Source: an uncultured delta proteobacterium (lineage in GTDB: Bacteria > Desulfobacterota > Desulfobacteria > Desulfobacterales > JAFDCJ01). Taken from it: a stretch of 64,000 bases of DNA. The notes under the pieces were generated by a model. That model was not told the DNA's origin and made no database searches. It saw only the letters and a program-made list of their open reading frames with translations. The DNA lies in assembly GCA_963769935.1 (NCBI GenBank), contig CAVYNY010000013.1, positions 480,001 to 544,000 on the forward strand, in the 5' to 3' direction. The position numbers and the translations under genes are program-made. Shown in pieces: positions 1 through 64,000 of the stretch; the stretch's first letter is position 1; each line of letters opens with the position of its first letter.

Positions 1-549
1 CCGCCGGTCTTCAATGAAGACACCAATGAGCATATTATTCTTTTGGTCAATTTTATTAACATAGAAAATCATATCGCTGAAATCGTCATTGAAGGTCTTT
101 TCCTTCAATCCGATATCCGGATTGGAAGCGGCGACTTCTTCGGTGAGTTCTTCCATCGACGACCGCCCCCATGGCAAAGCATATATGGTCATAAAGCCGG
201 TGAATACCGCTCCCAAAAGGCAAATTAACAGCACGGGCGGCAACAGGCCATAGAAGCTTAGGCCGCCGGACGTCAGGGCAATAATTTCATTATCACCGGA
301 CATCCGCAGAAAGGTCAGCAGAATTGCCAGCATCACGGACATGGGGACAACAAATATAAGAAAATCGGGCATGGAATAGATGATCATCCACAAAACGGTA
401 GAAATTCCGATGCCGTAGTTTACGATCCAGTTCGTGATTTCAAGCATATCCGAAATCAGGAATATGAAAGTAAAGAACAACAGGTTGAGCCCCAGGGGGA
501 GGAGCATTTCTCTAAAAATATATCGATTTACATTCGAATTGATCGTCAT
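1..549 (-). CDS. lptF: LPS export ABC permease LptF (5' part; runs off window edge)
   Basis: Manual translation from ATG at 549: MTINSNVNRYIFREMLLPLGLNLLFFTFIFL...LLTFLRMSGDNEIIAL..GG...GLKEKTFND; YjgP/YjgQ-family motifs; frame open to position 1. Confidence 0.85.
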   Translation of the reverse strand, partial: MTINSNVNRYIFREMLLPLGLNLLFFTFIFLISDMLEITNWIVNYGIGISTVLWMIIYSMPDFLIFVVPMSVMLAILLTFLRMSGDNEIIALTSGGLSFYGLLPPVLLICLLGAVFTGFMTIYALPWGRSSMEELTEEVAASNPDIGLKEKTFNDDFSDMIFYVNKIDQKNNMLIGVFIEDRR

Positions 550-918
550 CGCCTGCAATAGCGCGGTCGTGCCTTAATTAATTATTCCTGAATTTGCGAA
601 GTGGTGGCCGTTGATCCGAATTTCCCGGCTTTTCGGCAAGTCGATATTGAAGAGATCAGCGCTACGCAAATCGAAAGTTGTCGTCGTGACAGCGGATAAT
701 GGTCTTCATTTTACCCTAAATATGTCATTTGGCAAGGAAAATCAATCATATCAAATAACCGGCAACCTGGGTTATAAAACCGGCTCCGGCTTCTATGACT
801 GGAAAATCAAGGACATGGATTCTCTATCACAAACAAGAGATCGGTTTGTGATGCAAGCCCTTCGTTTTTTTCACGAAAGTGACCCTCCGAAGAAAGGACA
901 AGTTGGGAGATAAAAATT

Positions 919-2037
919 ATGGATCAGGATTTTTTGGTTTACATCGGAACCTACACAGAACCGATTCTTTTCGGGACGGGTAAAATCCTCCAAGGCAAAG
1001 GGGAAGGAATATATGTCTACCGCATGGATTCGGTTTCAGGCACCATGGAATTAATCAGAACGATCACCGGTATTACGAATCCGTCATATTTAGCCTTTGA
1101 TTCCAGTTGCAGTTACCTGTATGCCGTCAATGAATTAAAGTCATACCAGGGTGAACCAACCGGCACGGTTAGCGCATTTTCAGTAAATTCAAAAACCGGG
1201 CAGTTGACGTTTTTAAACAAAAAACCGACCGGCGGAACCGATCCTTGCCACCTGACAGTGGATAAGGCCGGCAGATATGTTCTGCTTGCCAATTTCATGA
1301 GCGGCAGCGTATGTGTCCTGCCGATCCGGGCTGATGGAAGTCTGGATGATGCCTCTGACTTTAAACAGCATCATGGCTCCAGCATTGATCCAAATCGCCA
1401 GCAAGGTCCCCATGCGCATGCGGTCACACTGGATGAGAGCAATCGGCATGCTTTTGTACCGGATCTCGGGTTGGATAGAACGCTGATTTATAGATTCGAT
1501 GTTGAATCAGGACGGTTGGAACCTGGTGAAGAACCATGGGCAGCGGTGAAACCCGGTGCGGGTCCGCGCCATCTCGTTTTCCACCCGAACGGCCGGTATG
1601 CTTATCTTATTAACGAACTTGATTCCACCATCACCGTCTATAAATACGACAGTAGGAAGGGAAAACTCCTTGATATCCAAACAATTTCGACGCTGCCGGA
1701 GGATTATCACGGCACGAACGCCTGCGCCGATTTGCATGTCTCTCCCTCTGGAAAATTTCTCTATGGTTCCAACCGGGGGCATGATAGCATTGTTATATAC
1801 AAAATCGATCAAACTGCCGGCCGACTTCACGGCATCGGTCATGAATCAACCCAGGGAAATACCCCCCGCAACTTTGCAATCGATCCTGCCGGCGGTTTTT
1901 TGCTCGCCGCCAACCAGGATTCCGACGCGATTGTTACCTTTCGCATCGACCCGCAATCGGGCGAGCTTCGTCCAACCGGGCAAGTTGTGGAAGTTCCAAC
2001 GCCTGTGTGTGTCAAAATAATTCTGATGAAATCGTAA
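919..2037 (+). CDS. pgl: 6-phosphogluconolactonase / lactonase family beta-propeller
   Basis: YIGTYT, NPSYL, PHAH, GAGPRH, SNRGHDSI, PRNF motifs. Confidence 0.9.
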   Translation: MDQDFLVYIGTYTEPILFGTGKILQGKGEGIYVYRMDSVSGTMELIRTITGITNPSYLAFDSSCSYLYAVNELKSYQGEPTGTVSAFSVNSKTGQLTFLNKKPTGGTDPCHLTVDKAGRYVLLANFMSGSVCVLPIRADGSLDDASDFKQHHGSSIDPNRQQGPHAHAVTLDESNRHAFVPDLGLDRTLIYRFDVESGRLEPGEEPWAAVKPGAGPRHLVFHPNGRYAYLINELDSTITVYKYDSRKGKLLDIQTISTLPEDYHGTNACADLHVSPSGKFLYGSNRGHDSIVIYKIDQTAGRLHGIGHESTQGNTPRNFAIDPAGGFLLAANQDSDAIVTFRIDPQSGELRPTGQVVEVPTPVCVKIILMKS

Positions 2038-2064
2038 AAAGTAATCTGAGGATTTCGCAAAAAT

Positions 2065-2185
2065 GTAGTGGCGGGGTTTATCCGGGCCTGGCTGTAAGCA
2101 TTTGCCTTAATGAACACTCGGCTGAATCATTCACGGACAACGGCCTGATTCGCCGCTTAGGCGGCGATAAACCCCGTCGTTATAC
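2065..2185. repeat. REP-like inverted repeat pair (GTAG type) between convergent genes
   Basis: GTAGTGGCGGGGTTTATC at 2065 and GATAAACCCCGTCGTTATAC ending 2185. Confidence 0.55.
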
Positions 2186-2211
2186 GGCTTGCTCCTTAAA
2201 GCGGTCCCAGG

Positions 2212-2568
2212 TCAAACCCTGTCCGGTGCAAACCCTCTGCCTTTTTCCATCAATTCTTTGCGCGGCGGGCTGAAAAGATCGACCAGGATCGTCTCCTCGA
2301 CGTAGTGGGATTCATGGGCCGCCATGGATTCGATCATGTAGGAATCGCCGGGATTCAGCGTCAGGGTCTGGTCCCCTGTTTTAAATTCGATCTTGCCTTT
2401 AACGACATAACCGCACTGCTCGGCGGCGTGGCGCTCCATAGGCCAGGTACAGCCTTTAGCAAATTTGTAGAGCACCATCATCATGTTGTCTCCCATAATG
2501 ACTTTACGGCTCACTTCATCAGAGACAGGTTCCCATTCGATAGCGTCCCAAACAACTTTCTGTGGCAT
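2212..2568 (-). CDS. Cupin domain protein
   Basis: ERHAAEQCGYV and AHES cupin motifs; start set at MPQKV behind AGGAGG. Confidence 0.85.
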   Translation of the reverse strand: MPQKVVWDAIEWEPVSDEVSRKVIMGDNMMMVLYKFAKGCTWPMERHAAEQCGYVVKGKIEFKTGDQTLTLNPGDSYMIESMAAHESHYVEETILVDLFSPPRKELMEKGRGFAPDRV

Positions 2569-2674
2569 AATAGGCCTCCTTTCAATGATTAATAAGTAAA
2601 TACATATTCGACCGTAATTAGCTTCAACATTCGGTTTTAAACGTTCGATGTTCAATGTTCAGTTGGTTCGAATT

Positions 2675-3565
2675 TCATTTTTCCACAAGACCGAATCTCT
2701 CCTTACCGTAAATCATGACTATCGAGCCCAAAATGATCAATGAAGCCCCGATAATAAAACCTGTTGTCAGCCGCTCATTTAATATAATCATGGCATAAAT
2801 CGTTCCCTGGATTGGCTTGAAAAAAAAGACGATGCTGCCGACATTGGTTGAAGTCAATTCCATCCCTTTGTAATAGCATACAAATGTAATGCCGGAGCCC
2901 AGTATGCCCAGATACAGCAGCGGGAGAATATTACCCGTGCTGATGCCGGCGAACCAGGGAATGCCCGCCACAGGCAAGAACAATCCCAGCGACACGGTGC
3001 CGCAGATGACGACGATGGTAAAGGCGACCAGATTGCCGAATTTACCCGTCGTTTTTCTCATCAGAACATTGTAGAAGGCAAATGTGACGGCCGCGAAACT
3101 CAGGTGCAGAAAATAGATATCGAATTTATCGTTGAAAGGGTTGGATATAAACAGCAAACCGGCTATTTCCAGCGCTATGGAGGAAACGATAAAAATATTC
3201 GGTTTTTCATTCAGAATCCAGGCGGCAAAAATGGCAATAAAAACGGGATTGGACGAAAATACAAAGGTAGACAGCGAAGCCGCCGTATTTTGAATAGCAA
3301 CCTGGAGAAATACCATACTGATCGGAATATAAAGGATTCCAAGGCCGATCATGAAAAGCAGGTCCCGGGGCTGAATGACGACCTGCCGTCGCCGAGCATC
3401 ATGAATCGCGAACGGCAGCAGCGCCAGGCCGCCAATCAGGAATCGCAGGAAATTTAACTGGATCGCACCGATTCCATGCACCAGTTTGGAAATGACCTCA
3501 AACGGTCCGAAAATCAGAATGGTCAGGGTAAGATACAGATAGCCTTTGTTCAAAATATTCCCCAT
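2675..3565 (-). CDS. DMT/EamA family transporter
   Basis: About 10 hydrophobic segments, two EamA-like halves (LRF, ILNEK/ILNER). Confidence 0.9.
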   Translation of the reverse strand: MGNILNKGYLYLTLTILIFGPFEVISKLVHGIGAIQLNFLRFLIGGLALLPFAIHDARRRQVVIQPRDLLFMIGLGILYIPISMVFLQVAIQNTAASLSTFVFSSNPVFIAIFAAWILNEKPNIFIVSSIALEIAGLLFISNPFNDKFDIYFLHLSFAAVTFAFYNVLMRKTTGKFGNLVAFTIVVICGTVSLGLFLPVAGIPWFAGISTGNILPLLYLGILGSGITFVCYYKGMELTSTNVGSIVFFFKPIQGTIYAMIILNERLTTGFIIGASLIILGSIVMIYGKERFGLVEK

Positions 3566-3768
3566 TTAAAGTTTGAAACGCTCAAATCAGGTATCATTTG
3601 GACGCACTGGATTATATCGCTGGAATTCGCCCCCCGTGTCAACGCTTTTTTAGTCTAAATAAAATATTTTTATCCAGATAAAAAAATGGGCGCGGCGGAT
3701 ACCAGACCCTGTTTTTTTAGCAACCTTAGGCTGGATTTGCCTTAAATAAAAAAAATTGCTAATTTTTC

Positions 3769-3798
3769 TTGACAAATGCCATTCAGTGTTATTAATAA
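3769..3798 (+). promoter_or_regulatory. Putative sigma70 promoter of regulator/operon 1
   Basis: TTGACA at 3769-3774 and AT-rich -10-like TATTAATAA at 3790-3798. Confidence 0.5.
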
Positions 3799-3848
3799 AT
3801 TTCATTCTTAATAAAATTCTAATAAAATAAACTTCTGGATTTGAAAAA

Positions 3849-4424
3849 GTGCTGATTGACGGCAAAAGCTTCGGTGAAAAAGTAAGAGCGCTTCGCATGC
3901 AGCGCGGGCTGACCCTGACCCATCTGGCCGAAAAAACCAGCCGCTCGGTCAGTCTGCTCAGCCAGATCGAAACCGGCAATGTCAGTCCCTCTTTCAGCAG
4001 CATGCAAACCATCGCCGACGCTTTGGAAGTGTCCCTGGCGCAGATCATTTCAGCGGAAAATGCGGCCGAAGGCGGAGATTTCTACCACATCGGTGAATCT
4101 GAACGCAAAGTTCTGATCACCCAGGGGGGGGTTCAGCACCAGCTTTTATCGCGCGGCCTGCCCCTTTCGTTTGAATTCAGCTTTATTGAAGTACCCCCGG
4201 GCGCATCCACCGGTGATCCCCTGTACTCTCACGAGGGTGAAGAATGCGGCGTTCTGCTTGAAGGTGAATTGGTGCTGGAAATCGGCCTGCAGGTATACCA
4301 TTTGAAGCCGGGGGATTCGATTACCATGAAATCCTCCCTGCCGCACAAGCTGTCCAATCCCGGTAATCAAAAAGCCCGGGCTTTATGGGTTAATTCGGTA
4401 CCCTATATTTTTTCGACAAGATGA
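3849..4424 (+). CDS. XRE-family HTH plus cupin transcriptional regulator
   Basis: LSQIETGNVSPS HTH; HEGEECGVLLEG...PH cupin sensor. Confidence 0.92.
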   Translation: MLIDGKSFGEKVRALRMQRGLTLTHLAEKTSRSVSLLSQIETGNVSPSFSSMQTIADALEVSLAQIISAENAAEGGDFYHIGESERKVLITQGGVQHQLLSRGLPLSFEFSFIEVPPGASTGDPLYSHEGEECGVLLEGELVLEIGLQVYHLKPGDSITMKSSLPHKLSNPGNQKARALWVNSVPYIFSTR

Positions 4425-4506
4425 TGGGGTAAGAACAAGTGATTATTGGTAATAGTGTCAAAAATCGGTATGATAGCAAACGTCCGTCGGATTTCAAAAG
4501 GGGGTA

Positions 4507-5580
4507 GTGCGCGTGATTCCAAAATCAATGAAGGCCTGCATGCTGACAGGCGTCAACCAGTTCGCCATTCGAGAGATACCCGTCCCAACTCCCGGTCCTT
4601 CCGAAGTTCTTTGCCGGATCAAGGCCATTGCTATTTGTGGAACCGATCCCGAGATCGTCAAAGGCAAGCACCTGAACCGCAACTGGCCCCCTGAATTTCC
4701 GTTCGTATTGGGGCATGAGTGGTCGGGGGAGATCGTCAAATTAGGCGAAGGGGTCAGCGGCTTTATGGTCGGCGACCGTGTGGCCGGGGAGGCTCACAAA
4801 GGCTGCGGCCATTGCGCGAACTGTCTGAAGGGCCAATACACCCTTTGTCTCAACTATGGGAAAGGCGAAACCGGCCATCGCCACTACGGCTTCACCAATC
4901 CCGGCGCCAACTGCGAATACAACGCCTATTCCATCAAGGCCATACGAAAGATCCCGCCCTCCTTGAGCTTTCCCCATGCCGCCCTGCTGGACACTGCCGG
5001 TGTTGCGCTGCACGGCATCAAGCTGATTGGAATCACCCCGGGAGGCACCGTGGCGGTTTTCGGTCCGGGCCCGATCGGCCTGTGTGCGATGCAGATCGCT
5101 AAAGGCTTGGGTGCCAAGAATGTTGTGATGGTCGGCCGCGCACCGAGGTTGTCCGTGGCCAAAGAAATCGGCGCCAATCACGTAATCGATTTTGAAAAGG
5201 AAGATCCGGTGGCCCGCATCATGGAAATTACCCAGGGACTGGGCGCCGACGAAGTCCTGGAATGCTCCGGCGCCGCAGTGACCCCGGGGCAAAGCATCGA
5301 TTGCGTTAAAAAAGGCGGCAAAATCGATCTGATCGGATTCTACGACGACGAGCACGCAGACATTCCGTCGATCACCAAATTGGTGGTAAACGAGATCCTG
5401 ATTACCGGTTCGAGGGCGAACCCGAATGTCTCCGACGAGGTCATCCGGCTCTTCCAGGCGGGCGTGCTGAAAGGCGACAAGGTGGTCTCCCACCGGTTTC
5501 CGCTGGAAAAATACGCCGAGGGTTTCGATACCTTTGTCAACCGCAAAGACGGGGCCATCAAGGTGGTTATCGAGCCATAG
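4507..5580 (+). CDS. Zn-dependent alcohol/polyol dehydrogenase (MDR), paralog 1
   Basis: ICGTD, GHEW, CGHCANC..C structural Zn, GPGPIG. Confidence 0.92.
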   Translation: MRVIPKSMKACMLTGVNQFAIREIPVPTPGPSEVLCRIKAIAICGTDPEIVKGKHLNRNWPPEFPFVLGHEWSGEIVKLGEGVSGFMVGDRVAGEAHKGCGHCANCLKGQYTLCLNYGKGETGHRHYGFTNPGANCEYNAYSIKAIRKIPPSLSFPHAALLDTAGVALHGIKLIGITPGGTVAVFGPGPIGLCAMQIAKGLGAKNVVMVGRAPRLSVAKEIGANHVIDFEKEDPVARIMEITQGLGADEVLECSGAAVTPGQSIDCVKKGGKIDLIGFYDDEHADIPSITKLVVNEILITGSRANPNVSDEVIRLFQAGVLKGDKVVSHRFPLEKYAEGFDTFVNRKDGAIKVVIEP

Positions 5581-5700
5581 GTGACGGCTTAAAAAAAAGC
5601 CGCTATCGGCGCTGCGCGTTTCCGCCCGGGGCGGATCCGGGGCTGGCTACGATTGAAATGCCGCCCAGGCGCTATTTCAATCTTCTGATAGGAGAGGGGC

Positions 5701-7188
5701 ATGCTTGAATTCAAGGGCATTTCCAAAAACTTCAAAGGCGTCAAGGCCCTCAATAAAGTCTCCTTCTCCATACCCGACGGGGTTATCCACGGGATCGTCG
5801 GCGAAAACGGCGCGGGCAAGAGCACGCTGATGAAAATTTTATCCGGTGTCTACCCGCCGGACAGCGGCCGCATCGAGCTGGACGGCTCCGCCATGGTGTT
5901 CGATACCCCTGAAAAGGCCTACGATGCCGGGGTGAGAATCGTGCATCAGGAACTCAGCCTGATCCGGTCCTTAACCATTGCCCAGAACATGTTTATCCAC
6001 CGGTTTCGGCGGGCTAAGCTCAAATTTATAGATCAGAAGCTCATTGAAGCCGAAGCGGCGGAAATGCTGCGCGAATGGCAAATCGACATCCCGCCGTCAA
6101 CCCTGGTTTCCGAATTGTCCATGGGGACCCGGCAGCTGGTTGAAATCGCCCGCGAGCTGTCGACCGGCGGCCGGATCATCATCCTCGACGAACCCACCTC
6201 GTCGCTGACCTTTAAGGAGATAGACCTGTTGTTCAGCGTGCTGCGCCTGCTGCGCGGCAAGGGATATATCATCATTTTTATTTCCCACCGCCTGAATGAA
6301 GTGATCGACCTGGTCGATCGGATCACCGTCCTGAGAGACGGAGAGGTGGTGGCAACGGCCGAGACCAGGGAATTGGACACGGCTCAGATCATCAACCTGA
6401 TCGCCGGCAGGGACCTGCGCGAGTTGTTTCCCAAAACGTCGGCACCGATCGGCAGTGTGGCGATCGAGGTCAGGAATTTGAGCGGAAAGGGCTTCAAGGA
6501 CATCAGCTTCAAGGTGCACTGGGGAGAAGTTCTGGGCATCGCCGGTCTGGTCGGCTCCGGGCGCAGTGAACTGGTCCGGACCATCTACGGCGTCAACGAG
6601 TGCCGCGGGGGCGAAATCCGTCTTGAAGACACGCCGGTCCGCATCAGATCGCCCAAAGAGGCCATCCAGATGGGAATCAGCCTGCTCAGTGAAGACCGGG
6701 AAGCCGAGGGGATGTTTCCGGATCTGAGCGTCTCAAAGAACCTGATCATACTAAAGATAAGGGAAGTACTGAAGAATTATTTCCTCAGCAAAAGCAAGAT
6801 CGAAGCCAAGGCCGCCCGCCTCGTCCACGAACTCAACATTGTGACCTACGATCAGGAGAAGCAGATCGTATCGGAGCTCTCCGGCGGCAACAAACAGAAG
6901 GTGATTTTGGGAAGACTGACAGGCTCGAAACCCAAAATCCTGCTTCTCGACGAACCGACCCGGGGGGTGGACATCGCCAACAAAACGGAAATTCACAAGA
7001 TCATGGGCCGGTTTTTGAATCAGGGGGGCGCCGTCGTGATGGTGTCCTCGGAGTTGAACGAATTGATCGGCGTCAGCGACAGGATCCTGGTTCTGAATGA
7101 AGGGGAATTCGGAGCCATCTATGAGCGCAACGAATTTGAGAAAGAGGAAATACTGCGATGTATGATGAAAGTGTGCCTGGCCGCCTAG
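5701..7188 (+). CDS. Sugar ABC transporter ATP-binding protein (RbsA-like)
   Basis: GENGAGKS, two DEPT motifs, LSGGNKQK. Confidence 0.95.
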   Translation: MLEFKGISKNFKGVKALNKVSFSIPDGVIHGIVGENGAGKSTLMKILSGVYPPDSGRIELDGSAMVFDTPEKAYDAGVRIVHQELSLIRSLTIAQNMFIHRFRRAKLKFIDQKLIEAEAAEMLREWQIDIPPSTLVSELSMGTRQLVEIARELSTGGRIIILDEPTSSLTFKEIDLLFSVLRLLRGKGYIIIFISHRLNEVIDLVDRITVLRDGEVVATAETRELDTAQIINLIAGRDLRELFPKTSAPIGSVAIEVRNLSGKGFKDISFKVHWGEVLGIAGLVGSGRSELVRTIYGVNECRGGEIRLEDTPVRIRSPKEAIQMGISLLSEDREAEGMFPDLSVSKNLIILKIREVLKNYFLSKSKIEAKAARLVHELNIVTYDQEKQIVSELSGGNKQKVILGRLTGSKPKILLLDEPTRGVDIANKTEIHKIMGRFLNQGGAVVMVSSELNELIGVSDRILVLNEGEFGAIYERNEFEKEEILRCMMKVCLAA

Positions 7189-8147
7189 CATCCAAAAACA
7201 TATTGGGAGTATCGCTCAATTTCAACAACGTGCAGCGCCTGTTCCTGCTCTCGGCCCTCGTGGTGGTGATCATCAGCATGACGCTGCTGAATCCCCGATT
7301 CCTGTCGTGGGGGAACATCATCAACATCAACCGCCAGATGTCGATCAACCTGATCATAGCCGTGGCAATGACCTACTGCATCATCTCCGGCGGGTTTGAT
7401 CTGTCGGTCGGATCGGTCGGGGCAATGGCCGGCTGTCTGACGGGCATCATCCTGGCATCGACCGGCAACATCCCGCTCGCCATCGCCGCTGGGCTTGCTT
7501 CCGGCGGGATCGTGGGGATCGCCAACGGGTTCGTCATCGCCAAACTGAAGGTCCCGCCCTTTGTGGCTACCTTGGGGACCATGTCGGTGGCGCGCGGCGT
7601 GGCCCTGCTGGTCACCGGCGGGATCATTATCAGCGGCTTCCCGGACAGTTTCAACTTCATCGGAACCGGATTTATATTCGGCATTCCGGTGCCGGTCATC
7701 ATCATGGTAATCGTTGTGGCCATCGGGCATATCGTCCTGTCCAAGACGGAATTCGGGCTGAACGTCTATGCTCTCGGCGGCAATTTCAAGGCATCCCGCC
7801 TGGCTGGGCTTGAAAACGACAAGATGATCATGAAGATTTACACCCTGAGCGGGCTGCTGTCCGCCATGGCCGGAATCATTCTCACGGCGCGCGTCATCTC
7901 AGCCCAGCCCGGGTTGATGGAAACGACGAACCTGGACGTGATTGCGGCCGTCGTCGTAGGCGGTTCATCGCTGGCCGGGGGCAAGGGGTCCATCGGCAAC
8001 ACGATCCTGGGCTCGGTTTTGATGGCGGCCCTGTTCAACGGCTTGAACATCATCGGTATCGGTTACGAATGGCAGCTGGTCGTAATCGGAATCATCGTCA
8101 TCATGGCGGTGGCCCTTGATATGATCTCCAGAAAAAACGAAATTTAA
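7158..8147 (+). CDS. Sugar ABC transporter permease (RbsC-like); start uncertain
   Basis: GGFDLSVG, PPFVATLG, IAAVVVGGSSLAGG. Confidence 0.93.
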   Translation: MYDESVPGRLASKNILGVSLNFNNVQRLFLLSALVVVIISMTLLNPRFLSWGNIININRQMSINLIIAVAMTYCIISGGFDLSVGSVGAMAGCLTGIILASTGNIPLAIAAGLASGGIVGIANGFVIAKLKVPPFVATLGTMSVARGVALLVTGGIIISGFPDSFNFIGTGFIFGIPVPVIIMVIVVAIGHIVLSKTEFGLNVYALGGNFKASRLAGLENDKMIMKIYTLSGLLSAMAGIILTARVISAQPGLMETTNLDVIAAVVVGGSSLAGGKGSIGNTILGSVLMAALFNGLNIIGIGYEWQLVVIGIIVIMAVALDMISRKNEI

Positions 8148-8277
8148 CCGGTAACAATCTTGGATCCCGATGGATGGTCATCGAGACCAGCGAAAGGATA
8201 TAGTGGCGTGCAGCGGATCGTGGACCCGTTGCCTAATCATATCCAAATAACCCAATCCAATCTTGAAGGAGGAAAAA

Positions 8278-9273
8278 ATGCGTAGATTAAATCTGATGGT
8301 ACTGATCGGCTTGATTGCATTCGCAGTTATCGTATCCATGTCGGCCATGCCGGCTCAGGCCCAGAAAAAAAATGTCGTCATCGGTTCCAGTATGGTTCAA
8401 AAAGACAGCGACTGGTGGGCGGTGATGGGCAAGTTCGTGGAGCAGGCGGCTGAAGCGGAGGGTTTCGAGGTCATCACCCTGTGGGCCGGAGGTGACCAGG
8501 AGAAGCAGATCAAGGATATGGAGGATCTGATCCAGCGCAAGGTCAATGCGATTGTTATGGGCCCGGTGCAGCAGGACGGCAGCATGGTCGCCATTAATGA
8601 GGCCGCCAAAGCCGGGATCCCCGTTATCACGGTGGGCCGCCGGTCGAAGACGGACAAACAGTATGCCGAGGTGTGGGCAAATGAGCCCCAGTTCGGGGTC
8701 GAGCAGGTGACCCAGATCGCCAAGGATTTCCCCAAAGGAGGCAACATAGTCTATTTGTTCGGCCCGGTGGGCGCCGGTTATGCCATCCAGATGTGGGACC
8801 AGGGCGTCGTTCCGACCATGAAGAAACATCCGAACCTTAAAATTCTCCAGAAGTACAGCTCCCCGAGCGACATCGCCTCGGACGGCATGAAGAACGCCGA
8901 AGACGCTATTGTCCGGTACGACAACATCGACATCATCGCCTGCAGCAACGACGGGTTGGCGCTGGGTGCGGTGCGGGCCGTTCAGGCCGCCGGCAAGGCG
9001 GGCAAGATCACCGTCTATGGCGCCGGGGCCACGGAAATGGGTATGCAGGCCATCGCTGACGGCGAGATGCGCTACACGACGATCAAGAGCCAGGCGAAAA
9101 TGGCGCAGATAGCCATGCAAAAAGTGGTGATGGCCATAAACGGCAAGCCGGTCGGCGAAAAGATCAACCTGGTGGCACCGATTGTCGTCACCAAGGAAAA
9201 TGTCCTCACCGTCAGGGACGCGATGTTCGGTGGCACAGTAACCGACCCGGGAACTTTCAAACCCAAAAAGTAG
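8278..9273 (+). CDS. Sugar ABC substrate-binding protein (RbsB fold)
   Basis: Signal peptide ending AQA, AGIPVITV, ND..ALGA; RBS AAGGAGG. Confidence 0.9.
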   Translation: MRRLNLMVLIGLIAFAVIVSMSAMPAQAQKKNVVIGSSMVQKDSDWWAVMGKFVEQAAEAEGFEVITLWAGGDQEKQIKDMEDLIQRKVNAIVMGPVQQDGSMVAINEAAKAGIPVITVGRRSKTDKQYAEVWANEPQFGVEQVTQIAKDFPKGGNIVYLFGPVGAGYAIQMWDQGVVPTMKKHPNLKILQKYSSPSDIASDGMKNAEDAIVRYDNIDIIACSNDGLALGAVRAVQAAGKAGKITVYGAGATEMGMQAIADGEMRYTTIKSQAKMAQIAMQKVVMAINGKPVGEKINLVAPIVVTKENVLTVRDAMFGGTVTDPGTFKPKK

Positions 9274-9549
9274 CAAGCGCTAAAAGGCAGCCGCCGTGAA
9301 ACGGAGCCCGGCAAAGTCCCGTTTCACGGGGAACGCGGAAATAAACGGCAGGCCTTCCTAAATGCCGGGGGCCAGGCCTGCCGGATTTATACATCGTCAT
9401 TGTTCCAGCCGTCGGCGATAGGCGCTGAATGCGGACGCCGTCACGCCGATCGGCCATGCGAAACCACATAAAAGCAATCGCGTGCACCGACGCGCTGTTT
9501 GGATTGTGCGGCAGCAATGCGGTTGCGCTATTTTCGGAGGATGCAAACC

Positions 9550-9945
9550 ATGGGAAAGTCACCTGCAACCAATGCGGACATGCGAAGCACGGTATTCGAT
9601 TATGAATGGAAGGAAGTCGGCGAGGAACGCGGCGGACCCATCCCGGGCATCAAAGAAAAACTGCTGGCGGTCGATCCTGAAACCGGGGCGTATACACGAA
9701 TCGTGATATTCGAACCCGGCTTCAAGTTCAAGAAGGCCTTGCAGCATCCTTTCTGGGAGGAGCTGTTCATGCTGGAAGGCCACCTGATTGATTACGGCAC
9801 CAACACGGTTTACACCAAGGGTTTCTATGCCCTCAGGCCTGCGGGCGTAGTTCATGGACCTTTTGGGACGGACCTGGGATGCACGCTGCTTGAAACGGCC
9901 TGGTACAGCAAGGATTGGTATCTGGAAAAATATAGCCAACCATAA
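9550..9945 (+). CDS. Cupin domain protein (ChrR-like)
   Basis: HPFWEELFMLEG and RPAGVVHGPF; GGAGG upstream; start uncertain. Confidence 0.8.
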   Translation: MGKSPATNADMRSTVFDYEWKEVGEERGGPIPGIKEKLLAVDPETGAYTRIVIFEPGFKFKKALQHPFWEELFMLEGHLIDYGTNTVYTKGFYALRPAGVVHGPFGTDLGCTLLETAWYSKDWYLEKYSQP

Positions 9946-10032
9946 AATAGTGCTCAAAAGATCAGTTTTAGTAACCTATTAAACGTCCCTATATTGATGA
10001 AACTATGGGCTTGGTAAGGAGACATTGGAAAT

Positions 10033-10386
10033 ATGAAGGTTTATCGAAAAGGCACGGGGGAAAAATACACGCCGTTCAACCATTTTGATATGACAACCCA
10101 GGTCATATTCAATCCGGATACCGGCTGCCCCAAGGTGAACGCCACCCTCACGACACTGAAAAAAGGTTCCGGCAGTAATGATGAAATCCACGAGACCTCG
10201 GATCAGCTTTTGTTTATGATTCAGGGCGCTATGAATGTCTATGCTCACGGCAACCTGCTTGAAACACTGAACACTGGCGATGCCTTGCTGATAAACGCCG
10301 GAGACACCCACGCTGTGAAAAATGAGAAGGACACGGATGCCGTCTTTCTTGCGATAACGGTGCCCCCGCTCGATAAAACGCACTGA
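10033..10386 (+). CDS. Cupin domain protein
   Basis: EIHETSDQ and AGDTHAVKN; RBS AAGGAG. Confidence 0.85.
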   Translation: MKVYRKGTGEKYTPFNHFDMTTQVIFNPDTGCPKVNATLTTLKKGSGSNDEIHETSDQLLFMIQGAMNVYAHGNLLETLNTGDALLINAGDTHAVKNEKDTDAVFLAITVPPLDKTH

Positions 10387-10447
10387 CATTCCGATCAACC
10401 CGGGAATCCGGGTGAACCAGCAGTACCCCGCGGAGGAGGAAAACGTG

Positions 10448-11536
10448 ATGAGTGAACAGCTGCCAGAAACTATGAACGCGTTGGTCTTAAACGCTCCGGG
10501 AAAGTTTGACATTCAGACGGTGCCGGTGCCCGCACCGGGCCCCTTTGAAGTGCTCTGCCGAATTCGCGCCGTGGCGATCTGCGGCACCGATCCCGAGGTG
10601 ATTGCAGGCGGGTTCCCCGGCTATTGGCCGCCGGCCTACCCCTTTATTCCCGGACATGAATGGGCGGGCGAGATCGTGGCGATCGGCGAGCATGCGCTGG
10701 GATTCCAGGTCGGCGACCGGGTGGCCGGCGAGGCCTGGAAGGGATGCGGCCATTGTTACCGCTGCATCGCGGGGCATTACAACCTATGCGAGAACTACGG
10801 ACGCCCGGATTCCGGGATGCGGCATTATGGTTTCCAAGCCAGCGGCGCCTATGCCCAGTACAATGTCTACTCCATCAAGAGCATTCACCAAATGCAGCCC
10901 CAGGTGTCGTTTCAGGAAGGCGCCCTGGTGGACACCGCGGGGGTCGGGATGCACGGCGTCGAATTGGCCGGAGTCACCCCCGGCGGCGTGGTCGCGGTGA
11001 TCGGTCCCGGTCCGATAGGGATCCTCACCATGCGCACGGCGCGGATCATGGGGGCGAGCAAGGTCATCATGGTCGGCCGGCGCTCCCGCCTGGAAGCCGC
11101 CGGGAGGCTGGGTGCCGACTGCCTGGTGGATTTCGAGAAAGAGGAGCCCGTTGCGGCCGTGCGGGCAGCCGCAGGCGGCCGCCCGGTCGACGAGGTCTTC
11201 GAGTGCTCGGGAGCCGAGGGCACCTTCCGGCAGGCGGTCATGATGGTCAGGGAAGGCGGACGGGTAGCTCTTTTGGGGGTCCCGCCGGCTACGGCCATGG
11301 AGCCGCTGCCCTTCAGGCACATCTGCCGCAACGAAATAGCCATCTTCGGCGTCAAAGCCAATCCGAACGTCAGTGCGAAAACACTGGCATTGATCGCTTC
11401 GGGTCAGCTGGCCGTGAAGGACTTGATCACCCATGTGTTCCCTCTGCAGGAGTTCGGGAATGCGCTGGATACATTCGTCAATCGGCGCGAGGGAGCGGTC
11501 AAGGTCGTTATCGAACCCAATGGACCTGAATCCTGA
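10448..11536 (+). CDS. Zn-dependent alcohol/polyol dehydrogenase (MDR), paralog 2
   Basis: ICGTD, GHEW, CGHCYRC..C, GPGPIG; RBS GGAGGAGG. Confidence 0.92.
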   Translation: MSEQLPETMNALVLNAPGKFDIQTVPVPAPGPFEVLCRIRAVAICGTDPEVIAGGFPGYWPPAYPFIPGHEWAGEIVAIGEHALGFQVGDRVAGEAWKGCGHCYRCIAGHYNLCENYGRPDSGMRHYGFQASGAYAQYNVYSIKSIHQMQPQVSFQEGALVDTAGVGMHGVELAGVTPGGVVAVIGPGPIGILTMRTARIMGASKVIMVGRRSRLEAAGRLGADCLVDFEKEEPVAAVRAAAGGRPVDEVFECSGAEGTFRQAVMMVREGGRVALLGVPPATAMEPLPFRHICRNEIAIFGVKANPNVSAKTLALIASGQLAVKDLITHVFPLQEFGNALDTFVNRREGAVKVVIEPNGPES

Positions 11537-11712
11537 CCCAACCTGCAGCGACGACCCAGCGTGCCTGCGACTGCTTCCAACCCGGGACGCTGATCCGGAC
11601 ATTTCACGGGTGGAGGTGGCGGCAGCCGCAAGGCGTCGGATTATGATGCTTTACCTAAGGTAGGTTGAATGAATTTTATTTTTATGACATGGGCGGGCTA
11701 AGGAGAGCCACG

Positions 11713-12468
11713 ATGATCAACTACACCATTCGGCAGATCCAGACCGGCTGGCAATTTCTGGACAAGGGATTGTACGGCACCTACGGAAAGGGGTATGGCG
11801 AAATCATCGAACACCCCGTGTTCTGCTTCCTGATCGAAGGGGGGGGGCGCAAAATACTCGTTGACACGGGCATGAGCGACACGGAACACTCCAAAAAATA
11901 CCATCACGAAGGCAGGCAGGACCCCGGCCAGGCGATCCACGAGCAGCTTGCCCGGCTCGGGGTCGGCGTCGATGAAATCGAGATCATCATCTTCACGCAT
12001 CTGCACTGGGATCACTGTTACAATGTAAAGAAGTTCCCCCGGGCGCGGCTTTTTGCGAGCGAGATCGAATATCGCTTTGCACTGGACCCCATCCCGTTCT
12101 ATTGGAATTCATACGAAGCGCCGGCCCTCGGAATCGGATGCCCCTTTGACGGTTGCCATTTCAACCTCATCCAGGGGGAGGAGGAAATCGTCGAAGGAAT
12201 CCGCGCCTACCCTACCCCCGGACACAGTCCCGGTCACATGGCCGTATCCGTGCAGACTTTAAATGGGGTGTACTCGCTCATCGGAGACTTGATCCTGCTG
12301 CGGGAGTCGTTGCAGCCCAACACGGAGAAGGGATGGCCTCTGACGCCGCCGGGCCGGTTCTACAACATCGTCGAAGTCTGGCACAGCATGGAGGAGGTCA
12401 TCCGGCGTTCCGATCATATCCTCATGACGCATGATCCCGGGCAACTGAAGCAGGAAATATACCCATGA
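11713..12468 (+). CDS. MBL-fold hydrolase, N-acyl-homoserine lactonase family
   Basis: VDTG, THLHWDH, TPGHSPGH, GD, HD; RBS AGGAG. Confidence 0.88.
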   Translation: MINYTIRQIQTGWQFLDKGLYGTYGKGYGEIIEHPVFCFLIEGGGRKILVDTGMSDTEHSKKYHHEGRQDPGQAIHEQLARLGVGVDEIEIIIFTHLHWDHCYNVKKFPRARLFASEIEYRFALDPIPFYWNSYEAPALGIGCPFDGCHFNLIQGEEEIVEGIRAYPTPGHSPGHMAVSVQTLNGVYSLIGDLILLRESLQPNTEKGWPLTPPGRFYNIVEVWHSMEEVIRRSDHILMTHDPGQLKQEIYP

Positions 12469-13103
12469 CAGCAACAGGTCGCCGGGGGCAAGGCTCCCGG
12501 CAGAACACAGCGACCCGACGCGTCAAAGACGAGCTGGTGCGATCCGCCCGGCGCGCTTACGAAATCGGCCTTCAGACAGGAGACGGCGGCAACTTGAGCG
12601 GCCGGGTGGCCGGTACGGATCTGGTTGTCATCAAAGCGAGCGGGGTTTCCTTCGGCGAATGCAGGCCGGACAACCTGGTGACCGTCAACCTCCAGGGCGA
12701 AATCGTCCACGGCGAAGCGAAGCCTTCGCGGGAGCTTTTCACTCATCTGGCGGTCTACACGGCGCGGCCGGAGATCCTGGGAATTTGCCACTGTCACGGC
12801 CCCTGGTCCATTGCCTGTGCCGAATTCCATTCCCAGATCCGCTGCATCAGCCTGCATGCCGGATCCAAAATCGGACCGATCCCGGTTCTGAAAGTCGCAG
12901 GACAAGGCGACCTGAAGGTCAAGAAGGCCGTTGAAGCCCTGCTGGCAAAATATCCGGGCTTGAAGGCATTCGTGCAGGCCCGGCACGGGATTTTCGCCAT
13001 GGCGGAATCCGTTACCCGGGCGGAGCACCATGCGGAATTGGTCGAGGAAACGGCGCAGATCGCCTGGCTGGTGGCCATGCGCAAGCTGCCGCGGGTTTCC
13101 TGA
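12465..13103 (+). CDS. Class II aldolase/adducin family protein (AraD/FucA/MtnB/OtnC-like)
   Basis: GGNLS, PSRE..H, HCH, RHG; ATGA overlap with upstream gene. Confidence 0.9.
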   Translation: MTATGRRGQGSRQNTATRRVKDELVRSARRAYEIGLQTGDGGNLSGRVAGTDLVVIKASGVSFGECRPDNLVTVNLQGEIVHGEAKPSRELFTHLAVYTARPEILGICHCHGPWSIACAEFHSQIRCISLHAGSKIGPIPVLKVAGQGDLKVKKAVEALLAKYPGLKAFVQARHGIFAMAESVTRAEHHAELVEETAQIAWLVAMRKLPRVS

Positions 13104-13117
13104 GGAGCTTTTTTTCG

Positions 13118-14398
13118 ATGCCGAAACAAATCGTATTGCTCGGAACGCTAGACACCAAGGGACCGGAGATCCAATTCGCCAAACAGCTGGTTGAACGCCG
13201 GGGGCACGTCGCGGTCGTAATCGATTGCGGCATTATGGGAGAGCCGTATTTCGCTGCGGCGGTCTCGAGACAGGAAGTCGCCGGCGCCGCCGGGACCACC
13301 CTCACGGAAATCATCGCCCGGGGCGACAAGAATGCCGCTATCCGGACGATGACGGCCGGATCAACAGCCATTGTCAAGCGGCTTCACGCAGCCGGCCGGA
13401 TGGATGGAATTCTCGCCCTGGGCGGCGGTCAGGGTACCGTGATGGGAACCGCGGTAATGCAGGCCCTGCCCTTCGGAGTGCCCAAGGTCATGCTGTCGGC
13501 CGTCGCCAACGGCCAGACCGCGTTCGGTCCTTTCGTCGGAACCCGGGACATCACGATCATCCACTCGGTAGCCGACGTCCTGGGGCTGAACATCATCACC
13601 CGGCGAGTCCTGGCTGAAGCGGTGGGCGCCATAACCGGTATGGTTGAGATAGATTTCGATGAACCCGGTTCGGGCCGCCCCGCCATCGCCATGACGACTG
13701 CGGGCGTCACGACGCTCTGTGCCATGCGCGCCCGGGATGTCCTGGATTCCAGGGGCTACGAAGTGATCGCCTTCCATTGCAACGGCATCGGCGCCCAGGC
13801 CATGGAAGAATTGGCCGAAGCCGGGCTGCTCGCCGGCATCCTGGACATCAGCCCGCATGACATCACGGATTATCTCTTCGGGGGCATCTTCCCGGCCTTC
13901 CGGAACCGGATGGAGGCAACCTGCCGGCTGGGGATTCCCCAGGTGGTTGTACCGGGAACCACCGATTTCATTCTGTATGCCGGGATTGACTCCGTGCCGC
14001 CCGAAATGTTGCAGCGCAAATACGTCATCCACAATCCGATCCATACCCACGTGCGCACCAACCATGAGGAAATGGCGGCGGTCGGACGCTTTATCGCCGA
14101 ACGGCTGATCCGCAGCACCGGACCGGCGGAGGTGATCATCCCCAAACGGGGTTTCACGGCGCTCAACACGGCCGGCGGTCCGATGTACGACCCGCAATCG
14201 GACAGCGGTTTTGCGGAGGGCCTTTTAGAGACCCTCGGGCAAGGCGGTGCGCATAAGGTCCGCGTGGAGGAAATCGACCGGCATATCAACGACCCCGAGT
14301 TTGCCGAAGCCCTCGCCCTAAGGATCGATACACTGGTCACGCAGGCGAACCCTTTGCATACACGGAATATACAGGAGCATCATGAACCCCGCCGATAA
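13118..14398 (+). CDS. Tm-1-like ATP-binding domain protein (UPF0261), copy 1
   Basis: GTLDTKG, GGGQGT, LPFGVPKV, FHCNGIG, HINDPEFA. Confidence 0.9.
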   Translation: MPKQIVLLGTLDTKGPEIQFAKQLVERRGHVAVVIDCGIMGEPYFAAAVSRQEVAGAAGTTLTEIIARGDKNAAIRTMTAGSTAIVKRLHAAGRMDGILALGGGQGTVMGTAVMQALPFGVPKVMLSAVANGQTAFGPFVGTRDITIIHSVADVLGLNIITRRVLAEAVGAITGMVEIDFDEPGSGRPAIAMTTAGVTTLCAMRARDVLDSRGYEVIAFHCNGIGAQAMEELAEAGLLAGILDISPHDITDYLFGGIFPAFRNRMEATCRLGIPQVVVPGTTDFILYAGIDSVPPEMLQRKYVIHNPIHTHVRTNHEEMAAVGRFIAERLIRSTGPAEVIIPKRGFTALNTAGGPMYDPQSDSGFAEGLLETLGQGGAHKVRVEEIDRHINDPEFAEALALRIDTLVTQANPLHTRNIQEHHEPRR

Positions 14399-15676
14399 AT
14401 CGGGCTTTTTTGCGGATCGCGCGCGCCTGGACATGGCGCGCTATCTGGTTTTCGACTATCGCTTCGAAACGGCGATTGCGCCCGAGGAAGCCGCCGCGCA
14501 CCTGTGCCAGGAACAATCCACCGCGCAATGGAAGCGGGTCGGGGTGCAGGAGGACCTGCGGGAGCGTTTCGGTGCCAAAGTCATCGATCTGCAGATTGAG
14601 CGCCGGCAGGAGGCCCCCTCATTTCCTTCGGCCGCGCTCGCAGAAGGAGCGGTTGATGTCTGCCGGGTCAAAATCGCCCATCCGCACGGAAATTTCGGCC
14701 CCAAACTGCCGAACATTCTGACGGCCGCCTGCGGCGAGGGCGCTTTTTTTTCGCCGGGGATTTCGGCCATCAAGCTGCTGGACATCGAGTTCCCCGACGC
14801 GTTTCTGGAGAATTTCCAGGGGCCTCAATTCGGGGTCGAGGGTCTGCGCCGCATGCTGCAGGTCTATGATCGACCGCTTTTTTTCGGCGTGATCAAGCCC
14901 AACATCGGCCTGCCGCCGGAGCCGTTTGCCGAGCTCGCCTATCAGGCCTGGCTGGGGGGGTTGGATATCGCCAAAGACGATGAAATGCTGTGCGATGTCG
15001 ACTGGTCGCCGTTACGCAAGAGGGCCCGATTGTTGGGCGCGGCGCGCTTGAAAAGTGAGAAAGAAACCGGAGAAAAGAAAATATACCTGGCGAATATCAC
15101 CGATGAAGTCGACCGGCTGATTGAATTGCACGACATTGCCGTGGCGGCCGGAGCCAATGCCGTGATGGTCAACGGCATGACAACCGGGTTAAGTGCGGTG
15201 CGCATGTTGCGCAAGCATGCCCGGGTACCGCTGGTGGGACATTTCGACTTTATCGCGCCGTTCACTCAAATTCCTTTTTACGGCGTGCATTCAAAATTGG
15301 TCACCAAGCTGCAGCGGCTGGTGGGTTTTGATGCCATTATCATGCCGGGTTTCGGAAACAGGATGAAAACCCCGCAGGATGAAGTATTGGAAAATGTGCA
15401 GGAATGCTTCAAACCCATGGGCCATATCAAAGACACCCTGCCGGTTCCGGCCGGCAGCCAATGGGCCGGCTCCACGGTAAAATTATATCAGCAGCCTGGG
15501 TACGATTGATTTCGGGATTGTGCCGGGCAGGGGTGTTTTCGGCCATCCCATGGGACCCCGAAGGCGGCGCCGCCAGTCTGAGACAGGGTTGGGAATCGGT
15601 TCAAAAGAGTATGACCCTTGAAGAATACGCCAAGGATCATCCGGAGTTAAAGGCGGCGATTGAGGCGTTTTCGTGA
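14382..15676 (+). CDS. RuBisCO-like protein, form IV (Chlorobium-type IV-Photo); two apparent +1 frameshifts near 15496 and 15559
   Basis: [37 protein letters not shown]; removing two extra C's restores [28 protein letters not shown]...HPEL to stop at 15676. Confidence 0.9.
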
Positions 15677-15736
15677 TGGTCCGTTGCCGGCAAATTTTAT
15701 TACTACCATGAATACCCAACAACCGGCCACTGACAT

Positions 15737-16968
15737 TTACTTTGCTTCACCCATCACCTCCAACAATTGCTCAAAGGCGACAGTGGCAAATTCGTCATCG
15801 TTGATGTGAGCTTCTACCTCGATGATGGGGATGTCCCGCCGCAGGTTTTTTTTCAATTCCTTCAAAAACACCGGATTACCATCAGGATTCCACAAAGCCA
15901 GACCTTTCTTGTCCTGAGAGCAGAATCCCTGCGCCGGATAACAGGAATTTAACCTTGCCTTTCGCCTTGTTTAATTTTTCAGCAAAAGTTGCAGCGATGA
16001 TTTTCAATTCTTCCACGGTTGTATTTATAAGGGTAATATTCGGATTGTGGTAGTATTTTTGGCGATCATCATATTTTGACTGCAAAGCGTCTTCGCTGCT
16101 CAATACGATGATGTTGGCCGCTCCGGGTGTCACCACGGTCGGGACGCCCATTTCCAGTGCGGCTTCCATTCTGCCGGGCTTGGCGACATGCAGGCCCCCA
16201 AAATTATTGGCAACCAATTCGTTGGTTGAAAAGTCCAGCACACCGGCAAAATATTTTTCAGGGACCAAGGTGTCCATGCAATCACCGCCGGTGCCGTTGG
16301 CATGGAAGGTCAAAACTTCATAGCCGCGTTTTTCGAGCTCAGGTTTTATAACGCTCATGATGGGCTTGGTGGTTGTGCCCAGCATGCTGATGGCGATACT
16401 TTTAGGTTTTTTATCGGATGCCTCCGGTTTTACTTTAACCATTCCCACAATGGCACCCACCGCATTGTTGAAAACTCTTCTGCTGATCGAATTTATACCC
16501 AGGATATCGATAACGGAATGCATGACGGTGGCATCATTGTATCCGATGAGATCACTAAACAGGTGTTTGCCGGAAGCAATCGTGGAAACGGCGATCTTGG
16601 GTACGCCCAGCGGTAAGGCATCCATGGCCGCACGCGCTAATACGGACCCTTCCGCACCGCCGATGGCAATCAGACCCTGGATAGTTCCTTCTTCATAAAG
16701 CTTCTTCACATAAGTCTGTAGGCAATCCCGCATTCTTTCTATTGCGGCCCCCCTGGAGCCGGCATTCGACAAGCTCCTGGATGGTTTTACCTGAATACTC
16801 GACAACCTGGTCGCGGGTAACCTCAGGCTCCAGAAAGACCGGTTTGCCAAGGATGCCCGAATCAACCACCAGAGCGTTGACATGGCAGGATTCTATGCGC
16901 TGCTTCAAGTAGAGTGCTTCTTCTCCTTTGGTATCGCAGGTTGCGATGATTGCAATTGTGTCAGACAT
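15737..16968 (-). CDS. Tm-1-like ATP-binding domain protein (UPF0261), copy 2; frameshifts near 16770 and 15945
   Basis: ATCDTKG, GGAEGS, LPLGVPK, FHANGTGG, HINDDEFA spread over three frames. Confidence 0.85.
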
Positions 16969-17103
16969 AGCATGAATCCTCAATGTCCAATCAGATACTC
17001 AATTCCGGACGAACTATTTCGAAATAGGGATACGAACCGTTATTCAAATGCGCTAAAATGCCTAAAATTAAATTGACTAAAATAATTCGATGCGCTTAAA
17101 GCG

Positions 17104-17756
17104 CTAACTCTCGTATTCTTCCAGTTCGGCCAGAAGGTCGTTGAAAAATTCTCGGCGGATCTGATTCCGCCCCTCCGGGCCGCGAATTCTTTGCCGGTCT
17201 TGGTATAAAACGTCAAATTTTTGAAACCGGCCCGCCACTTGACGATGGCATACAGATTTTTATAATCCTGATGGCCCGCCAAACCGCGCTGTCCGAACTC
17301 CACATAAGTCCTCACAACCTGAAGGATACCGATTTTCCCTATCTTTTCCAGCAAATCGGCATCATGGACGACCTTGGCTTCCAGACTGGGCGGCTCGACT
17401 TCAAAACCGGGCATGGCTCCCTTATGGCTCAGGATGCAGTCGGCAATCTTTTTCCTTTCGGCCGCACTCCAATCACCCAGACGGTCCACGCACTTCTCGG
17501 CGCCGATGCGGTGATGGACCGCCGGATCCGGATTATACAAAAAGCCGATATCATGCAGCAGAATCGCCGGCAGTACGATCTGCATGTCGGCCCCCTCGGC
17601 TTCGCCGATCCGGACGGCATTGATCGTGTCCCGGTAGATATGGTCCCAGTTATGAGCGACGAAATCACGGCTCTCAAAGGCGGTTTTGACGCTGTCGTGG
17701 ATCATCTTTATCCGCTTGTCTGCAAGGTATCCCTCAAGTTGCGTGCGTGCCGACAT
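17104..17756 (-). CDS. HD domain protein; frameshift near 17160
   Basis: AHNWDH, LLHDIG, HDADLLE. Confidence 0.8.
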
Positions 17757-17773
17757 TTCAAACATCTCCGGAC

Positions 17774-18891
17774 TTAAAGACCTGCCGCCTCTGCAACCAG
17801 ATCCACCAGATTGACTACCTTGATATTATTTATACTCCGGGCAGTCATTGTTTTTTTGAAGGTTTCATCACAGCGCGGACAACCCGAAACCAAAAGGGCA
17901 GCTCCGGTCTCTCTGGCTTCATCGATTCTCAACGCGGCGATTGCTTCTGACACATCTGATCGATGAACCGCCAACATCCCCCTGCCCCGCAACAATTGGC
18001 CCATTGTTTATGAGTCGCCATCTCTTTGAACTCATCATCCAGGATTTTTGAAAGAATAAACCGGGGCGAATCCACATCCTCAAAAAATCTCGCCAGGACG
18101 CAGGGATCGTGATAGGTGGCACCATCAGTAACCTTGCTGATCACAGGTATCTGATTATTCTTCAACCAGTCTGCCATCAGAGCATTGATATGCAGGATCT
18201 TTATTCCCTTAATGTCACCGCCGAATCGTAGATGTTCTTCCCATCAGCATCCTGTAGCTGCGGCCATCCAGAGCGACAACCGTCGAAACTTGGCTGTCTC
18301 TGATCTTTTCTGCAACCAGGCTGATAATTGTTTGGCGCCTTCAAAGTCTCCCAGTTGATATAGCGCCCAACCACTGGCGGGTTCATCCGCAAGTACTTTA
18401 AATGATTTACCGGCCTGATTGAAGAGTTTGCCGGCGGCGATCAGCGTTGGTATTTGAGAATCCCTTGCCGCTCTGCCGCAAAACAGCAGTGTGTCGGCAT
18501 CGGAATCGAGCGCAATCCGGCATGCGGTCAATATCCTTTGCGGATTTTCCCCCTGTACCGGATTCTGGCGCAGACCTTTGGTGTAGGCGATGACTTCATC
18601 CGGTGCCAGGCCCTTTTCAAAGAGACGGGCTCTGGTATCAATCACGAGTTCTTCGTGATCGTAATTACCCACACACCATTGCTGCAGCATGCGGTCATTG
18701 AGGGTGGTATACATGATATCCGCCACATCCTCATCATATCCAAGCAGTCCGTTATCTAAGGCAGATATGATGGCCCCCCGGCCGCGTGGCGTATAGGATT
18801 CTCTGCGTACGACCTGGCCTACCCGGTCGGCACAATGACACATCATGCAAAAACGGCAGGCCCAGATGGTTTCCGTCTCTTTCCTTTTCAC
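17774..18891 (-). CDS. (Fe-S)-binding CCG-domain oxidoreductase subunit (GlcF/GlpC/HdrD-like); several frameshifts
   Basis: CRFCMMC, YHDPC, CCGAGG, SGCPRC in successive frames. Confidence 0.8.
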
Positions 18892-19068
18892 TCAAAAACA
18901 TCGCTGTTACCTTTTAAATTAAACGTTCTAATTTACGAATCTACCCGATTGGGATCATTTGTCCAAATTCATTGGAATATGCTTCGAAATCGATATTCGA
19001 AATTCGAATTTTGCCTTGCTCAGCCTTCAGCAGGATTCGGCCTCCCCAAATATGGATAAGATCATCGG

Positions 19069-20514
19069 TTACTTTCGCCTTATAAAACCCAGTTTGCCCG
19101 GATTCATAATTCCGGCCGGATCCAGTGCATCTTTAATTCTTTGCATCGTCGGCCAGGCCGGCCCATACTGTTCTTCCATCAACCAGCCCAGTTTAAAACC
19201 GATCCCATGATGATCGTTCAATACGCCGCCATGTTCAAGGGAAGCACGCGCCGCTTTGCCCCAGATCTCGGTATGCAGCTGCAAGGCTTCATGCGGATCC
19301 TGGGGTGGCTTGGCGATCAGGAAACGATCATAAACCATCACGCCCCACGGAAACCAGTGCGAGAAGTGTGCCATGTAGTCCGTACCCCACTCCTTGAATT
19401 CTTCGGTGATGACCCGTTGCTTGGCTTTGAATATATTGTAGATCTTATCGTAAGTTGCGGTGGTTTCCACAGTCCCGAACATTTCCGGCAGCATCAGACT
19501 GTGGGGTGGGAAATAGAAATCATAGCGATGCTTCCACCAGTGTTCACCGGGTTCCGGCCCCAATTGTTTCCCGTTCAGCTTCGGTACAGATCTCATGGAT
19601 GAGCTGAATTTCAAGATCCACAAACCGCCGGTCACCATCCGATCCTAGCACCATGAAGGCGCCTTTCATATCCAGATCAAGTACCCGTTTTACAACCCGT
19701 TCGCTGGAGCTGGAATCATAAAGCCGAATGACACAAGGATGCAGACGCTGGGTCATGATCCGCCGCCCGGCCTCAAGGCCCTGCCGGACATCTTCAAAAA
19801 TATAGGAGTTAAATCTGCGAACCTCGGGTATTGGATCCAGACGCATGGTAACTTCGGTAATGGTCCCCAGGGTGCCCTCCGAACCGACGAACAACTGCAA
19901 CAGTCCCGGACCGCAGGCATGGTTGGGTACCGGCAGGGTTCGGATTATTTCGCCGGACGCCAGCACAACCTCCATGCTCACGACCATGTCTTCGGCTTTG
20001 CCGTACTTTGGTCGACAAAGTCCCGGATCCCCGGGCGGCAACATACCCGCCCAGGGTCGCCCCGTATTCGGAAGCCGGATAATGGGCCAGGGTGAAACCC
20101 TTTTTGTTCAGGGCCCATTCAAGATGCTGGCCGTTGATTCCCGGTTGGGCGGTAACCGTCAGCGACGCCTCATCGATTTTGACAATCCGGTCCATCTTTT
20201 TCAGATCGAGAATGATGCCGCCGTAAAGCGGAACCACACCGCCTTGGCTGCCGGTGCCGCCGCCGTAAGGAATAACCGGGATCCCGTGCCGGGTGGCCAG
20301 TTTATGAATGCGGGCAACCTCTGCGGCCGATTCCGGGAACACGATAAAATCCGGCTTTTCCAGCGTCTGCCGCCGATCGAATCCACATCTGCGGGACCAG
20401 ATAAAAATCCATGCTGTAGGCCAGACGTTCGGCTTCACGTACGGTGACATCTTCGTATCCGACAATATCCAGCAATTCATTTTTGATGATACCTAACAAC
20501 AGATTTTCGGACAT
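19069..20514 (-). CDS. FAD-binding oxidoreductase (GlcD / alkyl-DHAP synthase-like); several frameshifts
   Basis: PYGGGTG, ATLGG, GSEGTLG, HHGIG, DPAGIMNPGK. Confidence 0.85.
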
Positions 20515-21420
20515 CCACCGACCTTTCTAAAATCGTTTGACTAATTGGTTGCTGCTGTTCAACCCTGTCTTTCCATTCGCGATTGGTGACTTCAATTTTA
20601 ACCTTTTCAAGTTCTGCGAGCGCCCGCGCCAGATGCGCTGCAAAGCGTTTTAAGGCTTCTTCGCCTTTTTCCTTTGTGCCCCGCAAAGGATTGCCAATAA
20701 GTCCGGTATCGGAGAACTCCCGGTGTTCCATCGGAAATACGAAATAATTATAGCCTTCAAATTCCACACTGGGGGTACCGTCTTTTTTCAGGAAAGATTC
20801 CGGCAAATAAGGCGGGGTGCTGGTTCTTTCACTTTTTACCGCGCGATCCATCCGGGCCAATTTTTCATCGTGCGCCAGAACCTGGGCGGTCTCCAGCTCT
20901 CCGGCATGCCACCCGGTGTTTCTTCCGGCGGACCTTCCAGGATGTCGGCGATCATGCCGAAATAGTTTTCCGCATAGGGTTTATATACGCACACCAGGGC
21001 GTTGGTATCGTACTTTGATTTTCCTCAGCAAGGGATCGATAATTTTCATGTTGGAGGCATGGCCCGGTAACAAATACAATCTTGTTGAACCCATGGTGGA
21101 TCAAGGAGCGGGCCACGTCATAGTAAAGATTTCTGAAAGTCTCGGCCCGCACGGTGATGGTGCCCAGTCCCAATCCGGGGGGGCCCATATGATGTGGGCT
21201 GTAGCCGATCCATGATTCCGGTGTATACAGCACCTCGGCCTGCACTGGCGGCCCGGTAGGTAACTTCTCTGGCGGTAATCATGTCGGTAAACAGCGGACA
21301 ATGGTAGGAATGCTGTTCCAGACTGGCAATGGGTACCATGATAATATCCTTTTTCTTGAGATAATCCTGGATATCGACATAGGTTAAATTGCCGATGTTA
21401 TATTTGTAATCTGTCTGCAT
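20477..21420 (-). CDS. Creatininase family hydrolase; several frameshifts, true stop possibly near 20559
   Basis: SLEQHSYHCP..TD, GYSPHH, GH, HAGELET, GLIGNP; RBS GGGGAG. Confidence 0.85.
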
Positions 21421-21624
21421 TTTGTCTCCCCTTCCTGGCCCCTGATTGAGTGGCGAATACAGAATCGGCCGTTTATAGTTAATTTTAAAAAAAATCAGAG
21501 AATAGGCTCGTTTAAAAACTGCAAGATCATCGGCAGGACAATTTGTACCTGAAAACAACCTTAAAGAAAATGCCTCCCGACAGTCAAGGAAAAAATCAAA
21601 TTTTCACAATATTTTTTAATAATT

Positions 21625-21651
21625 ATTATATTTTTTCAGTTTTTTAGTCAA
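21625..21651 (-). promoter_or_regulatory. Putative sigma70 promoter of operon 2
   Basis: TTGACT and TATAAT on minus strand; 15-nt homopolymer-rich spacer (short, possibly an error). Confidence 0.4.
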
Positions 21652-21779
21652 GCAAACATTTAAGAATTTAGTTGATGATAAAAAAATGCTTTACAAAGAA
21701 TGCATTATGTTTAATTATGATTAGCGCATCCTTTTTCAAATCTTCTCAATTTTTTGCACAATATTAACCTGGAACTGGC

Positions 21780-22545
21780 ATGTATCCTTTTGAGAGAAAA
21801 GAAAAAATTTTGGGTCGGCTGCGCAAAATTGGCCTGATCAACATCAACGAGGACGCCAAATTATTCAATGTGTCCATATCAACCCTCCACCGCGATCTTG
21901 AGGACCTTGAAAAACAGGGACTGGTAAAAAAAGTAATGGGCGGCGCCGTATTAGCAAACGGCAATCAATTCGCGACCCACTTTGACAAACGTCTGCAAAA
22001 TCAAGGTAAAGAAAAAAAGGCGATCGCCAGAAAAGCAGTTCAGTACATTAAAGACGATACGTCGATTTACCTGGACCATTCATCCACCGCTACCTACCTG
22101 GCGCGGGAAATTAAACAGCGCTCATTCAAAAGTCTGCTGGTTTTGACCAATTCGCTTCAGATTCCCGCTGAACTGGGCGGGGTTCAAGGAATACAGGTCA
22201 TCAGTACCGGCGGAGTGGTTGAAAGTGAGTTCAAAGCCCTGTATGGTCGATGGGTGGTTGATTCCATTCAGCGAATCAATTTGAATCAAATTTTCATCTC
22301 GGTCGGGGCTATTTCGGTGGCGAATGGGCTGATGACTCAGATGCACTTCATTAATGACTTGTTTCCGGAATTGTTCCGGCACAGCCAGAATATCAATGTG
22401 CTGGTTGACAGCAGTAAATTTTATAAATTGTGCACATTTCAGATTTCACCTCTGAAACCTTCGTTCACGATTTTTACTGATCAAAGGACTGCCTGAAGAA
22501 ATCAGAAATGAAATTGAAGCCAAAGGGCTAAAAGTCGAAATTTAG
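21780..22545 (+). CDS. DeoR/GlpR family transcriptional regulator; frameshift near 22481
   Basis: VSISTLHRDL..LE, K.AIA, TNSL, DSSKF; corrected end TDKGLPEEIRNEIEAKGLKVEI. Confidence 0.9.
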
Positions 22546-22560
22546 CATATAAACTTTGGT

Positions 22561-24621
22561 TTATTGAAGATCCACCTCAAAAAATCTGCTTCCGACAGGC
22601 AAAAATATAAAACCAAATGCGGAAATATGCTGATTGGTAAGGCTTATATCCTGCAATGAAAGCGGCGAAACCCCGGCATCAATTTTAATCAGGCACTGAT
22701 TCAACCGGGTTTTATCGAGAGCTTGCAACCGCTTGTCCATCGCAAGCCCCGTCTCTTTATGATCCTCAACAAATTGGAAAGCGTTAATTTTCCTTTTCTT
22801 AAAATTCCATATCATCGCGCAAATTTTCATCCATTTTAAGCGGTTAGCGACTTTCAGCCATTTCATGGAGTTAAATCCGTTTAAGAATTGAGCGGCAGCC
22901 AGAAATCGCCTCAACACGTCAATCTCCGGTTCCGTAGCTGTAGTAACATCTTTAAAGTGCTTTTCAACATCTTGGTCCATTTTGACAATCTCTCAAGTAA
23001 GGCGGCCTTTCGTTTTTCAGCGGTAACATTTGAGTGGGCCCGGACGATAAGATCACGTATCGTTCGACGCTGAATCATGTAGGACATCCGGGCGGCATAC
23101 TCAATGGACTTCGCGATACTTGACGCAGTCGTGCCACTTTGATTCAGAATTCACGGCATGCAATAAGAAATGGCAGAAATCATCCAAATATATCCAGGCC
23201 TCCAAAATCTCTTCGGAAGTCAGATCATCCGTTTCGGTGTGGTTTTTTCCCACAAATTCGCCGGCAGCATTAACGCTGATTGCGGGATTTCTTACCGGCC
23301 AGTTCAACTGCTCTTTTTGATTATCAATTAATCGCACGGTTTGTTCTTGCCATATTTTTGTGCCGGGATAAGGAATGGCGATGGAGACCGCTGCATGTCT
23401 GGTAATACGATTAAAGGGCGGGTGATCCATCATAAAAAGGGCGGACCGCCATACACTCTGCCAATCCCTGGCCCGGAAGACCAACCAGCAGATAAAAGGC
23501 GGTGTTGATTTTTAATTCGCGGCACCAGTTCCTCACTTGGACGATCTGATCAAGGGCGGTGTTTTTGCCCAATTTTTTCAATAAGTCCGGATCACCGGAT
23601 TCAACACCAATTTGTAAAAACCGTAATCCGGCAGACTTCATTTGTTTTAGTTGTCCATACACCAATTGATCGGCTCGGGCTTCAGCGGTCCACTCGATTT
23701 GCATTCCGGAGTCTTCAATCAATCGGCAAAATGAGTCAATTCTATTTTTGCGGTTCAAAAAAGTCTCTTGGACAAAAGCAAATTTACGGAATCCCCTGGC
23801 GAACAATTGGCTTATCTCTTCAAAAATATTTTCAGCACTTCGTTCTCTGATTTTTTTATGGTGGATGCTGCGCTGCGCGCAAAAAATACAATCATGCGGA
23901 CAACCATATCCGGACAAAATGTAGATGAGGATGGTTTTGATTTTCTTTCCGGTCTTCTGTATCATCACAAAAAAGATCCAGACTGTCGGAAGGAAACGGA
24001 TAACCATCAAGTCCGAGAATGGGTGTTCGCGGCTGATTTAGAGTAATATTAGCATTGTCGATCTTTGAAGGCGATACCCGCAATTGTTGAAAAATCAGAA
24101 ACATCAGCATGGCATCGTAATAAGGCCAATTCTGACAACGTCTCAACGCCCTCGCCGATGCAAGCAACCTGGAATTCGGATCGTTTCAGGATAATCTTCC
24201 GCTGCAACGGTTACATGCGCGCCCCCGATAATTCTGATTGCATCCGGCACAATCTCTCCGGCAGCCCGGGCAAGAGTCTGCCGCTTCATCGAGTTGAGCA
24301 GAGGTTGCCGTCATGCAAACCATAAGAGGCGCGCATTTGAATCGAGACAAAAAACCAGCCAGATATTCTTTGATGGACTCGACCTTCGGGCTTTAGTGAG
24401 AGATTCAGAACACGGATATCAAATATCGGGTAATAAATTTCAGAATCGAATATGAATTCTTCTTTTCCCAATCGTCCGGCCAGGCGTTTTAAGAATGCTC
24501 TGCTCTGAAGTGCACTTGCCAGGGTGCCGAGACTGAGATAACTTCTTAGCTTATCGTCTTTATCATATCGGTTGGTTCCAAGAGATGGATTAACGAATAA
24601 AATGAAAGGATTTTTTTTCAT
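22561..24621 (-). CDS. B12-binding radical SAM protein; several frameshifts
   Basis: GGAH and GEG (B12 domain), GCPHDCIFC, GVESG, GLPG, PYPGT. Confidence 0.8.
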
Positions 24622-24780
24622 TTTGTAGTTTTAACAAGCTCCAGCAGCAACTCTCCATCAAGAATTGTGCAAAAATACATGAAGCTTATCGGCTTAAGGA
24701 ATAAACAGCCGGACATGTCTATGATTTTATATCTGAATTTCCGGAGTTAGTTGCGGCTTTGCTTGGGTTAGGCACCCTTG

Positions 24781-25452
24781 CTATCCGAATCTCAGCTTGC
24801 GCATGTCTGCAAAATAATCGATGGCGGACGGCGGCAGCTTCTGAATTTGTTCGCCGGTTGCCAGCGCGTGATAATAAATCTGAGAAACATTTTCCAGCAG
24901 TTCCGCATTTTTCATGGCACGCTTCATGTCGGCACCCAGACATAAGGCACCATGATTTTGAATGAGGTAGCAGTGGCAGGCGTTGCCCAGTTTGCCGACG
25001 ACATTGTCGACCAGCTCTGAACTGCCCGAAAACGCATAGGGCACGATCGCCACCTCGTGGCCGATTTCAACGGTGACCTCATCAAACAGCGCCGGAATCG
25101 GCTTATTGATGATCGCCAAAACGCTGGCAAACGGCTGATGCGTGTGAATGACCGCATTAACATCCGGCCGATTTTTGTAGACCCCGATGTGCATTCCGGC
25201 CTCGATGGAAGGCGGCAGGCTGCCTTCGATGGAATTTCGTTCCAAATCTATAACGCAGATATCGTTTTGATTCAGCGAGGAGTAAGACCGCCCCGCAGGC
25301 GTTATGGCGACGATTTTCTCACCCGGGACCCTTACCGAAATGTTCCCGCCGCTGCTCAACTTACCCAGATACCCATGCTCGGCCAACCAGTGGCTGCTGT
25401 CTGACACTTCACGTCTGATTCTGTCGTAATTGCGCACGTCCTCAAACCTCAC
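24781..25452 (-). CDS. Class II aldolase (L-fuculose-phosphate aldolase-like)
   Basis: GGNIS, PSIE..H, HTH, NHG. Confidence 0.9.
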   Translation of the reverse strand: MRFEDVRNYDRIRREVSDSSHWLAEHGYLGKLSSGGNISVRVPGEKIVAITPAGRSYSSLNQNDICVIDLERNSIEGSLPPSIEAGMHIGVYKNRPDVNAVIHTHQPFASVLAIINKPIPALFDEVTVEIGHEVAIVPYAFSGSSELVDNVVGKLGNACHCYLIQNHGALCLGADMKRAMKNAELLENVSQIYYHALATGEQIQKLPPSAIDYFADMRKLRFG

Positions 25453-25491
25453 TTTAGAATGCTTTTAGCAAGGGAACCGCAACGCAGCCGT

Positions 25492-26280
25492 TTATTGCCG
25501 CAGCAAAAATTTCATCAACACCCTGTTAAATGCTTCGGCCTGTTCGATATTGCATAAATGCCTCGCCGACGGCAAAATAACCAGCTGTGAGCCGGCTATC
25601 CGTTCATGGATGGCTTCCGAGGCCGCCACCGGTGTACCGGGATCTTCCTCGCCCACAACGATCAGAGTCGGAAGCGTGATTTCGGATAACCGTTCCAGGT
25701 AGTTGAGCCCGCGCAGGGCTTCGCTGCAGCCGATATATCCGGCCAGCGGGGTTGCCTTGATCTGCTGCCGGATCATCTCTACCTCCGGCGGATTGGCTTT
25801 TAGATACTGCGGTGTAAACCAGCGCTCCAGGGTGCCGTCGACCTGGTCGGCTATGCCGTTTTGGCGGGCGAGTGCAATGCGCTGCTGCAAAATGGGCTGG
25901 GCCTCCGCGGGCATGACAGCCGAGGTATCGCACAAGGCGAGGCTTTCAAGTCTATCTCCGTGGTTCAACGCAAAGGCCTGACCGATCATACCGCCAATGG
26001 ACAGCCCGACAAAATTCACGGCATCGATACCCAGGGCATCCAGCAGGGCAACCGCATCTTCTGCCAGCATTTCCAGGGTATAGACGCCATCCGGCGCTTC
26101 GCTGCGGCCGTGGCCCCGCATGTCGTAGCGCAAAACCTTAAAGTGCGGTTCCAGCGAGCCCAGCTGGGGGTTCCACATCACCATGCTGCTGGACAGCGAA
26201 TGGCTCAGCATGACCACCGGTGCACCTTCCCGGCCGGTAAGTTCATAGTTTATATCGATTCCATTGGCATTAATCTTCAT
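25492..26280 (-). CDS. pcaD: 3-oxoadipate enol-lactonase-like alpha/beta hydrolase
   Basis: SHSL, YDMRGHG, GLSIGG, RWFT, ARHL.N.E. Confidence 0.8.
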   Translation of the reverse strand: MKINANGIDINYELTGREGAPVVMLSHSLSSSMVMWNPQLGSLEPHFKVLRYDMRGHGRSEAPDGVYTLEMLAEDAVALLDALGIDAVNFVGLSIGGMIGQAFALNHGDRLESLALCDTSAVMPAEAQPILQQRIALARQNGIADQVDGTLERWFTPQYLKANPPEVEMIRQQIKATPLAGYIGCSEALRGLNYLERLSEITLPTLIVVGEEDPGTPVAASEAIHERIAGSQLVILPSARHLCNIEQAEAFNRVLMKFLLRQ

Positions 26281-27016
26281 GGTTGCCTCTCCTTTCTTGC
26301 CGATCTTCGGCTCTACGATCCGAACCGGTTCGGCGATCGGATCGAGCGCTTATGCCCTGTCCGGATCTTCGGTCGAATTTCACCGCAAATCCCTCCGGGT
26401 TCCTGCGCACTATCCAGCCTTTTATTTTGGATTTCTTTCGGATTTTACTTCCGGGAAAAACAATTATAACCTTCCCTCCCAGGGAGATTTTTAATTGGGT
26501 CCTGATAAAAGCACCCCCGTGGCTGATGTCGGTAACCAAGCTTCTGTAGTACTGATTTTTATAATCGAAAACCAGCGATTTATTGTAGGTTCTTCGCGGG
26601 TATTCTCTTGGATCTTCATCATCTTTTGCCGGATTAGGCTTCCGATCCGTCTTCCCGATTTCAGCGGATTCGGTGTTTTTAACCAGGGCGTCCCCGGGAT
26701 CTAAATATTGGGCGCCGTAGCCGTATCTGAAAGGAGGAACCGGCAGGCTTTTATGCCATAAAATTTTAACTACAAAGGGCAGCTGGGGCAGGGAATCGTC
26801 GCCGGCTGCGTCCGCAGGTTTTGTTAACTTTAAAAATATCTCCTCGCCGGGATGGATTGTCTGGTCGGATTCAAAATACAGACCGCCTTTGCTGAAATTG
26901 ACTATTTTGCCGGCAAAAATATTTTGATGGGTCAAAAGATCGTGTAGAATAACGGCTTCATGTCTGAACCGTCTGTACTTTCTGCGCTCAATATATATAT
27001 CCACCCCACCTTTCAC
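26270..27016 (-). CDS. Tandem PilZ domain protein
   Basis: RKYRR..NFSKGG and REYPR..DISHGG. Confidence 0.85.
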   Translation of the reverse strand: MKGGVDIYIERRKYRRFRHEAVILHDLLTHQNIFAGKIVNFSKGGLYFESDQTIHPGEEIFLKLTKPADAAGDDSLPQLPFVVKILWHKSLPVPPFRYGYGAQYLDPGDALVKNTESAEIGKTDRKPNPAKDDEDPREYPRRTYNKSLVFDYKNQYYRSLVTDISHGGAFIRTQLKISLGGKVIIVFPGSKIRKKSKIKGWIVRRNPEGFAVKFDRRSGQGISARSDRRTGSDRRAEDRQERRGNHED

Positions 27017-27043
27017 CTTTAACCTGTCCCCCTGACACCTTAT

Positions 27044-28207
27044 TTATCCCAGCAATTCCAAGGCTAACCGGCAGTGAGTTTCCACTCCTAACGGCAGGAC
27101 ATCTTCATTAAAGGTAAATTTGGCATTATGAATCGGCGGCCCGCCTTCCCGTCCTGTGCCGAGAACAAAGTAACAGCCTTTGGCCTTTTGCAGAAAAAAT
27201 GACATGTCTTCCCCGCCCATGGTTTTCTCGGGCTCGACAACTTTCTCAGATCCAACCACTTCGGCCGCGCAGCGGCGCACCAGATCCGACATCTCATCAT
27301 CATTGATGGTGGGCGGATACCCCTTTGAAAATTTAAATTCATATTCAGCCCCCATGGACTCGCAAACGCCGCGAATGACTTTTTCCAGGCGCCCCTGCCA
27401 GGCATGCCAGATATCCAAATCAAATGTTCGGGTGGTGCCGCTCAAAACGGCTTCGCCGGAGATGATGTTAAAGTTGGTCCCGGCGTGAAAACTGCCCACG
27501 GTTACAACGACCGGCTCCTGGGGGTTTATATGTCGGCTGGCGATACGCTGCAGGGCATTGACCACCTGGGTACCCACCTCCAGCGCATCGACACACAAAT
27601 GGGGCATGGCGCCGTGTCCGCCTTTGCCGATTATTTTAAGATCATAGCGATCCATGGCGGCCATGAATGGACCGGATCGGACTCCGATCGTACCTTCCGG
27701 AATATACGGCCATAGGTGGCAGCCGATGGCATAATCGACCTTGGGATTTTCCATCACACCGGCCTTGATCATGGGTTCGGCACCGCCGGGGCCTTCCTCG
27801 GCCGGTTGAAATATAAATTTAACCGTACCGTTAAGGTCATCCTTGATTTTATTCAATACCGTCGCGGCCGCCAGTCCCATGGCCATGTGGGCGTCGTGGC
27901 CGCAGGCATGCATCACGCCGTCATGGGTGGATGCAAACTCAAGGCCGGTATCTTCCTGCAGCGGCAGCGCATCCATATCGGCCCGAATCAGCAGGGTCGG
28001 GCCGGGTCTGCCTGTTTTCAGCAGCCCCACCACTCCGAATTGCGCAATTCCGGTTTGAACCTCCAGGCCTTCCCGGTTCAAATAGTCGGCCACATAGGCC
28101 GACGTCTTTGCTTCAGTGTACCCGGTTTCCGGAATTCGATGCAGATCGCGCCGGCTGTTGATGACCAACTCTTTGTGCGCCATAACCAGCTTCTGAATAT
28201 CAACCAT
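27044..28207 (-). CDS. M20D amidohydrolase (hippurate hydrolase-like)
   Basis: RADMDALP, MHACGHD, FQPAEEG, GGHG, GED. Confidence 0.93.
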   Translation of the reverse strand: MVDIQKLVMAHKELVINSRRDLHRIPETGYTEAKTSAYVADYLNREGLEVQTGIAQFGVVGLLKTGRPGPTLLIRADMDALPLQEDTGLEFASTHDGVMHACGHDAHMAMGLAAATVLNKIKDDLNGTVKFIFQPAEEGPGGAEPMIKAGVMENPKVDYAIGCHLWPYIPEGTIGVRSGPFMAAMDRYDLKIIGKGGHGAMPHLCVDALEVGTQVVNALQRIASRHINPQEPVVVTVGSFHAGTNFNIISGEAVLSGTTRTFDLDIWHAWQGRLEKVIRGVCESMGAEYEFKFSKGYPPTINDDEMSDLVRRCAAEVVGSEKVVEPEKTMGGEDMSFFLQKAKGCYFVLGTGREGGPPIHNAKFTFNEDVLPLGVETHCRLALELLG

Positions 28208-28752
28208 AGCAGAACCTCTTCATAGTATTAAGTTATTTCCCGGATTTAAACCATCAATAAAATTTAGGTGTCAGGCGGATCTCCGTCCGTCAAAGCGGTT
28301 AGCCCATTTTTCACCTCCCACCTTTAACCCTTAGCCTTTAACCTTTCACCTTTAACCTTGGAACCTTCCCTCCGACACCTGAAACCAAAGATTCAAAACC
28401 TATACTCCCTGTCTATGCCACACTTTTACTCCGGGTATCAATGGAAAAAAGAAAACGGTTGACAATTCACCTGACTTTGCAGCATTATCCCGCCAAGGCA
28501 TAAATCCAGCAAAAGACTGATGTGTATAAGCTTCAGGTCTAAGATTTCAGGGCTGCCCGCCCGAATTGCGTGTGGGTATATTTAAAGGGCTCACAAAAAT
28601 AAGGAATCATATCTCCATCCCATCCCAAAAGCGGTAGGCCCGGATAGGGAATGTTGAGTGTTCCAAATCTTGGTCCATGTCGCAAGCAGCATCCAATAGT
28701 AACAACCTTCGAACCCTGAACTTTTGAACTCTGAACCTTTACGGAGGATAGC

Positions 28753-29949
28753 ATGACGGTAGCGTTTGTGGATGGCCCGGTAATTACCGGGGATGGTCGG
28801 ATTCTGGAGCACGCCACGGTGTTGGTGGAAGAAGAAAAAATTGTAAGAGTAGCGCAGGGCGGTATCACCATTCCGCAAAACGCCAAAAAAATTCCGCTGG
28901 ACGGAATGACCCTTTTGCCGGGATTCATCGACGCCCATGTCCACGTTTGCCTCGACGGCAGCCCCGATCCGGTCACCGCGCTGTTAAACGAATCACAGAC
29001 GGCAACCACCCTGAAGGCCGCCCGGGCCGCCGAAAAAACCTTGATGGCCGGCGTGACCACGATCAGAGATATGGGCGGCAAAGACGGCATCGATCTGGGC
29101 CTGCGGCAGGCCGTCAACTCCGGCCTGGTAGCAGGGTCCCGCATGCTGGTAAGCGGCCGCTTGATCTGCATGACCGGCGGCCACGGCTGGCAAATCGGCC
29201 AGGAAGCCAACGGGCCGGATGACGTGCGCCGGGCCGCCCGCGACCAGATCAAAGCCGGGGCCGATATCGTCAAACTTATGGCCACCGGCGGTGTAATGAC
29301 CCCGTCGGTCGAACCGGGCAGCGAGCAGTTGACCGAGGAGGAATTGCGGGCCGGCGTCGAAGAGGCCCACAAAGCCGGCAAAAAGACCGCTACCCATGCC
29401 ATGGGAACCCGCGGCATACTAAATGCCCTGCGGGCCGGCATCGACAGCATCGAGCACGGCGTGTATCTTGACGAGGAAGCGGTGGCCTTGATGGTGGCCA
29501 AAAACGTTCCGCTGATCCCTACCATTTCAGCTCTTTATTTCATTGAAACCAGGGGGGTTGAAGCCGGTATCCCGGCCTATGCCGTCGAAAAAACCCTCAA
29601 GGTAAAACCTTATCATCTGGAGAGTATCCGCATGGCCAGGGAGGCCGGTGTTCCGGTGGCCGCCGGCACAGATGCCGGCACCCCCTTCAATCTGCACGGG
29701 CAGAATCTGAGTGAAATTAAACTGCTGGTGGACTATGGGGGATTTTCCCCCATGGCGGCCATCGAGGCCGGAACCCGCGTTTCGGCCCGGGTTATGGGGC
29801 TGGAAAACAAGCTGGGCACTATTGAAGAAGGCAAGCTCGCCGATATCGTTCTGGTGCAAGGCAATCCCCTGGATGATGTCGGCATCCTGTTGAAGCAGGA
29901 AAACATCCGTCTTGTCATGAAAGGCGGAGAACTGGTAAAAAATCGGTGA
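28753..29949 (+). CDS. Metal-dependent amidohydrolase (prolidase/imidazolonepropionase-like)
   Basis: PGFIDAHVH, GGH, SIEHG, GTDAG, GKLAD. Confidence 0.92.
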   Translation: MTVAFVDGPVITGDGRILEHATVLVEEEKIVRVAQGGITIPQNAKKIPLDGMTLLPGFIDAHVHVCLDGSPDPVTALLNESQTATTLKAARAAEKTLMAGVTTIRDMGGKDGIDLGLRQAVNSGLVAGSRMLVSGRLICMTGGHGWQIGQEANGPDDVRRAARDQIKAGADIVKLMATGGVMTPSVEPGSEQLTEEELRAGVEEAHKAGKKTATHAMGTRGILNALRAGIDSIEHGVYLDEEAVALMVAKNVPLIPTISALYFIETRGVEAGIPAYAVEKTLKVKPYHLESIRMAREAGVPVAAGTDAGTPFNLHGQNLSEIKLLVDYGGFSPMAAIEAGTRVSARVMGLENKLGTIEEGKLADIVLVQGNPLDDVGILLKQENIRLVMKGGELVKNR

Positions 29950-29978
29950 TGTTAAACCACAACAAAAGGAGGAGAGGG

Positions 29979-31538
29979 ATGAGAACGGACAGATTATGGA
30001 ATATGAACGTTTTATTGATTGCTTTGCTGATCACAGGGTTGATGTTTAGCATTGCCCCGCTGAAAGCCCGGGCCGAAATTGATGAACTTATCATCGGTGT
30101 CGGCGTGGATGCCGACACCCTGAACCCGCAGGAACAGACCACGACTTTATTCCAGAACTGGTGTGATTTAATATACGGCAGTTTTTTCTTTCAGGATCCG
30201 GATGGCAAGCTTCATCCCCGGCTGGCAACCGGTTTCGACGTATCGCCAGACGGTCTGACCTGGACCCTGCACCTGCGCCAGGGCGTAAAATTCTCCGACG
30301 GCACCGATTTTAACGCCGATGCGGTCAAGCTGACCTGGGATCGCATCCTGGATCCGAAAATGCGGGTACCCCTGCGATATAACGTCGGCATGGTGAACGA
30401 GTGTGCCAAGATAGACGACTACACGGTGGCGCTCAAGCTAAAATACCCGTTTGCACCTCTGGGGCCGGCGCTATCCATGTCGCTGGTATCCCCCATCAGC
30501 CCTGCCGGCCTTGCCAAATACGGTGAAGAGGTGCGCCAGAATCCGGTGGGCGCCGGCCCCTACATCCTCAAGGAATGGGTCATGGGTGACCACGTCACTA
30601 TGGTCCGCAACGAGAACTACTGGGGCGAGAAGCCGACCGTGGCCAAAATTACCTGGAAAATTGTTCCCGAAGCGGCCACGCGTGAAGCCATGCTGCAGAG
30701 CGGCCAGATTCAAATTTGTTATAAGCCGCTACCGTCCAATGTGGCCTCTCTTCAAGCCGATCCCAACATCACCGTTGAAATGCCGCTGGATACCCGGACC
30801 ATCTTCATGGGGCTCAATTGCCAGAAGGGTGTGACCACCGACAAAAAGGTCCGGCAGGCCTTCAATTATGCCGTAAATAAAAAAGCGATCGTAAATAAGA
30901 TCCTGTTCGGAACGGCCGAACCCATGGAGGGACCGGTCTCACCCGTAGTATTCGGTTATTTCAGAATGGACCATCAGTATGACTACAACCCCGAAAAAGC
31001 CAAACAGCTTCTGAAGGAGGCCAACTTCGATTTTTCCCAGGTCGTCCATATGCGCACTCCCAACGGCCGTTATCTTTTTGACAAACAGGTTTCCGAAGCA
31101 GTTCAGGCTTATCTCCAAGCCATCGGCGTCAATGTCGAGCTGCGCACCTATGACTGGCCGACGTATGTTGCCGGATTGCTGAAACCCCTGGATCAAACCG
31201 AACTGGAAGTATTCCTGCTGGGCTGGGGTCCGCTCATCATGGATGCAGACGGGGGCCTCTATGGTCAGTTTACCTGTGAGGTCAATCCGCCCAAAGGACT
31301 GGGAGCGGCCTTCTACTGCAATCCGGAGTTCGACAAAATTATGAAAGCCTCCCGCAGAGAGCAGGATCCCGAAAAAAGGCTGGCGCTTCTCAAGCAGGCC
31401 TCGGAGATCGTCTGGGACGACTGCCCCTGGCTGTGGCTGCATGTGGAGAAATTCGTCATTGCGTATTCCAGTAAAATCAAGGGCATGGTGGTAACACCGA
31501 CCGAAAAATTCTATCCGCAATACATTACGATGCAATAG
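29979..31538 (+). CDS. Peptide/glutathione-type ABC substrate-binding protein (family 5)
   Basis: LRQGVKFSDG, PVGAGPY, VRQA.NYA. Confidence 0.93.
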   Translation: MRTDRLWNMNVLLIALLITGLMFSIAPLKARAEIDELIIGVGVDADTLNPQEQTTTLFQNWCDLIYGSFFFQDPDGKLHPRLATGFDVSPDGLTWTLHLRQGVKFSDGTDFNADAVKLTWDRILDPKMRVPLRYNVGMVNECAKIDDYTVALKLKYPFAPLGPALSMSLVSPISPAGLAKYGEEVRQNPVGAGPYILKEWVMGDHVTMVRNENYWGEKPTVAKITWKIVPEAATREAMLQSGQIQICYKPLPSNVASLQADPNITVEMPLDTRTIFMGLNCQKGVTTDKKVRQAFNYAVNKKAIVNKILFGTAEPMEGPVSPVVFGYFRMDHQYDYNPEKAKQLLKEANFDFSQVVHMRTPNGRYLFDKQVSEAVQAYLQAIGVNVELRTYDWPTYVAGLLKPLDQTELEVFLLGWGPLIMDADGGLYGQFTCEVNPPKGLGAAFYCNPEFDKIMKASRREQDPEKRLALLKQASEIVWDDCPWLWLHVEKFVIAYSSKIKGMVVTPTEKFYPQYITMQ

Positions 31539-31557
31539 CAGGCAGGATGAAAAATGA

Positions 31558-31585
31558 AGCCGGGGCAGCGGATGCTGCCCCGGCT
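31558..31585 (+). terminator. GC-rich hairpin after binding-protein gene (stabiliser or partial terminator)
   Basis: AGCCGGGGCAGC-GGAT-GCTGCCCCGGCT, no U-tract. Confidence 0.5.
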
Positions 31586-31607
31586 CCATGATTATTACAC
31601 TGACATT

Positions 31608-32834
31608 ATGGCCATCGATATAGAACGCATCCGCAGCGATATAAAAAACATTAGCGCTTTTAATGCCACGCCCGGCCGCGGAACAACCAGGCTGACGTTT
31701 AGCGCCGAATATCAAAGCGCGCTAAACTATGTACGCGGCCAATTCAATGAACTGGGTGCCGCCGTCTCAATTTGTCCGGGCGGCAATGTCAGGGGCAGGT
31801 TTGCCGGTTCCGACGGAAACGCGCCGGCGGTAATGATGGGCTCTCACCTGGATTCGGTCGTCCATGGCGGTCATTTTGATGGAGTAGTGGGGGTGGTGAC
31901 GGCTCTGGAAGCCGCCCGCAGTATGGTTGAAGACAAAATTGCTCACCGGCTGCCGGTCGACGTCGTAATTTTCCCTGAGGAAGAAGGCTCCCGGTTTGGC
32001 AGGGGCTTGCTGGGCAGTTCGATCTGGACCGGAAGACTGGACGCCGGCCGGTTGAGCGCAATTGCGGATGTGAATGGGGTGGCTTATCCGGAGGCCATGG
32101 CTCAGGCAGGGCTGAAGGTCACCGACAACCGAATACTGAGTCCGCCTGCGCTTGCAGCGATGCTGGAAGTTCACATCGAGCAGGGGGCGGTTCTTGAAAA
32201 ACAGGGTGCCAGGATCGGTCTGGTTGAGGCGATTACCGGCATCCGGCAGCTCGATGTCACCGTTAAAGGCACAGCCGACCATGCCGGCACCACGCCGATG
32301 GAAGAGCGCTCGGATGCGTTGCAGGCTGCCGCCCGGATCATTACGGCGGTGGATGAAATTGCGCGGCACAACGGTTCCAGGACAGTGGCCACAGTCGGCC
32401 GCATAGCATGTGAGCCGGCCCAGGTCAACGTTATTCCGGGTCGGGCCCGGTTCAGCGTTGATGTGCGGGACCCCGACAAGGCGCTGTTGGAGGCAGCCGT
32501 GGCTGCAATAAGCCGAACTGTGGAGCAAATATGCAATGCAAGAAAGCTTGAGTTTGACCTGGTGTGGTTGTCGGAGGCTGAGCCGGTAAACTTGTCCGAC
32601 AGCATCCTCGATTTGCTGGAGAAAAAGGCCCGCGCAAGACGTGTAACGCCCCATAGAATGATCAGCGGCGCGGGACACGACACCGCGCTGATTGCTGCCT
32701 TGACCAAGGCCGGCATGATTTTTGTTCCCAGCCGGGACGGACTCAGCCACTGTCCGCAGGAGTTCACCCGGCTTGAGGATATCGCCCTGGCCTGCGAAAT
32801 TCTAATGGCGGCGGTGGTGGAACTGGCGGCCTGA
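31608..32834 (+). CDS. M20 Zn hydrolase, allantoate amidohydrolase / N-carbamoyl-L-amino acid hydrolase family
   Basis: GSHLDSV, EEGSRF, EVHIEQG, HAGTTPM, SGAGHD, SHCP.E. Confidence 0.92.
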   Translation: MAIDIERIRSDIKNISAFNATPGRGTTRLTFSAEYQSALNYVRGQFNELGAAVSICPGGNVRGRFAGSDGNAPAVMMGSHLDSVVHGGHFDGVVGVVTALEAARSMVEDKIAHRLPVDVVIFPEEEGSRFGRGLLGSSIWTGRLDAGRLSAIADVNGVAYPEAMAQAGLKVTDNRILSPPALAAMLEVHIEQGAVLEKQGARIGLVEAITGIRQLDVTVKGTADHAGTTPMEERSDALQAAARIITAVDEIARHNGSRTVATVGRIACEPAQVNVIPGRARFSVDVRDPDKALLEAAVAAISRTVEQICNARKLEFDLVWLSEAEPVNLSDSILDLLEKKARARRVTPHRMISGAGHDTALIAALTKAGMIFVPSRDGLSHCPQEFTRLEDIALACEILMAAVVELAA

Positions 32835-33100
32835 TTTGACGAATTGATGACGCTTTCTTCGTTTTGAATTTTCGTTATTTGCTATTCGAATTTGTTTCGA
32901 ATTTCGTGCTTCGGCCCGCCCTGGCGCGACTTATTTGGTTCAGATTGCCGGCCTGGGCGCTTGATCGTTATATATCGTAAACAAAAACCTAAGCCCAAAC
33001 GGTCTGGGCCAGGGATTTCGAATTTATAACATAAAGATATGTATTGCCCTATTAACAGACGGGTTCGTAAAAATACTGTTGTTTGATCGTCCATGCCGAC

Positions 33101-34021
33101 ATGTTAAGTTACCTGATAAAACGCTTACTCGCAACCATCCCGGTGCTGATCGGGATATCACTGCTGCTCTTTTTCATGCTGCGGATGCTGCCCGGCGATC
33201 CGGCCCAGGTTCTGGCCGGTCAAATGGCCACGCCGGAAGAAATAGAAAACATCCGCCATCAGCTCGGTCTGGATCGACCCATTTATGAGCAGTATGCAGC
33301 TTATTTGAGCCGGCTGGCGCGGTTCGACCTGGGGCGATCGGCCCGCACCCAAAATCCGGTGACCCAGGAAATCTGGGCCCGTCTGCCGAACACCCTTCTG
33401 CTGGCCGTGGTAGCCATTGCGCTCGCCTGTCTTTTCGGCATACCGGCCGGAATTATTTCGGCGGTCAGGCCCTACAGCTGGATAGACTATCTGGTGACCG
33501 TCTCCGCCCTTTTCGGCATGTCCATGCCGGTATTCTGGCTCGGCCTGATGCTGGTGGTCGTTTTTGCGGTTATCTTAAAGTGGCTGCCGGCCGGCGGTAC
33601 CGGGGGCTGGCAGAATGTTATCTTACCCTCGATTACACTGGCGGCGTTTGTCGTGGCGTTCATCGCCCGGATGACCCGCTCCACCATGATAGAAACCCTT
33701 TCCCAGGATTTTACCACCACCGCCCGCTCCAAGGGACTTCCGGAAAGGGTGGTGGTCATAAAACATGCCCTCAAAAATGCCATGATTCCGATCATCACGG
33801 TGGTCGGCCTCCAGTTCGGCCTGCTGCTGGGCGGGGCGGTGTTAACCGAAACCGTATTTGCCTGGCCGGGTGTGGGCCGTCTCATCGTCGATTCGATTCT
33901 GGCGCGGGATTATCCGGTAATTCAGGGGGCAATTCTCGTATTTGGATTGCTTTATATCATGGTCAATTTGGTGGTGGATCTCATTTACGCGCTGGTGGAC
34001 CCAAGAATTCGCTATGACTGA
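33101..34021 (+). CDS. Peptide ABC permease (DppB/GsiC-like)
   Basis: LPGDPA, ARSKGL, RDYPVIQG. Confidence 0.93.
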   Translation: MLSYLIKRLLATIPVLIGISLLLFFMLRMLPGDPAQVLAGQMATPEEIENIRHQLGLDRPIYEQYAAYLSRLARFDLGRSARTQNPVTQEIWARLPNTLLLAVVAIALACLFGIPAGIISAVRPYSWIDYLVTVSALFGMSMPVFWLGLMLVVVFAVILKWLPAGGTGGWQNVILPSITLAAFVVAFIARMTRSTMIETLSQDFTTTARSKGLPERVVVIKHALKNAMIPIITVVGLQFGLLLGGAVLTETVFAWPGVGRLIVDSILARDYPVIQGAILVFGLLYIMVNLVVDLIYALVDPRIRYD

Positions 34022-34904
34022 TATTGCTGAAAATAACATCGCCGGAGCCGGACGGCTCACAGCCGACAGTCCGCTGCGCCGCAACTGGGCCAAGCTCAAA
34101 CGCAACAAGGCGGCCCTGGTCGGCGGTGCCCTGATTATTATTTATGTGCTGAGTGCAGTGTTCGCCCCGCTTCTGTTCAGCGGCAATCCATCCGCCCCGA
34201 ATCTGATAAATTCTTTGGAACCGCCTTCCATGAAAGACCCCCTGGGCACGGATGAATTGGGCCGCTCGATTCTGGGACGCATCATCTACGGTTCGCGCAT
34301 CTCCCTTGTGATCGCAGTGGGGGTGGTTTTCGTTGGGATGATTTGCGGCATTCCATTGGGGTTGATATCCGGCTACTATGGCGGCAAAATCGATTTTTTA
34401 ATCCAGCGGGCAACCGATGCGATGCTGGCCTTCCCGGGTTTTCTTCTCGCCCTGGCCCTGGTAGCGGTTCTGGGCGTTGGGGTTAAAAATACGGTAATAT
34501 CAATCGGCATCAGCATGATCCCGATGTACATTCGTCTTGTCAGAGGCTGTGTCCTGGCGATAAGGCAAGAAGTTTACGTTGAGGCCGCCCGGGCGGTCGG
34601 CACCCGTGATGCCACAATATTACTGCGGCACATCCTGCCCAACGTCATGGTGCCGATCACCGTCCAGACCAGCCTGAGCATGGGTACCGCAATTCTGTTT
34701 GCGGCCGGTCTGGGTTTTCTCGGCATCGGTGTTCAGCCGCCCACACCGGAATGGGGCACCATGCTGGGCTCGGCCCGATCCTACCTTTTCCACGCACCGC
34801 ATGTGGCGACGTTTCCGGGTATTGCCATCTTTCTGGCCGTGCTCAGCTTCAACCTGCTGGGAGACGGCTTGCGCGATGCCCTGGATCCGAGGTTCAAGCT
34901 ATGA
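34014..34904 (+). CDS. Peptide ABC permease (DppC/GsiD-like)
   Basis: LGTDELGR, EAARAVG, GDGLRDALDP. Confidence 0.93.
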   Translation: MTDIAENNIAGAGRLTADSPLRRNWAKLKRNKAALVGGALIIIYVLSAVFAPLLFSGNPSAPNLINSLEPPSMKDPLGTDELGRSILGRIIYGSRISLVIAVGVVFVGMICGIPLGLISGYYGGKIDFLIQRATDAMLAFPGFLLALALVAVLGVGVKNTVISIGISMIPMYIRLVRGCVLAIRQEVYVEAARAVGTRDATILLRHILPNVMVPITVQTSLSMGTAILFAAGLGFLGIGVQPPTPEWGTMLGSARSYLFHAPHVATFPGIAIFLAVLSFNLLGDGLRDALDPRFKL

Positions 34905-35884
34905 CGGCACAGATAGCCCCCCTGCTCGCCATCGGCAATCTGCACATCCGTTTTCACACGCTGGATGGGATCGTAGAAGCCGTGGCTGGAATCGATTTTG
35001 AAGTCTACCCCGGGGAAACACTGGGGCTGGTCGGTGAAAGCGGCTGCGGCAAGAGCGTCACCGCCCTTTCTATATTGCAGCTTTTACGGTGTCCGCCGGC
35101 TGAGATCCAGGGCCAAATTTTTTTTGAAGGCAAAGATCTGCTCAAATTGGGTCGGGAGGGTATCCGAAAAATCAGGGGCAACGACATCTCGATGATCTTT
35201 CAGGAACCCATGACTTCCCTGAATCCGGTTTTAAAGATCGGGGAGCAGATTGCCGAGGCCGGCCGCCTGCATAAAAACATGAATCGGCACCAGGCCTGGC
35301 GCTGGGCGGTGGAGATGCTGCGCATGGTCCAGATACCGGGACCGGGTTCCCGCAGCCGGCAATACCCCCACAAGTTCTCCGGCGGCATGCGGCAGCGCGC
35401 GATGATCGCCATGGCGCTGTCCTGCAACCCGCGCCTGATACTGGCCGATGAACCGACAACCGCCCTGGATGTCACCATCCAGGCGCAAATCATGAGCCTT
35501 ATGCAGCGGCTCAAAGATGAATTCCGAACGGCAATCGTGCTGATTACGCATGATCTGGGTGTTATTGCCGAAATGGCCAGCCGGGTGGTCGTCATGTATG
35601 CCGGAAAAGTCGTCGAGGAGGCACCGGTTAAAGCGCTTTTTAAAGACCCCCGGCACCCGTATACCGTGGGACTGCTGGGGTCGATTCCGGTCATCGGCCG
35701 CAAAGAGCAAACCGGCCGGCGCCTCCATGAGATTAAAGGGATGGTGCCCAGTCCGTCGAATATGCCCGTGGGCTGCAGGTTTCATCCGCGCTGCGGCCGG
35801 GCAATGGACCGCTGCCGCCGCCAGGAACCGCCGATGATTCAACTGGGAGAGCATCGGAGGGTCAGCTGCTGGTTGGAGGCCTAA
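34901..35884 (+). CDS. Peptide ABC ATP-binding protein (DppD-like)
   Basis: GESGCGKS, SGGMRQR, C-terminal GCRFHPRC. Confidence 0.93.
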   Translation: MTAQIAPLLAIGNLHIRFHTLDGIVEAVAGIDFEVYPGETLGLVGESGCGKSVTALSILQLLRCPPAEIQGQIFFEGKDLLKLGREGIRKIRGNDISMIFQEPMTSLNPVLKIGEQIAEAGRLHKNMNRHQAWRWAVEMLRMVQIPGPGSRSRQYPHKFSGGMRQRAMIAMALSCNPRLILADEPTTALDVTIQAQIMSLMQRLKDEFRTAIVLITHDLGVIAEMASRVVVMYAGKVVEEAPVKALFKDPRHPYTVGLLGSIPVIGRKEQTGRRLHEIKGMVPSPSNMPVGCRFHPRCGRAMDRCRRQEPPMIQLGEHRRVSCWLEA

Positions 35885-36022
35885 TTAGTTGAAGAGTTTA
35901 TTGAGTTTGTTGAGTTTATTGGGCTGATTGAGTTGATCAAGTTGACTGGGGTTGGCCAATCGCAAATTAAAAATGATAGAATACATTCATTCGACATTCG
36001 TCATTAGTCATTCCAATATACT

Positions 36023-36982
36023 ATGGCACTTCTTGAGGTTGAAAATCTAAAAAAATACTTTCCCGTCAAAAAGGGAGTCTTTTCCCGTACGGTCGGACAG
36101 GTGCGGGCGGTGGACGGGGTCAGTTTCACTTTAAACCGGGGGGAAACCCTGGGGCTGGTTGGCGAAAGCGGGTGCGGCAAGACCACTGTCGGACGCTCGA
36201 TTTTACGTCTCATCGAACCCACCGCAGGCCGGGTAACCTTCAACGGAAAAAATCTGCTTGAGTTGGATCGGGAAGATCTCAGGAGCACGCGCGCTTCGCT
36301 TCAGATTATCTTCCAGGACCCCTTCTCTTCGCTCGATCCCCGGATGAGTGTCAGCCAGATTATCGCCGAGCCGATTTGCAACCACCTGCATCTTTCAAGA
36401 CCGGAAATACAGGACCGGGTGGCCTATTTGATGGAACGCGTCGGCCTGCACCCGGAGCAAAGAAACCGTTACCCCCATGAATTTTCCGGTGGACAACGCC
36501 AGCGGATCGGCATTGCCCGGGCGCTGGCATTGAATCCTCTGGTCATCATCTGCGACGAACCGGTGTCGGCCCTGGATGTTTCCATTCAGGCTCAGGTGAT
36601 CAATCTTCTGGCTCAGCTGCAGGAGCAGATGAATCTTTCCTACCTTTTCATCGCCCATGATCTGAGTGTGGTGGAGCACATCAGCAATCGCGTGGCGGTC
36701 ATGTACCTGGGCCGCATTGTCGAACTGACAACCGACAAGGAGCTTTATAAAAATCCTCTGCATCCCTACAGTCAGGCGCTGTTGTCAGCCGTTCCCATTC
36801 CGGACCCGGAATTCCACCAGCAGAAAATTGTCCTGCAGGGGGATGTACCGAGCCCGGCAAACCCGCCGCCGGGATGTACTTTTCACACGAGATGTCCGGA
36901 GCGCGAGGCAATATGCTCACGGGAAATTCCCGTCTTTAAAAATATAGGCCGGGAGCATTGGGTTGCATGCCATCTGCGGTAG
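36023..36982 (+). CDS. Peptide ABC ATP-binding protein (DppF-like)
   Basis: [24 protein letters not shown]. Confidence 0.93.
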
Positions 36983-37075
36983 GGAAGTGTTACACGCTGG
37001 ACTCCGTCATTTAGTTTCGGTTCCATGAAGAAATAAGGTATTCTTTGTGGGATCATTTCAATTCCGATGAACTTC

Positions 37076-37150
37076 GGAGTGTTGGAGTAATGGAGTAATG
37101 GCGCAAGGCTTGATATCTTCTTTCTCAATACTCCAGCACTCCATCACGCC
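37076..37150. repeat. Inverted arrays of GGAGTAAT-like octamers
   Basis: GGAGTGTT GGAGTAAT GGAGTAAT GG ... AATACTCC AGCACTCC ATCACGCC. Confidence 0.7.
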
Positions 37151-37248
37151 CTTACCCCGTTTGTCAGGGGCACGGAACGAATTGACAATGTGCTGCGAAT
37201 TTCTATAGGATACGACTTGGAGCTCACTCAAACGTAAAGGAACAGATC

Positions 37249-38673
37249 ATGACCACAGCCCGTGATTGGGAAAAACCGATTCGCCGGTTGGAACTTTTGA
37301 TGCGGCTCAAGTCTTTTCCGGTGGCCTTCAAGCTTTTCGAAGACCGGGAGGCTATTGCCGCTATTCCTTTTGTCCGGCGCATGAACCACAAATCCACCCT
37401 CTGCCAGTTGATCAATCTCGTCAGGAACTTTGACTGGACGGTCGGCGCCGAACTCGATGACTTTATGTCGGTGGTCTGTCCTTCCATCATCGGGCTGACC
37501 GATATACCCGCCTACATGAAAGATGGCACGTTTCGCAGCATCGTGTGGACCAAAAGCCGCAGCGACGCCAAAAAGTACGAAAGCGAAATTCCGCGCCTGC
37601 CGGCCGGCAAATACAAGGCGGTGGCAATGGCCCCCCTCGTTTACAATCCGTTCGATCCTGATATTGTTTTAATCTATGCCAATCCGGCCCAGATGATGCT
37701 GCTGATCAATTCCCTGCAGTTTGAAGATTACGAGGTGATGCAGTTTCACTGCGTTGGTGAGAGTTCGTGCAGCGATGCGATCGCCCGATGCTACCTGCAG
37801 GGAAAGCCGGCCCTGAGTATTCCCTGCTACGGCGAACGCCGCTACGGACACGCCCAGGATGATGAACTGGTCATGGCGATTCCGGCCGCAATGATGGATA
37901 AAGCCCTGAACGGCATGGAAGCTCTTTACCGCAGGGGGATACGCTACCCGATCAGCTACGCGGGAGCGGAAACCGATGTGGCCCACGCTTTCCCCGCGGC
38001 CTACGGCGCCGAAGATATGATCAATAAGCTCAGAGGCGACGGCAACCGGTTGCTGCTCGGTGTAACGGGCAGCATTGCCACCGGCAAGTCCACTGTTGCC
38101 GGTATGCTGGAAGAACTGGGCGCACGCACCATCGATTTCGATGTCTTGAGCCGGGTTGTGGTAGCGCCCGACAAACCGGCCTGGCAGGATATTGTCGCTT
38201 ACTTTGGTGAGCAGGTTTTAGCTGAGGACCGCACGCTGGACCGCACCAAACTGCGTGAGATCGTATTTAACGATCTCGAGAAGAAAAAGAAACTCGAAGG
38301 TTTCCAGCATCCCCGCATTTTTGAAGAATTCATCCGACAGGTCGAGCAGTATACCAGTGAAGACGCGAACGCCGTCATCCAGGCCGTGGTGCCGCTTCTG
38401 ATCGAAGTCAACATGCAATCGCTGTTTCACAATATTTTAATGGTCTATGCCACCGAAGAAGAGCAGAAAAAGCGTCTGATGAAACGCGACGGTTCGACGG
38501 AGGAAATGGCTATGACTATGATCAGATCCCAGCTCTCGGCGGATGAAAAGAAGGGATATTGTGATTTGATCATTGATAATTCGGGCCCCCTGGAAGAAAC
38601 CCGCAAACAGGTCGAAAAAATCTGGAAGCAGTTGGAGAAGATTCAGAAGGAGCGCAAGGGAAGTAAAATTTGA
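37249..38673 (+). CDS. coaE: DUF169-like domain fused to dephospho-CoA kinase
   Basis: N-half PVAFK, CQ, PDIV, C.D, PCYGER; C-half GVTGSIATGKS, LDR..L, HP.I, VPLL.E, IDNSG. Confidence 0.8.
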   Translation: MTTARDWEKPIRRLELLMRLKSFPVAFKLFEDREAIAAIPFVRRMNHKSTLCQLINLVRNFDWTVGAELDDFMSVVCPSIIGLTDIPAYMKDGTFRSIVWTKSRSDAKKYESEIPRLPAGKYKAVAMAPLVYNPFDPDIVLIYANPAQMMLLINSLQFEDYEVMQFHCVGESSCSDAIARCYLQGKPALSIPCYGERRYGHAQDDELVMAIPAAMMDKALNGMEALYRRGIRYPISYAGAETDVAHAFPAAYGAEDMINKLRGDGNRLLLGVTGSIATGKSTVAGMLEELGARTIDFDVLSRVVVAPDKPAWQDIVAYFGEQVLAEDRTLDRTKLREIVFNDLEKKKKLEGFQHPRIFEEFIRQVEQYTSEDANAVIQAVVPLLIEVNMQSLFHNILMVYATEEEQKKRLMKRDGSTEEMAMTMIRSQLSADEKKGYCDLIIDNSGPLEETRKQVEKIWKQLEKIQKERKGSKI

Positions 38674-38923
38674 GGCCGGACGATCAGGTTTTCAATATCA
38701 AGTTTTTTTAAATGCCTAAAATGTCTAAAGTGCCTAAAATGCCTAAAATTAATGAATCAGGCCCGTTTTAAATGCGAAGGCCGTAACTTAACCGAGAAGC
38801 ATTCGCGCTTCGCGGCTTTCCAGCTTCCCAGCCTTCAAGCCCGAAGTATAGTTGGCAGGCCGGGGAATTATTTTAAACGCCTAAATAAATTCGCAACATG
38901 ACAACCGCATCGGGAGAACCAGC

Positions 38924-39406
38924 ATGACCATTCGTTTTTTGAGAAACAAAGTCGTCGAAGTGGAAGGGCAGTCCGACGGCAGTCTGGCAGTGTCGTGGCG
39001 GCTGACCGACGATCTTCTAAAGGCCGAAGTTAAAATAACGGTGCAGCCGCCGGATCTTGAAATAACGACCGCCGCAGCCGCCCTGGACCGGCTGGTTCCC
39101 CGGGCCTGGTCGTCGGCCCCTGAATTAATCAAAAAAATAGAAGGTGTCAGAATCGGCTCCGGCCTGCGCAAGATCGTCAAAGGTCTGCTCGACGGCCCGC
39201 AGGGCTGCCCAATACTGGCGCAGGCCGTGCTTGAAAGTGCAAATGCCGTCATCCTGCACTTTACCCGGCCCGGGCTTCAGGCGGGCGAACAGCTTGCCGG
39301 TGAAGAAGAATTGAATTTCTTGAGGGAAATGATCAAGAATAACCCCCGTCTGGTGCGAAGTTGCGTCGCCTTTCAGGACGAAAGTCCTATTATGCAAGGG
39401 CTTTAA
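38924..39406 (+). CDS. DUF2889-like protein 1
   Basis: R.K.VEV, L.D, G.RIGSG, GC..L, SC.AF. Confidence 0.7.
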   Translation: MTIRFLRNKVVEVEGQSDGSLAVSWRLTDDLLKAEVKITVQPPDLEITTAAAALDRLVPRAWSSAPELIKKIEGVRIGSGLRKIVKGLLDGPQGCPILAQAVLESANAVILHFTRPGLQAGEQLAGEEELNFLREMIKNNPRLVRSCVAFQDESPIMQGL

Positions 39407-39409
39407 GTG

Positions 39410-39544
39410 ATTGAATATTGTCGATTGAATAATGAATATTTAAGATTCGCCTCCGGCGGATCAATTTAAAAATCGCGGATAAAATTAATGACGGAGCGAA
39501 GCGACTTCCACAAATATTCAATTTACAATCTTCAATCTTCAATT
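39410..39544. repeat. Palindromic ATTGAA/TTCAAT heptamer element, copy 1
   Basis: Left ATTGAAT arrays, right ATCTTCA arrays, core GACGGAGCGAAGCGACTTCCACAAAT. Confidence 0.75.
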
Positions 39545-39563
39545 ATTAGATAAGGAGATCCTC

Positions 39564-39989
39564 ATGATTACATTCAACCGCAGCCAGGTGATCGGCGCCG
39601 AGTTCCCGAATGAGGAGACGGTGCGGTTTAACGGTACCCAGGTAGACCATATCTACAGCATGGAGATCAATATGGATGTGCGCCTTTCAGACGGCGAGAT
39701 ATTGGCCATCGAGGGGCACATGAAACGCTACACCAATTTTGTGTGTCCGCAGGCCGTACCCGTGCTTCAGAATGCCGTCGGCATGTCCCTGCTTGAAGAA
39801 GACTGGGACCGCCGCATCATGAAAGAAATCGGGCGCAAGGGCTGCGAACATTTCGCCGAGATCATCATCGAGTGCGGCCGCAGCCTCGAGCAGGCCTGCC
39901 TGAGCAAGGCCCTCTGGCAGGCGCTTGAAAAAAGCCCCGAATTAGATCAGTTGGAGTTTATAGAAAAATGGGCAATGGCATCAATGTAA
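39564..39989 (+). CDS. DUF2889-like protein 2
   Basis: F.R, D.IY.M, CPQA, GRKGCEHF; RBS AAGGAG. Confidence 0.7.
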   Translation: MITFNRSQVIGAEFPNEETVRFNGTQVDHIYSMEINMDVRLSDGEILAIEGHMKRYTNFVCPQAVPVLQNAVGMSLLEEDWDRRIMKEIGRKGCEHFAEIIIECGRSLEQACLSKALWQALEKSPELDQLEFIEKWAMASM

Positions 39990-40042
39990 AACGTGGATAT
40001 CGCGCTTTTTCTACTGTCAACTGCCTATGGGAAGATACGAGC

Positions 40043-40072
40043 TTGACATCGGTCTTAATTTAGTACTATAAA
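40043..40072 (+). promoter_or_regulatory. Putative sigma70 promoter of TA operon
   Basis: TTGACA 40043-40048, TATAAA 40067-40072. Confidence 0.5.
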
Positions 40073-40090
40073 AAGGCCGGAGGTGATAAA

Positions 40091-40372
40091 ATGAATATTT
40101 CGCAGGATATAAAACCGGTAACTTATCTTAAATCGAGGGCAGCTGATTTGCTGAAACAAATTAATGAAACCCATCGCCCGGTGATCATTACGCAAAACGG
40201 AGAGCCGAAAGCAATATTACAAGATCCAAAAAGTTATGAAAATATGCGTAATGCAATCGGGCTATTGAAACTGATCTCCCAAGGTGAGGATGAGATAAGG
40301 AGCGGTAATTCGAAGTCTCAGAAAGAAGTCTTCGAGAACATGGAAGATTTTCTGAAAGACAAAATGAAATGA
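40091..40372 (+). CDS. Phd/YefM family antitoxin
   Basis: IKPVTYLK, PVIITQNGE..A. Confidence 0.92.
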   Translation: MNISQDIKPVTYLKSRAADLLKQINETHRPVIITQNGEPKAILQDPKSYENMRNAIGLLKLISQGEDEIRSGNSKSQKEVFENMEDFLKDKMK

Positions 40373-40373
40373 A

Positions 40374-40709
40374 ATGAACCAAAAGTATGACATCATATGG
40401 TCAAATATTGCAGAGAATGATTTAAAATATATCGTTGAATACATTGCCGACGACAGCCCATCGAACGCCTTAACAATATTTAAGCGCATAAAACAAAAAG
40501 CTTCAAGCCTTTACACCTTTCCTGAAAGAGGACGAATCATCCCGGAATTGCGGGATCAAGGCATACTTCAATATCGGGAATTAGTCGTTTCCCCGTGGAG
40601 AATCATATATAGAATTTCAGAAAAGAGTGTCTTCGTATTGTCAGTTTTGGATTCACGCCGAAATATTGAGGATCTTCTATTGAAAAGGCTCACAAATTCA
40701 AAGTTTTAA
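40374..40709 (+). CDS. RelE/ParE family toxin
   Basis: AENDL..I..YIA.D, FPERGR..PE, WRIIYR. Confidence 0.92.
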   Translation: MNQKYDIIWSNIAENDLKYIVEYIADDSPSNALTIFKRIKQKASSLYTFPERGRIIPELRDQGILQYRELVVSPWRIIYRISEKSVFVLSVLDSRRNIEDLLLKRLTNSKF

Positions 40710-40899
40710 ATCTGCTGATAGAGGCATGGAGATGGAGGGGATGTATCCTGCGGTTCAAATGAATGATAATTGGTTCTAACTTTTGCCCCGTCAGATTTTT
40801 CGTGTTTGCACTCGTCCGCAGCTTATGTTTGGCGATGGGCCTACAGAATTTAATCTTGATGCCTGAAACGAGGGCACATGGAACAGAGGAAGGTTAACC

Positions 40900-41568
40900 A
40901 TGCGCATCGATCTTCATATGCACACTTCACCGCTCTCGGCCTGCAGCTACCTCGATCCGCATGAGCTGGTGCAGCAAGCCCGGCGTTTAAAGCTGGATGG
41001 GATCTGTCTTACCGAACATCAGGTCTTGTGGGACCCCCGGGAGATGGACGCCCTGGCCCGCGAAGGGGGCATTAAGATCTTTCGGGGCAACGAGTATACT
41101 ACCAATCAGGGAGACGTCCTGGTTTTCGGCTTCTATGAGGATATCAAGGAACTGCTGTTGATCCAGCAGCTGCGTGACGAAGTAAAAAAGGCCGGCGGCT
41201 ATATGATCGCCGCCCACCCCTTCCGCGGGTTTAAAACTTTCGGCATCGGCCAACTTCAGATGACCGTAGAGCAGGCCTGCAAACGCAAGGTGTTTGAATA
41301 TGTCGATGCCATTGAAGTGCTAAACGGCAAACTGTCGGAAGAGGAAAACGACATGTCCCGCAAGGTTGCTGAAAAACTGGGACTGCCGGGGACCGCCGGC
41401 AGTGATGCCCACCGGGTAGATGAAATTGCGACAGCGGTGACTGTCTTCGAGAACGAAATCCGGGATGAAAAAGAACTGGTGGCGGAGCTCCACGCGGGAA
41501 GGTTCAAGATAGAGGACCCGTCTTCGCTCTTCGAGCTACGCCGTGGCAAGCAGAAGACCAATGACTGA
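40900..41568 (+). CDS. PHP domain protein
   Basis: DLHMHT, TEH, AHPFR, GSDAH. Confidence 0.9.
   Translation: MRIDLHMHTSPLSACSYLDPHELVQQARRLKLDGICLTEHQVLWDPREMDALAREGGIKIFRGNEYTTNQGDVLVFGFYEDIKELLLIQQLRDEVKKAGGYMIAAHPFRGFKTFGIGQLQMTVEQACKRKVFEYVDAIEVLNGKLSEEENDMSRKVAEKLGLPGTAGSDAHRVDEIATAVTVFENEIRDEKELVAELHAGRFKIEDPSSLFELRRGKQKTND
41522..41551 (+). repeat. 30-bp REP-like element; inverted copy at 42854-42883
   Basis: CTTCGCTCTTCGAGCTACGCCGTGGCAAGC versus reverse complement CTTCGCTCTTCGAGCTACGACGGGACAAGC. Confidence 0.75.
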
Positions 41569-41821
41569 GGGCCGAGGATTGATAAAATCGGTGTAAGGTT
41601 CAGGGTATAAGGAGTAGGGGTAAATGATTTCATTCAATTTATCTATAACGTCATGTTGAACGGCACCTCATTCACTTTATCAATATCGATATCTATTAAC
41701 TATTTACCTTAAACCATACACCCTATACCATAGACCTTATATCTGGAATGTCGCGTTAGGGAAATTCAGAATATTTTTACGATTAGGCCCTATATTCGAA
41801 CAATGAAGGGAGCGTTTATTG

Positions 41822-42295
41822 ATGACGGAAAAAGCAGTTCAGGATTACTACCCGGATGATATCGCCGTATGCTACGGATGCGGCAAGTTGAACGAACATG
41901 GACATCAGATTAAAAGCTACTGGGAGGGGCAAGAGACTGTCTGCCGGTTTCAACCCAAACCCTACCACACGGCTTTTCCCGGTTATGTTTACGGCGGTTT
42001 GATCGCTTCCTTAATCGATTGTCACGGCACCGGCACCGCTGCCTCTGCAAAATTTCTCGAACAGGGCAAGCCCCTGGGCAGCGAAACGTTGGAGCGGTTC
42101 GTGACGGTGTCGCTGCACGTCGATTATGTGGCACCGACGCCTATCGATAAAACGCTGGAGCTGCGGGGACGGGTGAAGGAAAGCAAAGGGCGCAAAATGG
42201 TGGTTTCCGTGACGGTGTTTGCCGAGGGTAAAGAAACGGCCCGCGGCGAGGTGGTATCCCTTCAAATGCCGAAAGACTTTCTCCCCAAAAAATAG
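41822..42295 (+). CDS. PaaI family thioesterase (hot-dog fold)
   Basis: CYGCG..N..G, YGG.IASLID, L.VDY..PTP. Confidence 0.88.
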   Translation: MTEKAVQDYYPDDIAVCYGCGKLNEHGHQIKSYWEGQETVCRFQPKPYHTAFPGYVYGGLIASLIDCHGTGTAASAKFLEQGKPLGSETLERFVTVSLHVDYVAPTPIDKTLELRGRVKESKGRKMVVSVTVFAEGKETARGEVVSLQMPKDFLPKK

Positions 42296-42323
42296 TAAAG
42301 TAAACAATCCTGACCCCAAAGAC

Positions 42324-42731
42324 ATGGACCAGAGACCCTTCGTCGGTATTGCCGTTATCGTCATAAAGGATAACCGGGTTCTGCTGGGCAAGCGTAAAAA
42401 CGCGCACGGCGCCGGCAGCTGGGCTTTTCCCGGCGGCCATCTCGAGTTCAATGAATCCATCGAAGGCTGTGCCGTCAGAGAGGTATTCGAAGAAACCGGC
42501 ATCCGCATTAAAAACTTAAGATATGGTCCATACACCAACGACTTCTTCGAAGCCGAAGGCAGGCACTATGTCACTTTGTTTGTAATCGCCGATCATGATT
42601 CAGGCCAACCGACCGTTAGAGAGCCCCATAAATGTGAAAAATGGACATGGTCGGAATGGCCGCCGAGCCTGCAACCCCAATTTCTGCCAATAAAGAACCT
42701 GCTCAAGCAAAATTTCAGGCTCCCCGAATGA
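42324..42731 (+). CDS. NUDIX hydrolase (MutT/NUDT15-like)
   Basis: PGGHLEFNE....A.REVFEETG, HYVT, EP.KC. Confidence 0.92.
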   Translation: MDQRPFVGIAVIVIKDNRVLLGKRKNAHGAGSWAFPGGHLEFNESIEGCAVREVFEETGIRIKNLRYGPYTNDFFEAEGRHYVTLFVIADHDSGQPTVREPHKCEKWTWSEWPPSLQPQFLPIKNLLKQNFRLPE

Positions 42732-42921
42732 AAACCTTATCATCACAATTTGATGGCAAAGCTGTGTATCGGCAGCCAATGACAGAAAAAATAGGCATGA
42801 GCTGCAACCTTTGAACCCTGAACCTTGTGTGTGGGATCGTAGCCCGGAGGGCGGCTTGTCCCGTCGTAGCTCGAAGAGCGAAGCCGGAAGTCCCAAACCC
42901 TGAACCGATCAATATACTCGC

Positions 42922-43863
42922 ATGAGAGGCTGCGCCGTTAAAAAGACCTTAAAATACATCCTCGGATTTCTGTGTGCCCTGCTGCTGCTCTTTGAGGTGG
43001 TGCGTCTGCTGGCCGTTCCGGTCCCCGACTATCCGTACTTCAACCCGGATAAGTTCCTGGTGATCGCCCACCGCGGCGGCCGCAGCTTAGGGCCCGAAAA
43101 TACGCTTTATACCTTCCAGCGGGCAGTGGATCTGGGAGTTGATGTGCTGGAAATGGATGTGCACCGCACCAAAGACGGCCAACTGGTGGTGCTGCATGAT
43201 GCAACCCTGGACCGGACCACCAACGGCACCGGACCGGTGGATCGTTATACGCTGGCGGAGCTGAAAAAATTGGATGCCGCCTATCACTGGTCACCCAACG
43301 GAAAATCATTTCCGCTGCGCGGCCAGGGTCTCTCAATTCCGGCCTTGTCTGAAGTGTTTGAAGCGTTTCCTCAGATGCGCCTGAACGTCGAAATTAAAGA
43401 CGCCGGTCAAACAGAGTTGAGCTCTTTTTGCCGGTTAATCCATGATTCCGGCATGTCGCCAAAGGTCATGGTCGCGTCATTTGAGTCCGGTGCCCTGCGA
43501 AAGTTCCGTTCGGTCTGCCACGGCATCGCGACTTCCGCCGGCGCCTCGGAAGTCATGTGGTTTTATGCGCTGCAGAAGATGCACCTGGAATCGATTTATT
43601 CACCTGCCGCCCAGGCATTGCAGGTACCCCTGACCTATGGTGATCTCAAGGTGGTGACGAAAAGATTTGTGGAAGCCGCCCACGCCTGCAATCTAAAAGT
43701 ACATGTGTGGACAATCAACGACGTGGATGAGATGCAAAAACTGCTGCAGCTTGGCGTGGACGGCATCATGACCGATTATCCCCGGCGCCTGTTGGAAATG
43801 ACAAAAAAATATAAAAAAAGATCGACAGCCCATAAAGAGGAAGAAGCTGGAAAAGATGATTGA
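42922..43863 (+). CDS. Glycerophosphodiester phosphodiesterase
   Basis: IAHRG, PENT, EMDV, HD, WTIN, GIMTD. Confidence 0.92.
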   Translation: MRGCAVKKTLKYILGFLCALLLLFEVVRLLAVPVPDYPYFNPDKFLVIAHRGGRSLGPENTLYTFQRAVDLGVDVLEMDVHRTKDGQLVVLHDATLDRTTNGTGPVDRYTLAELKKLDAAYHWSPNGKSFPLRGQGLSIPALSEVFEAFPQMRLNVEIKDAGQTELSSFCRLIHDSGMSPKVMVASFESGALRKFRSVCHGIATSAGASEVMWFYALQKMHLESIYSPAAQALQVPLTYGDLKVVTKRFVEAAHACNLKVHVWTINDVDEMQKLLQLGVDGIMTDYPRRLLEMTKKYKKRSTAHKEEEAGKDD

Positions 43864-44065
43864 AATTATTGGATAATTTCAGAATTTCCGGGGTCATGTT
43901 GAGCGACCGGATTTAATGCTTATACTAAGTTTGATTGTTTTGGCCGGTGCTGAAATCAACCTTTTTAATTGGTTAAGGCCACATAACATTATAACAGAAA
44001 TTAAAGTTTAATTGCCAACCAGTCTTAGTCTTCTAAGATTGCAGATATAATCGGAGGAAATTAAA

Positions 44066-44671
44066 ATGTCTCATAAGTTACCCGAGCTTTCCTACGCATA
44101 TACTGCGTTGGAACCATATATTGATGCTAAAACCATGGAGATTCACCACAGCAAACATCACAAAGCCTATATTGACAAACTGAATGCCGCTTTAGAAGGG
44201 CACGCCGACCTTCAGAGCAAGAACGTTGAAGATCTATTGCGCAATCTCAATGCCGTCCCGGAAAGCATTCGGACCGCGGTCAGAAATCACGGCGGCGGCC
44301 ATTTCAACCATTCCTTTTTCTGGCCCATGCTCAGAAAGGAAAGCAAATTTAGCGGTAATATAGCCGATGCCATCAATTCACGGTTCGGCGGCTTTGACAA
44401 GTTTAAGGATCAGTTTTCAAATGCCGCCGCTACGCTTTTCGGCAGCGGCTGGGCCTGGCTTGTCTGGAGCAACAAAGAATTGCAGATCATGGCCACACCG
44501 AATCAGGACAATCCGATCAGTCAGGGCAAAACGCCGATCCTCGGCATCGATGTCTGGGAACATGCTTACTATCTGAAGTACCAGAATCGCAGAGCCGAAT
44601 ATGTCAGTGCGTTTTTCAACGTCATCAACTGGGATAAGGTCAATGAGTACTTTAAAGCAGCTAAAGGATAA
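44066..44671 (+). CDS. sodA: Superoxide dismutase, probably Mn type
   Basis: [26 protein letters not shown]. Confidence 0.93.
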
Positions 44672-44700
44672 TTCTGAAACCGCTTTTTGTTGATTCAATC

Positions 44701-44732
44701 AAAAGGGCAGGTTCCAATGAATCTGCCCTTTT
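44701..44732 (+). terminator. Intrinsic terminator after sodA
   Basis: AAAAGGGCAGGTTC-CAAT-GAATCTGCCCTTTT. Confidence 0.8.
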
Positions 44733-44883
44733 CAGCTATTATCATTCCGACAACTTCACAAATCGGCAGGCAGACCCCCTGTATGCCGAGGGCGTCGCTG
44801 ACGGGGAATCCCGGAGCGAGTGGTTTTTGTGTCGGACAGCCTCCGACAAGCCGCAACCGTTTTCATATTAAAGGAGACAAGTT

Positions 44884-46311
44884 ATGCAAACCAAACTTCA
44901 CATTGGCGGAGATTTCATGACCGGTGATGGACAGGATCTGGCCATCCTCGATCCGGCCACGGGCGAAACCATCGTGAGCGTCTCAGAGGCATCGCCGGAA
45001 CAAATCAACCATGCCGTCGAGGCTGCATCGGCCGCGTTTTCAACATGGTCCGGCTCCACACCCCGCGATCGGGCCGGCATGCTGCTCAAACTGGCTGAAC
45101 GCATCGAAGAAAATGCCGAGGAATTTGCCCGTCTCGAGTCGCGCAACTGCGGCAAGCCCTATAAGCTTGCACTCGACGACGAAATCCCCGCCGTGGCGGA
45201 CTGCTTTCGTTTTTTCGCCGGAGCATCCCGGTGCTTGAACGGCAGCGCGGCCAAGGAATACTTACCCGGCTTCACCAGCATGATCAGACGCGACCCGGTC
45301 GGTGTCGTGGCGTCGATTACGCCCTGGAACTACCCGCTGATGATGGCGGCCTGGAAACTGGCGCCGGCGCTGGCGGCCGGCAACACGGTGGTTATCAAGC
45401 CCTCCGAACTTACGCCGCTGACAACGCTCAAGCTGGCCGAGTCGATTGCCGAGATCTTCCCCCAGGGCGTTGTTAATATTGTCGCCGGCCGCGGAGAAAC
45501 CGTCGGCGCTCCCTTGATCGAACACGAAAGTGTGCGCATGGTGTCGCTAACCGGTTCCATTGCCACCGGCCGGAAGGTGATGCAGGCGGCCGCTGCAACC
45601 ATAAAGCGGACCCACCTCGAACTGGGCGGCAAGGCGCCGGTGATCATTTTTGAAGACACCGATCTCGAGGCCGTGGTTGACGGGATCCGGTCCTTTGGTT
45701 ATTACAATGCGGGACAGGACTGCACCGCGGCTTGCCGCCTCTACGTGCAGGATGAAATTTATGACCGCTTGGTCGCCGACCTGGGAGCAGCGGTCGCATC
45801 GATCAAGTATGGCAAACAGGATGAAAAGGGAGTCCAAATGGGTCCGCTGATCAGCGAGGCGCAGCGCCGGCGGGTGGCCGGCTTCGTTGAAAGAGCTTTA
45901 GCGCAGAAACACACCGAACTGATTACGGGCGGCACCGTCGTGCAGGGCGCAGGTTTCTTCTATGAACCGACGATCGTCGCCAATGCCGGACAGACGGATG
46001 AAATTGTGCGCCGCGAGGTATTCGGGCCGGTAGTTTCGGTGACCCGCTTCAGTGACGCCGAAGATGCCATCGCCTGGGCCAACGATTCCGACTACGGACT
46101 GGCATCATCGGTATGGACCCGAGACATCGGCCGCGCCATGAAAGTGGCGAGTCGGCTCCAGTATGGCTGCACCTGGATCAATACCCACTTTATGCTGGCC
46201 AACGAAATGCCTCACGGCGGCATGAAGATTTCCGGCTACGGCAAGGACATGTCCATGTACGGCCTGGAGGATTACACCACCGTCCGACATGTAATGGTCA
46301 AGCTGGATTGA
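44884..46311 (+). CDS. patD: Gamma-aminobutyraldehyde dehydrogenase
   Basis: [36 protein letters not shown]. Confidence 0.85.
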
Positions 46312-46620
46312 CCGCATTGGGCGCCGCGGCACGGTCATAAAAGTTTCTGTAATCCAGGCCGGAGAGCCTGGGGTAGAATTCATCCCAGAGAACCAGGTTT
46401 CTAAGCTTGTACAAATATCCCGTTGAAATTATCTGATTTCCGAGGTATATTATCCCCAAAAGCTTCTTAATATGTATATAATAAGATGTATAGAGCGCTT
46501 AAATCAAAATCGGGAACGGATCAAATCTGACCCCGATTTTTTTTAACTGTCTGCCGGGCAGCAAAATCTTTTTGCCGTACTTTTGGCGCTGCCAGGAGGT
46601 TTACCATTAAAGATTACAGC

Positions 46621-48531
46621 TTGTTTGAAAATATTCCCAGGAGCAGCTATGACGCGTCGTCGTTGGAAGTATTAAAGGGACTGGATCCGGTCAGGCGCCG
46701 TCCCGGCATGTATACCGATACCTCGCGTCCGAATCATCTGGCCCAGGAAGTCATCGACAACGCCGTCGACGAGGCCATCGCCGGATTCGCCAAACGGATC
46801 GACGTCGTTTACCATGCGGACGGCTCCCTCGAAGTAAGTGATGACGGCCGCGGGATGCCGGTCGATCAGCATCCCGAGGAAAAAATGACCGGCGTCGAGG
46901 TCATCATGACCAAGCTGCATGCCGGCGCCAAATTCAGCACTAAGAATTACCGCTTTTCAGGCGGCCTGCACGGCGTCGGGGTTTCGGTCGTAAATGCGCT
47001 GTCGGCCAGACTCGAGGTGGAAATCAAACGGGCCGGCAACCGGTATGCAATTTCCTTTGCCAACGGCAAAAAAACTTCCAATCTTGAAAAAATCGGAACG
47101 GTGGGCATGCGCAATACCGGCTCGACGGTTCGATTCTGGCCGAATGAACAGTATTTCGATACGGTTGTCTTTTCCGTGCGCAGGTTAAAGCACGTCTTGC
47201 GCGCCAAAGCCGTCCTGTGTCCGCGCCTGACGGTTACCTTCACCGACAAGCACACCGGCGAAACCGATTCCTGGTATTTTGAAGATGGTCTGAAGGACTA
47301 TCTGCTTGAAAATCTGCAGGAATTCGATCGAATTCCTGAGGAGCCTTTCATTGGTGAAAAAGAAGGTAAAGAAGAAATGGTGACCTGGGCGATTATCTGG
47401 TTGCCGGAGCAGGGACAGGTCATCGCCGAAAGTTACGTCAACCTCATTCCGACCTCGCAGGGCGGCACCCATGTATCCGGCTTTCGCAGCGGCCTGCTGG
47501 CGGCCGTGAAAGAATTTTGCGAGTTTCGCAATCTTATCCCGCGGGGCATCAAACTGGCACCCGACGATGTCTGGGACAAGTGCAGTTATGTTCTGTCGGC
47601 CAAGATGAACGACCCCCAGTTTTCCGGGCAAACCAAGGAACGCCTCGGGTCGCGTCAATTCGCAACCTTTGTCTCAAATGTAGTCAGAGATGCCTTTGCC
47701 CTGTGGCTCAACCATCACACCGACGTGGGTGAAAAACTTGCCGAGATGGCCATCGAAAGTGCCCGCCGGCGACTTAATGCTGCTAAAAAGGTCGTGCGCA
47801 AAAAAATCGGCGGCGGCCCCACCCTGCCCGGCAAACTTGCCGACTGCATCTCCCAGGACCCCGTCGAAACCGAGCTTTTTCTGGTGGAGGGCGACTCGGC
47901 GGGCGGGTCCGCCAAGCAGGCCCGCGACAAACAAATCCAGGCGGTGCTGCCGTTAAGGGGCAAAATACTGAATACCTGGGAAGTGGATACCGCCGGCATC
48001 TTAAAATCAACCACTGTTAATGATATCGCGGTGGCCGTCGGTGTTGATCCGGATAGTACCGACCTTTCAGGTCTGCGCTATCGGAAAATCATAATATTGG
48101 CCGATGCCGACTCAGACGGGCTTCACATTGCATCGCTTCTGTGTGCCCTGTTTTTGAAACATTTCAATCCGCTGGTCAAAGCGGGCAATATTTTCGTGGC
48201 CATGCCCCCCCTTTATCGAATTGATCAGGGAAAGGAAGTTTATTATGCCCTGGATGAAACGGAAAAGGAAGATATCTTAAGACGGCTGAACGGTTCGCAA
48301 AAAAAGGGCAAACCCAATGTTCAGCGTTTCAAGGGGCTGGGGGAGATGAATCCGTCTCAGCTGCGTGAAACCACCATGCTTGCCGACACCCGACGATTGA
48401 TCCAGCTGACCCTCGATGGTGAAAAGAAAATTTTGGAAACCATGGATATGCTCCTGGCCAAAAAAAGATCTCAGGACCGCAAACAATGGCTCGAAAAAGA
48501 AGGCGACCTGGCGGATCCTGAGGTGATTTGA
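46621..48531 (+). CDS. parE: DNA topoisomerase IV subunit B
   Basis: RRRPGMYTDTSRPNHL, EGDSAGGSAKQARD, PLRGKILNTWEV, DADSDG; no GyrB insertion. Confidence 0.95.
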   Translation: MFENIPRSSYDASSLEVLKGLDPVRRRPGMYTDTSRPNHLAQEVIDNAVDEAIAGFAKRIDVVYHADGSLEVSDDGRGMPVDQHPEEKMTGVEVIMTKLHAGAKFSTKNYRFSGGLHGVGVSVVNALSARLEVEIKRAGNRYAISFANGKKTSNLEKIGTVGMRNTGSTVRFWPNEQYFDTVVFSVRRLKHVLRAKAVLCPRLTVTFTDKHTGETDSWYFEDGLKDYLLENLQEFDRIPEEPFIGEKEGKEEMVTWAIIWLPEQGQVIAESYVNLIPTSQGGTHVSGFRSGLLAAVKEFCEFRNLIPRGIKLAPDDVWDKCSYVLSAKMNDPQFSGQTKERLGSRQFATFVSNVVRDAFALWLNHHTDVGEKLAEMAIESARRRLNAAKKVVRKKIGGGPTLPGKLADCISQDPVETELFLVEGDSAGGSAKQARDKQIQAVLPLRGKILNTWEVDTAGILKSTTVNDIAVAVGVDPDSTDLSGLRYRKIIILADADSDGLHIASLLCALFLKHFNPLVKAGNIFVAMPPLYRIDQGKEVYYALDETEKEDILRRLNGSQKKGKPNVQRFKGLGEMNPSQLRETTMLADTRRLIQLTLDGEKKILETMDMLLAKKRSQDRKQWLEKEGDLADPEVI

Positions 48532-48536
48532 GGTCA

Positions 48537-48737
48537 ATTGAAAATTGAATATTGAAGATTGAATATTAAAGGCGTTCCGTCTGTTTAATTATTCAGGCTG
48601 CTATTTTCGAAAGAGGCTAACAACGCCCGCTATCTTCTAAAAGAGGCTTAATTGCCTGCCAACCTTATAAAAAAGACTAAAAACGACAGTATTCCACAAA
48701 TCTTCAATTTTCAATCTTCAATCTTCAATCTTCAATT
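48537..48737. repeat. Palindromic ATTGAA/TTCAAT heptamer element, copy 2
   Basis: ATTGAAA ATTGAAT ATTGAAG ATTGAAT ... tandem ATCTTCA units. Confidence 0.75.
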
Positions 48738-48798
48738 ACAACCCTAAACCTATGAACTCAGAACCCTGAACCCACATGATTTGGAGTCAAACAACACC

Positions 48799-51075
48799 AT
48801 GCCCGAAAACGAAGTAGTTTCCTATGACGGCATTGAGCAGCTTTCGCTCGACGCTTTTGTCAAGCCCTCCTATCTGAACTATGCCATGTACGTCATCAAT
48901 GATCGGGCTTTGCCGTTTATCGGCGACGGTCTCAAACCCGTTCAGCGCCGGATCTTATATGCCATGAGCGAACTCGGCCTGCGCGCATCGGCCAAATACA
49001 AAAAATCGGCCCGCACCGTCGGCGACGTGCTGGGTAAATTTCATCCGCACGGCGATACCGCCTGCTACGAAGCCATGGTGCTGATGGCCCAGGATTTTTC
49101 TTACCGCTACCCGATCGTCGACGGTCAGGGCAACTGGGGATCCAACGCCGCACCCAAGGAGTTTGCCGCCATGCGGTACACGGAAGCGCGTCTGTCGGGT
49201 TATGCCGATGTTTTTCTCGGCGAGCTATCCATGGGCACCGTTGACTGGACGCCTAATTTTGACGGCACGCTCAGCGAGCCGCGCATGCTGCCGGCCAGGC
49301 TGCCGAATGTCATCTTAAACGGGGCCACCGGAATTGCGGTGGGCATGGCAACCGACATTCCGCCGCACAACCTTCCTGAAATCGTCACTGCCTGTGTCCA
49401 TCTGATTGATAATCCCAGGGCATCCCTTGAAGATATTTGCCAAATCATCCAGGGTCCCGACTTTCCGACCGGCGCAGAAATCATAACGTCCAGGGAAGAA
49501 ATTATAAACATTTATCGATCCGGCCAGGGCCTGATTCGCATGCGGGCCACCTATGAATACGAAAATGGGGATATCATCATCACCTCCCTGCCCTATCAGG
49601 TGTCCCCGTCCCGGATTATCGAACAGGTGGCCCTGCAGATGCGGGAAAAAAAGCTTTCCATGGTTTCGGATATCCGCGATCTGTCCGACCAGGATGAACC
49701 CACCCGTCTTATGATCATGCCGCGGTCCAACCGGGTGGACAAAGATGCCCTGATCAGCCATTTGTTTGCAACCACCGATCTTGAAAAAAGCCACAAAATA
49801 AACATGACCGTCATCGGGCTGAACCGCAAGCCCCAGACGCTCGGATTGCTGGAAATATTAGAACAATGGCTTAAATTCCGCCGGCAAACGGTGATTCGCC
49901 GGCTGGAATTTCGTCTGAATAAAATCCTCGAACGGCTGCACATCCTCGATGGGCTTCTGGTTGCCTATCTTAACCTCGATGAGGTCATTCAGATTATCCG
50001 CGAAAACGACGAACCCAAGCCGGTCCTGATGCAAAGGTTCAAACTGAGCGACGCCCAGGCGGAAGCGATATTGCAGATAAGGCTGCGCCAGCTGGCCAAA
50101 CTGGAAGAAATCAAAATCAAAACGGAAAAAGGGGAGCTGGAAAAAGAAAAAGACTGGATCGATAAAACACTGGCATCCAATCAGCGCTTGAAGACCCTTA
50201 TGAAAAAAGAGCTCACGGACGATGCTGCCAAGCACAGCAACGAGCGCCGCACCCGGATGGTCGAGCGCGAGGAAGCCCAGGCCATCAAGGAAGTAGAACT
50301 CACCGCAGTCGAGCCCGTGACCGTCGTGCTCTCGGCCGGCGGATGGGTGCGCGCGGCCAGGGGGCACGACGTCGATCCCACCGCTCTCAATTTTAAAGCC
50401 GGAGATGAATTTTTAAGCGTCGCACGCGGCAAAACCACACAATCGGCCGTTTTTCTGGATACAAGGGGCCGGTCCTATTCCCTGCCGGCCCACACCCTGC
50501 CCTCCGCCAGGGGTCAAGGCGAACCGCTGACCGGCCGGCTGACACTTTCGGACGGGGCCAGGTTTCTGGCGGTTGTCATGGGGCCGTCCGACCGCAAGGT
50601 GCTGCTGGCCAGTGATGCGGGATACGGCTTTGTCACCGAAATTTCCAACATGGTGACCAAAAACACCAAGGGTAAAGCCATGCTCAGCGTCTCAAAAGAT
50701 TCCGAGCCACTGACGCCCATTTATGTCAACAATTATGGAAACGACTATCTGGCCGCGATTACCACGGAAGGATACATGCTGGTGATCTCCGTCAATACGC
50801 TGCCGGAGCTTCCCAAGGGCAAGGGCAACAAGATCATCCAAATCCCGCCGGCCCGGCTCAAAAAACGTGAAGAATACGTTAAGTTGATCGAGATCATACC
50901 GGAAGGTGCGTCGATAAAAATCCACGCCGGCAGACAGTCCGTGCGGTTTACTCCGGGCAATATCGCTGCTTTTATCGGCGAGCGCGGCCGCCGCGGCAAA
51001 AAGCTTCCCCGCGGCTTCAGAAAAGCGGATCGAATTGAAATTCTTCCGGTAGAAGAAGAAGGAGAGTCCGAGTAA
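48799..51075 (+). CDS. parC: DNA topoisomerase IV subunit A
   Basis: [38 protein letters not shown]; no GyrA box. Confidence 0.95.
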
Positions 51076-51309
51076 GCAATCCCATAGCCGGCAGGTTAAG
51101 GTGAACGGTTTTAATCGTTCAGGATTCATATGTTCAAAGTTTAAAGGGTACGGGGTTCAAGACGCAATTTTCGAGCAGAGCACAGAAGACAGAGATCAGA
51201 GAGGATAGCGCAGGGAAATAAAAGATGACAGAAGATAGATGACCCAAAAAAAGTTCTCACGAGGTGCCGCGCGCCCGTTGCCCAACACTGCGCTGTCCGT
51301 CGCGCGTTC

Positions 51310-53073
51310 CTACCTTGGCAGCCCTGCGGCACGCAGACCCATGGCCAATCTGCTCCGATCTTCCCGCTGGTAATAGAGAAAGGTCTCCTCGACGCTGGCA
51401 GCCGTAATATTCGGGACGAGGTTGGTCAGCTGCGTTATCGCCCTCTTGGCATGGTCAGTCTCGCCTGCCAGGCCGTATGACGCGGCCGCCATGAGGTACA
51501 GAGTGGGATGTCCCGGGCGTAGTTGAATGGCCCGCTCAGCGGCAGAAGCGGCTTCGCTGTACCTGCCGGCCTGAAAGTGGGAAAAGGCGTAATATAGCGC
51601 ATATTCATCGCCAAAGATATCCCGGGGACTCAAACGGACGCCTCGATCGATGCACTCGATGGCCTGGTCAGGCCGTCCGCCGAAAGCATGGGCCGCCCCA
51701 AGCAGGCCATGCGCGTATGCAAAGTTGGGGCTGGCATCGATGGCGCGGCTTAGCGCAGCGACTGCTTCGGAATCACGCCGGTTCGCGACCGCGATGAAGC
51801 CATGCGCCATATAGGCCCATGGTTCCCCCGGATCACATGCGACCGCGCGATCGGCACTTTCAGCGGCTTGCGCAAAGGCTGCAACGCGATTCTCCCAGCC
51901 CTGAAAAGCGCGCCATGCAAGGCAGACGGCACGCAAGCCATGGGCTTGCGCATAGCAGGGATCCAGCTCGATAGCGCGGTCGAGCATGTTTAGAGCGTCT
52001 TTGGTGCCTGCGTCCGAATGCTGGCTGTAGAGGAACATGCCGCGAATAAAGCTCTCCCAGGCATCCAGGCTTTGGGGCGGCTTCCTTTTCAGGCGGTCAT
52101 GCTCTGCAGTATAGACTTCAGGCTGAATGCAGCCGATCACGCTTTCGGTGATTTCGTCTTGGATTGCGAAGACGTCGTCAAGCGCCCGATCGTAGCGTTC
52201 CGCCCAAAGGTGGCTGCCGGTCTCCGCCTCTATGAGCTGCCCGGTGATCCGAATGCGGTTGCCGCCCCTTCGCACGCTGCCTTCGAGGACATAACGCACC
52301 CCTAACTCGCGTCCGACTTGACGCACATCCACGTTGCGGCCCTTGTAGCTGAAGCTCGAGTTGCGCGCGATAACGAACAGCCATCTCAGCCGCGCGAGGC
52401 CGGTGAGGATGTCTTCGACGATCCCATCGGCGAAGTAGTCCTGCTCCGGGTCACCGCTCATGTTGAGGAAAGGAAGGACGGCGATGGACGGCTTGTCCGG
52501 CAGCTGTAAGACGGCATCCGGGGCAGGTGCTGCCTTCGGCTCGGCCGACATCCGGAGGCAATAGACGCGCACCGGCCGCGCGATGTTCTTGAGCTCGCGC
52601 TCGCCCAAATCCTCGAAGACAAGGTCGAGACGGTCGCGCACCTGGTCGTGGATCGCTTGCGAAACGATCACCCCACCCGGTGCAGCGAGCGCTTGGAGAC
52701 GGGCCGCGACGTTGATGCCGTCACCGTATATCCGGGTCTCGTCGTGGATGACGTCCCCGAGGTTGATGCCAATGCGAAACAGCATCCGGCGATTTTCGGG
52801 CGCATCCTGGTTGCGTGCCGCCATGACGGTCTGGATCTCTACCGCGCATTGGATCGCGCCGATCACGCTGCGGAACACAGCGAGAATGCCATCGCCGGCC
52901 GTGTCCATGATGCGGCCGCCGTGGCGGGCCACCAGCGGCAGGATCACGGCCTGGTGGCCTTTGAGATCGCTGACCGTGGCGGCTTCGTCCTGGCCCATGA
53001 GCCGGCTGTAGCCGGCGATGTCGGCGGCAAGAATGGCAGCGAGCCAGCGCTTGATAGCGGGTTCTTCGTCCAT
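51310..53073 (-). CDS. Class III adenylate/guanylate cyclase with TolB-like and TPR domains
   Basis: ADIAGYS, GDG, GDGINVAARL, PSIAVLPF, TPR repeats. Confidence 0.92.
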   Translation of the reverse strand: MDEEPAIKRWLAAILAADIAGYSRLMGQDEAATVSDLKGHQAVILPLVARHGGRIMDTAGDGILAVFRSVIGAIQCAVEIQTVMAARNQDAPENRRMLFRIGINLGDVIHDETRIYGDGINVAARLQALAAPGGVIVSQAIHDQVRDRLDLVFEDLGERELKNIARPVRVYCLRMSAEPKAAPAPDAVLQLPDKPSIAVLPFLNMSGDPEQDYFADGIVEDILTGLARLRWLFVIARNSSFSYKGRNVDVRQVGRELGVRYVLEGSVRRGGNRIRITGQLIEAETGSHLWAERYDRALDDVFAIQDEITESVIGCIQPEVYTAEHDRLKRKPPQSLDAWESFIRGMFLYSQHSDAGTKDALNMLDRAIELDPCYAQAHGLRAVCLAWRAFQGWENRVAAFAQAAESADRAVACDPGEPWAYMAHGFIAVANRRDSEAVAALSRAIDASPNFAYAHGLLGAAHAFGGRPDQAIECIDRGVRLSPRDIFGDEYALYYAFSHFQAGRYSEAASAAERAIQLRPGHPTLYLMAAASYGLAGETDHAKRAITQLTNLVPNITAASVEETFLYYQREDRSRLAMGLRAAGLPR

Positions 53074-53316
53074 CAGGTTATATCACCTGGCATCGGAGGT
53101 GCAACGCCAATGCCGGCGGTATTTTCGCGCAACCCATCGTCTTCACCTATCAGAAGGACAGAGCACAGAAAAAGGGCATCGTTATTTGGTATTGCTTTCA
53201 GAAGTCCGAAGAGGCGACATGCAGGGGACTTTCGTACCCACCTTTTTCCTTTAACCTTTTACCTTATTTTATCCAGCACCCAGACCAACTCAATCTAATC
53301 AACAAACCCAACAAAC

Positions 53317-54999
53317 TCACCCAATCCCCTCGGCTTTGATAATGACCAGGGTAATATCATCCACGGTTTTTTGACCTCTGGTAAATGAATCGAGTTCGGC
53401 ATAAACGGCATTTAAAATGTCGCCGGCACTCGCAGCAGCGTTTTTCCGGATGACATTTTTTAGCCGTTCCTTGCCGAACATTTCACCTTCTTTGTTGAAC
53501 GCCTCCCAGATACCGTCCGTTCCGACGGCTATGACCTGACCTTTCGTCAGGCCGCTGCGATGATTCTGCTCGTAGTTAAAATGATCGTTGACTCCCAGGG
53601 CAACCCCGCTGCCTTTCAATTCATCAAATTCGTCCTGCGCCGGGTCATATAGCACGGCCGGATCATGCCCGGCCCGAACCCACTCGAGACGCTTTGCTGC
53701 GGGATCGATCGTCAGATAAAACAAGGTCATGAATCGGCCGCTTTCAAGCACATCGCGGGTGAGATGGTGGTTCATGGCGGTAACGATTTCGGCAATGGTT
53801 CCGGGCTGGGAAGCCCGCATGCGCAGAAACGCCCGGGCGGTCGTCATCAGCAGGGCGGAATCCACCCCGTGGCCGGAGATGTCACCCACCACGACACTGA
53901 ACGGACCTTTCCTGGAATCCCGCCGCCAGATAAAATCGAAGTAATCGCCGCCGATCTCATCGCAGGATACGTTTCGCCCGGCAATATCAAGCCCCTTCAC
54001 CCGGGGTTTGTCCTGGGGCAGCAGGCTTTTCTGGACTTCACCGGCCAGCGCCAGGGCTTTTTTGTGTTCGGTCATATCGGTTATAAAGGCCATGTTGCCG
54101 ATCACATGGCCCTGATCATCCCTGAGGGTGCTGCCGTGAACCAGAATCGGGATGATACGGCCGTCTTTGGCCACACTGCTGCCTTCAAACTCACGATACT
54201 CCCTGGTCAGGATGCTGTCTCGGTTGCTCAGCATATATTGTCTGAAATTATCGGTGGCCAGATCTAAGGGGGTTTTGCCGATCAATTCTTCCCGGCTGAA
54301 TCCGAGCATCTTGCAGTAGGCGGCGTTGACATCCAATATCACCAGATCTTCGTTCATCAAAATGAACCCTTCGCCGGCAGTTTCGACAATGCGGCGAAAT
54401 TTTTCTTCGCTTTTGCGCAGCGCGTCTTCGGCAAGCTTGCGCTCGGTGATGTCTACCAGAATACCCTGATTATGCGTTTTAACCCCGGCGGCATCCCGCA
54501 CCACCGAGGTTTGGTCTTCAACCCAGCGAACGTCGCCGGATTTTGTCAGGCAGCGATAGTACTGGGTGTATTCCTCCACATCCTGTTCGGCATATCCCAT
54601 AATCTCTTTTCCGATTCTTTCCATATCATCGGGATGTACGATCTCTCTGAAATGTATCTTGCCGCTTAAAAAGTCTTCCGCCTTATAGCCCATTTGACTG
54701 ATATTTTCGGAAACGTATTCCAGCCGGGCTTCATCGCCGGCTGTCCGCCGGAAAAGGATCACCGGACTCCGGTCGACAATCACCTCCGCCATGCGCAGCG
54801 CTTCTTCGGTCTGATCCCGCTGGGTACACTCCTGGTTGAGTTCCTCGGTTTGCGCCTGGCAGCGGGTTTGAATCTCAGCACATTGTTTTTGAACTTCTGC
54901 CAGGCGCCGGCGCAATTCGTCGGCTTCGGCAGACCGCCGCCTGAGATAATTCAGCTCTTCCATGAGCTCATTTTTTGTTTTTGCTGAATCCGCTTTCAT
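53317..54999 (-). CDS. PAS-PAS SpoIIE/RsbU-type PP2C phosphatase
   Basis: Two PAS/PAC (DITE), GGDYFD, GDISGHG, TDG, DDIT. Confidence 0.92.
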   Translation of the reverse strand: MKADSAKTKNELMEELNYLRRRSAEADELRRRLAEVQKQCAEIQTRCQAQTEELNQECTQRDQTEEALRMAEVIVDRSPVILFRRTAGDEARLEYVSENISQMGYKAEDFLSGKIHFREIVHPDDMERIGKEIMGYAEQDVEEYTQYYRCLTKSGDVRWVEDQTSVVRDAAGVKTHNQGILVDITERKLAEDALRKSEEKFRRIVETAGEGFILMNEDLVILDVNAAYCKMLGFSREELIGKTPLDLATDNFRQYMLSNRDSILTREYREFEGSSVAKDGRIIPILVHGSTLRDDQGHVIGNMAFITDMTEHKKALALAGEVQKSLLPQDKPRVKGLDIAGRNVSCDEIGGDYFDFIWRRDSRKGPFSVVVGDISGHGVDSALLMTTARAFLRMRASQPGTIAEIVTAMNHHLTRDVLESGRFMTLFYLTIDPAAKRLEWVRAGHDPAVLYDPAQDEFDELKGSGVALGVNDHFNYEQNHRSGLTKGQVIAVGTDGIWEAFNKEGEMFGKERLKNVIRKNAAASAGDILNAVYAELDSFTRGQKTVDDITLVIIKAEGIG

Positions 55000-55125
55000 T
55001 TTATATCTTCTTTATCCCGTGAAGATCGCAGCCAATAAAGATAAATTGATCACGAATGCATCAAAATCAAGGATGATGCTAAATTAACTTAATTTGAGCG
55101 ATATCCAAATGCCCACCCCCAGTCC

Positions 55126-55150
55126 GGGCGGGCGTAAAGCCCGCCCCTAC
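55126..55150 (-). repeat. GTAG-type REP hairpin
   Basis: Minus strand GTAGGGGCGGGCTTTACGCCCGCCC. Confidence 0.7.
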
Positions 55151-55208
55151 GATACTTTATCTTCCGGCATCCAGCAGCCGGCATCGAGTATCCAGCTTTC
55201 GCCATTTG

Positions 55209-56630
55209 TCATTTTTTATTTAGGATATGGGTGGCACTGCCCAGAAAAATTTCGGCCGCCTCCCCCTCGGTTTCGGAAAGAGTGGGATGGGGATGAATGC
55301 TCAGCGCCATATCTTCGGCCAGGGCGCCCATTTCCACGGCCAGCACCCCTTCGGAGATCAACCCCTCGGTATCGCGTCCGGCTATCCCGACGCCCAGGAT
55401 ACGCAGGGTTTCGGGCTCTGCGATGATTTTGGTTACGCCTTCGGGGGCCCCCATGGTTGTGGCCCGGCCGGAAAACTTCCAGGGAAAGCGCTGCACTTTG
55501 ATGGCCCGATTTTCCCGGCGGGCATCTTCCTCGGTCAGGCCGCACCAGGCGATTTGAGGATCGGTGTAGACAACGGCGGGAATGGCCCGGGCGTCGAAGG
55601 CCGAGGGTTGTCCGGCAATAACCTCGGCCGCGATTTTGCCCTCACGCGTGGCTTTGTGAGCCAGCATCATTCCGCCGGCGACATCGCCGACGGCAAATAT
55701 TTTTTTATCCGTTGTGCGCATCTGTTCGTCGATGATCACAAAACCTTTGTCATCCAGTTTGACTTTGGTATTTTCAAGTCCCAGCCCCTGCGATGCCGGA
55801 CGGCGTCCGATGGCAACCAGCACCCGGTCAAAAGTCTGCGGCCGACCATCGACCTCGCCTTCCAGCTTAACATCCACGCCGCTATCGTGTTCCTCCAGTG
55901 AAACCACTTTGGTTTTTAAATGAATGCCGGCAAATATGCTCTTGAGCTTGCGATGCAACGGTTCCACCAGGTCCTGATCAACGCCCGGCAATAGCCGATC
56001 CAGGTATTCAACCAGCGTGATCTGCGATCCCAGGGCCGCATAAACGGTACCTAATTCCAGACCGACGTATCCGCCGCCCACTATCAGCAGCCTTGGTGGG
56101 ATGTCCGCCAGGCTCAGGGCCCCGGTGGAATCCATTATTCTGCCGCCCGCCTTGAACTCAGTGCCGGGAAATGGGACCGGCCGGGATCCTGTCGCTATGA
56201 TTGCATTCCGGAATTTAATGCGCCTGATCTCAGAATCGCGCAAACGAACCGTATCGGCGCTTTCGAATTCCGCCCGTCCTCTGATAAGCTGCACCCCCCG
56301 CCGGTTGCTGAGGCTGACCAACCCATCGGCCATCTTATCGATTACCCGGGCTTTCCAGCTGCGCAGTCCCTCTAAATCAATTTGCGGTTTGCCGAACGAA
56401 ATCCCCATCGACGGGGCCTTTTCGGCATCATAGATAAGTTCCGCCAGGTACAAAAACGTCTTGGAAGGAATACACCCCTCAAACAAGCACACGCCGCCGG
56501 GACGCGCAGCCGTATCTACCATGGTCACGTCCAGGCCCAGGTCCGCCGCGCGGAATGCAGCGGCATATCCTCCCGGCCCGTTGCCGATAACCAGCAATTC
56601 CGCCTCCTGCATCAATTCACCCATGACCAT
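55209..56630 (-). CDS. lpdA: Dihydrolipoyl dehydrogenase (E3)
   Basis: GPGGY, GGVCLFEGCIPSK, HPHPTLSE. Confidence 0.96.
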   Translation of the reverse strand: MVMGELMQEAELLVIGNGPGGYAAAFRAADLGLDVTMVDTAARPGGVCLFEGCIPSKTFLYLAELIYDAEKAPSMGISFGKPQIDLEGLRSWKARVIDKMADGLVSLSNRRGVQLIRGRAEFESADTVRLRDSEIRRIKFRNAIIATGSRPVPFPGTEFKAGGRIMDSTGALSLADIPPRLLIVGGGYVGLELGTVYAALGSQITLVEYLDRLLPGVDQDLVEPLHRKLKSIFAGIHLKTKVVSLEEHDSGVDVKLEGEVDGRPQTFDRVLVAIGRRPASQGLGLENTKVKLDDKGFVIIDEQMRTTDKKIFAVGDVAGGMMLAHKATREGKIAAEVIAGQPSAFDARAIPAVVYTDPQIAWCGLTEEDARRENRAIKVQRFPWKFSGRATTMGAPEGVTKIIAEPETLRILGVGIAGRDTEGLISEGVLAVEMGALAEDMALSIHPHPTLSETEGEAAEIFLGSATHILNKK

Positions 56631-56710
56631 GGAAAAACCTCCGGTTTTGTGTTTTGCAGATTGTATGTTGTGTATTGTTAATCGTTAGTTGTCAATTGTC
56701 AGTGGTCAGC

Positions 56711-57074
56711 CCGGCCGCCGGCCAAAACAACGGCCGATCTGATCAAAAAAGAAACTAATGAACGTCGGACATCAATTCACTGTTCCAAACTCCTGAAGTT
56801 TCACACGAGCCAGGCCGCTGGCCCAAAAGACGGCCAGATTAATCGAGAAAGAAACTTTTGGAAATTCGGGCTCAGTTGGATTTACTATCACGCCCACTCC
56901 GTTAGAGCTCACAGAGGCCGCGGAGAACATTTTTCTTTCGCCGCAGGCGGCTGCCAACCCGAACCTCTGTGACCTCTGAGCGCTCTGTGTGAGATGTAGT
57001 TTCATATAAGCACCGCCTCCGGCCGCCAGCGTCCAGTCTGATCGTAGAAGAAACTTAATGTAGCTTCATATAAG
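56711..57074 (+). repeat. Three degenerate ~37-46 bp direct repeats inside the dehydrogenase operon
   Basis: GGCCGC...ATC....AAGAAACT at 56711, 56811 and 57019. Confidence 0.7.
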
Positions 57075-57175
57075 TTGTATAGAAAGTGCTTAGGGTATCG
57101 CCGATTTTTACATGCTGTTCGACTGACCTGCCAAAAACACACAACATACGACCTACAACACGCAATTCCCATTTT

Positions 57176-58450
57176 TTACACCATACTCATTAAAAGCTCA
57201 TCCGGGTCTTCCAGCGTATCCACCAGGACTTTGAGAAACCGAATGGCATCCGCTCCGTCCAGCACCCGGTGATCGATGCACAACACAATCGGCATCATCA
57301 GCCGCGGGACAATCGTGTAATCGCCTTTTCCCTGTTCCCTGACAACGGGTTGCATACGCGCCTGGCCCATGCCCAGAATGGCAACCTCGGGGTAATTGAT
57401 GATCGGCGCAAAAAAACCGCCGCCCATGGCTCCGGCATTGGTAATCGTAAACGTGCCGCCCTGCATTTCTTCGACGCTCGTTTTGCGGTCCCTCGTTCGC
57501 TGCACCAGGCCGGTCAACTCAATAGCCAACTCTTTGATGCTTTTGCGGTCCACATCCCGAACCACCGGCACAATAAGGCCGCGGTCGGTGTTCACGGCCA
57601 CTCCGACATTGTAATAGTGCTTGACGATGATCTCGTTGTTTTGAACATCCAGCGTCGCATTAAAATTCGGATAGGCTTTCAATGCGGTGGCAACCGCTTT
57701 AAGGGCAAATACGGTTATGGTTAGTTTTCCGCCGACAGCTTCAATTTCCTTTTTATGCTTTTGGCGAAACGCTTCCAGCCGGGTGACGTCGATGACATCC
57801 TGGCTGTTGACGTGGGGAATCTGCGACCAGGCCAGAGACATTTGCCGGGCGGTTGCCCGGCGGATGGAACGAAACGCAATTCGTTCGACATTACCCCACC
57901 TGGTAAAATCGGGCAGGGGTGGAATGGTTTCTGGAGGCCGGGGCTCGGGAGTGGAAGGCGCAACCGCCGCTGCCGGCTTTTCTTTTCCGGCAAAGCCACG
58001 CACATCCTCGGCTGTTACCAGGCCTTTTGATCCGGTGGGTGTCACCTGGTGAATATCAACCCCCAGCTCGCGGGCCAGCCGTCTGGTCGCCGGTGAAGCC
58101 GGAACCGGACCTTTTTTAGGCGCCGGCTGCACCGGCCCGGCTGCGGCGGGTTCCCCGGCCGGCGCCGCCGGTTTCTGCGGGGGTTCCTTCTCTGCAACCG
58201 GCCGCGCCTCTTCGCCATTGGAGAACGTCATCATCACATCACCGACCTTGACGATATCGCCCGGTTTGACCAATATTTCCTGGACCCTGCCGTTAAACGG
58301 CGACGGGATTTCCACCGCCGCCTTATCCGTTTCTACTTCCAGGATAATATCGCCCTCTTTTACTTCCTGCCCGACTTCAACCGGTACGGCCAGGACTTCA
58401 CCTTCATGGATGCCTTCTCCGAGATCCGGCAGTTTGAACGACTTGGACAT
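57176..58450 (-). CDS. pdhC: 2-oxoacid dehydrogenase E2 (dihydrolipoamide acyltransferase)
   Basis: ETDKA lipoyl site, ASPATRRLARE, DHRVLDG. Confidence 0.92.
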   Translation of the reverse strand: MSKSFKLPDLGEGIHEGEVLAVPVEVGQEVKEGDIILEVETDKAAVEIPSPFNGRVQEILVKPGDIVKVGDVMMTFSNGEEARPVAEKEPPQKPAAPAGEPAAAGPVQPAPKKGPVPASPATRRLARELGVDIHQVTPTGSKGLVTAEDVRGFAGKEKPAAAVAPSTPEPRPPETIPPLPDFTRWGNVERIAFRSIRRATARQMSLAWSQIPHVNSQDVIDVTRLEAFRQKHKKEIEAVGGKLTITVFALKAVATALKAYPNFNATLDVQNNEIIVKHYYNVGVAVNTDRGLIVPVVRDVDRKSIKELAIELTGLVQRTRDRKTSVEEMQGGTFTITNAGAMGGGFFAPIINYPEVAILGMGQARMQPVVREQGKGDYTIVPRLMMPIVLCIDHRVLDGADAIRFLKVLVDTLEDPDELLMSMV

Positions 58451-58527
58451 TGAGACCCCCCTAACTCATTAATGGAGTTCACCTTGGCTTTTCAGATAAA
58501 ATTTTGATACCCAAGCATAGCCAAAGG

Positions 58528-58655
58528 ATTGAAAATTGAAGATTGTAAATTGAATATTGGAAGGTATGCGATCCTTATTTTAAGGTCAGTTATAAAAAAA
58601 CAGACGGAGTGAAACGACATCCGCAAATATTCAATATTCAATTTTCACTATTCAT
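58528..58655. repeat. Palindromic ATTGAA/TTCAAT heptamer element, copy 3
   Basis: ATTGAAA ATTGAAG ATTGTAA ATTGAAT ... GACGGAGTGAAACGACATCCGCAAAT ATTCAAT ATTCAAT. Confidence 0.75.
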
Positions 58656-59631
58656 TTTTGAGCACTCTTCTGGCTGCTCTGATAATCCGCTGCGCATTCG
58701 GGATATAGGCTTTCTCGCGACTGAACAACGGCGGGATGAGGTCAAAACCCGTCACACGCGCGATCGGGGCTTCCAGATAGTAAAACGCCTTTTCCATTAT
58801 GCGGGCGACGATTTCCGCCCCCGGACCGAAGCTGCGGGGGGATTCGTGAACAACCAGGGCGCGGCCGGTTTTTGTTACCGACCGGACAAAAAGTTCATCG
58901 TCCAGCGGAGAAACGGTCAGCAGATCGATGACTTCGGCTTCGACGCCTTCCTCGTCTCCTAAGACGGCAGCGGCTTCAAGCGTTGGACGCATCATGGCGC
59001 CATACGATATCATGGTCAAATCCCGGCCCTCCCGCACAACCCGTGACCGTCCGATGGGCATGGTTTCCTCCTCTTCGGGTACTTCTTCCCGAAAGGCCCG
59101 GTAAAGCGCCTTGGCTTCATAAAAGATCACCGGGTCGGGATCGCGTATGGCACTGACCAGCAGCGCCCGGGCGGTGCGCGGACCGGACGGAATAACCATC
59201 TTCAAACCCGGTGTATGGGCCCAGTAGGCTTCGCGGCTTTCGGAATGATGCTCAAGGGCCCGCACGCCGGCGCCATAGGGGGCTCGAAGCACCATGGGCA
59301 CGTGGTACCGGCCCTGGGTTCGCGTTCGGAATCGGGCGGCGTGATTTTCGATCTGGTGAAACGTCTGATAGCTGAAACCTGAAAATTGGATTTCACAGAC
59401 CGGCTTGAGACCGTAAAGCGCCATGCCGATTGACATTCCCGCTATGGCGGATTCCGCCAGGGGTGTATCCAGCACCCGCTCCTCGCCAAACCGGTTGATA
59501 AGCCCGTCGGTTACGCGAAAAACGCCGCCGTCCACGCCGACATCTTCACCGAGCACGATAACCCCGTCATCTTTCTCCATCTCCTGACGCAGGGCCAGGT
59601 TGAGGGCCTGAACCATCGTCATCTTAGCCAT
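58648..59631 (-). CDS. pdhB: 2-oxoacid dehydrogenase E1 beta
   Basis: GEDVG..GGVFR, DTPLAE, EHHSES. Confidence 0.92.
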   Translation of the reverse strand: MAKMTMVQALNLALRQEMEKDDGVIVLGEDVGVDGGVFRVTDGLINRFGEERVLDTPLAESAIAGMSIGMALYGLKPVCEIQFSGFSYQTFHQIENHAARFRTRTQGRYHVPMVLRAPYGAGVRALEHHSESREAYWAHTPGLKMVIPSGPRTARALLVSAIRDPDPVIFYEAKALYRAFREEVPEEEETMPIGRSRVVREGRDLTMISYGAMMRPTLEAAAVLGDEEGVEAEVIDLLTVSPLDDELFVRSVTKTGRALVVHESPRSFGPGAEIVARIMEKAFYYLEAPIARVTGFDLIPPLFSREKAYIPNAQRIIRAARRVLKNE

Positions 59632-60730
59632 CCTGCCCCTCCTTTGCCATCGCTTCCAATTCTCCGATCAATTCTTCTTTTTGTTCCTTCAAGGTGGGAG
59701 GCATCTTCTCATAGTGGTGGTTGAACATATCTATTGGATCGCCCAGGGTTTTCATCTTTTCTTCAGCCCTGTCGACGGCCGATTGAATTTCATCCAGCAC
59801 GGCGGTCTCGATATCGGCAATTTTTTCTTGTGCCAGAAGCCCCCTTTCAGACAAATACTTCTGAAACCGTATTAGCGGATCCCTTTGTTTCCAAAGTTCC
59901 ACTTCCTGATCCGTACGATAGCGCCGCGGATCGTCGGCCGTGGTGTGCATCGTCATCCGATAGGTAACGCACTCGATCAATGTGGGGCCGCCTCCGGATC
60001 GGGCGCGCTGGACGGCTTCTTGAGCGGCGGCATAAGATGCCAATATGTCATTGCCGTCAATTTGTATGCCCGGCATGCCGTATGCCAGGGCTTTTTGGGC
60101 GATTGTTTCGGATCTTGTCTGTTTTGCGCGCGGGTGCGATATGGCCCATTGATTGTTCTGGCAGACAAAAATTACCGGGGTCTGAAATACACCGGCGAAA
60201 TTGAGCCCCTCGTGAAAATCGCCCTGAGAAGTTGCTCCGTCTCCAAAAAAAACCATCACAACCCGATCTGTTTTGCGGTATCTGCCGGCCCAGGCTAAAC
60301 CTACCGCATGCAGAATTTGGGTTCCGACCGGAACGGACATAGGGAGATCATTGCTGTCCTGCGGTATCTCAACCCCCTCACTGAAGCCATTGTTGTAAAT
60401 AATCATGCTTTCCAGCGATCGTCCCCGCCATATTTCAGCGCCGGCCTCCCGAAAGGCCGGTACAAACCAGTCGGAAGGCTCCAGAACGGCTACGGCCCCC
60501 AGGTGCGATGCTTCCTGCCCGCTGGTGGGTGGAAAGGTGCCGATCCGTCCCTGCCGCTGCAGGTTCAACAGGCGCTCATCGAATTTTCGAGCCAGCACCA
60601 TGGTGCGGTAAAGTTTGAGGAGAATTTCTTCAGGAATATCCGGTACAAGCTTCGCATCGCAGGCGCCCTTCTCATCTAAAATTGAAAGATATTCCAGATG
60701 CTGCGCCAATTTGATCTTTTTCCTTGGCAT
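59624..60730 (-). CDS. pdhA: 2-oxoacid dehydrogenase E1 alpha (pyruvate or branched-chain)
   Basis: LQRQGR, GDGATSQG..NN TPP motif, HTTADDP. Confidence 0.9.
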   Translation of the reverse strand: MPRKKIKLAQHLEYLSILDEKGACDAKLVPDIPEEILLKLYRTMVLARKFDERLLNLQRQGRIGTFPPTSGQEASHLGAVAVLEPSDWFVPAFREAGAEIWRGRSLESMIIYNNGFSEGVEIPQDSNDLPMSVPVGTQILHAVGLAWAGRYRKTDRVVMVFFGDGATSQGDFHEGLNFAGVFQTPVIFVCQNNQWAISHPRAKQTRSETIAQKALAYGMPGIQIDGNDILASYAAAQEAVQRARSGGGPTLIECVTYRMTMHTTADDPRRYRTDQEVELWKQRDPLIRFQKYLSERGLLAQEKIADIETAVLDEIQSAVDRAEEKMKTLGDPIDMFNHHYEKMPPTLKEQKEELIGELEAMAKEGQDG

Positions 60731-61057
60731 GGTTTTACTCCCGATTATTGTTAAGTGCAATATGTTACCAAATTTCACTTAGTCAAGGTTGAAAGAATTT
60801 AACTACTTAATATTCACATTGCTTCTAGGCAGGGGGGGAAGTATTGAGGCCAGGCCTGTTTAGAACCGGTTCGACCGTAGGTTCTAAACCCGGCTCTAGT
60901 AAAAGGAAAAGAAAACATTAAACGGGCAAGTAAGAAAAGAGTCCAACAAAGGAGTTTGAAAGCCTTGGTAACGTTGGCTTCATCCGGCAACCCGCTGCAG
61001 GCAAAACACCAGTTGACTGAAAAACGGAAATACTCACAGCGAGTATTTTTCAGGAAA

Positions 61058-61294
61058 TTATTCTACAATTTCAAGCACAACCCGTTTGCGCTCCTTGGCT
61101 GAAGCTGCACCTATAATTGTCCGCAGCGATCTTGCCGTCCGGCCCTGTTTGCCGATAATTTTGCCGAGATCCTCTTTGGCCACTTTCAGTTCCAGCACGG
61201 TTGCCTGATTGCCTTCTATTGCCGTCACCATCACTTCTTCGGGCTTGTCCACCAGCGCACGGGCGATAAGTTCGACCAGATCTTTCATTGCCAT
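61058..61294 (-). CDS. khpA: KH domain RNA-binding protein
   Basis: [22 protein letters not shown]. Confidence 0.9.
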
Positions 61295-61478
61295 TCTCCT
61301 TCATTACCCGTTAAAACCGTGTTAAAATTTATTTAATAGTTTCATCTTCTCGACTTGTAAATAGGGTAAACAATGTATTTTATAATGAGAAATGCAGTAT
61401 TGTATTGACTTGTTTTCTCTTTTATCTGTTGTATTTTCTAAAGGCTGTCACAATTTCAGATATTGGAGGGATTCTATC

Positions 61479-62634
61479 ATGGATTTTGCTGTCCCGCCGT
61501 CCGTATCGCAAGATCTTAGTCGTTTCAAGGAGTTTATCAAAACCCATGTATCGCCGGACCTGAAATCCTGGACTCGTCAACGAGAGTTGCCGCCGGCCTT
61601 CTTCCAACGCATGGGAGAAGGCAGCTGGTTTGGTCTGGGGTTTCGGGACGGGCGCCTCACCCGGGAGTCGGCCTTAAAGGAAGCGCTGGTGGCAGAGGAA
61701 CTGGCTGTTGTCTCACCGGGAGTCGCTATCGCTGCTTTAGCGCATGTTGATTTGGGGTTGATGGGCGTGTTCCTTTTCGGGGCGCCCAATCATCATCAGA
61801 CTTACGGGGCATCGGCCGTGCAGGGCCGGACCGTGATGTGTCTCGGAAACACCGAAAATATGGCGGGCAGCGATGTCGCCGGCATTTCCATGACCGCGAC
61901 GAAAGTCGACGGCGGGTGGAGTCTGAACGGAACCAAGGCCTATGTCACCAACGGGAATATCGCCGATCTGGGCGTCATGACCGCTGTCTCGGATCCGCAG
62001 GCGTCCAGGAACAGCCGCTTATCCATGTACCTGGTCAATCTGTCCTCCGCTGGGGTCGGCCGCACAAAATTGAACAAACAGGTATGGATTCCATCTGATT
62101 TGACGCGCTTGAAATTTGACAATGTCTTCGTGCCGGATGATCACCTTTTGGGGGTCCGGGGTCGGGGATTGCAGCAGGTACTTGAAATCTTTACCAACAG
62201 CCGGGTGCCGATTTCCGCCCTGACGTTGGGCGGTGCGGTCGGCGCTTTCAACCTGGCCGTCAGCCATATGCAAAAACGCCGGATTTTCGGCCAAAAAATT
62301 ATGGATTTTCAGGCCAAAGCATTTGAGACTGTCGGAATTTTACGCCAGGCTTGAAGCCGCCCGGCTGATGCTGTGGAAAGCCTGTTGGGAAATTGATCAG
62401 GGTGGGGATTTTCGCCAGGCGGCATCCCTGGCCAAATACCTTTCGGTTGAGGTCGCCCGGGAAGTAACTGTCTGGGCGGCGGATATTTTCGGCGCCGCTT
62501 CGGTGGTTCATGAGCACCCCATCCACAAATACCCCATGGACACCTGGGGCGCCTCCCTGGGTGAAGGCACGCAGGATGTGCAGAAGCTGATAATATTTCG
62601 GGAATTTATGAAGCGCCGGCACGCGATTGGGTAG
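61479..62634 (+). CDS. Acyl-CoA dehydrogenase family protein; frameshift near 62328
   Basis: TE..AGSD, LNGTKAYVTNG, R.IFG, AK, GEGT; removing one base joins the two ORFs. Confidence 0.85.
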
Positions 62635-62717
62635 TCAGTTGTCCGTTGCTTGTAGTTTCTGATTCCTGGTCTAACGTAGCAGAGTGCCGCAGCCTGCTCC
62701 GGAAGTGCAATTTGCAG

Positions 62718-63045
62718 TTATCTGCTGGGGTCGACTGCCCAGCCTTCTACCTCTAATTTTACTATACGATTGAATTCCTTTGTGTTGTGCGTGACGACGA
62801 CTAATTTGTTAGCCCGTGCAATGGCAGCGATTTGAAGATCTCTTTCACTTATAACTATTCCGTCTTTTTCGAGCTGAGTTCTTATTGTGGAGTACATGCG
62901 AGCAGCAAGCTCGTCAAAAGGATATACTCCAAGCTGCGAATGAATGTGTTCAATTTTATTGCGCCGCTCATTCTTCTTGACTGGCGATTTTTCAATTCCG
63001 TAATATATCTCCGCCAACGTAACAGTGCAAATTGAAATCCTGGTC
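62718..63045 (-). pseudogene. vapC: N-terminally truncated VapC/PIN toxin
   Basis: ISICTVTLAEIYYG, DLQIAAIA, VTHNTKEF present; DTN motif, proper start and antitoxin absent. Confidence 0.75.
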
Positions 63046-63136
63046 CTTTGGGACCGTCGGAGTTCCCGCTCAGCGGGGTCAGAGTAACCGGCTATGCCGA
63101 AAACAGATGCCGTGGAACGAAGGAAAAACTGAAAAA

Positions 63137-64000
63137 TCAGGGAGCCAAAACAATCTTGCCAAACTGCTTTCCCTCCTGCATTATTTTATAGGCCTCACGC
63201 CCCTCGCTTAAGGGCAGGATTTGATGGACAACCGGCTTGATTTTCCCGGCCCACAGTAAATTGATCACATCGCGAAAGTCCTGGTGGGAGCCCATGGTGC
63301 TGCCGATCAGGCTGATCTGCTTGCCGAATATGAAACGGATATCGATTTCAGCCTGCGGCCCGCTGGTATTGCCGACAATCACAATCCGGCCGCCGCGGGC
63401 AACGGCCTGCATGCTGGTATTGATGGTAGCCTTGCCCACATTGTCTACCACGACATCCACCCCCCGTCTGGAGGTGAGTTTAAATATCTCCTTGCCCCAA
63501 TTAACCTGCGACCGATCCAGCACCACATCCGCACCCAGTTGCCGGGCCTGCTCGGCTTTATCCGGATTGCTGGCCACGGTATAAACAAAGGCACCCGCCA
63601 ATTTGGCAATCTGGATGGCAACGCTGTTGACCCCGCCGCCCGCGCCGACCACCAGCACGGTTTCACCGGCACGCAGACCGGCCTGATGCATCAGCATACG
63701 CCAGGCAGTGAGGCTGACCAACAGCGGAGCGGCGGCTTTTGGAAAGTCCATACTATCGGGCATGCCCGCCAGGTTGCCGGCTGAAATCGCTAAATATTCG
63801 GCGGCCCCGCCACGTCTGTGTTCTCCCAGGATATGATATCCGGGGCTGACACTGTCCCGGCCGCGCCGGGTATATTCGTCTTCAAACAGATTGACGCCGG
63901 GATCGACCACGACCCGCTGTCCGACCTGCCAGTCGGCAACATTTTCACCCAGTTCAACAATTTCACCGGCGACATCCGCTCCGCACCAATGGGGCATTTC
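63137..64000 (-). CDS. Zn-binding alcohol dehydrogenase / quinone oxidoreductase family (5' end outside window)
   Basis: PH..G.D.AG, GAGGGV, GNTSG, GSTMG, FGKIVL. Confidence 0.88.
   Translation of the reverse strand, partial: EMPHWCGADVAGEIVELGENVADWQVGQRVVVDPGVNLFEDEYTRRGRDSVSPGYHILGEHRRGGAAEYLAISAGNLAGMPDSMDFPKAAAPLLVSLTAWRMLMHQAGLRAGETVLVVGAGGGVNSVAIQIAKLAGAFVYTVASNPDKAEQARQLGADVVLDRSQVNWGKEIFKLTSRRGVDVVVDNVGKATINTSMQAVARGGRIVIVGNTSGPQAEIDIRFIFGKQISLIGSTMGSHQDFRDVINLLWAGKIKPVVHQILPLSEGREAYKIMQEGKQFGKIVLAP

Follow-up and report, generated by a model that had tools for sequence, protein, structure and literature searches.

The window analysed here is a 64,000-nt stretch from the genome of an uncultured delta proteobacterium (G000). 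Around a gene for a RuBisCO-like protein (RLP), it holds a cluster of 21 genes (Table 1) that likely degrades a small sugar acid, yielding the phosphate of a four-carbon sugar. An earlier note, made from the sequence alone, had described two convergent operons centred on a IV-Photo RLP and two Tm-1-like proteins. Gene calls together with Pfam and NCBIfam models placed every gene it claimed at its position and in its family. Both overlaps it had named were recovered (MBL/class II aldolase, 4 nt at 12465; UPF0261a/RLP, 17 nt at 14382), as were the cupin, DMT exporter and lactonase flanking operon 1, a regulator for each operon, and the two Tm-1-like proteins, UPF0261a and UPF0261b. Comparison with solved structures (2QYG, 1TEL) also confirmed the Photo-clade assignment of the RLP. 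The right-hand end of the cluster probably lies near 24621, taking in a B12-binding radical SAM gene, because relatives of this gene also adjoin the DeoR/FAD module in two other loci (L023, L162). A promoter and terminator scan of positions 1-20000 gave no signal (22 versus 16.1 +/- 4.7 and 23 versus 23.0 +/- 5.1).

Table 1. Genes of the cluster in window coordinates, with the matches that identify them.
Feature	Position	Strand	Match or context
7-bladed beta-propeller lactonase	919-2037	+	PF10282 E 1.6e-122; orthologs in G445 (65%) and G446 (50%) clusters
Cupin	2212-2655	-	PF07883; ortholog in G446 cluster, 50%
EamA/DMT transporter	2675-3565	-	PF00892; 43% ortholog directly 3' of RLP in L078
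XRE-cupin regulator of operon 1	3849-4424	+	HTH_3 + Cupin_2; upstream of Zn-DH1 ortholog in L103, L157
Zn-dependent dehydrogenase 1 (Zn-DH1)	4507-5580	+	ADH_N/ADH_zinc_N; top NCBIfam models tdh (222 bits) and IolM (200 bits), each under its cut-off
Monosaccharide-type ABC transporter	5701-9273	+	ATPase 5701-7188, permease 7158-8147, binding protein 8263-9273
Two small cupins	9499-9945 (Cupin_7), 10033-10386 (Cupin_2)	+	57-80% orthologs in G445, G446, G447
Zn-dependent dehydrogenase 2 (Zn-DH2)	10412-11536	+	51% identity to Zn-DH1
Metallo-beta-lactamase-fold (MBL) hydrolase, AHL-lactonase-like, likely lactonase	11665-12468	+	PF00753
Class II aldolase family protein	12465-13103	+	PF00596; FucA-type catalytic Glu, Zn-binding His triad, phosphate-site residues
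UPF0261 (Tm-1-like) protein a, predicted ATP-dependent kinase	13118-14398	+	MarK 9MPY E 7.5e-64
Form IV Photo-clade RLP, GSQW subtype	14382-15676	+	2QYG E 4.7e-157, 1TEL E 1.5e-153; frame broken near 15493, 15560
UPF0261 protein b	15737-16968	-	Broken at ~16766, ~15942; D-T-K and acceptor His retained
HD-domain protein	17040-17765	-	PF01966; broken at ~17166
CCG-domain Fe-S protein, in pieces	17774-18900 (start approximate)	-	Intact ortholog L023:19280-20407 is PF02754
FAD-linked oxidoreductase, in pieces	19069-20514	-	PF01565/PF02913; closest to alkyl-DHAP synthase
Creatininase-family hydrolase, in pieces	20560-21420 (end approximate)	-	PF02633
DeoR regulator, divergent from operon 2	21780-22545	+	Broken at ~22482
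B12-binding radical SAM gene, in pieces, beyond the interval of the earlier note	22561-24621	-	PF04055; 11 indels

Conserved residues and partners of the cluster proteins

The closest solved relatives of the window RLP, namely the Chlorobaculum tepidum RLP (1TEL/1YKW) and R. palustris RLP2 (2QYG), stood far above other clades in the structure-sequence comparison (E values in Table 1; next clade, 2e-40). In RuBisCO numbering, the protein keeps K172, K198-D-D-E201 and H287. Its metal/carbamate site is KDDE; N stands for RuBisCO K177 and F for R295, and E119 and R383 are present. F288 takes the place of the RuBisCO second-phosphate Arg, and R327 and R383 are invariant; R383 was read from P0002, a 97% relative, because the window frame breaks upstream of it. 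The C. tepidum and R. palustris proteins belong to the same clade and have E119, N174, KDDE, F288 and R327 in common with the window RLP. However, they carry a GSDS motif (PGGSD), whereas the window RLP carries PAGSQW, comes from a non-phototrophic host and, unlike them, goes with a transport-plus-catabolism cluster of MBL, aldolase, UPF0261 and DerI-type RpiB. The GSQW-type Q was present in 45/45 RLP copies in a catabolic context. The GSD motif is found in Chlorobium, in R. palustris and in the sister RLPs that accompany YjbQ among isoprenoid genes (10/10 YjbQ-linked copies). That the latter are plain replacements of DXS was rejected, as DXS scored above cut-off in 3/5 such genomes. The top NCBIfam match of the window RLP was OiaX (193 bits; the model's cut-off is 700). 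Photo-clade RLPs were found in none of 400 other sampled genomes of the host phylum at E 1e-100 and, at >70% identity, in 3 of 22 genomes of the same genus; therefore the RLP is patchy rather than a lineage trait. The RLP tree was made with FastTree and the UPF0261 tree in a quick version. One locus (L063) carries an in-frame UPF0261-RLP fusion without most of the kinase C-domain; it may be a deletion and was kept out of the evidence.

Solved structures and a knockout phenotype of Photo-clade RLPs have reportedly been available for some twenty years. The reaction of these proteins was unassigned as of 2018, and no activity on methylthioribulose 1-phosphate could be detected for R. palustris RLP2 (PMC5893883); our literature searches turned up no later assignment.

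UPF0261 proteins occur in each of life's three domains and became a kinase family in 2025 through the ATP-dependent MarK, whose activity on phenols is the single one demonstrated (PMC12624787). Both UPF0261 domains and the equivalents of D-T-K, G195, H219 and H304 are common to the window proteins, MarK of Novosphingobium aromaticivorans (9MPY) and tomato Tm-1. D-T-K (with the ATP lysine), G195 and the acceptor histidine H219 were kept in 76/76 cluster copies and H304 in 67/76, and the pieces of UPF0261b also hold D-T-K, G195 and H219. The MarK authors interpret G195/H219/H304 as the phenol site (PMC12624787). Unlike MarK, the cluster copies do not keep H348, the ketone contact, and have Leu, Asn or Gln near that column; the carboxylase genes that belong to the acetovanillone route were not found among the window genes, and the neighbours are sugar enzymes. 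Pfam likewise detected none of the known sugar kinase families among the window genes. On the precedent of MarK, the UPF0261 proteins are probably the kinases of the cluster.

RpiB is not found in the window cluster itself, and in this genome it lies on another contig. Nevertheless, it lies within 10 kb of the RLP, adjoining or fused, at 33 of the 78 GTDB loci, and RLP-RpiB fusions were seen in 6/120 RLP matches and at 11 loci. Both His99 and His134 are replaced by Ser in 44/44 sequences, of which 43 are RpiB domains from the clusters and one is the G000 copy. The same signature occurs in 5IFZ, which we take to be EryI (its record says ribose 5-phosphate isomerase), but not in E. coli RpiB (1NN4). 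The DerI model (NF051858) was the first or second NCBIfam match in 5/5 cluster RpiBs tested; its scores were below the cut-off of 240, with 125-183 bits in five cluster copies and 146 in the G000 copy. The latter is 78% identical to the cluster copy of L053 and neighbours a tricarboxylate transporter, two xylose-isomerase-barrel genes and DAK1/DAK2. This neighbourhood resembles the ribonate route, which, as described in PMC13753588, ends at D-erythrulose 4P. Judged from these patterns, a DerI-type RpiB belongs to the conserved core, though the window is without a copy. The loss of the ring-opening His may be compatible also with acyclic pentose phosphates as substrates. At L105 and L107, RpiB occurs without RLP in the part of the locus examined.

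The MBL proteins have HxHxDH, the second His, the Asp, the last His and one Arg invariant in 58/58 cluster copies; the AHL lactonase (AiiA/AttM) model gave 81 bits against a cut-off of 375. In the class II aldolases, the catalytic Glu, His triad and phosphate-site residues (FucA numbering) were invariant in 49/49. Elsewhere this enzyme is replaced by an LsrF-, FBA- or RhaD-type enzyme, and the ABC transporter by a TRAP transporter (L103, L112). No close solved relative was found for the binding protein (best E 1e-29), the MBL (best 2e-16), the cupins (only unrelated structures, weakly) or Zn-DH1 (threonine and sorbitol dehydrogenases), and Atlas searches with the MBL and the creatininase returned generic family names only. 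Vitamin B6 catabolism was rejected (4-pyridoxolactonase, 75 versus 325 bits; FHMPC dehydrogenase, 197 versus 500).

Recurrence of the gene set and status of operon 2

Orthologs of at least 40% identity were grouped together for 18 of the 21 genes in G446 (Sphaerochaeta) and for 17 in G445 (Syntrophaceae). Among metagenome loci with enough flank, the aldolase lay directly upstream of UPF0261a in 29/35, and the RLP directly downstream in 24/33 and was absent there in 9/33. Within 10 kb of the RLP at the 78 GTDB loci we counted MBL at 42, RpiB at 33, UPF0261 at 32 and aldolase at 21, all lower bounds since UPF0261a and the aldolase can be farther off in the same cluster. In 4/4 Chloroflexota chromosomes, their orthologs (59-61% and 52-54%) were still part of the cluster at a distance of 14-17 kb. 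The loci are not independent, many being close kin. With 18 and 17 of the 21 genes together in G446 and G445, the clustering of the gene set is not due to chance. Because it recurs across four phyla, the lack of recurrence that the earlier note had named as telling against its reading does not apply.

Gene content varied among loci. LsrF-type thiolases scored above cut-off in L019, L105 and L107 and occurred at 59% in G445, where there was no aldolase ortholog. L107 has an aldolase-SDR fusion, and 3HCDH-family dehydrogenases were present in L066, L078 and L169. In L068, AraD and a UlaG that passes its cut-off (635 bits) adjoin the cluster. The Chloroflexota version includes Gfo/Idh/MocA and two xylose-isomerase-barrel genes, and G018 also has Gfo/Idh/MocA. 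Only in L062 was a DUF1537 kinase seen next to an RLP of this clade.

Operon 2 runs on the minus strand from the creatininase through the FAD oxidoreductase, CCG and HD genes to UPF0261b, with DeoR on the plus strand at 21780. The intact FAD ortholog matched 2UUU at E 1.4e-51, with D-lactate dehydrogenase behind it at 1.9e-41, and intact creatininase orthologs reached 72-104 bits with the IolN model and 79-99 bits with the creatininase model (cut-offs 245 and 235, respectively). The earlier note had joined both operons into one system. Both are present and converge; however, operon 2 is a separable module, which also occurs without a Photo-clade RLP and is frameshifted in the assembly. That it serves a separate pathway for another compound and merely tends to adjoin operon 1 is a real possibility, if the less probable one. 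In 4 of the 22 same-genus genomes (completeness 82-95%) the FAD gene (72%) was present where no Photo-clade RLP was found, paired with creatininase (4/4) and with DeoR and CCG (3/4). Operon 2 also has its own regulator and was not found in 4/5 other RLP-cluster genomes. On the other hand, its genes are intermingled with those of operon 1 in G446 and G445, HD orthologs lie within the operon-1-type clusters L078, L092 and L094, and UPF0261b follows UPF0261a in L140.

All operon-2 genes and DeoR are in frameshifted pieces, and the window RLP frame ends at 375 aa while relatives have about 430. For long-ORF cover, 15600-24600 ranks within the lowest 0.7% of the 868 nine-kb bins of the genome. Alignment to intact relatives located 28 single-base indels in seven genes and two more at the RLP 3' end; two pairs among the 28 compensate and may be alignment noise. 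Extra bases made up 22/28, nonsense codons were absent from the six genes with a frame set, and third-position substitutions dominated (148/187 in the FAD gene, 90/120 in the creatininase). For the RLP, HD, MBL and UPF0261a rows no frame had been set, and the indel analysis therefore leaves out their codon and stop counts. Short-read contigs, from 4/14 sequencing runs of one study, carry the open frame at eight sites, one of them in a piece of 247 nt that differs at just one other place. We consider the indels most likely to be assembly errors. True pseudogenes in this strain would fit the gathering of indels in one 9-kb stretch and the short-read contigs across operon 2, whose identity is mostly near 90% and which therefore come from another strain. 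Still, the restriction to single-base indels, the excess of extra bases, the lack of nonsense codons, the third-position bias and the open frames at eight sites make pseudogenes improbable.

Proposed route, rival routes and known pathways

We observed the gene content, its recurrence, the conserved residues and the partner patterns, and from these we inferred every reaction and substrate given here. In the route we propose, to which we give an even chance, a small sugar lactone or sugar acid would be imported and then likely opened and oxidised. The UPF0261 proteins are predicted to phosphorylate the acid, the RLP would convert a keto-acid phosphate to D-erythrulose 4-phosphate, and the DerI-type RpiB would turn this into erythrose 4-phosphate. 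The class II aldolase, or its counterparts elsewhere, would split a ketose-1-phosphate-like intermediate into DHAP and an aldehyde. Operon 2 would likely be a second entry, with creatininase-family hydrolysis, a kinase of its own, a dehydrogenase of the flavin/Fe-S kind and a phosphatase. More tentatively, the acid may have five carbons and pass through 4-keto- or 3-keto-pentonate 5-phosphate, RuBP-sized with a carboxylate replacing the second phosphate; the Mg/carbamate site of the RLP would make the enediolate, move the ketone beside the alpha carbon and free CO2. The two lactonase families, the TRAP transporters, 3HCDH and UlaG/AraD count for an acid substrate, and F288 with the invariant R327 and R383 is in line with the proposed route. 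Against the proposed route, the LsrF-type enzymes in L019, L105, L107 and G445 point to a methyl-ended five-carbon ketose phosphate and not a tetrulose. The missing RpiB in the window cluster, the DerI scores below cut-off and the restriction of proven UPF0261 acceptors to phenols also stand against it, as do the nine metagenome loci with no RLP downstream of UPF0261a and the RpiB genes seen apart from an RLP in L105 and L107.

A broader proposal, which we regard as speculative, is that Photo-clade RLPs would shift the carbonyl of a five-carbon ketose-1-phosphate-type substrate away from the phosphate. GSQW proteins would decarboxylate a keto-pentonate phosphate to D-erythrulose 4-phosphate for the DerI-type isomerase, and GSD proteins with YjbQ would make DXP for isoprenoids. 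The two partners would be exclusive, and UPF0261 would be a new sugar-acid kinase family.

Breakdown of a methyl-ended (5-deoxy or methylthio) pentose seems unlikely. Here the RLP would be a 1,3-isomerase between 5-deoxy-pentulose 1-phosphate and DXP, followed by the aldolase giving DHAP and acetaldehyde, or by a dehydrogenase and LsrF giving DHAP and acetyl-CoA. The LsrF-type genes (the loci above and G018), the aldolase-SDR fusion, the YjbQ-linked sister RLPs, the radical SAM gene beside operon 2 and an MtnA on another contig of G000 are in line with it. However, no annotated cluster contains MtnA or MtnP, RLP2 showed no detectable methylthioribulose 1-phosphate activity, the window motif is GSQW and not GSD, and the two lactonases and the DerI-type partner are left unexplained. 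The MTA-isoprenoid and DHAP shunts (DeepYkr RLP, cupin, Ald2) resemble the window in combining RLP, cupins and class II aldolase, with ketose 1-phosphate the likely substrate type. By contrast, the window RLP is of the Photo clade and not DeepYkr, MtnP and MtnA are not in the cluster, and an uptake system and lactonases are present. The RLP clade, the cupins, which matched only unrelated structures and these weakly, and the position of MtnA on another contig excluded membership in the MTA-isoprenoid shunt.

Less likely again is a cyclitol, with two oxidations, creatininase-family ring opening by IolM/IolN logic to a 5-keto-hexonate, UPF0261 phosphorylation and a split by RLP and aldolase. The Thermotoga inositol route consists of IolG/IolM/IolN/IolO and shares a Zn-DH and a creatininase-family hydrolase with the window, but is not known to include an RLP or UPF0261. 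IolM was the second or third NCBIfam match of both Zn-DHs, IolN was the best match of one G446 creatininase, and the Gfo/Idh/MocA and xylose-isomerase-barrel genes would suit a cyclitol. Yet all scores were below half of the cut-offs (IolM 200 and 181 versus 450; IolN 72-104 versus 245), which excluded membership in the inositol route; most RLP loci lack a creatininase, and lactonases and TRAP transporters suit an acid better.

The weakest candidate, a branched-sugar (apiose/apionate) route to 3-oxo-isoapionate 4-phosphate without ApnO or OiaK, would have the RLP decarboxylate directly to D-erythrulose 4-phosphate; OiaX is the top RLP match, the known apionate routes finish in DerI/EryI (PMC13753588), and rearrangement by cupins is conceivable, but the OiaX score, the lack of Pfam or NCBIfam matches to a DUF1537 kinase or ApnO among the window genes, and the confinement of DUF1537 kinases to L062 argue against it and excluded apionate pathway membership. 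The D-apionate routes use the RLPs OiaX/OiaT, the kinase OiaK, LerI and DerI (Carter et al. 2018 via PMC13753588, PMC6302742). Like the route proposed for the window, they lead from a sugar acid through oxidation, a kinase and an RLP acting on a keto-acid phosphate to an erythrulose-phosphate end. The window cluster differs in the RLP clade, in UPF0261 at the kinase position and in having no TIM-type LerI. The tetronate (OtnI, OtnK, OtnC) and ribonate (Rib2D, OrnI, DerK) routes also combine a dehydrogenase, a kinase and, acting on a 3-oxo acid phosphate, an enzyme of the class II aldolase family but, in the descriptions consulted, not the Zn-DHs, MBL, UPF0261 and RLP. Tetronate pathway membership was excluded by the OtnC score of the aldolase (93 versus 250 bits) and the lack of a DUF1537 kinase in the window.

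The earlier note had read the cluster as a route related to known ones but different, and had allowed that its enzymes might all map to a described pathway. All pathway models stayed below cut-off (OiaX, OtnC, IolM), and its reading held in that a recurring sugar/sugar-acid gene set matches no curated pathway model; the note had missed the Tm-1-like proteins as the probable kinases and the DerI-type RpiB. The binding protein, dehydrogenases, lactonases, kinases and partner isomerase form one conserved unit that could assign both the RLP and the UPF0261 families. If the broader proposal above is true, this would be the first complete pathway assigning both Photo-clade RLP and UPF0261. The cluster could also bring to light a carbohydrate route new to science, used by soil and sediment anaerobes.

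A recurrent gene cluster built from orphan families

The earlier note had proposed an undescribed catabolic system around a form IV Photo-clade RuBisCO-like protein (RLP) and two Tm-1-like (UPF0261) proteins; all 21 of its genes were found, with the order and overlaps it claimed. The window is part of contig C13 in the source assembly G000 (8.0 Mb, 41 contigs). A structure search placed the RLP in the Photo clade (2QYG, E 4.7e-157; 1TEL, E 1.5e-153; next structure, 1.8e-40). None of the cluster enzymes reached the cut-off of a named-enzyme model, the scores against cut-offs in bits being 193/700 for OiaX, 93/250 for OtnC, 200/450 for IolM and 81/375 for AiiA.

The recurrence check suggested with the proposal came out positive, in two genomes and in GTDB loci from four phyla. 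A Sphaerochaeta genome (G446) carries 18 of the 21 genes in one stretch at at least 40% identity, or 20 counting weaker CCG and DeoR matches, and this stretch includes the lactonase, DMT, flanking cupin and operon-2 genes. In G445, a Syntrophaceae genome, 17 are present. We counted neighbours up to 10 kb from the RLP in 78 GTDB loci of the window-type RLP clade, many of them close kin (Thermodesulfobacteriota, Chloroflexota, Spirochaetota and Pseudomonadota). The predicted lactonase MBL was found in at least 42, RpiB in 33, UPF0261 in 32, a SorC-type regulator in 24, the aldolase in 21, and MBL, UPF0261 and aldolase jointly in 17; these are lower bounds, because in all four Chloroflexota chromosomes checked the UPF0261a and aldolase orthologs sit in the same cluster 14-17 kb from the RLP, after a GH38 gene. 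Among 45 metagenome loci collected via UPF0261a, those with enough flank had the aldolase immediately upstream of it (29/35) and the RLP immediately downstream (24/33). The RLP was not found in 400 other sampled genomes of the host phylum. Of the proposed two-operon system the gene set held, while operon 2 is also separable from the RLP, since 4 of 22 same-genus genomes have its FAD gene with creatininase although no Photo-clade RLP was found in them.

The cluster is a real, conserved pathway cluster built from orphan families. Its general kind, phosphorylated sugar-acid catabolism via an RLP, is already known; a full-text literature search that covered few subscription papers found neither this gene set nor a UPF0261 sugar kinase described. 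A 2-phosphosulfolactate-phosphatase-family gene lies about 5 kb ahead of the window and recurs near other clusters. None of a further group of window genes (second class II aldolase, alpha/beta hydrolase, PilZ protein, M20 peptidase, amidohydrolase) was seen in related clusters.

Positions of cluster genes and related features (no handle, window position; L, fetched locus)
Feature	Position	Other occurrences
MBL (metallo-beta-lactamase fold)	11665-12468	
Aldolase (class II family)	12465-13103	
UPF0261a	13118-14398	
RLP	from 14382	
UPF0261b	15737-16968	
Second class II aldolase	24781-25452	
Further gene group	24781-29949	
2-Phosphosulfolactate-phosphatase family	L097:12276-12971	L023, L039, L110, L120, L127, L129, L160, L163
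ABC ATPase-UPF0261 fusion and next gene	L099:6247-9275	L019 (similar fusion)
RpiB locus, G000 C20	L098:6668-15679	
Aldolase-SDR fusion locus	L107:5363-11236	
YjbQ immediately 5' of GSD-type RLP	L145:8993-11314	L079, L086, L088, L095; L026, L043, L049, L072; L152-L156
LsrF-type aldolase		L019, L105, L107, G445
FBA class II		L051, L052, L062
RhaD/FucA-type aldolase		L107, L066, L073, L074

Predicted kinases, product and substrate type

The substrates of RLPs and class II aldolases are phosphates, and all 49 aldolase copies in the clusters retain the catalytic Glu and His triad as well as the phosphate site. A Pfam-type family search found no other sugar-kinase family among the window genes. Because a sugar kinase would otherwise be missing while the partner enzymes act on phosphates, the kinase role in the cluster is predicted to fall to the UPF0261 proteins. 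Activity in the UPF0261 family was first demonstrated for MarK, which phosphorylates phenols with ATP, requires Lys16 and contacts the acceptor through His219 (PMC12624787). UPF0261a matched MarK with an E value of 7.5e-64; all 76 cluster copies retain D-T-K, G195 and H219, and 67 of them retain H304, whereas the ketone-binding H348 of MarK is not conserved. If the acceptor were an enol or enediol, for instance an ascorbate-like lactone, a phenol-type site would be compatible with a sugar pathway. In four loci of Desulfocapsaceae-type genomes (L050, L055, L059, L068), UlaG-, UlaD/HPS-, AraD-like and FGGY genes adjoin the RLP cluster with no PTS, the UlaG of L068 scoring above cut-off; from these neighbours, PTS-independent ascorbate use by sulfate reducers is possible.

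Other UPF0261 settings were also observed. On contig C16 of G000 an ABC ATPase is fused in frame to UPF0261, followed by a PEP-hydrolase-like gene; the fusion could be genuine or an indel artefact. A fumarate-reductase-like flavoprotein and a 2Fe-2S protein adjoin UPF0261 genes in L103, L116, L140 and L160, and occupy the usual RLP position in L103 and L140. Another RLP clade (~35% identity; L165 and L166, from G007 and G018) stands with a cupin, a TRAP transporter and a DUF1537 kinase, plus MBL and PdxA in G018; this is a parallel cluster with a known kinase family.

The ~150-aa gene next to the RLP in many loci is RpiB; 11 Chloroflexota loci carry the two as a fusion. In RpiB, His99 and His134 function in opening the ring of ribose 5-phosphate and in binding its phosphate. 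Both are Ser in all 43 cluster copies, in the G000 copy and in 5IFZ, which we take to be EryI of the erythritol pathway. For the cluster RpiB the DerI model ranks first or second, with a score below cut-off. The G000 RpiB is on contig C20, not in the window, and is 78% identical to the cluster copy of L053. This DerI-type gene lies with GntR, a tricarboxylate transporter, two xylose-isomerase-barrel genes and DAK1/DAK2, a layout matching that expected of a ribonate-to-erythrulose-4-phosphate route (PMC13753588). These genes likely form a sugar-acid route to erythrulose 4-phosphate, and the locus may supply the isomerase absent from the window cluster. The Ser signature, the DerI ranking and the C20 context therefore point to D-erythrulose 4-phosphate as what the RLP step most likely yields.

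In what is presumably RuBisCO numbering, the enolising residues K172, K198-D-D-E201 and H287 are retained in the RLP, while F288 replaces the second-phosphate Arg; R327 and R383 are invariant. A keto-pentonate 5-phosphate would offer the RuBP backbone with a carboxylate replacing the second phosphate; its enolisation, followed by a ketone shift and beta-decarboxylation, would yield erythrulose 4-phosphate. An acid is favoured as substrate because of the two lactonase families, the TRAP transporters (L103, L112) and a 3HCDH-family dehydrogenase (three clusters).

Four aldolase families recurrently adjoin the RLP: the window class II, LsrF-type, FBA class II and RhaD/FucA-type. Such swapping, including an LsrF-type gene in place of the missing aldolase in G445, argues for a DHAP-forming cleavage. 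The same swaps are the main support for the rival reading, which we consider unlikely, of methyl-pentulose breakdown instead of a tetrulose-ended route. The closest relative of the operon-2 FAD protein is alkyl-DHAP synthase, which would fit a role as dehydrogenase of a polyol or acid phosphate. In L107, an aldolase-SDR fusion and an LsrF-type gene adjoin DerI-type RpiB, MBL and UPF0261a. Five loci (L063, L111, L115, L117, L118) have a LarA-family racemase ahead of MBL, and the RLP is followed there by a GlcD-like FAD oxidase, ADP-ribosylglycohydrolase and PfkB; in L063 a truncated UPF0261 is fused in frame to the RLP.

Broken frames from the RLP 3' end onward

The window RLP frame stops at 375 aa, against ~430 aa in most of the 120 relatives listed, and from there to 24.4 kb all genes are fragmented, the long-ORF cover being in the lowest 0.7% among 868 genome bins. 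Compared with intact relatives (74-87% DNA identity), seven genes contain 28 single-base indels, 22 of them extra bases, and the RLP 3' end two further ones; MBL and UPF0261a align free of indels. The breaks are very likely assembly error, and gene decay in the source strain is an unlikely origin. Six genes with a set frame contain no nonsense codons, substitutions fall mainly at third positions, and short-read contigs (four runs, one study) have an open frame at eight indel sites. A 247-nt short-read piece differing at one other base spans the first RLP break; the operon-2 pieces are mostly ~90% identical and thus another strain's.

Two RLP subtypes

A GSQ motif was seen in every one of the 45 RLPs that have MBL or UPF0261 nearby, and GSD in each of the 10 full-length RLPs that neighbour YjbQ, as in C. 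tepidum and R. palustris. YjbQ (UPF0047) occurs at 12 of the 78 loci, where IspA or MEP genes accompany it in 8 cases, and is immediately upstream in 6/6 RLP matches among 401 genomes of the class of G450. The settings comprise archaeal MEP operons, positions after ispA and, after idi, a purple sulfur bacterium photosynthesis cluster; Ca. Thiodictyon shows the arrangement pufBA-idi-yjbQ-RLP, which faces crtB. MBL, UPF0261, aldolase and RpiB were never present at the 12 YjbQ loci, and for this reason YjbQ may be the partner isomerase of GSD-type RLPs. In a third context (L020, L021, L022, L039), a GSQW-type RLP is preceded by up to three PEP-hydrolase-like (TBST) genes, at least one in each case, and by an FMN-reductase-family gene; TIM follows in L020, and UPF0261 is close by in L022 and L017. 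For R. palustris RLP2, methylthioribulose 1-phosphate activity was undetectable and the function was left open (PMC5893883). Because motif and neighbours split into two subtypes, the substrate of the window RLP may differ from that of the Chlorobium enzyme.

Follow-up and report, generated by a model that had tools for sequence, protein, structure and literature searches.

A RuBisCO-like protein of the IV-Photo clade in a predicted sugar-catabolic operon of a non-photosynthetic Desulfobacterales bacterium

RuBisCO-like proteins (RLPs) of the IV-Photo clade include the RLP of Chlorobaculum tepidum (1TEL, 1YKW) and RLP2 of R. palustris (2QYG); solved structures and knockouts exist for this clade. 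To our knowledge its reaction has been without an assignment since 2001, and no assignment was found in the literature after 2018 in searches that covered mainly open-access papers. The characterised RLP substrates are phosphorylated, and a Mg-bound enediolate beside a C1 phosphate is the chemistry common to MtnW, DeepYkr and OiaX. MtnW (YkrW) is a 2,3-diketo-5-methylthiopentyl-1-phosphate enolase, the DeepYkr proteins (R. rubrum RLP, R. palustris RLP1) are MTRu-1-P 1,3-isomerases, and OiaX/OiaT belong to a D-apionate pathway together with LerI (TIM) and DerI (RpiB). The chemistry of these RLPs is treated in the accessible text of PMC6302742 and PMC5893883.

For R. palustris RLP2, the portion of PMC5893883 available refers to a trace MTRu-1-P isomerisation reported earlier, but to no measurable MTRu-1-P activity in kinetic assays and no role in MTA metabolism; the function was left open in 2018. 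LerI followed by DerI converts L-erythrulose-1-phosphate to erythrose-4-phosphate (PMC10733421, partial text). MarK, the only assayed member of the UPF0261 family, is a kinase that phosphorylates phenols (PMC12624787, partial text). Photo-clade RLPs of non-phototrophs are already known from Parcubacteria and Micrarchaeota (PMC6389311, partial text). PMC13454268 and PMC13753588, also in part, are background only.

The window (the whole 64,000-nucleotide stretch analysed) contains an RLP gene at the end of a series of genes on one strand (Table 1). The transporter, dehydrogenases, metallo-beta-lactamase-fold (MBL) hydrolase, aldolase and UPF0261 genes that precede it bear out the catabolic operon context proposed in a sequence-only reading of this DNA, and the operon is predicted to import and degrade a sugar lactone or sugar acid. 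A set of transporter genes with 60%–65% identity is found in two related loci (L123, L109). A scan of positions 3500–16200 for promoters and terminators gave chance levels (9 vs 6.9 and 14 vs 15.3, respectively) and is neutral on a single transcript.

Table 1. Coordinates of the RLP operon and the convergent gene beyond it, numbered from the first letter of the window.
Feature	Position	Strand	Remarks
XRE-cupin transcriptional regulator	3849..4424	+	also adjoins the module in L103, L219
Zn-dependent alcohol/polyol dehydrogenase 1	4507..5580	+	
Monosaccharide-type (CUT2) ABC transporter	5701..9273	+	ATPase 5701–7188, permease 7158–8147, binding protein 8263–9273
ChrR-like cupin	9499..9945	+	conserved next to MBL in related loci
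Cupin_2 protein	10033..10386	+	conserved next to MBL in related loci
Zn-dependent alcohol/polyol dehydrogenase 2	10412..11536	+	51% identical to copy 1
MBL hydrolase, AHL-lactonase/4-pyridoxolactonase type	11713..12468	+	
Class II aldolase/adducin-family protein, FucA/OtnC/AraD-like	12465..13103	+	below all NCBIfam cut-offs
UPF0261 (Tm-1-like) protein, MarK kinase family	13118..14398	+	directly upstream of RLP
IV-Photo RLP	14382..15676	+	430 aa in whole homologues
Second UPF0261 gene, convergent	15737..16983	-	interrupted by two frameshifts; ~36% identity to the upstream copy

The upstream UPF0261 protein has both UPF0261 domains, the D-T-K ATP motif and the acceptor-site Gly/His/His of MarK (structure 9MPY, E = 7.5e-64), and is a predicted kinase. 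It differs from MarK in that His348 is missing and in that its surroundings are those of sugar catabolism, not acetovanillone carboxylase genes.

The RLP gene overlaps the UPF0261 gene by 17 bases at its 5′ end. Its first open reading frame (14382–15509) has 375 codons, and the remainder continues through two other frames until the stop codon at 15676. The protein motifs previously quoted are all found, across three frames: the first contains a 52-residue stretch and PAGSQW, and a 12-residue motif sits in the second; the C-terminal helix is in the third, ending at that stop codon. Alignment with three related genes places two single extra bases (+1) near 15493 and 15563. Both are absent from the short-read contigs of two of the four runs, and one contig, with one mismatch in 247 bases, spans the first break without the first extra base. 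Beyond 15531, identity to the short-read contigs is only about 91%–95%, which marks them as coming from other strains; X1, the run that matches best, does not span the breaks. The evidence on the frame is therefore from close strains.

The genes that were tested upstream in the operon show no frame change, and five of the six tested downstream do: compared with their L004 homologues these five have 1–3 frame changes each, the DeoR gene being the exception. The downstream frame changes, the two frameshifts themselves, the strain difference of the contigs past 15531 and the silence of run X1 over the breaks would fit a genuine pseudogene bordering a region in decay. Such a pseudogene is, however, very improbable, given the contigs described above, whole homologues of 430 aa at 97% (P0002) and 95% identity, no in-frame stop by substitution in the gene, and the intact frames of the tested upstream genes. 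The breaks very probably belong to a part of the assembly with many errors; both +1 frameshifts are probably artefacts of assembly, and the gene is likely intact. Real frameshifts had been named as a possible objection to the sequence-only reading; the contigs without both bases and the whole homologues indicate that they are most likely errors. Even if the gene were a pseudogene, the sub-clade and gene module described below would stand.

A phmmer search of the PDB with the RLP gives 523 bits for 2QYG and 512/510 for 1TEL/1YKW, the next structure scoring 142. The same three structures are closest to the AlphaFold model of P0002 (pLDDT 94.7; Foldseek TM 0.93–0.98, 1.2–1.8 Å). A 29-row tree places the RLP in the Photo clade at 100/99 support (19 rows, including Chlorobium and R. 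palustris loci). The RLP is thus confirmed as a member of the IV-Photo clade, as the sequence-only reading had recognised from its Chlorobium-type motifs.

Scores on other NCBIfam models are all far below their cut-offs: 193 bits on OiaX NF042437 (cut-off 700), 182 on form III TIGR03326 (497), and 171/140 on MtnW NF007095/TIGR03332 (409/514). The characterised clades whose membership would have spoken against the assignment are each rejected by form IV phylogeny with AU tests: DeepYkr (p-AU 0.0006; the RLP has KDDE, not KDDH), OiaX (p-AU 6e-58; K334 and R295 are replaced) and MtnW/YkrW (p-AU 1.4e-5; K123 is not present). A direct grouping with Chlorobium is also rejected (p-AU 6e-55). The RLP falls in a non-phototroph sub-clade (SH-aLRT 98–99, bootstrap 91) beside a phototroph-rich clade, in trees of 78, 65 and 29 rows picked from the analysis loci and their matches. 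Records in the sub-clade are labelled Desulfobacterales, Desulfocapsaceae, Syntrophaceae, Anaerolineae and Spirochaetota.

Alignment with form I RuBisCO loci shows that E60, K175, K201-D-D-E204 and H294 are kept (own numbering E44, K172, K198–E201 and H287), and that N123 is replaced by E119, K177 by N174, R295 by F288, H327 by I320, K334 by R327 and G404 by R383. It should be noted that C-terminal positions, including R383, are taken from the shifted frame and from P0002, and that the loop-6 part of the alignment contains a gap. A bona fide RuBisCO of forms I–III is rejected, as all six diagnostic residues are replaced and the form III score is far too low. Judged by these residues the RLP is not a carboxylase, and the earlier account of a retained KDDE site and Lys175 with substitutions at the five positions it listed is correct.

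The IV-Photo signature (E119, K172, N174, KDDE, H287, F288, I320, R327, R383) is complete, and phototroph copies agree with it at almost every active-site position mapped. C. tepidum RLP and R. palustris RLP2 share ~60% identity with the RLP over the whole chain; the RLP differs in belonging to a separate sub-clade with A357, Q360 and mostly D289, and in its non-phototroph host. Of these residues, A357 and Q360 are markers of the sub-clade; most members also have D289, which is missing from four and also present in two YjbQ-linked RLPs. GHFDF and PAGSQW, put forward in the sequence-only reading as differences that may tune the substrate, are likewise sub-clade markers, and the QW after loop 7 is also found in OiaX-type RLPs. 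I327, P329, R334 and A379 (RuBisCO numbering) are common to the RLP and the DeepYkr isomerases (I/V at 327), but not OiaX. DeepYkr also has cupins nearby, but only ~30% identity to the RLP. MtnW/YkrW resembles the RLP in fold, metal site and hydrophobic second phosphate site; its K123 corresponds to E119 here.

In the host genome (completeness 96.7%, contamination 5.4%) this RLP is the sole RuBisCO-family gene, and dsrA scores above the cut-off. No Photo_RC or PsaA/PsaB match is present in it, and tblastn with four photosynthesis-gene probes gave no match. The host is non-photosynthetic, as had been supposed, so that it lacks the phototrophy from which the clade takes its name (not a strict criterion). 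The RLP is found in only three of 301 genomes of the order, all of one genus, in which the RLP types are 71%–73% identical to one another and have differing neighbours; it is thus an accessory and probably mobile gene. In a genome of the host's genus, one locus is identical to that of a record labelled Desulfobacterales. Among 351 genomes of the class of G004, RLP is present in three (one being the centre genome) and MBL in 17, and in all three RLP genomes MBL lies at most 4 kb from the RLP gene.

Neighbouring genes were compared in the best 80 of 381 GTDB RLP loci. Tree position, motifs and record names served to sort these loci into a sub-clade group (38), a phototroph-rich group (40) and two bridging loci; many of the contigs are short. 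Among these best 80, the sub-clade loci carry MBL (25/38), RpiB (24/38, adjacent or fused), UPF0261 (16/38) and class II aldolase (11/38), with at least one of the four in 32/38, and none of the four is present in the 40 phototroph-rich loci. Conversely, YjbQ is found in 29/40 phototroph-rich loci and in none of the 38 sub-clade loci, and LsrF with aldolase-SDR in 11/40 phototroph-rich loci. In one genome with an RpiB fusion, the operon extends beyond the first flank to UPF0261 (58%) and aldolase (55%).

In a reverse test with 80 metagenome MBL loci, 25 have at least 61% identity; of these, 12 have a Photo RLP, 11 end before the RLP slot and two are without RLP. Photo RLP is absent from all 55 more distant loci: five at 46%–48% identity have UPF0261 and aldolase with no RLP, and the other 50 have no Photo RLP. 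These counts overstate independence, since about 11 of the 38 sub-clade loci are closely related RpiB–RLP fusions and seven of the 12 reverse matches share one layout. The module recurs in records labelled Desulfobacterales, Anaerolineae and Spirochaetota with varying gene orders. A plasmid search with MBL gave no match; one with the aldolase gave seven records, those of Thermus having UPF0261, aldolase and a creatininase-family gene without RLP. A UPF0261–RLP fusion in L030 is rejected, as the locus contains an N gap.

Several loci have other partners. The nearest tree neighbours have LsrF and SDR (L001) or PEP-hydrolase-like protein and FMN reductase (L002, L003, L005, L023). LsrF beside L001 may be due to chance, because the same Fe-S/LsrF/ADH/GntR block is present on another contig of the host genome. 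An L-ascorbate cluster (UlaG, UlaD, UlaE, UlaF and FGGY kinase, over or near cut-offs) adjoins the module only in four Desulfocapsaceae-like loci, which are related and are counted as one observation. Seven RLP-linked RpiB proteins score 124–186 bits on the DerI model NF051858 (cut-off 240; it is the best model for two of them), compared with 256 for a Rhizobium control. The host's one RpiB gene is on contig C20, beside DhaKL-like genes.

Loci with MBL that lack a Photo RLP show what can fill the RLP slot. Those of 12 of the 14 MBL-only genomes were examined, and UPF0261 is present in all 12. Nine have an unrelated MtnW-side RLP with its own, different active site (348–368 bits on the MtnW model, cut-off 409). 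In two others the contig stops early, and a RuBisCO-family gene is present elsewhere in the genome. The last, G515, has no RuBisCO-family match in its genome. G515 and its close relative G586 have orthologous operons (MBL 88%, UPF0261 78%, RpiB 82%, TIM-barrel isomerase 77%), and in the place of the Photo RLP of G586, G515 has a Hyi/OtnI-like isomerase and a LerI-like TIM. This TIM shares its NCBIfam subfamily with, and has 50% identity to, a TIM that occurs in a Rhizobium OiaX cluster and is taken as LerI from its position. LerI-type TIM is absent from all of the best 80 of 381 RLP loci, and no further swap was found among 15 relatives of G515 and 14 of G586, two sets that largely coincide, examined apart from two distant MBL matches in G661.

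The RLP lies within a recurring set of genes for a predicted lactonase, kinase and aldolase, which suggests as its part a carbonyl shift on a small sugar phosphate in the degradation of sugar acids. The sequence-only reading had expected the gene context to give a direct route to function; the context does narrow down the class of reaction, though not as far as a substrate. The reading that we tentatively favour, which falls a little short of probable, is that of a LerI-like, Mg2+-enediolate carbonyl-shift isomerase acting on a short ketose-1-phosphate. It is the best reading because of the absence of a CO2-binding lysine, the hydrophobic second phosphate site, the loop residues shared with DeepYkr, the RpiB partner (the commonest enzyme partner after MBL in the sub-clade loci of the best 80 of 381) and the LerI-like swap. 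DeepYkr is a precedent for such a shift on a ketose-1-phosphate, and the trace MTRu-1-P isomerisation reported earlier for R. palustris RLP2 speaks for the same reading.

In the proposed scheme, the transporter would import a sugar lactone or sugar acid, and a dehydrogenase and the MBL lactonase would yield an oxo-sugar or oxo-acid. The UPF0261 protein would phosphorylate this and, from its kinase family, may be the source of the phosphate that RLP substrates carry. The RLP would bind the C1 phosphate and form a C2–C3 enediolate at the K198-D-D-E metal site; reprotonation, with K172 and H287 as candidate acid/base residues, would move the carbonyl from C2 to C3. F288 and I320, which replace residues of the second phosphate site of RuBisCO, would fit a short chain with a single phosphate. 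An RpiB-family isomerase (the copy on C20) or the class II aldolase would then pass the product into central metabolism. L-erythrulose-1-phosphate is the first candidate substrate, a weak one that is unlikely to be correct.

Several observations weigh against an isomerase. The G586/G515 swap is a single pair in which two enzymes replace the RLP. The operon in the window is without RpiB, and RpiB partners elsewhere are under the DerI cut-off. The MBL–kinase unit occurs without Photo RLP, in the five distant loci with no RLP and the nine with an MtnW-side RLP, and the nearest tree neighbours have other partners. UPF0261 is common in the order (62/301 genomes), and its only assayed member acts on phenols. 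In kinetic assays, R. palustris RLP2 gave no measurable activity with MTRu-1-P.

The main rival, rather unlikely, is a beta-keto-acid phosphate decarboxylase similar to OiaX or UlaD: lactonase and kinase would give a 3-oxo-aldonate phosphate, the RLP would remove CO2 via an enediolate, and RpiB would isomerise the ketose phosphate. An acid-sugar cluster that combines a kinase, an RLP and RpiB is also the layout of OiaX clusters, although the latter have a DUF1537 kinase where the Photo-RLP loci have UPF0261, keep K334/R295 in OiaX, and have the LerI-type TIM. The lactonase-first logic, the shared QW, R327 and R383 as possible carboxylate ligands, and acid-handling neighbours (LarA-like epimerase in L030, L109 and L123, GlcD-like FAD oxidase, DUF1537 kinase in L034) point the same way. 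The aldolase is missing in several loci (L012, L103, L217), which may thus require another decarboxylase, but the OtnC-like class II protein adjoins RLP in 11/38 sub-clade loci of the best 80 of 381. Furthermore, K334, R295 and H/Q327 of OiaX-type proteins are replaced in the RLP, its OiaX score is low, and the RLP-free relative G515 gained isomerases and no recognisable decarboxylase.

An MtnW-like tautomerase, interconverting a 2,3-diketo-1-phosphate and its enol phosphate, is improbable. A MarK-type kinase would then phosphorylate an acidic enol (a reductone) in the way that MarK acts on phenols, and the acceptor-site Gly and two His are kept in the UPF0261 protein; both His are, however, also kept in plant Tm-1, so they are no marker of an enol substrate. 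The RLPs that take the slot in nine of 12 loci approach the MtnW model, and C. tepidum RLP reportedly enolises 2,3-diketohexane-1-phosphate. The Photo RLP itself scores only 171 bits on that model and lies outside the MtnW clade, and RpiB has no obvious role downstream of tautomerisation. Still more doubtful is a role in sulfur/SAM by-product metabolism (e.g. 5-deoxyribulose-1-P to DXP) or stress, of the kind suggested for phototrophs, with the sugar genes as passengers. This would fit dsrA in the host, yjbQ and RLP behind xseA-xseB-ispA in L006/L008, and the tie of C. tepidum RLP to sulfur oxidation and stress (PMC5893883, partial text). It fits less well with the lack of YjbQ in all 38 sub-clade loci (best 80 of 381), the three in 301 occurrence in the order, the recurrence of the module across differently labelled records and gene orders, and the lack of a role in MTA metabolism for R. 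palustris RLP2 in the same source.

A bolder form of the isomerase reading, which is quite unlikely, is that the Photo RLP is a RuBisCO-fold L-erythrulose-1-phosphate isomerase and the module a so far undescribed anaerobic pathway that handles the breakdown products of vitamin C. A dehydroascorbate-type lactone would be opened to 2,3-diketogulonate, which would give L-erythrulose; phosphorylation by the MarK-family protein, followed by RLP and RpiB, would lead to erythrose-4-phosphate. The link to vitamin C comes from the adjoining ula cluster of one lineage and from the formation of L-erythrulose from diketogulonate (PMC5398285, partial text).

The IV-Photo clade itself is known, but the non-phototroph sub-clade RLP with its gene module is apparently new: literature searches, which covered mainly open-access papers, gave no published description of the module. 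Since the sub-clade is tied to a lactonase, a kinase, RpiB and a relative with LerI/Hyi-like enzymes, there is a short list of substrates and an existing genetic selection. An answer would also extend the UPF0261 kinases to a sugar substrate and the RuBisCO superfamily to a further reaction. The bolder L-erythrulose-1-phosphate isomerase reading, if true, would account through its C2/C3 carbonyl shift for the Chlorobium copies linked to LsrF as well as for those linked to YjbQ in the dxs slot, and would close a question that has stood since 2001.

The convergent block that follows the RLP operon has the gene order second UPF0261, HD-domain protein, CCG Fe-S protein, GlcD-like FAD oxidase and creatininase-family gene, followed by genes for a DeoR regulator and a radical SAM protein. 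Most of its genes carry frameshifts. Homologues of this block adjoin the RLP at locus L004, and an FAD oxidase is found downstream of the RLP at L030 and L109; thus the block may be part of the pathway of the RLP operon.

Loci related to the RLP operon and its partner genes
Feature	Location	Strand	Note
Convergent block	window 15737-24010	-	follows RLP operon
Two LsrF-like genes with Fe-S/CCG proteins	window's genome, contig C16 385137-391220 (L198)
Sole RpiB of window's genome	contig C20 380761-381207 (L199)
MBL, UPF0261, RpiB facing aldolase-SDR fusion and LsrF-like gene	L108:4237-10116
UlaG, UlaD, UlaE, UlaF, FGGY kinase	L024, L035, L036, L052 (about 1900-6900)		adjoin module
xseA-xseB-ispA, then yjbQ and Photo RLP	L006:7035-11299; also L008
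Creatininase-family gene, UPF0261, class II aldolase, tripartite transporter	L201:6912-12617		Thermus plasmids

In the window's genome, the RpiB gene has DhaK/DhaL-like genes as neighbours, along with a tripartite transporter and a pair of TIM-barrel isomerases. At L108, the fusion and LsrF-like gene are partner genes of the Chlorobium-type RLP; no RLP is present within the 0.7 kb remaining on the contig. The four ula clusters are supplied by an ABC transporter, and the 18 kb of upstream sequence covered showed no PTS.

The slot after xseA-xseB-ispA is usually occupied by dxs, and at L006 and L008 yjbQ and a Photo RLP, which branches between both Photo sub-clades, take this place. The RLP has a third set of partners at L002, L003, L005, L023 and L095: immediately upstream of it lie an FMN reductase and between one and three TIM-barrel genes of the PEP-hydrolase-like type, and in these RLPs HLPF replaces HFDF. 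An unnamed MtnW-side RLP group (L204, L206, L208-L212, L214; residues N123, C177, Y/S295) displays the operon order GntR-MBL-UPF0261-UroD-like-(class I aldolase)-UPF0261-UroD-like-RLP.

Thermus offers a cultured, tractable host for the pair of putative UPF0261 kinase and aldolase.
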